The notes below the pieces were generated by a model that saw nothing but the letters and a program-made list of their open reading frames with translations, was not told the origin of the DNA and ran no database searches. Made by a program: the position numbers and the translations under genes. Positions 1-64,000 of a DNA stretch of 64,000 bases are shown piece by piece. Positions within the stretch are counted from its first letter, which is position 1, and every line of letters starts with the position of its first letter. The stretch lies in contig CM000432.1 in the NCBI GenBank assembly GCA_000165345.1, forward strand, positions 992,001 through 1,056,000. Direction: 5' to 3'.

Positions 1-34
1 AGCCTAAGTCAAAATTAAAGCTTTTCCAGACAAA

Positions 35-1840
35 ATGATGAAGATTGTAGAAAGTAATAATGAGTATGGCTCACAACTTGTAGCAAGATGGATGCTATTA
101 GTGTGTATAAGCTTAGTTACTATGGGTATTATGTACAGTAATGACACATTGCCAGCAATTGCACCTTTTATTTTTGATGCATTTGAAGACCTATATAGTA
201 AAGAAGAATTTGAGTACTATTATAATACACTATGTTCATTGGTATCTGTTCCAAATCTAATATTTCCACTATTAGCAGGAGTACTCATTGATACGGTTTC
301 ATTATATTATTTATCAATAGTACTTATTTCATTTCTAGTTTTGGGACAATTTGTTCTAACTCTTGGATTTGGAATGAAAAGCCTAACTACAATGTTAATT
401 GGAAGATGTATTTTTGGTTTGGGATCAGAATCATCATTAATTGCTTTCAATTCCCTTTTAATCAGATACTTTCCAGATTGGGAAGTTGCTTTGGCTCTTT
501 CAATATGTTTAGCAATTGGAAGAATTGGATCAGTATTAAGTGATATGGTATCTCCTATTATAGCAACACTATTCCCAGTCTATTGGACTTTTCTATTGGG
601 ATTAGTATTATTGGTTTTTGGAGGAATTAGTGTTATTGCAAATCTTAAAAAGTATTATTTGGAAGACTTATCAAATGAAAGTACTGATAACATCTTTAAT
701 GAAACAAAAACTAATAGTCATGCAGATTTAATTTCTCATAATGAAATAATAAAAACCAGTAAAAGTTCATATTTTAGTCAATTAAAGTTCAGAATTGTTT
801 TAGTTGGAAGAAAAATACGTGGACTTGGGAAATTATATTGGTACTTAACTATATTGGGATTACTATCTTATAGTGTAATTATGCCATTTAATTATATTGC
901 AGGACCTTTAATTGTTGAAACTCAATATAAAGATATTCCAACTTCTACTGCAAGACAATATGCTGGTATTATCATGAGCTTATTATATGCAGTTTCTGTA
1001 TTAGTACTTCCAATATTGGGATGGATTGTTGATCGTGTTGGTGAAAGATGTAAATTACTGACCATTTCTGTTGGATTTCTTGCTCTTGCTCATGCTTTAA
1101 TGCTTAAATTACATCCTGCAATATCAGTGACTATACTTGGATTTGGATATACACTTTTTGCTACAGTTTATTGGCCATGTATAAGCTTAAGTGTTCCACC
1201 AACTTTATTAGGTACTGCTCTCGGTGTAGTAACATGTATACAAAATTTTGGATTTATTGTTACACCAATTCAAGTTGCATTTCTTCATTCAACCTTTAAA
1301 TCATATGTTGCAGTTGAAGCATTCTTTTTACTAATATGTATAATGGCACTTATAGTTTGTTATATAGTATCTAGAGTTGATATTGAACTTGGAGGTAAAT
1401 TGGATTCTGCACCAAATATTGTTTCAACAACAGTTTCAAATACAACTGATATGGTTTTAAGTGATTTGGAGAATCTAATACATTGCAAGAACCAAAACAA
1501 TATAGGCAAAATTAAGCTTGAGGAACTTATATGTCATAAATACCTCAAATATGAAAATGGTGCAAATTTATCATCTTCTCGTAAATTTGTAAGCTCATCT
1601 TCAGTGAGTACCTTTGATGATTCTTCTGATAATTCTCCAAGTGAATCATCTTCATTTATAAAGTCTTCCACATTTCTCAAGAATAATACTCTTCCTTTAG
1701 CAGATTATACAGTACAAAACTTGGACGACTCTGAACTATTGTCTACAAGGTCATTTTCATTTCAAGATGATTACTCAAAAAATAACCAAAATTGCGAAAA
1801 GAAATTGAATTCAAATAATATGAAGGGAATAGTTATTTAA
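35..1840 (+). CDS. Major facilitator superfamily-type polytopic membrane transporter with S-rich C-terminal tail
   Basis: 601-aa ORF starting at ATG 35. About 12 predicted hydrophobic helices fall in the first 450 aa. A G-R-x-x-x-G loop motif (IGRCIFGLG) follows helix 2 as in MFS motif A. The C-terminal 150 aa is a hydrophilic Ser-rich tail. Confidence 0.6.
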   Translation: MMKIVESNNEYGSQLVARWMLLVCISLVTMGIMYSNDTLPAIAPFIFDAFEDLYSKEEFEYYYNTLCSLVSVPNLIFPLLAGVLIDTVSLYYLSIVLISFLVLGQFVLTLGFGMKSLTTMLIGRCIFGLGSESSLIAFNSLLIRYFPDWEVALALSICLAIGRIGSVLSDMVSPIIATLFPVYWTFLLGLVLLVFGGISVIANLKKYYLEDLSNESTDNIFNETKTNSHADLISHNEIIKTSKSSYFSQLKFRIVLVGRKIRGLGKLYWYLTILGLLSYSVIMPFNYIAGPLIVETQYKDIPTSTARQYAGIIMSLLYAVSVLVLPILGWIVDRVGERCKLLTISVGFLALAHALMLKLHPAISVTILGFGYTLFATVYWPCISLSVPPTLLGTALGVVTCIQNFGFIVTPIQVAFLHSTFKSYVAVEAFFLLICIMALIVCYIVSRVDIELGGKLDSAPNIVSTTVSNTTDMVLSDLENLIHCKNQNNIGKIKLEELICHKYLKYENGANLSSSRKFVSSSSVSTFDDSSDNSPSESSSFIKSSTFLKNNTLPLADYTVQNLDDSELLSTRSFSFQDDYSKNNQNCEKKLNSNNMKGIVI

Positions 1841-2338
1841 TAATTTCCTTGATTCTCATAGATTAAAGGATTCTTTTTTCTCTTTTTTTTTTTTCTTGAG
1901 GAAAAAAGAGAGAAGGAAGAAATTGATTAATTGACTGAGATAATTATAAACATTTATAAATCTCTGATTAATTATATACATAAATTTCACATTTAATAAG
2001 TACATTTCTTTCAGAACTTTATTAAATAACTATTATATAATAATATGCATATCCATCACTAATTGACAAATACTGTTTACAAGCTAAACAAAATTACAAT
2101 AATTCATTTACCTATAACTTATTTACTATTATTGCTTTCCTAATTATACTTCATAATCTTAATGTTTTCTTTTTTCTTTATATTATTAAAAAATTACACG
2201 TAATTAAATTTATGTGGACAGAAGTAATTACAAGAAATGCATGCAGCATTTCAAAAATGCATTTAAATATATATATTAGCACTTTAAGTGTGTGCAAATA
2301 AATGATTAAAGTTAATTATTATTATTATTTTTTCATGA

Positions 2339-5300
2339 TTAACCTTTGATTGCTAAAGAAAGCAGCTCTTCAAAGTACTGACAACTGAGAATTTCTTTCT
2401 GACCCATTCCACCATCAGACTTTAATTGATCATTTCTTAAGGCATTATCTAACCAAATCATATAATTCTTTATATTATTAACTGAATTAATCCCTCTTTC
2501 TGGCATACCAATTGTATTAAATGTTATTGGTGAAACTAATCTTGGTTTGTTAAATATATTTTGAAGCCATGAAAACACTAATAAACCCAATTCTCTATAT
2601 TTACATTCTAAATTATTTAGATTCTTTTCTGGAGTATTTTTAGTGGAAGGTTCCCATATATATATAGAAATAGCGCTTAAAGCTCTTCTGAAACATTGTA
2701 TTCTAGCAATTATATCAGTTTTCTTTGTAATAACTATTCCTGATTCATTTTTACTTGTACCATCATTATTAATATTATTATCTTTTAATGAATAATTTAA
2801 AGAGGCAATAATATTTGATATTCTTGGAATTATATAATGATTTAATAGAATTTGACAACAAAATGAAATTGAACCATTTGTACAATAAGTTATTACTTTT
2901 TGACTTCTTGAAGGTAAATGATTTAAATTATTTTCTTTTGATTTCCTCATATGAGCTTCACTACTTATAGAATCAATTATATCAATGATACCATATAAAA
3001 TACCTCTTAATGTATTAGGAATTGCATTAATATCCAATGAAGTTATTTGTTTAATAAAATGTTCAGTTATTTCTAAAATACTCTCTTCAAATTTTATTAA
3101 ATCTTTATCTAATTCATATTGTTCTAATACTAACTTTTTGTTATCAACATTACTTTTATTTAAAGTTTTACCAATATGATTTGCATAAGGACCATCTTGT
3201 TTATTCAATATATTTATCATTACAATTTGAATATATTGTACCAAAAACGATCTATCATTTTTAGTTAAACTATTAGCTTTTAACATAATATGAAAGAAAT
3301 CATTAATTACAGATGAAGAGATCAAAATTGTATCAATTGGAATATTACTCAAGAAATTAATTTCAAAGTGAAATAGGGAGTAAAATAAATGATCAAATGA
3401 TTGTATATATATTGATAAATCAAAAATATCTTGAATTAGACTTTTCCTCTTTAAAGATGGTGCTGAATGAAGTAAAGATATTAATAACTCATAATTATAG
3501 CCAACCAAAAACCTCCAATATTCTTTTGCTAAATCAGAAGGTCTATCTACACTTGGATCCCATATATTAATTGTTGTTTTATTATCTCTAGGTAATAATA
3601 TATTATCAACAGTAGTATTAATATTATTTTCACTATTATTTACATTAATCCAAATAATTTCATCATCTTTATCTGTTTTTGTAGCTCCTTCCATTTTTTT
3701 CTTCATACATGATACTATATTTTCAACTAAATCATCAACATCATATTTTGAATAATAATATTCATGTAGATTTCTTGATTTTGGATTCAATTTCTCAACT
3801 AGATCTTTCATTTGTGGCGTTAATTTAGTCTTTCTTAACTCTGGATATCTTGTACATGAATCATGATTAAGATCCTCTTCTTTATTGTGCTGTTTTATTC
3901 CCAATGACGGTAATTTGCATGCATTATATTCTTCTGACGTTAATAATTTTTGTTCTATGGGCAAGTTTTTCCCGCTCAAACTGCAAATATTTTTATTACT
4001 AACTTCACCAATATCAAAATCTTCCCATTTAGCTACAGCATTTTTATTTAATTTTTTAGTTTCATCAATGCTGACAGTTTTTTCTTTATTAACTTCATTC
4101 ACTTTCTCGAGTTTATTCTTTAATGCATTGATAGAATCAATGTTCTCATTATTTTGTTTACTATCTCCACTTTCCTTATCTTCTAATTCGTCTTGGTTCT
4201 CTTTCAAAGTGCTCAATAAATCATCGGCTTCTCCCAATCTTGATATGACATTAAACCCACCATCCACAAAGAACTTTTCTAAAATCCAACTTGGTAAAAC
4301 TTCATTACTAACAACAATATTTGATTTCCCGCCAAAAAAGTGACTGCATACCAAATCATGCCTGTGTGAATATACAAGAAAATCTGAAGGTAAAAGAGCT
4401 AATCTTAGATGAGCAAAAAATGCTTCCATCCACTCAATAAGCAGAAGTTCAGTAAGAAGTTGTCTTTTAATTGACATAATGAAAGAGATTTTTCTTTCTC
4501 TAAGTGATGATAATTGTTGCAGTAGACTTTTAGATGCAATTTCAATTCTTTCTTGTATTTCATCATAATTTGATCTAATATCATTAATATGGTTATGCCT
4601 ACCTGATAAGTAATCTGCCAATTGTTTTTTTCTTCTATTTAGCTCTAAATCACTTTGTGATACTCCTGAATATGCCATTCTTATTGCATCTGTTGTAGAT
4701 ATTAATATATGCTCAGCTGCATCTCCAGATGAATGTTGCCCTATTAATATACAATGTGGACATAATGATATATAACAATTCATACAAACTGAGTCAATTC
4801 TTTCTGTTGAATGGTGTGGACAAAAACCAAATTGATAAGGACTTTGTGATACTGGTACTCTTTGATGTTTTGAGAGTAATCTAGTGGAAGAATGATGGAA
4901 TTCATCACATGATGCACAAAGATGAGCTTTATCTGATTCACAATATAGAGTTGACATATTAACATCACACATTTCACAGATTGGTTGTGAAATCTCTATT
5001 CTAAGTGGTTTAAATTCAACTTCTACAAGCATTGTTGGTAGTATTTGATCACAAAATTTTACTTGATAATTAGCTGTAAATGAATTTCTACTTGATGGAA
5101 CATTTATAGAGTCTTGACATTGCCATGATCTAGACATATATCCTGGAGGAAAAGGAGCTGAAGATCTTACTCCATCAATACTATCTACCATTAAAATTGG
5201 TCCTAATGCTAGAGTAAATATTCCAAATCTATAAATACCCATAGGATTTGATTCAAATCCCTTTGGAGGTGGTAATGCTCCACTCTTAAAAACCATATTT

Positions 5301-5581
5301 TTTGAGTTTACTGTTATTTTGTTTTCACCAAAAATATTGTCAAAATTCTGATTATTTGGTAATTCAGATAATTCATATATGCATTGTATTACATGACCTC
5401 CTAAATTTGATGCATATTTATTAAATCTTTCTCTTTGTTCTTTTGTTATTAAAGACCATCCTCTAGTAACATGTAAGTCTGGAGTGTAATATGAAAGTTG
5501 AATCATATATTCGCATCTAGTTAACACAAATGCATCATCAATAAGTTCTGGTATAATATCAAAGACTTTTTCTTCAAACAT
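2339..5581 (-). CDS. B-box zinc finger / coiled-coil protein (1080 aa) with large unassigned N- and C-terminal regions
   Basis: ATG is the reverse complement of 5579-5581. There are two tandem B-box-like Cys/His clusters (CEMCDVNMSTLYCESDKAHLCASCDEFHH and CPHHSTERIDSVCMNCYISLCPHC). A heptad-like coiled coil follows (LELNRRKKQLADYL...LSSLRERK). No RING finger is visible. Confidence 0.55.
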   Translation of the reverse strand: MFEEKVFDIIPELIDDAFVLTRCEYMIQLSYYTPDLHVTRGWSLITKEQRERFNKYASNLGGHVIQCIYELSELPNNQNFDNIFGENKITVNSKNMVFKSGALPPPKGFESNPMGIYRFGIFTLALGPILMVDSIDGVRSSAPFPPGYMSRSWQCQDSINVPSSRNSFTANYQVKFCDQILPTMLVEVEFKPLRIEISQPICEMCDVNMSTLYCESDKAHLCASCDEFHHSSTRLLSKHQRVPVSQSPYQFGFCPHHSTERIDSVCMNCYISLCPHCILIGQHSSGDAAEHILISTTDAIRMAYSGVSQSDLELNRRKKQLADYLSGRHNHINDIRSNYDEIQERIEIASKSLLQQLSSLRERKISFIMSIKRQLLTELLLIEWMEAFFAHLRLALLPSDFLVYSHRHDLVCSHFFGGKSNIVVSNEVLPSWILEKFFVDGGFNVISRLGEADDLLSTLKENQDELEDKESGDSKQNNENIDSINALKNKLEKVNEVNKEKTVSIDETKKLNKNAVAKWEDFDIGEVSNKNICSLSGKNLPIEQKLLTSEEYNACKLPSLGIKQHNKEEDLNHDSCTRYPELRKTKLTPQMKDLVEKLNPKSRNLHEYYYSKYDVDDLVENIVSCMKKKMEGATKTDKDDEIIWINVNNSENNINTTVDNILLPRDNKTTINIWDPSVDRPSDLAKEYWRFLVGYNYELLISLLHSAPSLKRKSLIQDIFDLSIYIQSFDHLFYSLFHFEINFLSNIPIDTILISSSVINDFFHIMLKANSLTKNDRSFLVQYIQIVMINILNKQDGPYANHIGKTLNKSNVDNKKLVLEQYELDKDLIKFEESILEITEHFIKQITSLDINAIPNTLRGILYGIIDIIDSISSEAHMRKSKENNLNHLPSRSQKVITYCTNGSISFCCQILLNHYIIPRISNIIASLNYSLKDNNINNDGTSKNESGIVITKKTDIIARIQCFRRALSAISIYIWEPSTKNTPEKNLNNLECKYRELGLLVFSWLQNIFNKPRLVSPITFNTIGMPERGINSVNNIKNYMIWLDNALRNDQLKSDGGMGQKEILSCQYFEELLSLAIKG

Positions 5582-6027
5582 TGTTAGTAAGGTTTTAGTA
5601 GTTCTATTTCTTTAATAAACATTTAGATTTAATATATATTGTACTTCTTCCACATTCAAATTTTTCTTTTCTTTATTTTTTCTTATCTAATATTCAATGT
5701 CAAATATTTTCTCAAGCTTATTATTTTATTTCCCTCCCCCCCACACACTCCTCTCTTTCTATTTCTCTAATATTTATTCTATATATTACTTTAATGCTAT
5801 TTCAATCTTTTATTTTCTCTTTTATTTTAATCCTCAAAATTCAACTCAAACCTTATTTTTCTGTTACTTATTTAACCTTAAAAAAAAAAGAAGAAAATTG
5901 CACCTTTTATCCCGCAATATTTTCATTGTTACTTTTAATGCTTATTTATATTTAATTTATAATTATTATGTACTTGATATTCCTTTCAATTACTATACCT
6001 ACATGCATTAATAATATTTAAAGATCT

Positions 6028-6050
6028 TCCCGCCCACACGTGGCGCTAAA
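6028..6050. promoter_or_regulatory. E2F-like box (CCCGCC + GTGGCGC) in the divergent promoter between the B-box gene and GDI
   Basis: tcccgcccacacgtggcgctaaa lies in the 5582-6418 intergenic region between two head-to-head genes. GGCGC cores like this recur upstream of most genes in the window. Confidence 0.45.
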
Positions 6051-6123
6051 ACCTAATTATAAATAAAATGTCATAAATTATGGGGAAAAAAGGATAAAAA
6101 TAATATTTGGGAAAAAAACAAAT

Positions 6124-6140
6124 TTTTTTTTTTTTTTTTT
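6124..6140. repeat. poly(T) homopolymer tract (about 17 nt)
   Basis: A direct run of T sits in the intergenic region. Confidence 0.8.
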
Positions 6141-6418
6141 CCTCAAAGTAATTTATTAAGTTTTTATATATATATCAAAGTAAGAGCCAGAGTTGTTATT
6201 ATATGTTTAAAAGGCTAAGGTCATATACTAGATTTGTTTTAACATAGGTTGAAATTATCTTGTGTGTGCATTGTGGAGGAAGAATAAGAATAGAATTGAC
6301 AAAGCAAAGAAGAGAAAGAAAAAAAAAAAATAAGCATGCAAATATTTTGACTTTTATTTTTCTTTTTTTTTCTTTATAATATTATTTGGAACAGTTGATA
6401 AAGCGATTGAATATAATA

Positions 6419-7801
6419 ATGGATGAGAAATATGATGTATTGATATGTGGAACAGGACTAACTGAATGTATAATAAGTGGTTTATTATCAACATCAGGAA
6501 AAAAAGTTTTACATATTGATAGAAATAGTTATTATGGTGGAGAAGCAGCATCTTTAAATCTAACAACATTGTATCAAAAATTTAGACCTGGTACTTCTCC
6601 TCCAGCAAATTATGGAGCTAATAGAGATTGGAATGTTGATCTAATACCAAAGTTTGTAATGGCAAGCGGTGATCTTGTAAAGATACTATTAAAAACAAAA
6701 GTAACAAGATATTTAGAATGGCAAGTAATAGAAGGAACTTATGTATATCAATTTCAAAAAGGAGGATTGTTATTTAATCCAAAATTTATACATAAGGTAC
6801 CAGCAACAGAAATGGAAGCTTTAAAGAGTCCATTACTGGGTATTATGGAAAAAAATAGATGTAGATCATTCTTTTCATTTGTAGCCAATTGGTCAGATGA
6901 CGATGTTTCAAAGCAAATGGGATTCAATAGAGATAAGAACACAATGAAAGATATTTATGATCATTTTGGTTTGTCTTCAACTACAATAGATTTTGTTGGG
7001 CATGCTTTAGCTCTATATACAAATGATGATTATATTAATAAACCATGTGGCGAAACTTTAGATAAGATCAGATTATATATGATGAGTCTAAGTAGATATG
7101 GTAAATCACCTTTTATATATCCTGTCTATGGTCTTGGAGGTTTACCAGAAGGTTTTTCAAGATTATGTGCAATTCATGGTGGTACCTTTATGTTGAATAC
7201 AAATATTGAAAAATTTCTATATGATGAACAGGGCAAAGTATCTGGTGTTGTTACATCACAAGGAAAAGCTGAATGTAAAATGGTAATTTGTGATCCATCA
7301 TACGTTTTAAATGAAAATGATAGTAAACCTAAAGTTAAATGTATTGGTAAAGTTTTACGTTGTATATGTATTTTAAATTCTCCAATTAATGATACTAATG
7401 ATGTATCTTCATGCCAAATTATTATTCCTCAAAATGAGCTTGGAAGAAAAAATGATATTTATGTTATGATGGTTTCATGTACTCATGGAGTAGCTCTTAA
7501 AGGAAAGTACATTGCAATCATATCTACTACCGTTGAAACAGAAAATCCACTTTTGGAAATTAATCCCGCAATAAAACTTTTGGGAAATTCCATTGAAGAA
7601 CAATTTTTCTATACATCTGACTTATATGAACCTATTGATTCAGGAAAAGATGACAATGTTTTTGTCTCTAAATCTTGTGATGCTTCCTCACACTTCGAAT
7701 CTCTCACCCAAGATGTATTGAGACTTTGGAAAAATATTACTGGGGAAGATTTGGACCTCACTAATATTCCTAATGAAGATGAAGCAGATGGAGAATACTG
7801 A
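6419..7801 (+). CDS. GDI: Rab GDP-dissociation inhibitor (GDI)
   Basis: The N-terminus [42 protein letters not shown] matches the GDI/REP FAD-like fold signature ([21 protein letters not shown]... in metazoan GDI). The GDI frame stays open through 470 aa. Position 6386 in the ORF track is a TTG, so the true start is the ATG at 6419. Confidence 0.9.
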   Translation: [460 protein letters not shown]

Positions 7802-8530
7802 GGTAGTTTTTACTAGTTAATCCTAATAAATATTTACTTAATCGTCTACTCATAACACTACTTGGATATATACTTAAATACTTTATTATCGTAATATTAT
7901 TATCACACATTATTTCTTACTTTCTTTTTTCCCTCCCCCCTTATTTTTTGTAATTATCTATCTCTTCAACTTTCTTAAATTACTACTTATGATACTTAAG
8001 TAAATATAATTTTATCATTTTCATACACTTTAAAAATTATTTACCTAATATTAATATTATACGTCATAATTTTTGTCATTTTTTCCTATTATTAGTTCTT
8101 ATACTAATTCAATGTATTGCGTAAATACTAACTCAGATTTTATTAAAAAATCTTATCTAAAGAAAATAATTAGGGGATATATTAAAAACTCAGATTGCAT
8201 TGTTTTTATATTCAATATAATATGTTGTATTACTAAATTATTATTAAATATCATAATAAAAATTACTTTATGAAGCCCGCCAAAAAATGCATGTATGCAG
8301 AAAATAATTAAATTAATTGGGAATTAAATTATTTTTTATCCCATATTTTTTCTTAAAAAAATGAAAATGAAGTTCCTTAACCAAACCCCATTATTTAGTC
8401 AATTATATTCGTTTATTTTTACTTTCTTGAGCAATGTTATTTACTATTTTTAATTTATTTCTACCAATAAATAAATAAATAAATAATATATACATTTACT
8501 TAAAACCATTTTGATCATTTAAGTTTTAAA

Positions 8531-11722
<3,192 letters not shown>

Positions 11723-12203
11723 TTTAATAATAATCAATAAATAAAAGAATTTATCAAATATATATATATAATCCAATTAGAAAAAGTTTTTTTTTTTTTT
11801 ATTTTTATTTTTTTTTTTATTAGTATTTTAAAATTATGATAATATTCTATTATTTAATTCCTGTATACTTCAAATTTTAAATACTCAATTCTGAATACTA
11901 GCTTTACTCAATTGGACAAACTGAATCATTTCAAGGCAAATTACTGCCAATCCTAAATTTTTTATTTATTTATTTTATTCAATTCCAATTAATTTCAAAC
12001 GCTATTTTTAGTTCAGCTTAACACTACTTAAAAATGGAAGAAATCAAGTCTAGCCAATTATTCTATACATCTTTGACATTTATTTGCTATTGATTCCAAA
12101 ATCCGTCAATTTACCTCCTCTTTTTCTCTGATTCTTTAACCTCTTTATTATTTTAATCTTTTTTGCGTTTTTAGATATATTTTACATAAATTAGTGTGAG
12201 GGA

Positions 12204-12213
12204 TGGCGCCAAC
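12204..12213. promoter_or_regulatory. E2F-like palindromic box TGGCGCCAA, about 480 bp upstream of the Sec14-like gene
   Basis: ggatggcgccaac; the 11-mer ttagtgtgagg sits immediately 5' of it. Confidence 0.45.
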
Positions 12214-12815
12214 TATATTAATAAAGGGGGGCAATTATTATAATAATTATACACGTAACTGAATATTAATGCACGAAAATTAGTTTATTTAACTTGCAAA
12301 ATAGCAAATATAATTTATTGCAAGTAAATATTTAATTTTATAATAATTTTATTATGAGCAAAATTATTATTTGCTCTCAGTTTTGGTAATGATTACTTAT
12401 GTATAAAATAAAAATAAAGGATCGAAACTTATTCTTGTTTATTATAGACAAAATTATTAGAATTTTTTTTTGCGCATGCAATTTGACCACATAAAATTTG
12501 CCTTGCATGCATTAAAGTGGCAGCATATAGACGAAATATATATATTTATATATTATGAATATTTTTTAAATAAATAATAAAGAAAAAAAGGAATAATAAT
12601 AAAATCATGAATTAATATAATCAATACTTTAAAAATTAATAATTTCCGCCGGACTCGAAGCGAAATTTGAATTTACTTCATTTTCTGGTAAATTGAAGAA
12701 AATGTATTTACAGATGCATTTAATATATTCGCTATCGTAAAAGAAAAAAAACCTTCAGATAATAAAGGGAAAATAATATAAATTATGAGTTAATATATTT
12801 GTTTTTCAATAATAG

Positions 12816-13766
12816 TTAGTTGAACGCATTAAAGCTTTTATCAATAGCTTCAACACATGCAATTTTATAATGATTACAATTTACTGAGCTAAGCTCATTC
12901 AAGTATTTTTCAGGTTCGTCTTTTAAATTTAGGAAATAACTACAAGTTATTAAGTTAGAAAGTGTAACTTGGCATTTAGGATCTATTTTATAAGCATTTA
13001 AAAGAAGTTCGTAAGCATCATTCCAATGTTGTCTTTGCATATGTATTACAGATATCCCATTCAAAATAATAATTGATTGTGAGTCTCTTGCTTTAGATGG
13101 AAGTCTGAAGGAAGAATTCTCACCAAAATCAGTCTGCATATTTGCATAAGTGATAAAAGATGAGTTATATTCACCTTTAAGGCACTGTAACCAAGCTAAT
13201 GCGGTTCTAACTAGAGAAGATTCTTTAAAATTAGAAAGGGAATGATAGTTCTCCAATTCACAAGTATACGTATCATAATTCTCAATCAAATCATCAAATA
13301 AAGATTGTGCCAAATCATATCTATTCATAATGCAAAAAACAAAAACTTGTATAATCTTTAAACTTGGTGGAGCACATTCTGTGATTGATAATGCTGATTT
13401 AAAATCATTCATATATAAATTCATTAATAATAGTATAACATCAATCATCACAATTTTATTATTATTATGTACATATAATTGCATCATTTCATTAATTAGT
13501 TCATACCTTCTTTCATCTGTAGTTTCTGGTAAATTAAAAATGGTAAACAAACAAACAGCTGCAATACCAAACTTTTGATTTGAAATAGATTCTGAATAAT
13601 ATGATCCTATTGAATCCTTTTCTATTTGATTCAAATGAATTTTACATCTAAATTGAATAAGTTCCAAAAGTACGTCCACATCGAAATCTTGACTTCTGAT
13701 ATGTTCTGCTTCTTTTATCAGCATTAACACTTTTTCATAGTATCCTGAATTCATACAATTTTCAAT
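12816..13766 (-). CDS. COPE: Coatomer epsilon subunit (COPI), main exon
   Basis: The C-terminal TPR-like region aligns with metazoan COPE: RTALAWLQCLKGEYNSS...IILNGISVIHMQRQHWNDAYELLLNAYKIDPKCQVTLSNLITCSYFLNLKDEPEKYLNEL versus LTQLATAWVSL...[30 protein letters not shown]...TLINLVVLSLHLGK. The in-exon ATG is at 13754. Confidence 0.75.
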   Translation of the reverse strand: MENCMNSGYYEKVLMLIKEAEHIRSQDFDVDVLLELIQFRCKIHLNQIEKDSIGSYYSESISNQKFGIAAVCLFTIFNLPETTDERRYELINEMMQLYVHNNNKIVMIDVILLLMNLYMNDFKSALSITECAPPSLKIIQVFVFCIMNRYDLAQSLFDDLIENYDTYTCELENYHSLSNFKESSLVRTALAWLQCLKGEYNSSFITYANMQTDFGENSSFRLPSKARDSQSIIILNGISVIHMQRQHWNDAYELLLNAYKIDPKCQVTLSNLITCSYFLNLKDEPEKYLNELSSVNCNHYKIACVEAIDKSFNAFN

Positions 13767-13812
13767 CTAAAAATAAATAATTAAATTAACAATTATTATA
13801 TTTAAAGCTTAC

Positions 13813-13848
13813 CTCATTAATTTCTTCCGAGTAGAGGCTCATTTTCAT
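13813..13848 (-). CDS. COPE: Putative 5' micro-exon of the coatomer epsilon gene (MKMSLYSEEINE) joined via a 46-nt GT-AG intron (13767-13812)
   Basis: On the minus strand the sequence reads ATGAAAATGAGCCTCTACTCGGAAGAAATTAATGAG|gtaagc...ttttag|ATTGAAAATTGTATGAATTCAGG. It is in frame with the main exon. The added residues extend the conserved N-terminal helix, which is ELFDVKNAFYIGSY in metazoan COPE. Confidence 0.45.
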
Positions 13849-14293
13849 ATAGTTTTTGTTCGTTTTAATGTGTGTATATATTTATAAGTTTTATATTTAA
13901 TAATTGCAATTAACACTAGAAAATATTATTTGCTTATTATTTTTATAATAATATAAAAATTAGAAACAAAAATATTTAGGCTTTTATATTAAATCAAAAA
14001 AATAACTTATTTAAACAATTTGTTCTTTCTTTTTATATTAATTATTCACAATCTTTCATTAACTATTATTTTGTAAATCAATTTGGTATTCTTTTATTTA
14101 TTAAATCCTAGATTTGATTTTGGTAAATAAATATATTTATCAATTACCACTTTGATCTTTGTTAATAAGTTTTATCATATAACTGTATTATACTATTTTG
14201 TGCACTTCTTAAAGAAGAAATTGAGTAGAAAACCCCTCAAACTAATTTGTTTACATACAAAACATTCCCGCTCAAATCAATCAAATTTAGGTA

Positions 14294-14326
14294 ATGGCGC
14301 CTAACTTAAATATTAGTGAGAGGCGC
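14294..14326. promoter_or_regulatory. E2F-like box ATGGCGCCT plus a second GGCGC core, in the divergent promoter between coatomer epsilon and the DUF155 gene
   Basis: gtaatggcgcctaacttaaatattagtgagaggcgctt. Confidence 0.45.
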
Positions 14327-14654
14327 TTATTCTATTAATTGCAATAATGGAGCATAATGACATTATTTGTAGAAAAGAGTAACTTGCGATATTTAGGAAG
14401 AAAAATTAAAATTAATTTGTTCAAAATTAATTTATATATAAATAAAAATATATATATACATTTATAGATAAATCTGTAAGTGTGTATATATATTCATATA
14501 TATAAATATATATATATGAATATATATATATATAAACATTTATATATTTTGCATGATTTTATAAAGTAGATTCAACAAGAAGAGAGAGTATTGAACTGAT
14601 ATATATAATTAAAGCAATAGTACCTAAAGAAGAAGTAAGAATCATTTTATAAAT

Positions 14655-15620
14655 ATGGAAGATATTGACTTTCATTCAGATGGTAACTTGAAGAGTAGAC
14701 AATTCAAATCTTCAATTCGTGTTGCACGAAAACGAGCGGATATCCAAACATCTTTAAAAGAGCTCGAGCAAGAAATTAAAGAACCAGCTGGTATGGTATG
14801 GGCATGTTGCTTTGCAAATGAAATGGACTTTCCAATGATTCTTGAAGCTTGGAAACAAGGAGATTTATCTTCTAAACAAATACATATTGAAATGACATTT
14901 AGTGAGGTAGTATGCTTAAGATGGCTGCAAAACAGAATTTGTTATGTTTTTAAATTTGGCTGTGTTGTTGGATGGGATTTAACAAGAGCTGAAAGAGTTG
15001 CAATAGTCAATATATTAAAAACATTTATTAAGCAACCATTACATATAAGAACTGATGAATCTCAGGATGATGATATGACTTATGTTTGGGGAGAAAGACC
15101 ATCCATTAAGCAAGATAACATTCATTTAGTTTCCGATTCATTATTAGAAAGATTAAGTTATAGCTATGCATTAAGTCAAAGTGTAAAACTTTCTGTTTTT
15201 GAAAGTGTTGTTGATCAAAATATTGATAGTACCAGATCACTCCCAGAAAGCTTGGCTAAAAGTGGCACAATCAAAGATAATAGAGAAGATATTAGTAAAA
15301 GAATTGGTGAACTTTTTATTAATCGTTTTTATATTAATTTGCAAACTGATATTTTAGATACACCAGATATATTTTGGGATTTGCAAGATTATGAGCCACA
15401 TTATATTACTTGCAGAAATTATTTAGATATACCTAAAAGAGTTGAAATCCTTAATCAAAGATTGGATATCATTAAAGACTTATATGATATGCTAAATAAT
15501 GAGTTATCCCTTCAACACGGTTATAAGCTCGAATGGATTGTTATTTATTTGATTTGTGCTGAAATTGTTATTGAGGTTGTTTGGAATATATTAATTAGAG
15601 ATATTTTCAACCTTGTATAA
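14655..15620 (+). CDS. RMD1/DUF155-family protein (Sad1-interacting factor-like) with C-terminal transmembrane helix
   Basis: 321 aa. Its motif ICYVFKFGCVVGWDLTRAERVAIVNIL resembles the Y-x-F-x-x-G-x-VV-x-W core of DUF155. A C-terminal hydrophobic helix (WIVIYLICAEIVIEVVWNILI) is typical of the family. Confidence 0.5.
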   Translation: MEDIDFHSDGNLKSRQFKSSIRVARKRADIQTSLKELEQEIKEPAGMVWACCFANEMDFPMILEAWKQGDLSSKQIHIEMTFSEVVCLRWLQNRICYVFKFGCVVGWDLTRAERVAIVNILKTFIKQPLHIRTDESQDDDMTYVWGERPSIKQDNIHLVSDSLLERLSYSYALSQSVKLSVFESVVDQNIDSTRSLPESLAKSGTIKDNREDISKRIGELFINRFYINLQTDILDTPDIFWDLQDYEPHYITCRNYLDIPKRVEILNQRLDIIKDLYDMLNNELSLQHGYKLEWIVIYLICAEIVIEVVWNILIRDIFNLV

Positions 15621-16076
15621 TAATTTTTGTTATTTGAATTTTAATATTCAAATTAATTAGTTTTTTTTTTCAGTAGAAATTCATAATATTAACTATTAAA
15701 TATATAAAATTATTCAAATATAAATATTAAGTTCTTTTTCGTAATTATTTTTTGGTTAAATAATAAATTACATGTAATCATTTGCACACGAACTTTTTTT
15801 TTAATTTAATATTTTCTTCTATATACTAAAATTTTCTTAATATTACCTATTACTATTGATTTTTGCTTTAAATACTACCTATTTTCACAACTTATTTTAC
15901 TAACTACTATTGTATAAACAAACTACAGCAAACTTACTTCCCTTATCTCATTATTTTCTTTCTTATCTCCATTATTTTTTTTTTCTTTCCCCCTCCCCCT
16001 TTTCTTTTTCTCCCCCCTTTTGAAATTTATTTGACTAAACTATTTTGCATGTAAATTATAAAATATTTTATATAAA

Positions 16077-16085
16077 TGGCGGGCT
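16077..16085. promoter_or_regulatory. E2F-like variant ATGGCGGGC, about 570 bp upstream of the metacaspase gene
   Basis: tataaatggcgggcttttcg. Confidence 0.3.
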
Positions 16086-16203
16086 TTTCGAATATTAATT
16101 AATAATATGAACTAGAAATTGTTTTTAATCCACACAGTAATTAAAATACAAGTTATTTACAATACCAATAAAAAAAAAATAAAATTAAATTAAAAAAAAA
16201 AAT

Positions 16204-16234
<31 letters not shown>

Positions 16235-16649
16235 TTATATATAGATATATATAATATATATTTTAAATAAAGTACTATTACAAGTGCATTGAAAGAAAGA
16301 AAGAAAGGCAGGTCCAATAATTATATACAGATATCATCATACATATATTTCTGTTAAGTTCATGAAACTTTAAAATTAACAAATTGTTATATTTTAAAAA
16401 TAAAAGAAAATTTAACACATATGGTTGATCTAGTCTAATTGGTTTTTTATTTTATTTTAATTTGGAAATTACTATTACTAATTAACATTAATCAATTTTG
16501 ACTAAATTATATCTTACAGGAAAACTTATATTAAAAAAAACATCAAAAAAAAACAACAAAAACAAGAAATAAGGAAATATTAATTGATTTATATTTATGT
16601 GCATGTTATCGTATTTACAAAAATTATTTTAATAGGAAATTAAAAAAAA

Positions 16650-19448
16650 ATGAATGGGCATATCCCTAAGAAAAAAGCAGTCATTATTGGAATTAATTAT
16701 GTGGAAACAGAAGGAATTAGTTTAAGAGGTTGTGCAAATGATGCAAAGTTAATGGCTTTGACATTAATGTCTCACTTTGATTTCAATGCATCAGATATAA
16801 TCTTTCTAACTGATAGTGAACCAGATAGAGGTTATGATACTTTAGTTGATTCTCAAGAACCAATTTCATTCTATGATAACTGGCCAAGAGATGAAATTCC
16901 ACCAACAAAACATCATGATTCCAGAATATATCCAAATAAAAGAAATATTTTAACAGCAATAAATTGGTTAACTAGAGATGCAGAAGCTGGTGATATTCTT
17001 GTATTTTATTTTGCAGGACATGGAGTACAAGTAGATGTTCTAACATCATATGAAGGAGAAGGATATGATGAAGCACTACTTCCAGCAGATTCTACATTAT
17101 ACTTAGCTTCAAATGGTTCAGATTTAGATGAATATAATGTATTACTTTGCAGTGAACTTAAAGAATTATTATTGTGTGTTCCTCCTGAAACTCAATTGAA
17201 TGTAATTTTAGATTGTAATGGAGGTCAGACTATTTTAGATCCAGCTGGTAATTTGAATGGTATGTGGTATATTAAAGGTATAGTAACAAAAGGAATTTGG
17301 CCATTTCTTTCAGCTACTAATAAAGTTAAAAGAGCACAATATAATTCATCAGTATTTAAAGACGAACAAATGGTTCATAGACTTGTAAGACCAAGATATG
17401 TTCCTTGTGTTCAAATTGGTAATACACAAAACTTAAAAGATCCAAGTCTTCAATCTACACAATATGTATCTTTATCATGTAAAGGATATTGTTTTTCTGC
17501 TGCTCCATGGAGTCAAATAGCTGCTGAAGCCTCATTACCTTTGTTATCAGTTACTAGAAAGACTCAAGTAACAGATTCTTCAATGGGTTTATCAAATGGT
17601 CCAATTTCTACTCCTAATTCTCAATCATTTAATAGTTCTGGATTACTTTCATCTACAACAGAATCTAAATTAGGTGTAATAGAGATTCCAATATCTAGAG
17701 GTGGAGCTTATAATATAATTCATGGAGTTTTTACCTGGTCATTTTGTAAAGCTATTAGTGATATTGCTACTGGAATATTACAACAAGGAAGACCAAGGAA
17801 TGAACTTTCATATAAAACAATTCTAGCAAGAGTTAGAGAGTACATCTCATGCCTGAAAACTTCAATTCTTGCTCATTTAGATCAAAATCCAGAATTAACT
17901 ATTCATTCAGGAGGAGCTGGGACTGTTTCTGAATATTTTTGTTCTCCATTTGGAGGAGACAAAAGTATAGATTTTGATTTTGATCATTATTTTAGAATAA
18001 CTGATAATTGTATAAGACATTTAAGAAAGAACCAGAACTTTTTAATACCTCAAGAAGCTTACAATTCTATGTTACAAGCCAACAAGAATGATAACTTAGT
18101 TTTCCATTCTGTGAACCTAAGTATATTAAGTAAACCTATTAATTCATCTGAAAACCAGGTTTCACAAGTAGATTCCCCTCCAACATTTAGAGAAAACAAT
18201 GATCAGGAAGGCGAGAACAAGAAAGATGAATCCAATCAATTAGAAGATAGAAAAACAGTGGATACTAGTAAGAATATTAACCAAGATTTAGGTTCTGCTC
18301 CAAACTTAGCCTCAAATTCAGTTCCTATTTCAGCTCCTTCTTCTATAATAGGAGGGTCTATTCCAAATTCTAAAATTGGTCAATTCCCACCAAGTAATCA
18401 AATAAAAAGATTTGACCAAGAAATAATACAAAATCCCAATTTTAATTATAATGAAGATAATTTTACTCATTTTCCAGCATCCTCAGTTAATTTAGTTCCA
18501 CCAACTGCCAGTCTATTTAATCCAATAGTGTTCAACAATAAAAGTATTAATGAAGGTTTTCCTAATTACAACTTGAATAATTTTGACACAGAGAACAATC
18601 AGTTTTCAGATACTAATAATTTAAGAATAAATACAAATTCTTACTTGAATACCCAAAATGAAGTTATTATTGGTAAACATTTACATAAAAGTAATGAAAA
18701 CAAACCTTCAATAGGATTTAATACTTTTAATCCTTACTCACTGTTTGTTGGACCAGAATCTTCTAGTAACAATAACAACAGAAATAAAAATCAAGATTTT
18801 CATAATTTCAAATATCCTTTAGAACAAGTACAAATAAATGAATTAAAGCCACCAGTAAATGGAGTATTGTTTTCTAACCCAATAAAAAATATTACACCAA
18901 GAAACATTTCTCAAGTTACTCCAAATCAGAGATTTATCCAATCTCAAAACAATTTTCAAAACCCTCATAATTATACAAATATGAATCAATTCCCAGTACC
19001 TACATCATCACTATCATCCTCTTCACAACTTATAATACCTAATACTCCACCAACTTCTTCCTATAGAACATCAGATCAGCTAAATCATCCTAATCAAACA
19101 ACAAATTTTATTACTTACCCTCCTTTAACCTCAATGCAGTCAATAAACAAACATCTTGTTGCTCCAATTAGATCTCTTCCAAATTCTAATAATTTCCATC
19201 AACAATTACCTCAAACTGGGCATTTTACAAGCACTATAAATAGTCAATTTATGAACCCAGAACATTACTCTGATCGAAAGTTACTGAATTTTGGAGTAAA
19301 TGAACAATTCCTACAAATACCCAATGGATTATTCAATACTGTTAATCCATTCCCACCATCAAATCAAAGCAATAGTCAATTTTATCCCACATCTTTCGTT
19401 AGCTATCCTCCCAAACAACCAATAAATATGTTTGGCGCCCACATGTAA
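16650..19448 (+). CDS. Metacaspase-like (peptidase C14) protein with about 600-aa Q/N/S/P-rich low-complexity C-terminal extension
   Basis: The N-terminal 200 aa form a caspase-like fold. The catalytic His context is ILVFYFAGHGVQVD, the Cys context is LNVILDCNGGQTILD, and the conserved start is KKAVIIGINY. The rest is a compositionally biased tail (NPNFNYNEDNF, QNNFQNPHNYTNMNQF). Confidence 0.75.
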   Translation: MNGHIPKKKAVIIGINYVETEGISLRGCANDAKLMALTLMSHFDFNASDIIFLTDSEPDRGYDTLVDSQEPISFYDNWPRDEIPPTKHHDSRIYPNKRNILTAINWLTRDAEAGDILVFYFAGHGVQVDVLTSYEGEGYDEALLPADSTLYLASNGSDLDEYNVLLCSELKELLLCVPPETQLNVILDCNGGQTILDPAGNLNGMWYIKGIVTKGIWPFLSATNKVKRAQYNSSVFKDEQMVHRLVRPRYVPCVQIGNTQNLKDPSLQSTQYVSLSCKGYCFSAAPWSQIAAEASLPLLSVTRKTQVTDSSMGLSNGPISTPNSQSFNSSGLLSSTTESKLGVIEIPISRGGAYNIIHGVFTWSFCKAISDIATGILQQGRPRNELSYKTILARVREYISCLKTSILAHLDQNPELTIHSGGAGTVSEYFCSPFGGDKSIDFDFDHYFRITDNCIRHLRKNQNFLIPQEAYNSMLQANKNDNLVFHSVNLSILSKPINSSENQVSQVDSPPTFRENNDQEGENKKDESNQLEDRKTVDTSKNINQDLGSAPNLASNSVPISAPSSIIGGSIPNSKIGQFPPSNQIKRFDQEIIQNPNFNYNEDNFTHFPASSVNLVPPTASLFNPIVFNNKSINEGFPNYNLNNFDTENNQFSDTNNLRINTNSYLNTQNEVIIGKHLHKSNENKPSIGFNTFNPYSLFVGPESSSNNNNRNKNQDFHNFKYPLEQVQINELKPPVNGVLFSNPIKNITPRNISQVTPNQRFIQSQNNFQNPHNYTNMNQFPVPTSSLSSSSQLIIPNTPPTSSYRTSDQLNHPNQTTNFITYPPLTSMQSINKHLVAPIRSLPNSNNFHQQLPQTGHFTSTINSQFMNPEHYSDRKLLNFGVNEQFLQIPNGLFNTVNPFPPSNQSNSQFYPTSFVSYPPKQPINMFGAHM

Positions 19449-19795
19449 TAAATAGAAATAGACTAAAATGGCATCTAAGTTTAATTATTATCACTATTTA
19501 TTTATTTATTTACCTTACTTTTAGTTAGTTATAAACTGAACTTATTTTAAAGTATATATTAACTCTAAGAGGTAGTTCATTTTTGTTTAAATATTCCATG
19601 CAATGCATTCCTATTTGTAGATTTATAAATACAAATTGTGAGTATAATATTGATTTAAATAGAGGTACTTAATTCAAAGCATAAAATTTGGTCATTTTTT
19701 TTAACAAATTAATCAGCTATTCACTATCTTTAAATTATATTCTGTGCAATTATTCCTTTCTCTTGACCATATAAAAGTAAATTATTAATTTATAA

Positions 19796-19815
19796 TTTTT
19801 TTTTTTTTTTTTTTT
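19796..19815. repeat. poly(T) tract (about 20 nt), 40 bp upstream of an E2F box
   Basis: Direct read. Confidence 0.8.
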
Positions 19816-19848
19816 GCATTCGAATAATGATCCCGCTCTTTTTTTAGA

Positions 19849-19871
19849 TGGCGCCACATTAGTGTGAGGTC
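19849..19871. promoter_or_regulatory. E2F-like palindromic box TGGCGCCA followed by TTAGTGTGAGG, about 590 bp upstream of the maspardin-like gene
   Basis: agatggcgccacattagtgtgaggtcc. The same 11-mer flanks the E2F box at 12191-12213. Confidence 0.45.
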
Positions 19872-19989
19872 CAGAATTTATTTTGAATTAATTGCATAAG
19901 AAATACTAAAAAGAAGAAAATAAAAAGAAAGGAAAATTTTAATTTGCAAATGGAAATATAATTGTTTATATGTAATTGAGTTTGTAAGT

Positions 19990-20022
<33 letters not shown>

Positions 20023-20441
20023 CATTAATTTATATATATTCATAATAAATAACCAAAATAAAGATCTAAAAGGTTTATATATATTAAGTAAGAGAAATAG
20101 TATTCTAATAATTTAGTAAAATTTGTTTAATATTACAGAGCTTAAGATAATTTTATTAATAATAAAAAAGAAAGATAAAAGAAGAATATTTAAAAATATA
20201 TTTGAATTCAATTCTACTGAGTTTTTTTTTTTTTTTTTGAAACTTTTTTGGTATAGTAATGATATAAAGTTAATTAGAATAAAATTCAAGAATTACAAAT
20301 TTTTGAATTAATTTTACAGATAATTTCCGTATTTATGACATTTTGAAATTTGAAAAAAAAAAGAAAAGAAAAAATATTCCCATCTTTAATTTATTAATCA
20401 CCATTTTCAGTCTAAAATCGTATTAGAAACGAGGAGAGAAA

Positions 20442-21729
20442 ATGGTAAGAAGACTCTCAAGTGAATTTGGAGATTTTATCGAATCTTACCCTTTAAAAAG
20501 AACTACTATACCTTATTTAGATGGAATATGGACTTGGATTGATTGTAATCCAAAAAATGTGGAAAAAATTACTAAAATAGTTTCTCAAGAAAGTATTACA
20601 GATATTGAAGATATTACTGAAGATTACTATTCAAGGAAAACTGTNAAACANTTNNCTNTNNNNGATCNAGNNNAGCTTANTAAATTNAATAGNNCTTCAT
20701 TAAAATATAATAATAATAATAATAATGAAAAATACGAATCTAATGAATTTGATATAATTGTTATACTTCATGGTTTATCAGGAACTGCTGGTGAATACTT
20801 TATGTTTATGAAGAATATGTTAAAATGCGGATATAGAATAATTTCTGTACAATATCCAATATATGATGATATTAATGATTGGATAAGATCATTTTCTCTT
20901 TTTTTAGATCAACTTGAATTGGATTCAATACATTTATATGGAAGTGATTTAGGTGGTTATTTAAGTATAATGTTTTCACAAGAATTTCCTAATCGAGTAA
21001 AATCATTAATTTTGTGTAATGCTTTTGTATCAACATTAAATTTACCATTACCATCAATAGCTTCAACATTTTTATATTTTTGTCCACAATTTATTCTTGT
21101 AAAGTTAATTTCTGAAATTTTCAAAAATAGAGAAATATTATATTCACCAATAGAAGATATGGGATTTTATTCAACAGTAACAAATATTCATAAAGATAAT
21201 AATTTATATGATAAATTATATAATNCAATCATTAAATTTGTGATTGGACAATTATATTCACTTTCAAATCATGATTTGGCTTCTAGATTAAGTTTTGTAT
21301 TATCAGGTGATGAAACATTATCAATATTAAATTTGACAAAATTTTCAAGTATATTAGATAATAAAAGAATTACATTTTATTTCAAGTCCTGATAATTCTT
21401 TTGATGATCATAATTTCGTTAATTCAATAATAAAATTTGAAAATGTTAAACTTGCTCAACTAAAATATGGTGGGGACTTTCCTCATCTTTCAAATCCTGA
21501 TGATATTTCATTATTTTGTCAAGTACATCTTAGAAATTGTAATGCTAAAAAATATACTTATAAATCATCTAATAATGATTTGGTTAATAATAAACAAGAA
21601 TCTCCTAAAAAGTTAACAAGTTTAAATTCAAATTTCAGTCCAACAACTAGTTCAAGTTTTTATGAAATGCCTTATCCAGGAAATATTATTCATCATGAAT
21701 CATCTTTTGATTATAATATGATTAATTGA
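20442..21729 (+). CDS. Maspardin (SPG21/ACP33)-like alpha/beta hydrolase. The reading frame is broken by a +1 frameshift near 21385 and by N bases at 20645-20694 and 21225, probably from sequence quality.
   Basis: The core FDIIVILHGLSGTAGEYFMFMKNMLKCGYRIISVQYPIYDD...IHLYGSDLGGYLS...RVKSLILCNAF parallels maspardin PLIFLPPVSGTADVFFRQ...GYRVIALQYPVY...VHLFGASLGGFLA...RVHSLILCNSF. After the stop at 21392 the +1 frame continues with ...AQLKYGGDFPHLSNPDDISLFCQVHLRNC, matching the maspardin C-terminus [29 protein letters not shown]. The stop is at 21727-21729. Confidence 0.7.
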
Positions 21730-22055
21730 ATTTTCAATTAATTATTACATTAATTTAACTATTTATTTAAAAAAAAATGATAGTAATAATAAAGAAAATC
21801 ACCTTATTTCATAAATTTTATTTTATTTCACCTTTTTTTTCCTTAAAAAAAAAGTTACCTTATGCATGCATGCATTAAGTATCGTATAGGTATCGATCTA
21901 TTTTTTTTATCTCTGAAAAAAAAAAAAATTTTAATAATTCAAACAAATGTATATTTAATATAAATTAATAATCTATTTGTTAGTACTATGGAAAGAGAGA
22001 ATTAGTTATTTAATGAAAAATGATGGAAACTATTAAGTCAACCTCGAAAATAGCT

Positions 22056-25000
22056 TTAATGATTTAGTCTATCCGTTATAGCAATATTCAATGGAATCAA
22101 AACTGAAATTGTGCCAATAATGATAACTATCCTTAAAATAAAGTAGTATAATCTAATTGAAATTGAGGCTTTCCAAATATTTGAAGCTTTTCCATATTCT
22201 TCATCTGAGATATATCTAAATTTAGATGATAAAGGAAATGGATCATCATCTTCCATCATCAAAACTAAATCCTCTTCCAATTTTTTCTTGCTCTTCTTAT
22301 TATATTCTTTTAAAGCTTCCAGTATTTCTGAATATTCACAAAATTTTTCAGTCAATTGACTACAATATATTTCAGATCGAATCTTTTTATCAATCTTACA
22401 AATATTGTTATCACAAGTATCTGAATTCTTATTATTTTCGCCATTATCGCCATTAATCAATTTATTAATATTACTCTCAAACTTTTCATTTCTTGATTTT
22501 TCTATTAAATCTTTATTATCATTTGTATTCTTTTGATACAAGTTTAACAAACTTGACCATATTTTATTTATTAAATCTATTGAAGAGTAATAATATCTTA
22601 AAAATATGTTAAAGTAAATCCATTCCAAAGTTAATATTGTCAAAATATTTAAAGACGAAATCCTGGTAGCTAAATCCTGTTGAGTCTTAAAATTCAAATT
22701 TATGGTATCATTCATTCTTGCTCTTTTTCCTTTTCTATATTTTGTCTCCCAAGCTGAATTTGATTGGTCTTGATCTTGATCTTGATCTTGATCTTGATCT
22801 TGTTCTTGCTCTTGTTCTTGTTCTTGTACATAATTATCTTCATTACGAATATCTTCGCCAAAATCTGAACTTTTAATCCCTTCAGACTCTTTAAATTCTC
22901 TTAAATTACTATTATTACTACCGTTATTATTCGATTTTACTATACTTGTCCCATTTGAATTCAATTTAATTCCACCTTTTGTAGAATTCGTATTATTCTT
23001 TATTAAAGGTGCTAAAGTATCTCTTATTGTATCTAATATAGATGGAACAAATTTTGGTTCTGGTGGTATCTTTGGAAGAATATCCTCTATATTAAATGGA
23101 CCTCTTGTTATTAAATGCCAAAGAAGTCTATAAGATTTTGGTTTATCCATCTTAACTCCAATTCCTTTATTAAGAGCAATAGTATAATCCAAAATTGACT
23201 TAGGATCTCTACTATTTACTCCTTGCATAATAAATTTAAAAGCAGAAACTGGGTCTTTATTAACTCCAAAACTTCCTTCTAAAAATTGTTGAACCAAATT
23301 TTGAGTTGAAGAAATATCTCCATTTGATGATGATCTTCTTGAATAATAATGACTACACCAAAGTGATGAATTTCTTTTTAATCTTATTATTTCCGGTACC
23401 CTCTCTTCATCAATTTCAAGATCTAAATCCAAATCCAAACCCAAATTCATTCTTGGAAATATACTTTTTCCTTCTTCTTTTATATCTTCAAGATCATTCC
23501 CATCTATAAAACTTAAGAAATAATTATTTAACTTAATCACTAATTTAAGAATAAATGATCTATATACATAATTAAAACCATCATATATTTTCTTCAATAC
23601 TTTATACCATGGTTTTGGGTACCTTTGATGACTTCCACTTTTAGGCTTTTGCCAAAGTTCTAATAATCTATCAAATATATTAGATTCCTCTTCATCACCA
23701 TCATCATCATCATCCTCATCTTCCAATTCCCTCTCATTCTTAAATTCTTTTATTCTCAATCTTCTTGTCATTTTCTCAAATCTATCATAATAAGATCTTG
23801 GCCTCATCCAACAACTAAGAAACTCAGATACCCTATTCTTCTCCTTCTCTGACATATTTTCAGAGTAATTTAAATCCAATCTTCCTCTTAATGTTGCATT
23901 TTGTGAATCAAATATATCATAATACTTGAAATAACTTGAATTTAAATGAATTATTGTATTATCAAAGTTTATTGGAACATTAAAAAATACCTCCTTTCTA
24001 CTTGCCTTAACCAAACATAATGTTGAAGAAGAAATCCCACTCATTCTCATATCAAATTCACTTGGATACAATGTTGAATACTTTTCATTACTCTCATCTA
24101 ATAATTCGACTTTACATATACTCCTCAATTTATCATTCATTACAATATTATACAATATATTCAAAAAACTCTCCTCTTTTATAACATTACTATATAATTC
24201 TTTCTTCGATACCATCTTATTTTTATCAACGATACCATTATCGTTTTTATTCTCAAAAATCATTTTCTTAATTTCATTATTATAATACAAAATGGATTTT
24301 TCTTTCCATAAATCTTGTGAATTAATATGTCCCTCAATAAAACCTAATTCACTTAATGTCATTTCTCGAAGAAGAGATCCTACAATATCACCATTTTCAT
24401 ATGATCTTTTACTCAATAAGCTTAAGAATTTGACATGATTATTCTTCTTTACAACATGAGTTAAGTAATCAATTGAAGCAATACATCTACTTTCTTCAGT
24501 CTTATACTTTGTATCTGACCCTTTTAATGTTAATACTGCTGAATTAAAATAAGCAACAGTTCTCCCTCCTTCAGCTGAAAGTTTATAATATTTTAAAGCT
24601 AAAGTATCATTCTGACCTCCTGGAGGAATGACTCCCATCTTTCCTCCAGCATAAGCATGTGCTAGTATTAATTGAGCATTACCATCACCAAGATCTGCTG
24701 CTAATTTTAAATATTCACCAGCTATTGTAGAATTCTTATCAACATCTAATCCAAGTTTATATATATAATAATTAGCTAAAGCTGCAGCTGGTGGTTCTCC
24801 ATTTCTTACAACTTGTCTTAAATAAGGACCAGAATCTCTTTCTGTACCCATTGTACCATCTAAATTTAAAAAAGCTCTAGCTAAAGCACCTTGTGGATCT
24901 CCTCTTCTTGCAGATTCTTCCCATAATTGTGCAGCTCTATTCACATCTCTTGCAATACCACCAGCTTCATGTCCATAATAATAAAGTTCACCTAAGGATG

Positions 25001-26393
25001 TCATTCCTTCAGGATCTCTATCAGCTGCAAGACTTTTAACCCATTCAGCATAATGTTTTGTTTCATGTTCTTTTGGTTTATTTTCTCTAAGAAGAGTAGA
25101 TATATCTGGTAAAAAAAGATCTCTATGATCACTAAGTGTTTTACTTGCAACAAAAATCAAAGGTTCAAGAGCTACAATACATCTTGAAGAAGAAGTTGAA
25201 GATATACCAACAATAGATGTCAAATTTCTTGGAATTCTATGAAGGCTAAAAGCTGAAGAATATTTTAAATCATCATATTGATAAGTAATATCTGAAAGGC
25301 TATATCTTAAATAATATGAATTAGCAAGTTGGCCAAAAATATCCTTATTTTTAGATGCTAATGCATAATTCATAAATACTAAATCAAAGCCATTTTTTTC
25401 GATTGGGAAATAAATTTGATTATGATCCATATTATTAGAATATTTATATGGATTATGATATAAGAAATATGTATTTTTAGAAGCTGAAGATTTGAAGACA
25501 TCTATTTTAGATGTAGAATTATCAACTCCAATCCAACCATGAGTATTATTAATAATTGGAGGATATCCCCAGGCAAATAATAATCCCATCATTGTATAAC
25601 AAAAACCACAATTAAATTTGGTTGCTCCTTTTAATGCATATCTTAAAGCAATATCAATATTTCTTGGCCATCCATAAGGGAATTCTAATTTACCATTTTT
25701 ATTAGGTATACCATAAAACCATAGATATGTTAATACTCCATAAGAATCTGCAATATTAGAATTAGAGCTAGAAGTATCAATAATTCGGGTTAAGTTTTTA
25801 TGAATTTCAAAAAAGTTTAATGTTTTATCAGTAGCAGGCTCAAACATTTCAAAGAGTCGATCATAGACAGTTTTTGCATAGAAATCATCGATTTTGAAAG
25901 TAGAGTTCATTAATTTTCTTTTAATTATCTCAATTTCTTCTTCAATAGTTGTTTGATTAATTTTTCGATTATTTTTATTATCAAAATCGTGTTCATGTGT
26001 ACTATTATTTTTATTAACGTTACTACTATTATTATATATATTTGTATCGTTACTGGTATTTGTATTGATAACATTACTAGAATTTGTATGAGATTGAGTG
26101 GAATAATATTCTTCATCGCTTTCATCATCAAAATCATTTAGATTATTTGATTTAATAGAATTTTCAAAATTTTCATTATTTTCTGTGGATTTATTAATTT
26201 CAGATGGGGATTCATTAATATAAGTAACAGTTTCATTCAAAATTTGGTTTGTCTCCTCAAAAGAATTGGCTAAAGTTGAGTTAAATTCCAATATATATAT
26301 AATAAATATTAATAAAGTTAAGAAAGATATAAATTTTTTATTTGGTTTTGCTTTAGTTATTTTTACATTCTTGAAGTTCTTCCAAAATTCCAT
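22056..26393 (-). CDS. Large Sel1-repeat type-I membrane protein (signal peptide, Sel1-like repeats, C-terminal TM); SEL1L/Hrd3-like architecture
   Basis: There is an N-terminal hydrophobic signal (FISFLTLLIFIIYILEF). Multiple Sel1-like repeats are present (MTSLGELYYYGHEAGGIARDVNRAAQLWEESARRGDPQGALARAFL...; GDGNAQLILAHAYAGG). A C-terminal TM follows (YFILRIVIIIGTISVLIPLNIAI). Acidic runs are internal. Confidence 0.65.
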   Translation of the reverse strand: MEFWKNFKNVKITKAKPNKKFISFLTLLIFIIYILEFNSTLANSFEETNQILNETVTYINESPSEINKSTENNENFENSIKSNNLNDFDDESDEEYYSTQSHTNSSNVINTNTSNDTNIYNNSSNVNKNNSTHEHDFDNKNNRKINQTTIEEEIEIIKRKLMNSTFKIDDFYAKTVYDRLFEMFEPATDKTLNFFEIHKNLTRIIDTSSSNSNIADSYGVLTYLWFYGIPNKNGKLEFPYGWPRNIDIALRYALKGATKFNCGFCYTMMGLLFAWGYPPIINNTHGWIGVDNSTSKIDVFKSSASKNTYFLYHNPYKYSNNMDHNQIYFPIEKNGFDLVFMNYALASKNKDIFGQLANSYYLRYSLSDITYQYDDLKYSSAFSLHRIPRNLTSIVGISSTSSSRCIVALEPLIFVASKTLSDHRDLFLPDISTLLRENKPKEHETKHYAEWVKSLAADRDPEGMTSLGELYYYGHEAGGIARDVNRAAQLWEESARRGDPQGALARAFLNLDGTMGTERDSGPYLRQVVRNGEPPAAALANYYIYKLGLDVDKNSTIAGEYLKLAADLGDGNAQLILAHAYAGGKMGVIPPGGQNDTLALKYYKLSAEGGRTVAYFNSAVLTLKGSDTKYKTEESRCIASIDYLTHVVKKNNHVKFLSLLSKRSYENGDIVGSLLREMTLSELGFIEGHINSQDLWKEKSILYYNNEIKKMIFENKNDNGIVDKNKMVSKKELYSNVIKEESFLNILYNIVMNDKLRSICKVELLDESNEKYSTLYPSEFDMRMSGISSSTLCLVKASRKEVFFNVPINFDNTIIHLNSSYFKYYDIFDSQNATLRGRLDLNYSENMSEKEKNRVSEFLSCWMRPRSYYDRFEKMTRRLRIKEFKNERELEDEDDDDDGDEEESNIFDRLLELWQKPKSGSHQRYPKPWYKVLKKIYDGFNYVYRSFILKLVIKLNNYFLSFIDGNDLEDIKEEGKSIFPRMNLGLDLDLDLEIDEERVPEIIRLKRNSSLWCSHYYSRRSSSNGDISSTQNLVQQFLEGSFGVNKDPVSAFKFIMQGVNSRDPKSILDYTIALNKGIGVKMDKPKSYRLLWHLITRGPFNIEDILPKIPPEPKFVPSILDTIRDTLAPLIKNNTNSTKGGIKLNSNGTSIVKSNNNGSNNSNLREFKESEGIKSSDFGEDIRNEDNYVQEQEQEQEQDQDQDQDQDQDQSNSAWETKYRKGKRARMNDTINLNFKTQQDLATRISSLNILTILTLEWIYFNIFLRYYYSSIDLINKIWSSLLNLYQKNTNDNKDLIEKSRNEKFESNINKLINGDNGENNKNSDTCDNNICKIDKKIRSEIYCSQLTEKFCEYSEILEALKEYNKKSKKKLEEDLVLMMEDDDPFPLSSKFRYISDEEYGKASNIWKASISIRLYYFILRIVIIIGTISVLIPLNIAITDRLNH
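22767..22826. repeat. Coding hexanucleotide repeat (CTTGAT/CTTGTT)n = (ATCAAG)n on the coding strand, encoding (EQ)4(DQ)6
   Basis: cttgatcttgatcttgatcttgatcttgatcttgttcttgctcttgttcttgttcttg lies within the Sel1-repeat CDS. Confidence 0.85.
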
Positions 26394-27166
26394 GATCTTA
26401 ACGAATATTCACTTTTAGAATTCCAATTTAAGTGTTATATATATATACATATATATATATATAAATTGTATATTGGATTTAATAGTAATAATGGTAATAT
26501 TGATCCAATACAAATATGAATAATGACCAGGAAATAATTCAAAATATTCAGAATATAAAATAATAATATTTTGATGTTTATTATAATATATTTAACCTTT
26601 AATGATCACTTCTTTGAACTATCTTACCTTAGTAATATATTTGTATTGGTACTTATGTATTGAAAATTAATTATTTGTCAACATAAGAATAAATTTGGAA
26701 ATTTCCTGGTTTATAATATAATATAAAGTAGTAAAACAACCTTTATTTCTTTTCTTTTTTGTTTTTATAGAAAAAAAATAAATAAGTTTATTAATTTACT
26801 ACTTAATTAATTTTATTTTTTTATTTATTTGTTTATTAATATTATTATTTGATAATTAATTTTTATTATTTTAAATTATTTTCTTTAAAATTTTTCTAAA
26901 CGTAATTAACCCCCTATTTCTTAGATACCAGTAAAAAATATCAACAAAAAAAAAAAGTAAAAAATTCTAATTTTTTTCTTTTTAATCTGTTTGATGATCT
27001 AAATCCACCTTATTTTCAATTTTATATGCCAAAATCATATATTCTAATTATCTGAAGAAATACTGTTTATTATTTCTGTTTTCTATTTCATTACATTTAA
27101 TATATATATTTTCCTCTTCTTCCTATTCCCCTCTATTATTAATTAAATTCACATTTAATACACACG

Positions 27167-27176
27167 TTGGCGCCAA
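27167..27176. promoter_or_regulatory. Perfect palindromic E2F-like box TTGGCGCCAA in the divergent promoter between the Sel1-repeat gene and ITPase
   Basis: acacacgttggcgccaaaataat. Confidence 0.5.
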
Positions 27177-27863
27177 AATAATAATAATTTTTGGCTCCAA
27201 GAATTATTAATTAAAAGCAAATTAGATTAAGTTTACACTAAATAAGTCACATTTCACTCTCTAATATCTGTACTTCAAAGTATTATCTTTTCATTCTTTA
27301 TTCTAGTAGATTATAAATAATAAAAAGAAGAATTCAAGGATAAGTTAAAAAAGAATAAATAAACAATGTTTTAAAAAAATATAAGAATATGTATAGTATG
27401 ATTTTATACTTGTTTGTCATTAATTTAATCTTTCATAAACTCATTAATATAATGCTATTAGCTTATTCATTATTTTTATAAATATCCTGATAATTGTTTA
27501 ATTAAAATAACTTTAACATGCTATAGGTTTAGGCGGCAACTGCCACGTAATATGTAAAATAATAAATTTGACGATAAGATGATCTTGATAATATCAGATA
27601 GTATTGTTGAAATTGATCATTAAAAGGAGGATTTAAGAAAGTAATTAAAGGATTTATTGTCAGTATTTCGGCTCTTTTTTTTCTTATTCCCCAAAATTGA
27701 ATTACAGTTTTAGAAGATAATTTCGTTATAGTGAGAATATAAATTTTTATAATTAATAAAAAAAAGTTTAGCATCAAATTTGGAATTATTTATTGCTATT
27801 ACTTTAAAATAATCATAATAAAAGAGGAAAAAATTAATATTGAGATAATTAGACAGAATAAGA

Positions 27864-28900
27864 ATGGAAGAATCTAAAGTAAGCTTTTTTTCTCTCTCTT
27901 TTCAATGCATTAAAAAAAAATATTATTATTTTCTTTGTTAAATTTAGGTATATCTAGTATCAGGTAAGTGGGGAAAGGGAAAAGGGAAAAGATAATAATA
28001 TCAAATATGAAAATTGAAACAAACTTTATAATTATTTATATATAGGAAATAAAAAAAAGGCTGAAGAATTTTTGAAAATTTTAGATGGAAAGTTAGATAT
28101 TGAATTGGTTGATATTGATTGTAAGTATTGTAAAATATATACATTTTAATAATCTAATAATTAAATATTGTTTATATAATAATTTTATTGATGAACTATA
28201 TATAAAGTACCTGAATTTCAAGGATCTCCTGAAGAAATTACCCTTCATAAATGTAAATCAGCTTATGAGAAAATTAAAAAGCCAGTTTTTGTTGAAGATA
28301 CTTCACTTTGTTTCAATGCATATAATGGACTTCCTGGACCATACGTGTAAGTTATTCAAAATATATTTATCCATTTTTTTTTTTTTTAACTTTAATCATT
28401 GATTATTAATCCAATAGGAAATGGTTTCTCAAATCTGTTGGAGCTCAAGGATTATACAATATGCTTGAAGCATATCAAGATAAATCTGCATATGCTATGA
28501 CTTTAATAGGATATTATGATGAAACAAAAATGTCTGATCCAATAATTTTTAAAGGAAAGATTGATGGTGAAATTGTTAAACCAAGAGGTGAAAAAGGTTT
28601 CAGTTGGGATCCTATTTTCAAACCTAATGGTCATTCTTTGTAAGTTTAAAAGTTTCCTATTATTAATATTATAAACTTGTAACTAATAATAATTTATTTA
28701 TAACTAGAGCATTCTCTGAAATGGATATGGATGTTAAGAACCAAATTTCTCATCGATATTTGTGTTTATTAAAAGTTTTAGTAAGTTTTTTCATCATATT
28801 ATATACTTTATATATTATTACATTCCATTTTTACTACATCTATATTTATCTTTTTCTTCTTCATAATATTAATTAGGAGTATTTTGAAAACCTAAAATAA
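27864..28900 (+). CDS. ITPA: Inosine triphosphate pyrophosphatase (ITPase/HAM1), 7 exons and 6 short GT-AG introns
   Basis: Exons are 27864-27878, 27948-27963, 28046-28120, 28208-28346, 28418-28639, 28708-28780 and 28877-28900, totalling 564 nt or 187 aa. Every intron starts GTAAG and ends AG. The spliced product is [117 protein letters not shown]...[61 protein letters not shown]. It aligns end to end with human ITPA (KKIVFVTGNAKKLEEV...DLPEYQGEPDEISIQKC...[25 protein letters not shown]...DKSAYALCTFAL...GRIVAPRG...FGWDPCFQPDGY...SHRFRALLELQEYF). Confidence 0.8.
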
Positions 28901-29173
28901 ATTAATAATTTATCTAAACTCATTAATATTCTATTTGTTACGTGTAAAATATTCATATTAATCATAAATATTTCTATTTCACTATTAGGTCAATTTACAT
29001 TTCACATTAATTTTTTTAAATCAATCAATTATATCATATCTATATTAGATTAAACTTGATCATATTCTATAAATTCAAAATTGAAAACAATATTAATTAA
29101 CTCAATATTAATTATCTTCAATCCTATTATTTTATAATTTAGGTACTATTAATAATTACTCACACAAATGTGG

Positions 29174-29185
29174 TTTGGCGCCAAA
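29174..29185. promoter_or_regulatory. Perfect 12-bp palindromic E2F-like box TTTGGCGCCAAA, about 330 bp upstream of the carboxypeptidase-like gene
   Basis: cacacaaatgtggtttggcgccaaaccgaaaa. Confidence 0.5.
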
Positions 29186-29510
29186 CCGAAAAATAAATTA
29201 GTTACATGAATAAAAAAAAAAATTAGTAAATAAGAGATAAGTATTATTCAATTAAATTGAATGATTTAAGAGATATTCTAATTTGAATCTTCTTAATAGA
29301 AGATTTTTGTATATTTGCAACCATCTTCATTATTAAGGAAATATACACAAATAATTTTACCATTATATTTATCAATTTAAAACTATTGATACTGCAACTA
29401 TCAAATTTAATCAAATTTTCTAAATAAAAATATTCTTTATGAATTTATGTTGTTATATATACAATATATACATAAATATATGCATTTAACATATAAATAT
29501 ATTATTTAAA

Positions 29511-31505
29511 ATGACAATAAAAGTATATTTACATTTGCTAATACTAGCATTATTTATATATAATGGTCTTGTATATGGATTTGAAATGGGAAACATTGGG
29601 TCATATATAAGATCCCTAATAGGATTTAATAAAAAAAATGATTCATTCAATGAACAATCAATGTTCAAGTATAAAAGTTATATACAACATTTAAATCTAC
29701 TACAAGAATTAGAAACTAAATGTTCAAATATTATGAAAATCTACAAATATAACAGTGAAAAAGGACTATATTGNTGGTGAATCAAAATGTCAGTATTTAC
29801 ATATTAAGCTTGGAATATCAAATATTAATTATGATGTACCAAATATATTATTCATCTCTGGAATACATGGAGATGAAAAATTAGGTGTAGAAATTGCTAC
29901 TGAATTTATAAGCTCTATTTGTGATCAATATATTAATCATAATAATATTGGAATCAAGTATCTTTTAAGTACTAGAAATATATGGATTATTCCTATTGCT
30001 AATCCTTGGGGTTTTTATCATAATAAAAGAACTGAAGAAGAAATTGATGTTAATAGAGATTTTCCTTCAAAAAGTGGANAAAATTGTCTTAAAAGTGAAA
30101 GTTCTAAAATGATCTATAATTTGTTTAATCTTAAATCATTTGTATTTGTTGCAGCTTTACATGGTGGATTAAAAAGTATTTCTTATGGAAATGGCTATTT
30201 TGATGATATTGATGAAAATAACAAAANCTTTGAATNTATCGCTAAAGATTTACAAGCTTCAGCTGGTAAAATATTAAATAATAATGATATTCATAAATTA
30301 AATTACTTTTATGATCAAATTGGTAATATTGCAAAAACTGTATATCCAATAAAAGGAGGATTTGAAGATTGGTCTTTATATGGTTATAATGTAAGTCATA
30401 TATTATGTAGTGACTATATTCAAAAATCTCATTCTGCAAATAAAGGTGGATCTTTAACTTTTCTTATAGAAACTGATCATCAAAAAACTCCTAATCAAGA
30501 TACTTTAGGATCTAAATCTGATCTATTTAGCCTTATTGATCTTGATAAACTTTCTATACAACCATCTCATATTACCAGAAATATTAGAATGTTACTTAAA
30601 CTTACTGAATATACTTATCCAGATATTATTTTTTTTAATAAACCACCAAGTACCGTTTATTTTGGTCAAACTTTTATATTATATATAGCTATTATTGGCT
30701 GCTATTCTTTCAGTAATTTAAGGATTAAACTTGAAAATAATAACAATAATAATANTAATAATAATAATNATATTAATCATTATTNTAATACTANCTTAAA
30801 TTCTGAACAACAACCTATTTATCTTAATTTTTATGTTAATGAAGGATTAGATGGTCTACAAAATACTATTTATTATAAAAGATGTTCTTCTTTATTTCTA
30901 AATAATCAAGAAATCCAAGATATCCTTGATAATGANTCTTTNTATACATNTNAAGATAAATGTAATGAATCTAACTTACTTACAANAATTGTTAACCGAA
31001 GTTTTAGAGTTAAAAATAAATGTAAATCTATATATCAATTTAATAAATTTNAGCCTATANAAATTTTGNTAAGGTACCGAATGAGACAACAATTCTTAAT
31101 ACTATGAATGGTGAAATTGAAAATTTTCTATTAAANATTGAATTAGAATTTGATACTGAACTTACTCANACTATTTCATATTCTAATAAAAATATATTTG
31201 NAAAATTTACAANACTTAGATNTTCTCAAAATGGAAATAAAATTGATAGACCTATTATTATTCCGATTCAAAAAGATAATATATTATCAAAAAATATACA
31301 GAATTCTGAAATTCAAACACAATTCTATTCAAATTCATATGATCCATCAAAATCATTATTATTCTCTGGATTTCAAATTAAAGTTATTAAGCCTCAAGAA
31401 ATATTACAAATAGAATTCTCTACTTGTTCTGAATCTTCTATACAAAATATTGGTAAATGGTCTAAATCATGTCAAACTTTTCTTGACTTTACTAAAAAAA
31501 CTTAA
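29511..31505 (+). CDS. Secreted/membrane M14-family zinc carboxypeptidase-like protein. The frame is fragmented by N bases (29764, 30079, 30227, 30236, 30745-30794, 30936-31069, 31136-31222).
   Basis: The signal peptide is MTIKVYLHLLILALFIYNGLVYG. M14 landmarks are FISGIHGDEKLGVEIATEF (the H-x-x-E zinc ligands), NPWGFYHN, NRDFPSK and AALHGGLKSISYGNGY (the third His ligand). A hydrophobic segment is YFGQTFILYIAIIGCYSF. The ORF-track pieces 29511-29780, 29755-31107 and 31104-31505 are the same gene in shifted frames. Confidence 0.55.
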
Positions 31506-31588
31506 ATATACAAAATTATATAAATAATGGCTCTAATCCACTTTCTAATATTTTTCAATATCTTGAATCAAATAGAATTCCTAATTCT

Positions 31589-33110
31589 ATGAATTATCAA
31601 GTATTTCAAGATAATATTAAATATATTCAAAAAAATGTAAATCATGAATTAGAAGGTAACTTATATATTATACCAAGTGAACCAAGAACTTCTTCAATCA
31701 TTACAAAAAGTAACATGAATCATAATAATAATAATAATAATATTGAAATAATTAAACCAATTCCTTCACTATTAGAAAATGAAACTACAATTTCTACAAC
31801 TTTACCATTCTTTAATAATATTACTTTAGAACTTACTATTACTGTTAGTAATGAACCTAAAAATAATGGTGAATATGTAATATTAAAATTTGCAGAATTC
31901 TTAAATCTTTTAAATTATAATATATCTAAATATCATAATATAGAGAAAATATTGGATAATAATAATAAAGATTTAAATTATGTTGGAATAATTTCCATTA
32001 ATGATTTTTATAAAGATGATAATGAAGAATTTTCAATTTCAAAAAATTAAAGCAATTTCTAGACAGAGAATATATGAAATGATAACAGAAATACAAAATA
32101 GAGAAGATTTATATCNATTTAATGAAGATAGAAAAATAGAATTACTTGGTAAATATTATATAATTTTAAGATACCTTAAGAATAACTTAATTTCAATATC
32201 ATTAGGAAAAGTTCATATTGATAATTATATTAAAAATTCTCTTGGAATGAATATCAAAGAATTTCAAACATCTAAAAATAGTAATATCAATTTAATGGAA
32301 GATTTTAATAGTAATATAAATAATAACAATAATAATAATAATAATAATAATAATATTCAAGAAAAAAAATAATATTTATCAAGAACCATTAATAATTGCT
32401 TTAAAAGAACAACTAAAATCTTGGTGGTATAATAATTCAAAAGATTATATAGATTTTAGATTAGTTTTGGTATTTTGTGGATTACTTATGATAATATTTG
32501 CAATAATATTATTATTAATAAAGATAATGAGATATTATAATTGGGTACCTTTAAAATCTTTAAAATTAGAATTAAAGAAAAGATTCCGAACTAATTCAAA
32601 AATATTCATAATAGATATTTCAAGTGATGAAGATTCTGATATAAGTCAAGATAAGGAAAAGAAAAGAAAAAGAAGAGTTAAATCAAGAAAGATATATGAT
32701 TCACAAGAAATTAGTTATACTCCTAGAAGTGAATATTTATCAAATAAAAGTTATACTCTTTCTCAAAGATTTAATACAAATAATTCAGAAACAAGNAAAA
32801 AGTTAGAGATTCACCTTCAAATAGTCCAAGTTCAAAAGAATTTAAATTATCCAATTTAAATATGAGTTTAAGCCATTCATCATTATCATCTTTTGATAAC
32901 TTTAAATCCAGAACCAATACAATAAAAGAACTTGAAATAATTGAAATGGAGAGAAATTTAGATATTGGAATTACAAATCCAAATTCGAATAACAATAATA
33001 ATGATAATGATAATAATAATAATAATACAAAAAATACTTATACTGAATTATCTACATTTGTTTCAAAAAATAATAAATTTCAAGATCAAGATAATACCCA
33101 TGATCATTAA
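31589..33110 (+). other. Fragmented N/K-rich ORF series (31589-32050, 32001-32372, about 32380-32859, 32862-33110), probably one gene disrupted by N bases; contains a TM helix (VLVFCGLLMIIFAIILLLIKIM) followed by a basic K/R stretch
   Basis: Open frames abut or overlap, and the shifts coincide with N at 32116 and 32796. Low-complexity poly-Asn runs are present. No homology is recognised. Confidence 0.3.
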
Positions 33111-33231
33111 TTCTTGGGTATTTTTTTCATCCCAAATAATAATTATTTTAGATAAACAAGAATTAAAACATTCTAAGATTTAAAAGAGAAAAAAAAAATA
33201 TGATAAGAAAGAAAAAACAATAAATTTCCTT

Positions 33232-34329
33232 CTATAAACCCTTTATTCTACTTGTATAATAATCCAAAAGCTCACTAACTATCATTGATGTTGTAATTTC
33301 AATTTTATTTTGATTAAAATTATGGTTACCTTTATGGTTATTTTTATCGGTATCGTTATTGTTATCGGTATCGTTATTGTTATTGATATCGTAATCAATA
33401 TCTTTTTTATTAATATTAGAATTTGAATCATTTTCTGAATAAATGTTAATTATTTGTTTAACAACAAGTTGAGTTAGTTTGTGATCATTATTAGAAACAA
33501 TTGAATTATCAACTTTAGATTTGTTATTATGATTTTGATTGTAAGCATCATTTTTTAAAAGATTACATTGTAAAATTCCCCAAAGAGCTCTTAAATTGGA
33601 CTTTTGAATATTTAAAGCCAAACAAAAGTATTGTCTAGATCTAGAATAATTTCCAAGAGCTAAATGTAAGTCAGCTATAATATTAATAGTATCAATATTT
33701 TGAGGTTCATGAAGTAGAATTTCTTCCATACAAAAGAGAGCAGATTCATATTCAAGCGTATGAGTAAGAAGATAATAAGCTTTCATTTTCCAAGCATTAA
33801 TATCCATGATACATTCTCTCAGATGTTCATCTATTAATGATACATTATTTTCAAAAAGCACTGAAATGACTCTTCTTCTAATTTCAAGATCTTCAGGATC
33901 AAATTTTAAAAGTTGTTTATATACATCTAAAGCTTTTTCAATTTCTCCTCTGCTTTCTAAAAGCATACCAACAAGTTTTTTATATCTAAATGTACTGCCA
34001 TGTTTTTTATTCAGTTCATCCATACAGTATTTTTGCCATTTTGAAATCTTATTTTTATGTCCATCATTTTCATATTTAACTCCGAAATGAAATGTTGCTA
34101 ATGCAATACTTTCCATTACATCCCATTTTCTTTCTCCTAATTTTCTGTTATAATCTAAAATGAGTGTTGTCCCTAATAATATTACAAGTTCAACATAATT
34201 TAGTGCTTTAAATTTTTCAAATTGGTTATAAAGCTCCTTATAAGACAGGTTTTTAATTTCTTTTAAATCCATTATCTTATCTTGATCCAAGTTAGTATTC
34301 CTGCTTTGTTCACTAACAGCTCCTCCCAT
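33232..34329 (-). CDS. EMC2: ER membrane protein complex subunit 2 (EMC2/TTC35) TPR protein
   Basis: LVGMLLESRGEIEKALDVYKQLLKFDPEDLEIRRRV...AWKMKAYYLLTHTLEYESALFCMEEILLHEPQNID...RSRQYFCLALNIQKSNLRALWGI aligns with human EMC2 [36 protein letters not shown]...[34 protein letters not shown]...[22 protein letters not shown]. The track start 34350 is TTG; the first ATG is at 34329 (MGGAVSEQ...). Confidence 0.8.
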   Translation of the reverse strand: MGGAVSEQSRNTNLDQDKIMDLKEIKNLSYKELYNQFEKFKALNYVELVILLGTTLILDYNRKLGERKWDVMESIALATFHFGVKYENDGHKNKISKWQKYCMDELNKKHGSTFRYKKLVGMLLESRGEIEKALDVYKQLLKFDPEDLEIRRRVISVLFENNVSLIDEHLRECIMDINAWKMKAYYLLTHTLEYESALFCMEEILLHEPQNIDTINIIADLHLALGNYSRSRQYFCLALNIQKSNLRALWGILQCNLLKNDAYNQNHNNKSKVDNSIVSNNDHKLTQLVVKQIINIYSENDSNSNINKKDIDYDINNNNDTDNNNDTDKNNHKGNHNFNQNKIEITTSMIVSELLDYYTSRIKGL

Positions 34330-34558
34330 TGTGAACAAAAAAACAGTCAAATATCCTGGTTAAAAAGAAAAAAAAAAATTAATTAAAAAAGAGGAACTTG
34401 ATAATTTAATTGAATAAATTGAATTATTGTCTTAAAATATAATTTTTCTTTTTTAATTTAAGAAAAAAAAGTTATTCTTTCCAAATTAATCCTTTTTTTC
34501 CCCTTTGCCACCCCTCTTTATTTCCCTGCCAAAATAGTAACCAAGTGCCCCTTACGTG

Positions 34559-34570
34559 TTGGCGCCAAAA
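34559..34570. promoter_or_regulatory. E2F-like box TTGGCGCCAAAA in the divergent promoter between EMC2 and the 784-aa secreted-protein gene
   Basis: cttacgtgttggcgccaaaatgcag. Confidence 0.5.
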
Positions 34571-34815
34571 TGCAGCTAAATATTATGAATAGTCGAAAAA
34601 GACTATTATTAATAGAAGAAAAAAAAATTAAAATTAAAAATAAATTAGCTGTGATAATAGCAAATAAACTTTTAATAAAAAAAGAAAAGGAGGATTAAAT
34701 TAACTTTATTTCCTCAGGGATACAAGAATTGAGAAGTTTATGGATATAGACCAAATATATTAATCACTCCATATCGAGATTTTTTATAATTTAATTAATA
34801 TTATTACACGTAATA

Positions 34816-37170
34816 ATGACGTGTTTTACAAGCAGGTGTATACAGATATTGGTTTTTTCGTGCCTTTTATGTTTTTTTGCTGCAGTAGAATCATCTGTAA
34901 ATAAAATAGATACATCAGAGTTGGATTCTATATGGAATAATGATTTGATACTTGGTAGTGCTCCAAATGGTAAATTAAAATCGATTTCGAGTATGTTGGA
35001 TAGCTTTGCTTTGGAGCAGAAGCCAGTTATAAGTAAGAATATTGAGAAACCTAAAGAAGTTAAGACTGAGAATATTATTAAGAATGAATCAGTTAAACCA
35101 GTAACTAAAGTAGAAGAACCTTTGAAAGAAATTGTCGATATAATTGTAGAAGAAAAAGGAATTAATGAAAGAACTTACTTTCCTGAAAATGTTAAAAAAT
35201 TGGATGATCTTCCAAAACCATCATATTTTGAAAGATCTAAAGTATTATCTCTTTTGTCTAAAGATATGAGTTTGGATTTATTTACAAATGAAAATTTACC
35301 ACCAGAATATAGTTTTTTGGAGAGTATAGTTTCTATTAATAATAAAACGTTGGAAATGTCAGGCTTAGATTTATTTCAAGGTTTTGTATCTGATATTGAT
35401 TCAATTTGTAGACTTTCAGTTAAATGGTTTGAAAATTATCCAAAATTTGTAAAAGTTTTAAGGAAAGTTGATAGTCGAATTTCAGGTCATTATAATCCAG
35501 AAAGTAAAGAAAATCATTCAAATCTTGGTCAAAAGACTAGGCTTAGTAGAAGATTTACTAATGATTGGATTAACTTCCTTAATTTATTGAAAACCATTGA
35601 AATTGATTCTAAAACTTACAGACATAATAGAAGAATGCTTAGAAAGTATAAGGAAATTAACCACAAAGATCTCAAACAGTATCGTAGAAACATTTATAAT
35701 GAACTGCAATTATATAACAATTTACTTTTGAGTATACTTTTAAAGCTAAGCTTTTATATTCAATATATTGTTTACTTTCCAAATACTGGAAAGCTTTTTG
35801 GTGGAAATGAAGATTATAACTATAATAGTCAATTTAAAAAAAAATATCAAAAACAACTTTCTGATGAAAATGATGAATTAATCAAACTTAATAGAATTGA
35901 TATTTATGTAAACCGAATTCCAAGTGATATTCTTAGAGAGGTGAGAACTTCAATATCTTCTTGTTCTGGAGTTGTTAAAATTTTACATGGATATGGAATC
36001 CATCTAGACTCTACTCCAAATGATATTATCTCATTATATCTCCAATATAAACGTATTACAAGAATACTTTTGAATATTTATAATAGTGAAAGAAGCCATC
36101 TATTTGAAAAGCATAATAGTAATAATAATCTTTCATCAATAAATTTTAAATCCAACTATGACAATTATGGTAAACGCTCTAAGCACATTTTTGACCAAAA
36201 TTTTGTTCCAAATAAAATTGGTTTCAAACCATTTCAAATTCAAGAAGAAAAACAAAAGTTCCAAGAAAAAAGAAAACCTCAAAAATCAAAACATATAGAA
36301 AACTTTTCTAATGTTAATAAAGATCCTACTGAACTTAAATTTAACTATCTCTCAAAAGAATCAGCTGAGAAATATGTCAATGAAAATGAAAGAAATCTTT
36401 TCCAACTAATTAATCAAGATCTTACTACTAATAAATTTAATAAAGAAACGGGACTTAGCATTTCTAAAAAAAGACCATCTGGTGCCTCCGGGCTTGTTAT
36501 TTTCAGCCAGAAATATAATTTTGAATCCGAATATGACTGTACCGCCAAAATCTTAAATAATGGAAATGTTGAAATTAACTTTAATAAAAACATACTTTCT
36601 GGATTTAGTGGTAAGATTAGTACATGGTTTAAAAACAACTACCTAAAACACTTTTATAAAAACAAAAAAAACAATCTTATCCCACTTCAATTTAAACTCA
36701 TGATTGCTTGTCCATATGCTATTTCAAATCATTGCATGCAAAATAATTGTGGCGGCCTGAATGACGTGTTTATGTTGATATATTTAGTAGGAAGATTAAA
36801 AGGTTATTATGACGACTGGAAGATTGTTACTGAGTTTAATTCAATTACTGCAGATACAAATATGCAATGGAAAATTGTTTCAATCTTGATTCCAGATATT
36901 CAGTCACATTTAGGAAAAATGTGTCCTGTACAATCAAACTCATTAAAATCTCAAGTTCTAAAAACATCAAGACAAGTAGTTTTTAAAAGTCCCGTACAAT
37001 TTGAAAATCTTTCTGAAGAGTTTAAGTATGAGAATGCTAATATTAAAGAGTCAATTATAAGAAATTGTCTTAATTACGTACAAGAAGAAACAGTTATTGA
37101 GTTTTTAACAAAAGATGGAAGAGATGATGGAATGGCTATATGTAGAAATAATCATTTATATATAAGTTAG
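34816..37170 (+). CDS. Hypothetical secreted protein (784 aa) with N-terminal signal peptide and Cys-containing C-terminal region
   Basis: The signal peptide is MTCFTSRCIQILVFSCLLCFFAAVESSV. The long frame is open with no recognisable domain. A C-terminal Cys cluster is CPYAISNHCMQNNCGG. Confidence 0.5.
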   Translation: MTCFTSRCIQILVFSCLLCFFAAVESSVNKIDTSELDSIWNNDLILGSAPNGKLKSISSMLDSFALEQKPVISKNIEKPKEVKTENIIKNESVKPVTKVEEPLKEIVDIIVEEKGINERTYFPENVKKLDDLPKPSYFERSKVLSLLSKDMSLDLFTNENLPPEYSFLESIVSINNKTLEMSGLDLFQGFVSDIDSICRLSVKWFENYPKFVKVLRKVDSRISGHYNPESKENHSNLGQKTRLSRRFTNDWINFLNLLKTIEIDSKTYRHNRRMLRKYKEINHKDLKQYRRNIYNELQLYNNLLLSILLKLSFYIQYIVYFPNTGKLFGGNEDYNYNSQFKKKYQKQLSDENDELIKLNRIDIYVNRIPSDILREVRTSISSCSGVVKILHGYGIHLDSTPNDIISLYLQYKRITRILLNIYNSERSHLFEKHNSNNNLSSINFKSNYDNYGKRSKHIFDQNFVPNKIGFKPFQIQEEKQKFQEKRKPQKSKHIENFSNVNKDPTELKFNYLSKESAEKYVNENERNLFQLINQDLTTNKFNKETGLSISKKRPSGASGLVIFSQKYNFESEYDCTAKILNNGNVEINFNKNILSGFSGKISTWFKNNYLKHFYKNKKNNLIPLQFKLMIACPYAISNHCMQNNCGGLNDVFMLIYLVGRLKGYYDDWKIVTEFNSITADTNMQWKIVSILIPDIQSHLGKMCPVQSNSLKSQVLKTSRQVVFKSPVQFENLSEEFKYENANIKESIIRNCLNYVQEETVIEFLTKDGRDDGMAICRNNHLYIS

Positions 37171-37345
37171 AAATTCTTTTTATATTTGAATTATCTTCAA
37201 AGCAAACAAAAAAAACCAAGACAGTTTTGTATTATATCAATTGATATTTAATACAAAAGTTAAATAATGAGTTAACCCGTAAAGGTGATACCCCTTAGTC
37301 CAAATGATATTACCAGGAAAATTTGTTGCTCAAGCTTAAGCTTAA

Positions 37346-40300
37346 TTATCCGTCCTTCTTATTCAAATATTGTTTTTTAATTAATTGTACCAATTTCTTG
37401 GCTTTTAAATTTAAACATTGGCTTATATTCTGACTAGACAAATTTGTTAATTTATTATAAAGCCAAACTAAATTGGAATTACTATTATTGGTATTTAATA
37501 TTAAATTGAACGAAATTGAATTTCGTTTTGAAAAGTCCTCAAATCCTTGTTCTTCACTAATAAGTTTTGACAAGTTTTCCAAGTCTAACTCATTCAAAGA
37601 TATATTTTTTATTGAATTATTCTCATTATTTAAACTCTTTAGTATACACAATATGTATAAATCATACTTAATTAAAACAACTCTTTTTTTTTGTATCTCT
37701 TCGTTATCAAATAATTCGTAATTAACTGAATCTTTTGATTTCATTAATGATTTTAATTTACTCCATTCTAATGAAATCTCACATAATTCTTCAGTAAAAT
37801 ATGAGCTTTGTAAATTCTCCAAATCTTTATCTACAGAAAAAATCTCAAATAAAACTTTAAAAGCTACATCAAAGATACTTCCTTTATTAGAACTGTAATT
37901 ATTTGTAAATAACACACAATACAAAATTTTAACAATTTCTTCAACTTTTAAGATAATTTTATTAATACTTCTTTCTAAAATATAACTCAAAACTAACATT
38001 AGTAAGTTCTTCATTACTTCAAACTCCATATTTAATTTTATCTGATCTTCAAAAGGTAAATAGTTCAATTTCTTTAAAACTAAAAATAATTCCTCCTCAT
38101 TCATTAAATTGTGTTCCACTAAAAATAATTTTATTTTTGAAACTTCAATTTTATTTCCATTAGAAATTACTAACAGTGAAAATTGTGTAATCAATTCATA
38201 TAAATGTATACTCATCATAATCTTTAACTCTAATTCAATTAAAAACTTATCAATTAAATTTGAATCTTCATCTTTATATAATATTTCCATTTCTTTACTT
38301 ATTGAAATAATTTCCTTAAAGTTAAAATTACGATATGATAAATTCATTAATTTTTCATTATTACTATCAATTATCCAATATCTATTAAAAATCATTATTA
38401 TATAATTAACCAAGTCAATCGAAAATTTTCTAGCTAAATCAAAATTATTTGTATTTTCATTATTATTTCTTAAAGATGAAATTAATATGTAATATCCTGT
38501 TATTTTGAAGTTCTTAAATAATTCATCTATTTGATTAAAACTATCTTCATAGTTTAAACCAATATTTGACTTTGATTTATAATAAGAATCTGAAATATAA
38601 TATATTCTCTCTAATAATGCATTATATAGCTTTTCAAAGTCTGAACTAGCTATTAAACACTTAAATGATTGTAGAATTAATCCATTTAATGATAAATGTT
38701 CATTCCAATCTTTCAAAACTTTAATAGTAAGTTCATGATTATTTCCTAGATATAGATTTGAAATTAGCCAAGCACATTGAAATAAGTTGTAACAGCAGTA
38801 CATTTCTATAGCTTTATGGCATCTTCCTAATAAAATATTTAAAATACAATATTCATGAAGAATATTTGGATTTTCTCCAATAGAAACTGTTATGTTTTTT
38901 TGTTTATTACAATTATTTGAAGAATTTAAAGAATTAAGTTTGAATTGTAATTTGTCCAATCTCATTAATAACAAAGATCTAATAATATTATCAGTATCAT
39001 TAAAATCAGAAAATTCAGAACCTTGTAAATTTCTTGAATTCATATGAAAATTATATATTAACCATTCTATAAGTAAGTCATCATCTTTTATATTTTGAAA
39101 GTTTTCAATAATCTTTGAAAAATCGATTTGATCCAATTTAATTGTGTTAATAATATTAAGATATTTTGAATTTTGTTTTTCCATGAAATTCTTTAATAAG
39201 TATGAATCAAAATCAATCTGGCCATTAATTAAATATAAATAATCAATAAAAATGTTCAAATTCTTGTTAAATTTTGTATTAATATTGGTTTGATTTATCT
39301 CATTTTCATTCTCAAAATATTTCTCAAAATGGAGTTGAATTAAATTTGATGATGAATCTTCATGATTAAAGAACAAAATCAAATCCAATATTATTTCATT
39401 ATATTGTAACTCATTTAATATCTTTTTTACATCAGAATGAAAACTTTTAGAAATACAAAAATTTGAATTTGTATTAATTCCTTTTAAAGTATTTAGCTTA
39501 TATTTCAGTTTAAATTCTAAAAGGAGAGTAATAACTTTAAGACAAGTTTGATTATTTTGTTGGTAAAGTGTTTTATTTGTTAGAAATATTAAAGAATTCT
39601 TATTAATTACTTTATATTTTGATTGATTTATAATATTGTTAGAAATATCAAATAATTGAAGAATTTGTTCCTGACCTCCCATTAATAGTCTTAAATTACT
39701 TTCATAAACATTATCAAAATCTTTAATATCACGATACCATATTGACTTTGATTTGAAATGAAATTTATTAGTAATACTTCCTTTATGATCAGTATTAGGT
39801 CTAATCAATAAAATATCAGCAAAAATATCATCTTTATCAATTTCTGGAGTACTAGATACTTTAATTTGTACAATACTGGTCTGATTAAATTCATTAGAAA
39901 TTGCCAAATTAAATACAAAAGGAGACTTTTCTGACTTATGAGTTTGATTAATACTTGCAATTTCGATCATACTTAAAGCAATATAATTATAATATATTTT
40001 AGCTTTTTCTTTGAATACATTTTTAAGCTTATAAACTTTATTATTAAAAGATACAATAATTAGATTACCATAGTTTGTTACTAATATATAAATTTCTTTA
40101 AAATTTTGTAAGTTATTGAAAACAGTTATTCCATTAATAACTTTCTCAATAATTAGCTTTTTATCTGAATTTATATCCTCTAATCGAGTAATATTGGATT
40201 GTAATGCATTTTCAATTTCTATTATTTCAAAAGAGTTAAATTCTGTTTGATCTTTGTCAATTTGAGAAAAAATTAACTTGTAAATATAAATAGAAACAAC

Positions 40301-42490
40301 TTCTTGCTCATCTCTTAACTCATTTTGATTATCATGTACTGTTTCTATTGTTAATAGATTTGTTTTCACAGTATTAAGAAAACTCTTTTCAAGATAATCA
40401 ATTTGGATGTTTCCATTCATAGTCACAAAGTATAGAGTATTAGAGTAGTCAATTCCTAACCCTAAATTTGAAATTTTTAATTGAATTATATGTTCTTCTT
40501 TGGTTTCAGCTTCATAATTAGTTTTAAATTCAAAATATCTTGGTATTACACTCATAATAAGCTCTCCTTTTTCAAATTCTGGAGTTAAGTGAGCGAAAAA
40601 ACACTTCCTCTTCTTGTAATTATATACAAAAATAAGAGGATATCGATATATGTTGAAAATTAAAGAACTGAATAACTTTATTTGGCTATTAAAGAATTTT
40701 CCATTGTTAGAATCAAAGTTTTTAATGAGTAAATTTTGTTGAAAATCAGATGAGAAAGTCTTAATATCCTCTGGAGTAGGAGATGGAGATTTTAATAATA
40801 CTAACCAATCCAAGTCTGATTCCAATATAAAGTCTTTAAATTCAGACTTTTCGTGCAAGAAGAATGAATGTTTTTGATCAGAAATTTTTCGATTAAAGAT
40901 ATCTTTTCTCTTTAAATATTCAATATCACTCAATTCTATCTTAATTTTAATATTGCTATATTGACTTATATTATCAGGATTAATATATAATATTCCGAGG
41001 TTTCCAAGAGTAGTTGAGTAGAAGATATACTCAGGATTGATTGGATTCAAAGATATCTTTGAGATCTTCTCATCTTTAGAAAATCCATTAAAATGATCGT
41101 AAATATAACAACTTGTCGCTCTGTGAGTAAATTCTTTATGATATTTCAGTAAATCCATACCAATAAGCTTCCCTTCACCACTTAAGAGGTAAATAATATG
41201 AGAGAAACCATTTGGAGAAATTAACTCATCAATCCATCCTCCCAAAGTATTCATAGTCCATTCCAGTTTCCATTCTGTTGTGTTAAAAAGAAAAACTCTT
41301 TTACTTTTAGTAATACCTAATAAGTAAAAATTTGCATTAAGCTCATAGCTTAACACACTAAAGATTATTTCAGAGTTTAGTGGATCTTTGTTTCTTTCAT
41401 TTTCATGGAATGGAATAATAAATTTTCTTTTAATAGTAATTTCACTGTTTTCTAAAAATATAAACTCAATAATTTCATGATTCATAATGAAAAAAAAACC
41501 TCTTTGATTAATTTTAACTTGTTTATCATTAAAAACCAATAAATTCCAAGAACTTCCCTGAAATGTTTGATTCTTGGAATTGTTTTTTCCTTTACCTTTA
41601 TCTTTGATTTTTTCGAATCCTTGAAAATTGATTGAAGAATGATTAGTAAAGTCATCAATATTTATCTTGTTTATATTCTCAGACTTTTTGCAGTATCTAA
41701 ATAGGCATCTATTTCCTTTAGATGTACTAATAATCATTTCAGAATTCAAATCTATGATGCTTAGAATACTTCCTACTAATGTTGTTTTGTCATCTTCTAA
41801 AACTTGAAGAATATCGCCATTAAGTTTATTAATAATAATGATTTGACCATTTTTATATCCCAAAACAAGTTTTTCATTATCTAACATGCCACTAATTGAA
41901 GTAATCTCTTCTTTAATTGGGTGAAACCTTTCTATAAAGTTCTCAAGTTTATTTTTACTTTTCAAATCACTAATAGCTATCTTTAAAATCTCCCCAACTA
42001 CATCTCCAATAAAAATCTGTCCATTATTATAATAAACCACATTTGCTGGACTATTACACTTGGCTGAATCAAAAAGAAGACTAATTTTAAGTTCATCAAC
42101 AGGTATATCAGTGCTTTTTCCTTGCCCTGATTTTAAAATAATTTCATTTATTAAACCACCACTTTCTAAAACCCTTTTTCCTAGATAATTCTCATCAGTA
42201 ATCTTCCAAAATCTTATTTTATTATCAAGATGAGTACTAACTATTAGAATAGTCTCTGAATCCTCAGATAAATTTGAGCTTGTGAAAATTGAAACCCCTA
42301 TGGGTTTGCTTTTTACTCCACAATATACAGATGCCAAAATTCGATTTTCCAAAATGGTTGCAAGAATTAAACTATTCTTAGTTGAATAAACATAAATACC
42401 TTTTTTTTCTTCAAGAGATAAAGCACTAGTACAGAACCAATTTGGAGCTGGAGCTATTAGAATTCGATTTTTTTCACAATCTAAAGTCAT
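37346..42490 (-). CDS. Large (about 1715 aa) protein with an N-terminal beta-propeller-like region and a long alpha-helical C-terminal region; function unassigned (trafficking/nucleoporin-like architecture)
   Basis: The first 450 aa or so are beta-strand rich with WD-like repeats (ILIVSTHLDNKIRFWKI..., YNNGQIFIGDVVGEIL, LGYKNGQIIIIN). The remainder is helical and Leu/Ile-rich. The track start 42496 is TTG; the first ATG is at 42490 (MTLDCEKN...). Confidence 0.55.
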   Translation of the reverse strand: MTLDCEKNRILIAPAPNWFCTSALSLEEKKGIYVYSTKNSLILATILENRILASVYCGVKSKPIGVSIFTSSNLSEDSETILIVSTHLDNKIRFWKITDENYLGKRVLESGGLINEIILKSGQGKSTDIPVDELKISLLFDSAKCNSPANVVYYNNGQIFIGDVVGEILKIAISDLKSKNKLENFIERFHPIKEEITSISGMLDNEKLVLGYKNGQIIIINKLNGDILQVLEDDKTTLVGSILSIIDLNSEMIISTSKGNRCLFRYCKKSENINKINIDDFTNHSSINFQGFEKIKDKGKGKNNSKNQTFQGSSWNLLVFNDKQVKINQRGFFFIMNHEIIEFIFLENSEITIKRKFIIPFHENERNKDPLNSEIIFSVLSYELNANFYLLGITKSKRVFLFNTTEWKLEWTMNTLGGWIDELISPNGFSHIIYLLSGEGKLIGMDLLKYHKEFTHRATSCYIYDHFNGFSKDEKISKISLNPINPEYIFYSTTLGNLGILYINPDNISQYSNIKIKIELSDIEYLKRKDIFNRKISDQKHSFFLHEKSEFKDFILESDLDWLVLLKSPSPTPEDIKTFSSDFQQNLLIKNFDSNNGKFFNSQIKLFSSLIFNIYRYPLIFVYNYKKRKCFFAHLTPEFEKGELIMSVIPRYFEFKTNYEAETKEEHIIQLKISNLGLGIDYSNTLYFVTMNGNIQIDYLEKSFLNTVKTNLLTIETVHDNQNELRDEQEVVSIYIYKLIFSQIDKDQTEFNSFEIIEIENALQSNITRLEDINSDKKLIIEKVINGITVFNNLQNFKEIYILVTNYGNLIIVSFNNKVYKLKNVFKEKAKIYYNYIALSMIEIASINQTHKSEKSPFVFNLAISNEFNQTSIVQIKVSSTPEIDKDDIFADILLIRPNTDHKGSITNKFHFKSKSIWYRDIKDFDNVYESNLRLLMGGQEQILQLFDISNNIINQSKYKVINKNSLIFLTNKTLYQQNNQTCLKVITLLLEFKLKYKLNTLKGINTNSNFCISKSFHSDVKKILNELQYNEIILDLILFFNHEDSSSNLIQLHFEKYFENENEINQTNINTKFNKNLNIFIDYLYLINGQIDFDSYLLKNFMEKQNSKYLNIINTIKLDQIDFSKIIENFQNIKDDDLLIEWLIYNFHMNSRNLQGSEFSDFNDTDNIIRSLLLMRLDKLQFKLNSLNSSNNCNKQKNITVSIGENPNILHEYCILNILLGRCHKAIEMYCCYNLFQCAWLISNLYLGNNHELTIKVLKDWNEHLSLNGLILQSFKCLIASSDFEKLYNALLERIYYISDSYYKSKSNIGLNYEDSFNQIDELFKNFKITGYYILISSLRNNNENTNNFDLARKFSIDLVNYIIMIFNRYWIIDSNNEKLMNLSYRNFNFKEIISISKEMEILYKDEDSNLIDKFLIELELKIMMSIHLYELITQFSLLVISNGNKIEVSKIKLFLVEHNLMNEEELFLVLKKLNYLPFEDQIKLNMEFEVMKNLLMLVLSYILERSINKIILKVEEIVKILYCVLFTNNYSSNKGSIFDVAFKVLFEIFSVDKDLENLQSSYFTEELCEISLEWSKLKSLMKSKDSVNYELFDNEEIQKKRVVLIKYDLYILCILKSLNNENNSIKNISLNELDLENLSKLISEEQGFEDFSKRNSISFNLILNTNNSNSNLVWLYNKLTNLSSQNISQCLNLKAKKLVQLIKKQYLNKKDG

Positions 42491-42817
42491 CTTCAAAAAA
42501 AGCTCCTTTTAACCAAAAAAAGTAAATAAAAATAATGATAAACAAACTTAATACTTTCTCTTCAAATTAAAAACCACTTTTACAGCTGTTTTGAGTATCC
42601 CACTTTTTTTGTTAATTCTGCTATCAAGATCTAAATCCCACCTTTCTTTTCTTTTTATTGTTGCTTTTCTACATCCTCTTTCCAAGCTAATCCAAATCAT
42701 ACAAGTACACACGCCAATCCTTTTCCTCAAATAAAATTCCAGAAAATATTTATTCCTTCACCTTCTACTCTATCACAAACCTTCAAGTATTTTTTGACCA
42801 TTAAACTTTAATGACGT

Positions 42818-42867
42818 AAGGCGCCAATAATTGTTACATATACCGGCATTCCACATGTAGGCGCCAG
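42818..42867. promoter_or_regulatory. Two E2F-like boxes (AAGGCGCCAA and TAGGCGCCAG) 40 bp apart in the divergent promoter between the 1715-aa gene and the DEAH helicase
   Basis: atgacgtaaggcgccaataa...ccacatgtaggcgccaggcaa. Confidence 0.45.
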
Positions 42868-42930
42868 GCAATTTTTTTCTTTTTTTCCTCGAGTCAAATA
42901 AAACATCCGAGGGAAATTAGTAGCAAAAAA

Positions 42931-45333
42931 ATGTCACAATCTGACATACTACCAATTTATCAGCATAAAAAGGAGTTATTGTCATTAATTCGAGAAAATG
43001 ATGTTTCTGTGATAGTAGGAGAAACAGGGAGTGGTAAATCAACTTTGTTACCAGCTTTCCTATATGAAGATGGGTTTGTACAAGATAAAAAGATGATTGC
43101 AGTAACTCAACCAAGAAGAATTGCTGCTATTTCATTGGCAGAGTATGTTGCAAAGCTACTAAAAACTAAAGTAGGAAATAAGGTGGGTTATTCCGTTCGG
43201 TTTAAGACTGAAGTATCCAAATACACCAAAGTTAAATATTTGACAGATGGAATGCTTATTAGAGAATGTGTTACAACCAATGGAGAGAGAAGTCCTTTTG
43301 AAAATTATTCTGTGGTTATTGTAGATGAAGCCCATGAAAGGTCAATTCGTACTGATTTTCTTTTAGGCCTTCTTAAAATGGAACTTTTAAATGGAAGTAA
43401 ATTAAAAGTTGTAATTATGTCAGCAACTTTTCAAAGCTCCAGTTTTGAAGATTTTTTTAGCTCCATCAATCCTCAATCTCAGTCTAATTCTGGAATCAAG
43501 CTTAAAACTGGTACTTATTCAGTTCCTGGGAGACAGTTTCCTGTACAATTAAATTATTTACCTGAACCTGAACTGGACTATTTAGAAGCAGTCATGATAA
43601 CAATATTAACAATCCACTTCTCAAAGCCAAAAGGTGGTGACATTCTTGTATTTCTCCCAGGTCAGGAAGATATTCATCATTTATATTCCAATTTGACAAC
43701 AATATCTAAACAAATTGAAGCCTTGTTTGAGCAACAAGGAGAAATCAGCTTTTATCTAGGTAAGCAGAAGTTTGAAAATATTGAAAGAATTCGATTATTT
43801 GTTCAATGTCTTTATGCTTCAATGCCTTCTGAACAACAAAGTAAAGTATTTGATATTCTTCCAGAAAATTATAGAAAAGTTATTCTTTCAACTAATATTG
43901 CAGAAACATCTGTAACTTTACCCAACATTGTTTACGTTATTGACACTGGCCTTGAAAAACTTAAGTTCTTTCAAAGTAACAATAATATTGATGCTTTGAT
44001 TATGAAAGAAATATCAAAAGCTTCTTCAATACAAAGAGCTGGAAGAGCTGGAAGGCTTAAGCCTGGAGAAGTTTATCGTATGTATACAAAACAAGCATAT
44101 TCAGAGTTTATGACTTCTCAAACTCCTGAAATATTAAGAACTAGTCTCTCTGAGACTTTGCTTGAACTTATTTATGTTCTTAATAACTATAAAACTAATA
44201 TATTTCAACAAGGTATTTCCAATTCATCCAATAATGACCATACTCTACTTATTGATCAACAACAAGTTTCTGTGAAAAAAATCCTAAATTTTCCATTTAT
44301 TAGTTATCCAACTAAGGATTCCATTCTTTCAACTCTCAAATTCTTATATAGACTCGAAGCTTTAAATAAAAGTGGAAATATTACTGAATTAGGTATTAAA
44401 CTAACTATGCTTCCAGTACCTCCATTTCTTGGTAAACTCATTTATCATAGTATTGAGTTTGGATGTACAAGTGAAGCAATCACTCTTGTAGCAATGCTTT
44501 CAGCTGAATGCTTGTTAGACTATTGCAATAGCAGCAATAATCCAAAAGATAAAGTCTATGGTTCATTACAAGAAAATCATTCTGATCAAGTTGGACCAAC
44601 TAAGAAAAAACCTAGATTTACTCATAATTCATCATCCAGAAATGACCAATCCTATAAAAATTACCTTAGATCAATTATGACAAAGTTTGGAGATCATGTT
44701 GGCTTAATTGAAACCTATAACACTTGGATTTCTTTGCAAAAAAGTTCTGGAAAAACCAATAATATACAAGGAAATATCATCTCTTCTAGTAACAATTATG
44801 AACAAATCAATTTTTGTAATTCTATTGGAATCTCACATACCAGTCTTTTAAGAGCAAAATCTATTAGAGAGCAGCTTATTGATATCACCACAAAGATATT
44901 TAACTTAAAAACTATTAACAGTTGTACTATGTTTACTTCTCTTAAACATAGTCATCCTGAATCCTTTGAATCTGAATTTAATCAAGAACAGAAACAGCAA
45001 AAGCAAGAGCAAGAACAAGAACAAGAACAAGAACAAGAAAATAAATGGATTCCCTTTTACAAATGCCTTACAAAAAGTTTCTGGCAAAATGTTGCCAAGC
45101 TAGATCCTAGTAATAATAAACAATACCTAACTGAGGTCAACAGACAACTTGTGAATATACATCCCACTAGCAGTGTTTCACATTTAAAGGAAAAACCTAA
45201 ATGGATCATTTTCACAGATATTATTCAAACTAAAAAGACTTATATACGAATTATCTCAGCCATTAATCATTTATGGCTCAATGACTACTGCTCCAGATGG
45301 TTCATCTCCACTGAAACAAACTCCAAACATTAA
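42931..45333 (+). CDS. DEAH-box ATP-dependent RNA helicase (DHX family)
   Basis: Motif I is GETGSGKSTLLP, motif II VVIVDEAHERS, motif III MSAT, motif V TNIAETSVTLP and motif VI QRAGRAGR. Helicase-associated C-terminal regions follow. Confidence 0.9.
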   Translation: MSQSDILPIYQHKKELLSLIRENDVSVIVGETGSGKSTLLPAFLYEDGFVQDKKMIAVTQPRRIAAISLAEYVAKLLKTKVGNKVGYSVRFKTEVSKYTKVKYLTDGMLIRECVTTNGERSPFENYSVVIVDEAHERSIRTDFLLGLLKMELLNGSKLKVVIMSATFQSSSFEDFFSSINPQSQSNSGIKLKTGTYSVPGRQFPVQLNYLPEPELDYLEAVMITILTIHFSKPKGGDILVFLPGQEDIHHLYSNLTTISKQIEALFEQQGEISFYLGKQKFENIERIRLFVQCLYASMPSEQQSKVFDILPENYRKVILSTNIAETSVTLPNIVYVIDTGLEKLKFFQSNNNIDALIMKEISKASSIQRAGRAGRLKPGEVYRMYTKQAYSEFMTSQTPEILRTSLSETLLELIYVLNNYKTNIFQQGISNSSNNDHTLLIDQQQVSVKKILNFPFISYPTKDSILSTLKFLYRLEALNKSGNITELGIKLTMLPVPPFLGKLIYHSIEFGCTSEAITLVAMLSAECLLDYCNSSNNPKDKVYGSLQENHSDQVGPTKKKPRFTHNSSSRNDQSYKNYLRSIMTKFGDHVGLIETYNTWISLQKSSGKTNNIQGNIISSSNNYEQINFCNSIGISHTSLLRAKSIREQLIDITTKIFNLKTINSCTMFTSLKHSHPESFESEFNQEQKQQKQEQEQEQEQEQENKWIPFYKCLTKSFWQNVAKLDPSNNKQYLTEVNRQLVNIHPTSSVSHLKEKPKWIIFTDIIQTKKTYIRIISAINHLWLNDYCSRWFISTETNSKH
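44984..45039. repeat. Coding hexanucleotide repeat (CAAGAA)n encoding (QE)n within the DEAH helicase
   Basis: cagaaacagcaaaagcaagagcaagaacaagaacaagaacaagaacaagaa. Confidence 0.85.
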
Positions 45334-45651
45334 AGTCAAAAAATACATACATAATATATACAGATTCTGTATCCAAATAATAGAAATTATACAAGTTATA
45401 CTTAAATATTATTATGTCTAACCAGCTTTTTTTAAACAAGAGCAAACAAATATATTACTTCTTAACTTACACAACATCTACTTTCGCTATTAAAAAAGAA
45501 ATAAATTAAATCCACTCTTTCTATTATACATCCATACTTTTTAAAATATCAAAGTTATCTTTACCTTTCTCTTGTACTTTTCCTTCAACTTTATTGTTTC
45601 TCTTTGAATACTAATAATCTATTCCATAATAATTTGATATTTTATTAAGCT

Positions 45652-57513: not shown

Positions 57514-57860
57514 AAACACATACCGGTGTATGGTACCGAAAAAAAATAATAATTGAGGGGAAATAAGATATGTAAATTGTGAATAAAAGTATATATTAAA
57601 AATAAGTTTAGGTATAGGAAAAAAGAGGAATCAATCAGAGAAAAAAAATTATTTAAATAAAAATTTAAATAATTGAACAAGAGTGAAGAATTGTAAGTGC
57701 TGGGAGTTACATCCGGATTATCAATTTACTCATTCTTTTCTTTAAATATTGCAAAAAAAGAAAAAGGGAGAGCCAAAAATATCAGTCTTTGAAAGTCTTT
57801 TTCATATAAAATTCTTTTGATTTTATTTTTGTGTATGTGTATTTGCAACTTTTAATTGAA

Positions 57861-60122
57861 ATGAACGATAGAAGATACTTTCAAGGCTCTAAGAGAGGAG
57901 AGCTGCACGAATTAAAGGAGGAATTACACTCATCAAGTAAGGAAAAAAAGAAAGAAGCAGTGAAAAAAGTTATTGCAGCAATGACAGTAGGGAAAGATGT
58001 TTCTTCCCTTTTTCCAGATGTTTTAAATTGTATGCAAACTGGTTGTATTGAACTAAAGAAATTAGTATATCTATATATAATAAACTATGCTAAGGTACAG
58101 CCAGAGTTGGCTATTTTAGCTGTAAATACCTTTTTCAAAGATTCTATGGATTCAAATCCTTTAATTAGAGCATTGGCTATTCGAACCATGGGGTATATTA
58201 GACTTGAACAAATTACAGAGTATTTAGTTGAGCCTTTAAGAAGATCATGTAGTGATCCTGATCCATACGTTAGAAAAACTGCAGCAATTTGTATTGCAAA
58301 GTTATATGATATTTCTCCTACTTTAATGGAAGAACAGGGATTCTTTTCCTTGTTGAAGGATATGCTCAAGGATCAAAGTGCAATGGTTGTAGCTAATACT
58401 GTTGCAAGCTTATTAGAAATTTATGAAACTAGTATAAGTAAGGGTCATCAACTTGAATCTTTACAATCTATAAAAGACGATAAACAAGACCAAGGAATGA
58501 CTGAAGATCAGAAATTCTACAAATTGACTTTTAATGAGGTAGAAAAACACCAAATCCTACAAGCCTTGAATGAATGTACAGAATGGGGGCAGATTTATAT
58601 ACTAAATGTAGTAGCAGAGTGGAAGGTATCAACTGAAAAAGAAAGTGAACAAATCATCGATAGATTAACTTCTAGACTATCTCATGCAAATCCTGCAGTA
58701 GTTCTTTCAACTGTTAGAGCTGTTTTGAATCTACTGAAAAATTTGGAAAATGATGATTATATTACAGGTACCCTACGTAAATTAAGACCACCGATTGTTA
58801 CATTACTTACAACTTCACCTCCTGAAGTACAATATGTTGTTTTGAGGAATGTTCAGTTAATTGTACAATCATATCCTGCCTTTTTTGAAACAGAAATGAA
58901 GCTTTTCTATTGTAAATATAATGATCCTGCCTATATTAAGATTGAAAAGCTTAATTTATTATATAGAATGGCATCTATTGATACTGCAAATAATTTATTA
59001 AAAGAACTAAAAGAGTATAGTACCGATACGAATATAGAATTCTCAAGAAATTCTATTAAAATTATTGCATTAATATCTATAAAATTCAAAGAAACTGCCT
59101 CTAATTGTTTTCAAATCCTAGCAGAACTTATCACAAATTCTCATCAGGACCATATAATTCAAGAAGGAATTATCTCTTTAAGAGATATTTTGAGATCCTA
59201 TCCACAATTATCGTCAAATGTAATTCCCATACTAATGGAAGTATCAGAATCTATTGTTGAGCCTGAATCAAGATCTGCTTTTGTTTGGATTATTGGAGAA
59301 GTTTATGAGTTTGTTCAAGTAACAAAACCAAGTACAAAAAATGAAACTTTGAATGATTTTCTCCGTTATTTTGTTGATATATTTATTGAAGAATCAGTCT
59401 CCGTTCAACTTCAGATACTTACAACCATAGTAAAATGCTTTCTTAAAGCTCCAATTCATAATCAACAACTTGTTACTGATATTTTTAGACTTGCAACTAC
59501 TAATGCAGAAAATCCTGATGTTAGAGACAGAGCCTTGATATACTGGAGACTTCTCTCAACCAATCCTGAGGAAACTAGAAAAGTTGTTCTTTCTCAAAAG
59601 ACTGTATTATCTTCAAAAAGCTTTGATATTGAACCAAAACTTCTTGAAAAGCTTATGGGAGATCTTGGAATGATTTCCTCAGTATATCATAAACCTCCAA
59701 GTTGTTTTATTGATATTAGTAAGAATAATATAGTTCAAAATCAACTTCAAGCTTCTTCTGAATCTCAAAATCATTCAGCTTTAATTTCATCATCAGATTC
59801 CAATATCGATACACTTCCTTATAATATTGATTCTGGTTTTTCTGTTAGTTACTCAAATACTAACGAGCTAATAAATATTGATGATCTTATTTCTTATTCT
59901 ACTCCTGTATCAAATATTAACAGTAACAAAATATCAAGTTCTCAAGATATGAATTCGTCAAATCAAGTTCAAAGTTCTGAGCTTTTAGATTTTGGTCTCC
60001 CTGCTTCTAATATAAGCTTATTCAAAAGTAATACTCAGGGAGACAATAATCAAACAGGAGATGTGAACTCACAGCCATCTGGTAGCAATGTTGTTACATC
60101 TGTTGATCTGTTATCTCTCTAA
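57861..60122 (+). CDS. Adaptor protein complex beta subunit (beta-adaptin, AP-1/AP-2 type)
   Basis: [60 protein letters not shown]...[14 protein letters not shown]...[16 protein letters not shown]...[15 protein letters not shown] is near-collinear with metazoan AP2B1 (MTDSKYFTTNKKGEIFELKAELN...[32 protein letters not shown]...). The track's 57831 is GTG; the ATG is at 57861. A C-terminal low-complexity hinge replaces a recognisable appendage domain. Confidence 0.9.
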   Translation: [753 protein letters not shown]

Positions 60123-60423
60123 AAAGTAATAACTTTATAAACTTCAAGTTATATCTAACTAGAATATCATTAAAGTACAACATTTAAAATAGTCAATAGA
60201 AAAAAAAAGTTAAGGAGGTTTGATAATTTTCTTTTATATAATCCCAATGTCTTTTGATTAAAATTTGTGTATTTTTTTATAATAAAATACAAATTCACTT
60301 TTGTATTACTCCAATTTGAGCAATAATTCTTAATTTGAAGTGTTTGATATTAAGTTAAAATAAAAAAGGATTAGCAATAAATCTTTGGATTACTTTCTTG
60401 ACAAAATTGTAGAAATCCTTATA

Positions 60424-61390
60424 TTACTTCTCCTTATTACTTGTATTATTTGCATTTTCAAAATTATTATTATTATTATCTAAACCAATAGAAGACATAA
60501 AATCTCTCACATCATCTATTGTTATGGTATTTTTATTTTGGTCATCACTCATTCTGCTTCTTAAAAATGATATAAACTTATCAGCAAATTCTCTATAACC
60601 TTGAGCTAAATGTATCTTCTTTTCATGAGGTAATGAATTAAATATATTTGCAAAACCATTAATTCCGTTTGCTCCTGATTCACCAGATTCACTCTCATCT
60701 GAGCCACTAAATCCAAAAATATCTCCTTCGAGTATTTCCTGAATAGTAATTGTTTTGTCATCTTCAGAATCTTCTATTGTATCTTCGTTTACATTGTCCA
60801 AGATTTCATCGCTTTCTTTAATATTTTCAATCTCATCCTTATTCTTGCAATATCTCAAAGAAATTCCATTATAATTTAAATGGGTTATTCTTTCTTTACT
60901 TTCAAAAACTACTCTAGTATTATCTGACTTAAATTCATCTCTTTCTTCATATTTGAGCTGTTAAATTAAAAGAAGTTAATTTGTTTGTTTTAATTGGATT
61001 TAATTAAAAGATTCTTTTGAAAGTACAAATCAAGCCTTATCTTTCTAATCAAACCAAAGACTTGACTTGAATTGACTTATCAAATATATTAACTTAACTT
61101 ACCATATAAACTCTTCTACCTTTTGAATCCCTTTCCTCATTTTCTGTCATTAATATTCTCCCTGGCCACCACACAATTTCCTCTTTTTCTAATAATTCTT
61201 TAGAATTATCATGATCACAAAATTCGGTACCTATTATCCACTTTAAAAGTGATATTTAAATACAGAATTTTAATGTTTTAGGAAAAAAAATTGGTTAACT
61301 TACTCTTACAAAGATTGTTTGGCCAATATTTATTCCATAGGAAGCCTTTAAGATTGCAATATCACAAAAATCTCTAATTTGATTACTCAT
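60424..61390 (-). CDS. Small acidic protein with a putative PWWP/Tudor-like barrel motif, 3 exons
   Basis: Minus-strand exons are 61390-61304, 61240-61103 and 60957-60424. The introns are 61241-61303 (63 nt, GTAAGT..AAAG) and 60958-61102 (145 nt, GTAAGT..ACAG). The product is in frame at 252 aa: MSNQIRDFCDIAILKASYGINIGQTIFVR|WIIGTEFCDHDNSKELLEKEEIVWWPGRILMTENEERDSKGRRVYM|LKYEERDEF...RYCKNKDEIE.... Exon 3 is the 60424-60858 ORF of the track. The WWPGRI...VYMLKYE motif resembles the PWWP aromatic-cage core. Confidence 0.5.
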
Positions 61391-62022
61391 TATAGCATTA
61401 ATTAATGAAAAAGATATAGGTTCATACTATACTTGCTATTAATACAAACGCTTGGATTAAGCAATATATTCAAACAAATAATAGAATATTACGTATTTTG
61501 ACCTCTTGTTATCTTTTCTTAATTAAATATTCGAAAGATTTTACTAAAATAAGAAAGTTCACTTTTTTTTGAGTTACTTTTTATTATTTTTTAATAAATT
61601 ATTAATTAGTCCTTAATTTTCCCTCATTTACCTATTTACCGGAATTTTCTATTCCAGAATTTAATATACTAAGACGTTATAAAACTTTATTTAGAAAAAG
61701 TTTTGTGGGAATTCAAATCCAATCCGTATATAATAAAAATAAAAATTGCTAGTATTCTCAATATCTTCCATTTTTAATTGTTTCCAGGAAAATACTGTAA
61801 CATGTGAGTTTATTTATAGCTATATTTTGATTAATTTAAATATATCTATACGTAGATACACTAATGTTTAAAGTTAGAGTTATCAATATTGATATTTACT
61901 TAATTTAGAAAATCAGAAAGAATTTTTATCTGCTCCTTTTTGAAATTTAAAGTTTTTTAAATCTCCTACTTCCCCTCGATTAAATCTTTAATTTTGCATT
62001 AATATTATTGGGTACCCTCCAT

Positions 62023-62035
62023 TTAGGCGCCAAAT
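62023..62035. promoter_or_regulatory. E2F-like box TTAGGCGCCAAAT in the divergent promoter between the PWWP-like gene and the RING-finger gene
   Basis: ccatttaggcgccaaatgattt. Confidence 0.5.
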
Positions 62036-62236
62036 GATTTATCTAATATAATTAATGGCCGAGTTGGAAAAAAAAATAAAAAGATTTAAGGAATACAAAG
62101 AAAAAATAATAAAAAGCAAATAGAGAATAAGATTTATTAAAAGGGTTGAAATTGGTGGATTTAGATTACTGAGGGAATTGGTATAGATTTGATAGGTTTA
62201 GAGTAAAGAGCAGAGTAAAAGAAAAGAAGAAATTAA

Positions 62237-63622
62237 ATGGAGTCTAATTTATATGTTTCTAGACAGAGAGGAGATGAGACAAATCATATATTAGTTAGAG
62301 AATATCAAACATGCCTATCTGGTTATCCTGATACGAGACAACATGGAAGTTTTGAGAATTTATCAAGACCATATACTCCATTGAGGGATATAACAGGCAG
62401 TATATTTGGAGGATTAGTACGTGAATCAAGAGTAAGATCAGTGAATGAATCTAACGATTTTAATAGAATTAGGAACTCTATGGTAGAAAGATTAAATAGA
62501 GAGAGTATAAGAGGTCCAGAAAGTCGGTTTTTTGGGTTTGACTCAAATAATAGAAATACGTCCTATTATAATAGTCATGAAAATGACATAAGGGCATTTA
62601 ATAGGTCAATGTCTATGAGCAGTCCAAATTTAGATATTGGCTTTGCTTCATTATCTAGAAATAGTTCTAATGAAGCAATTGAGAATAATAGTAGCTTTTT
62701 GAATAGAAGTAGAAGTTTTGCTGATAGAATTATGGAGCAGTTTGATATTGTAGAAAGGGAACATAATCAATTAGCTGAAAGAATTCATAGAAGTCAATCA
62801 ATTTATGAGCAGATTCAGAGGAATGGAGCTGAAATTGATCAACTTTTTGATAATTTATCATATAGAATGCAAAGAAGACATACTCAAAGAGAAAATTCTA
62901 CTGGTAATAATTTTCAATCTAGAAATACAAGATATGGTGGGTCTGTAATAGATTGTAGTAGAAATGGCCACATTAATCATAGATTTAGTAACAGACCAAG
63001 ATTCGTATCTATGCAAGATGTCCATAATCATTTTCGTGATAATCTATTGGCTACTGAAGAACATGAAGAAGAGGAAGATTATGATGATCAAGATAATGAT
63101 GTCATTGAAATTATTCAGGTTGATGATGATGAAATTTCCGATATTATATCCAGAAGAAATGCAGATATTAGAAATAGATCACTAATTATTACTCAAGAGG
63201 AAATCATTATGGAAGAAAGTAATGATCCTGAAGATTCTGAGGATGAACATGAACAAAATCATGGCCAAGAATATGATCAATATCATGAAGATGAAGAAAT
63301 GCATAATGATGGTAATATAACAAGAGTATTAAATAGGCTTAGAGATAGAATTTCTCAAAATCAAGAAGAAGATGTTTCTGGGGTGCCTATCAATATTCAA
63401 AATGCATTACCAGTATCAAAATTTGATTTATCAAGATCTCAGAATTTGGATGATGATAAGAAAATGTGTTTAATTTGTTTGGATGAGTTTAAGGACCAGC
63501 AAGAAATTCTATGGCTTCCATGTACTCATTGTTTCTGCAGAAATTGTATTACTTCTTGGTTTGAAAGAGGAACAGTATGTCCTATTTGCAAGGATGATTT
63601 ATTGGCTCATTTTAATTATTAG
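62237..63622 (+). CDS. RING-finger (C3HC4/RING-H2-like) E3 ubiquitin ligase-type protein with acidic central region
   Basis: The C-terminal motif is CLICLDEFKDQQEILWLPCTHCFCRNCITSWFERGTVCPICKDDL, with 8 Cys/His ligands at RING spacing. The central segment is D/E-rich. Confidence 0.8.
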   Translation: MESNLYVSRQRGDETNHILVREYQTCLSGYPDTRQHGSFENLSRPYTPLRDITGSIFGGLVRESRVRSVNESNDFNRIRNSMVERLNRESIRGPESRFFGFDSNNRNTSYYNSHENDIRAFNRSMSMSSPNLDIGFASLSRNSSNEAIENNSSFLNRSRSFADRIMEQFDIVEREHNQLAERIHRSQSIYEQIQRNGAEIDQLFDNLSYRMQRRHTQRENSTGNNFQSRNTRYGGSVIDCSRNGHINHRFSNRPRFVSMQDVHNHFRDNLLATEEHEEEEDYDDQDNDVIEIIQVDDDEISDIISRRNADIRNRSLIITQEEIIMEESNDPEDSEDEHEQNHGQEYDQYHEDEEMHNDGNITRVLNRLRDRISQNQEEDVSGVPINIQNALPVSKFDLSRSQNLDDDKKMCLICLDEFKDQQEILWLPCTHCFCRNCITSWFERGTVCPICKDDLLAHFNY

Positions 63623-63780
63623 ATCAAAGCAAAAAAAAAAGAGAGAAATAGAATAAGTTAGATATATAATTAATTCGATTAGGTTAAACTAATTAGATAA
63701 GTGTAATTTATTTTAATTAATTATTCAATTCATTCTTTTGTTAGTATTTTCTTTTAAATTAGGGAATCATCAAGCCTTTA

Positions 63781-63999
63781 CTCAAAACCTTTAATTTTGA
63801 AAGGTATATTCTTCACAAGAAAGTTCTTCAAAGTCAAAGCATCAATTAAGAGCGATATCCAAATATCTGAACCAAATATATTTATAGTCTCATAATAAAT
63901 TTCTTTGTTTTGCTCGAATTTACTACAATTCGGAGAAATTAAAGCTCCTTTAAATGTTTGAATAATTCTTGATGATACTAACTTCCGAATAATAATCTT
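63781..63999 (-). CDS. C-terminal fragment (73 codons) of a gene continuing beyond the window end
   Basis: The minus-strand frame is open from the window edge to TAA (reverse complement of 63778-63780): ...KIIIRKLVSSRIIQTFKGALISPNCSKFEQNKEIYYETINIFGSDIWISLLIDALTLKNFLVKNIPFKIKGFE*. It is convergent with the RING gene. No homology is recognised. Confidence 0.3.
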
Positions 64000-64000
64000 A

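Follow-up and report, generated by a model that had tools for sequence, protein, structure and literature searches.

Does the GC-rich palindrome that recurs ahead of gene after gene in a 64-kb stretch of A+T-rich DNA (the window) represent a regulatory element, and of which kind would it be? The window is C. parvum DNA, matched by assembly loci of this species at 99.8–100% identity, and has an A+T content of 73.8%, above the ∼70% stated in the first-pass annotation that drew attention to the boxes. Based on the collective evidence, the boxes are in all probability E2F/DP-type cis-elements of C. parvum promoters, and we infer that E2F/DP bind them with an effect on transcription. This understanding draws on the sequence, enrichment, placement, one-per-region regularity and genus-wide conservation of the boxes in the current study, and on the E2F and DP genes, the open-chromatin location and the bidirectional promoters described in the literature. 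Since the E2F motif of C. parvum has been published, the boxes constitute a correct rediscovery; we confirm the observation as real, but already known.

By count, the GC hexamers noticed at the outset are strongly over-represented. GGCGCC occurs 11 times in the window, compared to 0.13 expected from dinucleotide-preserving shuffles, and CCCGCC/GGCGGG occurs 7 times, compared to 0.42; the two together define the strict set of 18 boxes, and none of 100 shuffles attained the observed counts. The shorter GGCGC is found at 14 places (25 strand-matches vs. 1.98 from the shuffles), and 13 of these are in promoter-bearing regions. An unbiased k-mer ranking with analytic Markov-1 expectation puts GGCGCC on top (11 of 20 regions vs. 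0.09 expected), followed by CCCGCC, G-box, ACACAC, ACACGT and TGCATG, all of which represent motif families already published. Among the positions listed initially, perfect GGCGCC cores are at 12205, 14296, 19850, 27169, 29177, 34561, 42820, 42860, 51429 and 62026, and the variant cores comprise GGCGCT at 6042 beside CCCGCCC at 6029, GGCGGGC at 16078, GCCCGCCCG at 49228 and CCCGCCC at 57507. All 14 box positions listed initially hold the sequence described, offset by 1–3 bases, and the list missed four further boxes (4328, 8276, 19434, 55288).

The individual sites consist of a T-rich flank, [G/C]GCGC[G/C] or GGCGGG, and an A-rich flank, in agreement with the E2F consensus, so that by sequence their designation as E2F/DP-type boxes is well-founded, as is their membership in the C. 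parvum E2F-like family (DTTGSCGCCH or TTTGGCGGGAAV). When the sites are symmetrised, A is found at positions +1 and +2 in 16–17 of 22. Exact TTTSSCGC yields 11 strand-matches that correspond to ten sites, one of them palindromic and matched on both strands; TTTGGCGCCAAA reads as TTTSSCGC from either strand and is a perfect double E2F half-site palindrome. The information content of the flanks falls to about zero past 3–4 nt from the core, as expected if the site is short rather than part of a repeat; an origin from repeats or mobile elements is rejected on this ground. The CACA(C/T)GT extension noted earlier stands in part: ACAYGT is directly adjacent to the box at 6036, 27162, 34554 (as ACGTGT) and 42853, and at 51413 it lies 10 bp off its box. 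The adjacency (5 of 15 boxes vs. 0.73 expected, P = 2 × 10−4) involves a pattern picked post hoc from the same data.

Placement was analyzed on a gene map of annotated gene calls from the same species. Each of the seven divergent regions contains one box cluster, in line with the claim of seven head-to-head pairs having a box in common, and so does AAA|p581, the next divergent region beyond the window. The B-box(−)/GDI(+) region shows the bipartite box CCCGCCCACACGTGGCGCT (6029..6047) at relative position 0.54, COPE(−)/DUF155(+) shows TGGCGCCT with a GGCGCT half-site at 26 bp (14295..14326; 0.56), Sel1(−)/ITPase(+) shows CACACGTTGGCGCCA (27161..27175; 0.53) and EMC2(−)/secreted-784(+) shows ACGTGTTGGCGCCAAAA (34554..34570; 0.48). 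Two copies of AGGCGCCA spaced 40 bp (42819..42866; 0.80) are located between the 1714-aa gene(−) and DEAH(+), with the DEAH ATG at 71–111 bp, and TTTGGCGCCAA (51426..51436; 0.29) is located between p170/ARM(−) and secreted-315(+). AGGCGCCAAA (62025..62034; 0.75) is found between the 252-aa gene(−) and RING(+), with the RING ATG at 211 bp. Overall, the boxes of divergent pairs lie nearer the middle than random (P = 0.012); truly central, as had been said of all seven, are only four.

Six of the seven clear tandem 5′ regions contain a box. TGGCGCCA is positioned upstream of the CRAL-TRIO(−) ATG, 483 bp away, in the tandem region with COPE (12204..12211), and again ahead of the alpha/beta-hydrolase(+) gene, at 592 bp from its ATG (19849..19856); TTTGGCGCCAAA precedes the ATG of the M14-like peptidase(+) by 334 bp (29174..29185). 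Variants precede the ATGs of metacaspase(+) by 572 bp (TGGCGGGC, 16077..16084), of M16 peptidase(−) by 124 bp (GCCCGCCCG, 49228..49236) and of adaptin(+) by 354 bp (TTTCCCGCCC, 57504..57513). The seventh region, that of the GCP N-terminal-domain gene(+), has only a half-site, at 53135 (TTTAGCGCC, 53132..53140), which precedes the gene by 289 bp. Distances to the nearest ATG range from 71 to 776 bp and thus reproduce the 70–780 bp given before.

By location, 14 of the 18 strict boxes belong to promoter-containing intergenic DNA (11.8 kb), three to CDS (49.5 kb) and one to a convergent 3′ region. The density is 1.19 per kb in promoter-bearing DNA compared to 0.06 per kb in CDS (P = 4 × 10−8), and within the window A+T content peaks in the intergenic regions that hold boxes (18–31% GC). 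The enrichment of 5′ over 3′ intergenic DNA, named earlier as a point to check, is found when regions are compared (box in 17 of 20 promoter regions vs. 2 of 9 convergent regions, P = 0.002) and is not significant per base, with 0.62 box per kb in convergent 3′ regions vs. 1.08 in promoter regions (P = 0.35). Exactly one box cluster is present in 17 of the 20 promoter-bearing regions (four flanking regions included), more than in any of 20,000 trials of random placement (mean 11.2, maximum 16), in keeping with near-universal, single-copy use. The assertion that convergent 3′ regions are devoid of boxes applies to exact GGCGCC within the window; it does not extend to the CCCGCC variant at 8276 or to the GGCGCC at L013:20162 in the next convergent region just beyond the window.

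Conservation across Cryptosporidium adds to the evidence. At orthologous promoters, boxes are present in every species with the region recovered for four of six regions, out to C. andersoni, and are partially retained in the remaining two; the species having them include C. canis, C. felis, C. xiaoi and C. andersoni. The DNA flanking the orthologous boxes is unalignable, with a column identity of 54%. The CRAL-TRIO promoter (12204) has its box in 6 of 6 species, and the GGCGCC of COPE|DUF155 is kept, between unaligned flanks, in 5 of 5 species with data, the C. canis region being absent from this comparison. For B-box|GDI, the sister species, C. canis, C. felis, C. xiaoi and C. andersoni all share the two-half-site layout. 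The box upstream of metacaspase (16077) is kept in the sister species, occurs as a variant in C. andersoni and is absent from the orthologous region of C. xiaoi.

Four boxes are found away from gene starts. The convergent GDI/CRAL-TRIO 3′ region contains GCCCGCCAAAAAATGCATGTATGCAG, an E2F-like box with a TGCATG pair (8275..8300); the sister species, C. canis and C. felis have retained this box. The other three lie in CDS: TTTCCCGCCAAAAAA (4325..4339) in that of the B-box gene, with retention in the sister species and in C. canis; TTTTTGGCGGGAAA (55283..55296) in that of the gene for the GCP C-terminal domain; and TTTGGCGCCCACATGT (19431..19446), absent from the earlier list, in the final 15 nt of that of metacaspase. 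A small gene downstream of 8276 was considered: the sole ORF there encodes 30 aa and is common only to the 97%-identical sister species. Its absence from C. canis, C. felis, C. xiaoi and C. andersoni led to its rejection as a gene. Scans of the whole window for Rfam families and tRNAs found nothing, hence known RNA genes do not explain the long intergenic regions. Searches of PDB sequences with p170 and ARM185, which might be one armadillo-repeat gene, gave no hits. Promoters of lncRNAs are a possible explanation of the boxes at 8276, 4328, 19434 and 55288: Li et al. (2021, PMC7840661) reported E2F/DP1 motifs at most 100 bp upstream of 93 C. parvum lncRNAs, mostly antisense and at gene 3′ ends.

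The present-day literature gives C. parvum two (elsewhere three) E2F and two DP genes, among them cgd1_1560 and cgd6_1430 for E2F and cgd7_3650 and cgd8_1850 for DP; all are located outside the window. E2F-like upstream motifs were reportedly first noticed by Bankier et al. in 2003, on C. parvum chromosome 6. As stated in the first-pass annotation, the over-representation of the box upstream of Cryptosporidium genes is well documented, the E2F-like TGGCGCCA being the most over-represented upstream motif of C. parvum (PMC3734150) and 161 of 200 co-expression clusters carrying the motif upstream (PMC4117751). Motifs 3 (DTTGSCGCCH) and 4 (TTTGGCGGGAAV) of Oberstaller et al. 2013 (PMC3734150) share with the window boxes the organism, the GGCGCC/GGCGGG core, the T/A flanks, the location upstream of unrelated genes and the partner motifs (G-box, TGCATG, ACATGY, [A/C]AACTA), and no substantive difference is apparent. 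E2F is the dominant motif of ATAC-seq peaks in C. parvum sporozoites, and bidirectional promoters make up over half of these peaks; Xiao et al. (bioRxiv 10.1101/2025.01.17.633476) describe a single E2F motif for each peak at 5′ ends, comparable to the one cluster per promoter region seen here. They also report E2F motifs between the genes of polycistrons, and the three gene junctions of the window that have no strict box (p170/ARM185, sec315/GCP_N and GCP_N/GCP_C) may be the opposite case. The novelty once attached to near-universal, single-copy, bidirectional use must consequently be given up, for published genome-wide data already describe the same.

In animals and plants, the promoters with E2F sites form a subset linked to the cell cycle or DNA replication, and the sites are usually found near the TSS. 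The canonical sites (TTTSSCGC; E2F4-DP2-DNA, Zheng et al. 1999), as far as they are presented in PMC3734150, resemble the window boxes in having a symmetric CG-rich core with T and A runs. The mechanism we propose involves a box of ∼10–12 bp, composed of T-rich flank, GGCGCC or GGCGGG core and A-rich flank, of which one cluster, typically mid-region, would serve each intergenic region with at least one gene start. E2F/DP winged-helix heterodimers would bind the box, with one half-site of the palindromic core accommodating each subunit; the expected sequence preference is TTGGCGCCAA, and TTTGGCGCCAAA and TTTCCCGCCAAA are candidate target sequences. Binding may mark a single nucleosome-depleted region or help to open it, and RNA polymerase II would initiate there in one direction at tandem genes and in both directions at head-to-head pairs. 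For boxes in a convergent region or CDS, the most likely role would be to promote antisense or long non-coding transcription. Given the ATG distances of 71–776 bp, some boxes may belong to 5′ UTRs.

An element found at nearly every promoter is insufficient alone to explain stage-specific expression. It is quite conceivable, if not the favoured reading, that the box has a general role in defining promoters or opening chromatin, with E2F/DP or a protein resembling general regulatory factors as its reader, and is not a classical cell-cycle E2F site. It would then determine the place of a nucleosome-free region and of bidirectional initiation, and stage specificity would arise from the neighbours ACAYGT, CCTCAMACTAAT, G-box and TGCATG. 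Near-universal occurrence over unrelated genes, one cluster per promoter region, the mid-region position and the adjoining partner motifs are all consistent with it, as are motif-bearing clusters that peak at any time point (PMC3734150) and the single E2F motif per ATAC-seq peak (bioRxiv 10.1101/2025.01.17.633476). However, the literature has E2F and DP expression enriched in asexual stages, which implies some stage dependence, and the idea refines the main explanation rather than offering a true alternative to it.

A real departure from E2F/DP-type elements would be a palindrome that is bound by another factor, or serves as replication origin, insulator or methylation target, its likeness to E2F sites being coincidental. 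E2F/DP binding is only predicted for Cryptosporidium, where according to a 2025 review very few putative regulatory components have experimental confirmation (PMC12246861); our literature search for Cryptosporidium E2F ChIP, gel-shift or TSS work found none. The boxes in two convergent regions and in CDS could also be taken to favor such a factor, but the published lncRNA promoters may account for boxes outside promoters. We consider this reading improbable, because both published forms of the E2F site, GGCGCC with T/A flanks and TTTGGCGGGAAA, share one positional class, the motif lies in open chromatin at 5′ ends, and Cryptosporidium is the only apicomplexan genus to retain E2F/DP, comparable genes elsewhere in Apicomplexa showing AP2-type upstream motifs (PMC3734150, PMC12246861). 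Chance, base composition or remnants of dispersed repeats or mobile elements have nothing in their favor except the small sample of one 64-kb window; set against the outcome of the shuffles, the A+T-richness of the host regions, flanks dissimilar past ∼4 nt and the persistence of boxes at orthologous promoters of other species, they are exceedingly unlikely to explain the boxes.

Lastly, what the window adds to the E2F/DP-type interpretation is modest: a locus-scale picture of box clusters, their sharing by head-to-head genes and their retention despite decay of the flanks. Three boxes are concrete sites of interest, namely the bipartite one of B-box|GDI, that of COPE|DUF155 and the stray one at 8276. 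We tentatively suggest that the box might be a genus-wide promoter-defining element instead of an ordinary regulated E2F target, one cluster per nucleosome-free region licensing both directions and forming, with fixed partners (ACAYGT directly adjacent, CCTCAMACTAAT at a distance of up to ∼100 bp), a composite core promoter; C. parvum and the gastric species C. andersoni would have this architecture in common, and stray boxes would mark unannotated non-coding transcripts. The motif appears to dominate the promoters of the sole apicomplexan genus retaining E2F/DP; in this already published view, E2F/DP may plausibly act as the master switch of parasite transcription and are a point of contrast with Plasmodium and Toxoplasma.

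GGCGCC occurs 11 times in the window, compared to a mean of 0.13 and a maximum of 1 in dinucleotide-preserving shuffles, and the related CCCGCC/GGCGGG element 7 times (0.42 expected); the half-site GGCGC has 25 strand-matches (1.98 expected), located at 14 places. Each position listed in the first-pass annotation carries the sequence ascribed to it within 1–3 bases, but boxes at 4328, 8276, 19434 and 55288 had been overlooked. Of the 18 strict boxes (GGCGCC or CCCGCC/GGCGGG), the 7 divergent regions contain 8 and tandem regions 6; a single box falls in a convergent region, and the 49.5 kb of coding sequence accounts for the other 3. Box density is 1.19/kb in promoter-bearing DNA (divergent or tandem regions with at least one gene start) and 0.06/kb in coding sequence (P = 4e-8), and A+T content within the window is highest in the intergenic regions. 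The places holding GGCGC follow suit, with 13 of 14 in promoter-bearing regions and the remaining one in the final 15 nt of the metacaspase coding sequence.

The sequence analysed has 26.2% G+C and encodes at 6419–7801 a GDI protein whose nearest relatives are Cryptosporidium proteins and whose identical counterpart is encoded in several NCBI assemblies. One locus encoding the identical protein matches the window at 99.96%, and loci of GCA_015245375.1 and others do so at 99.8–100%; given the use of GCA_015245375.1 as C. parvum reference assembly (10.1101/2021.07.07.451495), the window is assigned to C. parvum. With its 41 scattered Ns and apparent frameshifts (listed at 20645–20694, 21225 and 29774–32796), it is a draft-quality copy of that sequence: the M14-like peptidase gene at 29511–33110 (annotated 1174–1199 aa) is split into five ORFs, and the hydrolase ORF ends at 21392, the annotated 428-aa protein extending to about 21729. 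Gene positions were taken from annotated calls on matching assemblies and domains from Pfam assignments, yielding a map of 25 genes separated by 24 intergenic regions (7 divergent, 9 tandem, 8 convergent); two of the tandem gaps may be internal to split genes.

The proposal of a single copy per region proved to be the best-supported part of the original observation. When four flanking regions of the same chromosome are added to give 20 promoter regions, exactly one cluster is present in 17 of them; in 20,000 trials, the same number of clusters placed at random filled a mean of 11.2 regions and at most 16. The cluster is common to both genes in all seven head-to-head pairs, as had been claimed. 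The central location also ascribed to it holds as a tendency (more central than random, P = 0.012), but three of the seven are clearly off-centre. A strict box is found in the 5' flank of about 20 of the 23 annotated genes whose 5' flank falls within the window, the others being the armadillo-repeat gene ARM185 and the GCP N- and C-terminal-domain genes, the former of these two with a half-site only. No E2F box is located between ARM185 and its neighbour p170 (49853–51223), nor between the two GCP-domain genes (53424–57390); each pair could represent a split gene, an intron-containing gene or a co-transcribed unit. The p170 N-terminus, MGCCVSK, is acylation-like.

The element is a short site. 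When base counts are symmetrised over the 11 GGCGCC sites, positions +1 and +2 come out as A, hence -1 and -2 as T, and information content falls to about zero beyond 3–4 nt from the core, arguing against a dispersed repeat and for a unit of roughly 10–12 bp. The boxes match the canonical E2F consensus TTTSSCGC, TTTGGCGCCAAA at 29174 doing so on both strands. When 6- to 8-mers are ranked without bias by region count, GGCGCC comes out on top (11/20 promoter regions, 0.09 expected), followed by CCCGCC, the G-box (CCCCTC), ACACAC, ACACGT and TGCATG, all belonging to motif families published for C. parvum (PMC3734150). The reported CACA(C/T)GT extension is retained in the form ACAYGT, which adjoins four boxes, but the fifth instance lies 10 bp from its box. 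Copies of ACAYGT (ACACGT, ACGTGT or ACATGT) at 6036, 27162, 34554, 42853, 51413 and 19441 abut or lie near E2F boxes; the motif accompanies 5 of 15 intergenic boxes versus 0.73 expected (P = 2e-4, for a pattern chosen after viewing the data), and ACATG is found near the box of the tandem GN3L-to-MFS promoter in five species. The arrangement may represent a composite element that involves the published ACATGY motif. Seven E2F boxes have a 12-nt motif, ATTAGTGTGAGG (reverse complement CCTCAMACTAAT), no more than about 100 bp away; its copies at 6141, 12190, 14235, 14312, 16130, 19858 and 29158 include two exact ones and an inverted pair flanking the 14296 box, and at up to two mismatches there are 9 matches versus 3.9 expected. 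This motif probably corresponds to an extended version of 'unknown motif 14', [A/C]AACTA, which co-occurs with E2F motifs in C. parvum (PMC3734150).

Orthologous syntenic loci were compared in a sister species (97% DNA identity), C. canis, C. felis, C. xiaoi and C. andersoni. The fully syntenic locus varies strikingly in G+C, from 26% (C. parvum) and 27% (C. xiaoi and C. andersoni alike) to 39% (C. canis) and 53% (C. felis). Beyond the closest species the intergenic DNA is essentially unalignable, with 54% mean column identity in A+T-rich sequence. A box or half-site pair is nonetheless present in all species with the region recovered for GN3L-to-MFS, the divergent B-box/GDI pair, the CRAL-TRIO upstream region and the divergent COPE/DUF155 pair (the last compared without C. 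canis, whose contig stops before it); the UBX-to-GN3L and DUF155-to-metacaspase regions have a box in some species only. The bipartite B-box/GDI layout, two half-sites 12–15 bp apart, is kept as far as C. andersoni. Strict boxes of the A+T-rich species lie in promoter-bearing regions (C. xiaoi 4/4, C. andersoni 5/5), with none in coding sequence or convergent regions of these loci. Retention amid unalignable flanks is good evidence that selection maintains the boxes.

The absence of boxes from convergent 3' regions did not strictly hold. The convergent GDI/CRAL-TRIO region (7802–8530) contains GCCCGCCAAAAAA at 8275, of the same variant class as boxes accepted at 49226 and 57504, and a perfect GGCGCC (TGCATGTTCTGGCGCCATGTCAA) occurs about 8.4 kb past the window end (L013:20162, on the same chromosome), in the next convergent region, DAGK/846-aa. 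Boxes are present in 17/20 promoter and 2/9 convergent regions (P = 0.002), the convergent ones being shorter; per base, 0.62/kb in convergent versus 1.08/kb in promoter regions is not a significant difference (P = 0.35). Given these exceptions, the shorter convergent regions and the per-base result, a 5' over 3' preference is plausible and not established by the window alone. A promoter-like module at 7930–8300, with no annotated gene start, consists of CCCTCCCCCC, a G-box-like sequence near 7930, and GCCCGCCAAAAAATGCATGTATGCAG at 8275. The sister species, C. canis and C. felis all retain its E2F-like box, no ORF nearby is conserved beyond the sister species, and the module may be an lncRNA or antisense promoter. 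In C. andersoni the corresponding gap (L007:11387–12932) measures 1546 bp, compared to 393–750 bp in other species, and has no box and no ORF above 42 aa. Within coding sequence, TTTGGCGCCCACATGT (19431–19446) falls at the very end of the metacaspase gene, in its final 15 nt; the expected box, at 19850, follows 416 bp downstream, so that the metacaspase-to-hydrolase interval has two boxes. Full-consensus E2F sites lie in the B-box gene (TTTCCCGCCAAAAAA, 4325–4339, kept in C. canis) and the GCP C-terminal-domain gene (TTTTTGGCGGGAAA, 55283–55296); both may reflect internal promoters, antisense promoters or chance. The presence of E2F motifs upstream of 93 C. parvum lncRNAs (PMC7840661) could readily account for the stray boxes at 8276, 4328, 19434 and 55288.

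The boxes are best explained as E2F/DP sites that would act as the main promoter element, one per nucleosome-free region, serving one gene, or two if head-to-head. Sequence, placement, regularity and conservation are established here, the other steps being drawn from published work. Unlike other apicomplexans, C. parvum encodes both E2F and DP proteins (PMC3734150, PMC12246861). The initial E2F/DP-type reading is supported, and binding of E2F/DP to the boxes is inferred; our literature search found no ChIP or gel-shift study of Cryptosporidium E2F, and a 2025 review finds such putative regulatory components to be experimentally confirmed in very few cases (PMC12246861).

Lastly, the boxes are an already known C. 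parvum motif. The E2F-like motif was first noted by Bankier et al., 2003, according to the review (PMC12246861); as TGGCGCCA it is the most over-represented upstream motif of the species, with motif 3 over-represented in 114 clusters and motif 4 in 47 (PMC3734150), together upstream of 161/200 clusters (PMC4117751). Its association with unrelated functions, open chromatin and bidirectional promoters is likewise published (10.1101/2025.01.17.633476, PMC3734150, PMC7840661). The original observation, confirmed overall with corrections, is therefore a correct rediscovery, to which our study makes small additions: one cluster per region, retention at orthologous promoters as far as the gastric species, and the occurrence of ACAYGT and a CCTCAMACTAAT-like motif next to the boxes.

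Follow-up and report, generated by a model that had tools for sequence, protein, structure and literature searches.

The window analysed here, a 64,000-nt stretch of very AT-rich DNA (~26% GC), contains on its plus strand, at positions 27864–28900, a gene of seven exons and six introns. Spliced in silico, exons 1–7 add up to 564 nt (divisible by 3) and form a single open frame that runs from ATG to TAA and encodes 187 residues, which bears out the seven exons, the six short canonical introns, the protein length and the coordinates proposed in an initial annotation of the window. No N bases occur within the gene.

Exon 1 (27864–27878, 15 nt) provides the ATG, at which deposited Cryptosporidium parvum models also start, and encodes MEESK. 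It is followed in phase 0 by intron 1 (27879–27947, 69 nt, GTAAGC...AG), whose position, after codon 5 or, in C. bovis, after codon 6, is shared by five species. Exon 2 (27948–27963), which measures 16 nt in all five species, encodes VYLVS and the first base of the G11 codon, where intron 2 (27964–28045, 82 nt, GTAAGT...AG) intervenes in phase 1. Exon 3 (28046–28120, 75 nt, GNKKKAEEF...VDID) carries the phosphate-binding residues N12 and K15, both invariant in an alignment of 48 eukaryotic inosine triphosphate pyrophosphatases (ITPases), and intron 3 (28121–28207, 87 nt, GTAAGT...AG) falls in phase 1 within the Leu codon of the DLPE motif. The following segment, exon 4 (28208–28346, 139 nt), begins with LPEFQG and contains E38 and D66; it is bounded by intron 4 (28347–28417, 71 nt, GTAAGT...AG), which lies in phase 2 within the Val codon of GPYVKW. 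Exon 5 (28418–28639, 222 nt) begins with KWFLKS, contains F143, W145 and D146, and is separated by intron 5 (28640–28707, 68 nt, GTAAGT...AG, phase 2) from exon 6 (28708–28780, 73 nt), which begins with LAFSEM and bears the SHR signature. Most deposited models translate across intron 6 (28781–28876, 96 nt, GTAAGT...TTAATTAG, phase 0), and exon 7 (28877–28900, 24 nt) encodes EYFENLK and the TAA stop.

Five of the six introns possess a GTAAGT donor and one a GTAAGC donor, and the acceptor is AG in all six. The canonical GTAAG...AG form given in the initial annotation was correct, whereas its length range of 69–97 nt was not; the measured range is 68–96 nt. The introns (11–23% GC) can be compared with the exons (21–33% GC), and in boundaries, length and GC content they are typical of C. 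parvum spliceosomal introns, for which a mean of 99 bp and 22% GC has been published (PMC4637869). On the plus strand, GTAAGT occurs at five sites in 823 nt, against 0.22 expected from its window-wide density (Poisson P ~4e-6). If retained, introns 1–6 lead to an in-frame stop after 20, 10, 9, 1, 1, and 31 codons, respectively. Six-frame translation of the region yields the two ORF fragments that had been described, 28461–28643 and 28100–28402. Both exist, and the former is in the frame of exon 5, and hence of the ITPase. The latter (plus strand, 100 aa) overlaps intron 3, exon 4, and intron 4, but its frame is not that of the ITPase; since it differs from the frame of exon 4, the ORF seems to have arisen by chance.

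The 187-residue product matches the Pfam family Ham1p_like (PF01725) over profile positions 1–185 of 186 (E = 4.8e-47; 160.7 bits against a cut-off of 22.5), and narrowly passes the NCBIfam RdgB/HAM1 model TIGR00042 (score 146.1; cut-off 145.35). Among solved structures, the best matches are those of human ITPA, 2car, 2j4e, and 2i5d (E = 5e-53 over query residues 4–186); for chain A of 2car, E = 4.8e-53, with query residues 4–186 aligned to chain residues 10–194. In the BLASTP alignment with human ITPA, 46% of 184 residues are identical, with a single gap of two residues. The searches of the spliced peptide by BLASTP and against PF01725, which had been suggested as a check on the initial annotation, thus returned a full-length family match and confirm its assignment as an ITPase/HAM1 gene.

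All of the substrate-binding motifs that had been quoted are present in the translation: SGN at residues 10–12, DLPE at 35–38, GLPGPY at 76–81, DKSAY at 102–106, FSWDP at 143–147, SHR at 170–172, and LEYF at 180–183, together with a further motif at 64–73. E38, D66, F143, and R172 align with Glu44, Asp72, Phe149, and Arg178 of human ITPA, which have been named as crucial (PMC9016069), while W145 and D146 align with Trp151 and Asp152; SHR is an ITPase signature (PMC5075207). In an alignment of 48 eukaryotic homologues, the catalytic or substrate-discriminating positions and SHR are invariant, and each of the 34 invariant columns of this set, which includes the C. parvum protein, is intact in that protein. 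We estimate a probability of roughly 0.88 that the locus encodes a 187-residue ITPase of the ITPA/HAM1/RdgB family, corresponding to C. parvum cgd4_4150. The notion that short ORFs in AT-rich DNA were assembled by chance, in favour of which only the shortness of exons 1, 2, and 7 can be cited, is scarcely credible against full-length E-values of 1e-47 to 1e-53, the clustering of GTAAGT, and a structure that is conserved in five species.

Sequence comparison places the product closest to Cryptosporidium ITPase/Ham1 models, with identities of 98% for C. parvum, 96% for C. tyzzeri, 84% for both C. ubiquitum and C. canis, and 67% for C. bovis. C. parvum entries match the MEESK N-terminus and also, residue for residue, the translation of intron 6, which ends in HNIN; both occur in QOY42315.1 and the tail also in XP_001388085.1. 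C. hominis differs from the window at both ends, with MKESK and another tail. Judged by these termini, which match C. parvum and not C. hominis, the window is C. parvum, and the gene is cgd4_4150 (CPATCC_001949), identified by the locus tags CPCDC_4g4150, CPHLJ_4g4150, CHM_4g4150, and CPATCC_001949. The gene is already catalogued, contrary to its initial description as unannotated: in the records of C. parvum, C. hominis, C. tyzzeri, C. meleagridis, C. ubiquitum, C. canis, C. bovis, and others it goes under the name 'Inosine triphosphate pyrophosphatase-like' or 'Ham1 family protein', and cgd4_4150 is listed as a nucleoside-triphosphate pyrophosphatase of purine metabolism (PMC7371110). C. ubiquitum, C. 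bovis, and C. canis share the gene order of a Sel1-repeat gene (minus strand), Ham1, and an M14 peptidase gene.

The shortest of the 18 Cryptosporidium models that we retrieved has 144 aa and the longest 254 aa. The C. parvum IOWA-ATCC model (QOY42315.1, 211 aa) possesses exons 1–6 identical to those of the window and then reads through intron 6, so the expectation that gene finders would miss the gene is also contradicted. The 2004 Iowa II model (XP_001388085.1, 205 aa, partial) starts in intron 2, has identical exons 3–6, and likewise reads through intron 6. Two models of 156 aa end after exon 5, as do two models of 146 aa, in which MEESK or MKESK runs straight into AEEF, bypassing exon 2 and the beginning of exon 3. 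Other 3′ splices occur in the models of C. meleagridis (212 aa), the chipmunk genotype, and C. bovis. For C. ubiquitum, the deposited model renders the region around intron 2 incorrectly, reading SGKCNKKK and lacking LPEFQG, and the two C. canis assemblies carry different, apparently wrong models of 207 and 254 aa. Exon 7, with its EYF C-terminus, is present in 0 of the 18 retrieved models, and an exact look-up of the 187-residue sequence in a collection of 15 billion proteins found no entry.

The orthologous loci of C. ubiquitum, C. bovis, C. canis, C. tyzzeri, and C. serpentis (a partial contig of 801 nt) were compared with the window. In all four complete loci, as in the window, the seven-exon structure yields an open frame of 187–189 aa. 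The six introns occupy identical codon positions and phases in C. parvum, C. tyzzeri, C. ubiquitum, C. canis, and C. bovis, and the internal exons measure 16, 75, 139, 222, and 73 nt in all five species; in the C. serpentis contig, introns 3–5 and the donor of intron 6 are found at the same sites. The C. canis locus is GC-rich, with introns of 49–64% GC compared to 11–27% in the other species, yet its intron positions and exon sizes are unchanged. Intron 2 of C. ubiquitum (locus L001, 1617–1699) has a GC donor (GCAAGT...AG) at the site where the other species have GT. Exon identity exceeded intron identity in every comparison: between C. parvum and C. ubiquitum it was 0.83–0.94 for exons 2–7 and 0.63–0.66 for the introns, and between C. 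parvum and C. canis 0.67–0.75 for the exons and 0.40–0.49 for the introns. From these alignments, the exon–intron structure is evidently fixed across the genus.

The same comparison bears on whether the apparent exons could be fragments of a decaying, non-functional ITPase pseudogene. The fragmented look of the six-frame translation is consistent with such decay, as is the reported loss of the orthologue in C. ryanae (PMC7371110). However, the spliced frames are free of frameshifts and internal stops in all five species, the alignment-invariant residues are kept (34 of 34), the exons are clearly more conserved than the introns, and the splice sites are all canonical except for the single GC–AG intron of C. 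ubiquitum; a pseudogene is thus very improbable. Both the pseudogene and the chance-ORF readings were rejected.

In C. ryanae, the cgd4_4150 orthologue has been reported lost along with IMP dehydrogenase and GMP synthase (PMC7371110), and, given this absence, the ITPase gene may be dispensable in some species. Loss of the ITPase beside the branch from IMP via XMP to GMP would fit a role tied to IMP/XMP flux. Alternatively, given how frequently this multi-intron gene has been mis-modelled, the absence in C. ryanae might be an annotation artefact.

The deposited six-exon model represents an alternative, in which intron 6 is kept and the product is a protein of 211 aa with a 31-residue tail. This is the C. 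parvum IOWA-ATCC annotation, the product of an effort that drew on expression data, and comparable models have been deposited for C. hominis, C. tyzzeri, and C. meleagridis; moreover, the frame remains open for 31 codons into intron 6, the length of which is a multiple of 3. Across species, however, the read-through tail varies both in length (31 aa in C. parvum, 28 in C. tyzzeri, 13 in C. ubiquitum, 3 in C. canis, and 5 in C. bovis) and in sequence, with the C. canis frame meeting a stop after only 3 codons. The annotated stop of the six-exon model, TAG (28874–28876), contains the AG acceptor of intron 6 itself, and the deposited models conflict with each other at the 3′ end, with lengths between 146 and 252 aa. 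By contrast, the spliced tail is conserved between species: EYFENLK in both C. parvum and C. tyzzeri, DYFENLS in C. ubiquitum, EYFKNPKT in C. canis, and HYFDKLDP in C. bovis. Exon 7 thereby keeps an [E/D/H]YF..L pattern across the five species, while the read-through tails are unrelated in sequence, and it fits both the human C-terminus and the family-wide EYF/YF ending (consensus ...KLxxYFxxxx among the 48 eukaryotic ITPases). We consider it improbable that the six-exon model describes the real product.

Nucleotide-level comparison of the 3′ end points in the same direction as the protein tails. Synonymous changes between species occur within the spliced tails, as in GAG TAT TTT of C. parvum versus GAA TAC TTC of C. 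canis. Relative to C. parvum, intron 6 is 0.63 identical in C. ubiquitum and 0.42 in C. canis, whereas the corresponding values for exon 7 are 0.83 and 0.74; the partial C. serpentis contig conserves the donor of intron 6 as well. With exon 7 included, the Pfam match ends at profile position 185 instead of 182 and scores ~2 bits higher. Exact DNA scans of metagenome contigs returned no match for the exon 6/7 junction, nor for the control, the generally accepted exon 4/5 junction, so that the first result carries no weight either way. Taken with the conserved tails, the comparisons between species make it very likely that exon 7 is real; we infer that the true C-terminus is its seven residues (EYFENLK) rather than the hydrophobic read-through tail. 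At the 3′ end, the 187-residue model is, on comparative grounds, better than every deposited model that we retrieved. An isoform that retains intron 6 may nevertheless exist, or even dominate, since the evidence-based IOWA-ATCC annotation reads through the intron.

The enzyme, its presence in Cryptosporidium, and exons 1–6 were known already, and intron 6 with exon 7 is the sole addition made here to the retrieved gene models, of which it is a minor correction. The relevance of this addition lies mainly in annotation quality: the ITPase of a major diarrhoeal pathogen has been deposited as at least six incompatible models of 146–252 aa, none of which has the conserved EYF C-terminus. We advise that the 187-residue form be used for expression, modelling, orthology, or selection analyses. 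In broader terms, it is likely that all retrieved ITPase models carry a wrong C-terminus, having missed a micro-exon of 24–27 nt behind an intron of 78–124 nt, and that the gene is a genus-wide, seven-exon 'intron fossil' within a ~90% intronless genome, with at least two introns that predate the split between alveolates and animals.

The initial annotation had remarked on an unusual intron density, and this holds against the genome as a whole. In C. parvum, ~10.8% of genes contain introns, and these have 2–10 exons with a mean of 2.6 (PMC4637869); given these statistics, a coding sequence of 564 nt divided among seven exons is in the upper tail for C. parvum but within the known range. To evaluate the age of the introns, their positions in other ITPase genes were established by exact spliced alignment of each protein to its own locus, while the human ITPA boundaries were deduced from the HGVS names c.124+21A>C and c.264-607_295+1267del (PMC5075207). 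Intron 3 (phase 1, in the Leu codon of DLPE) and intron 4 (phase 2, in the Val/Ile codon of GPY[V/I]KW) coincide exactly with introns of both Paramecium sonneborni and Styela clava, and also with the human ITPA exon boundaries c.124/125 and c.263/264. Intron 5 lies one codon from a phase-2 intron of Paramecium and Styela, which leaves its homology to that intron uncertain. For introns 1, 2, and 6, no matching intron occurs in the sampled Paramecium, Styela, human, Chlamydomonas, Haliotis, and Oopsacas genes. None of the eight introns of the Chlamydomonas incerta ITPase gene, and neither of the two in Haliotis rufescens, coincides with a Cryptosporidium intron; the Oopsacas minuta gene is intronless.

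Judged by these coincidences, introns 3 and 4 represent ancestral eukaryotic positions, older than the alveolate/animal split, that have been retained. Both occur in a ciliate as well as in animals, and the high intron density is thus at least partly due to old introns kept in a genome that has lost most of its introns. The gene is a modest but clear case of ancestral intron positions that have persisted despite strong intron depletion of the genome.

Most neighbouring genes had been described as single-exon. The window fits an intron-poor genome, 71% of it being covered by ORFs that run for 150 aa or more without interruption, but a gamma-tubulin complex gene on the plus strand seems to be an exception. 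Here, ORFs 53415–54359 (Pfam GCP_N_terminal) and 54751–57390 (GCP_C_terminal) look like parts of one gamma-tubulin complex component gene, and the gap between them features GTAAGT at 54356 and 54620 and AG acceptors near 54444 and 54706. This arrangement suggests that the gene (53415–57390) contains two short introns around a middle exon of ~175 nt, and with these two apparent introns not every neighbour of the ITPase gene would be single-exon.

The window contains 41 N bases, single or in runs of 2–4, all of which fall within two stretches. One of these (20645–20694 and 21225) is located inside an alpha/beta-hydrolase ORF, and the other (29774–32796) in the M14 carboxypeptidase gene directly downstream of the ITPase gene. 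Orthologues of the carboxypeptidase measure 1156–1235 aa, and the gene is split here into ORFs 29755–31107 and 31589–32050. The N bases and the broken carboxypeptidase gene point to a low-quality stretch of the assembly.

We know of no biochemical characterisation of a Cryptosporidium ITPase. By homology, the enzyme would be Mg2+-dependent and would cleave (d)ITP and XTP, which are deaminated purine nucleotides, into the monophosphate and pyrophosphate, and this hydrolysis would keep deaminated nucleotides out of RNA and DNA. The guanine nucleotides of the parasite would be made via IMP and XMP. Production of active enzyme would require removal of all six introns, although retention of intron 6 would alter the last seven residues only.

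Among known systems, human ITPA provides the closest structural comparison. The initial annotation had described the product as collinear with ITPase from the first strand to the C-terminal EYF, and alignment with human ITPA agrees: the two proteins are collinear end to end and have in common a C-terminal EYFxxL (EYFGSL in human). They differ in that the C. parvum protein has a shorter N-terminus, with two residues fewer before DLPE, and possesses Ser where human ITPA has Thr in the T/SGN motif; in addition, the equivalent of human Pro32 is not conserved. Similarity to bacterial RdgB structures is only distant (E = 1e-7 to 1e-13). E. coli RdgB, yeast Ham1, and TbITPA of Trypanosoma brucei (PMC9016069) belong to the same Ham1/RdgB family (PF01725, TIGR00042) as the C. 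parvum protein, and all three are experimentally characterised house-cleaning (d)ITP/XTP pyrophosphatases of other microbes.
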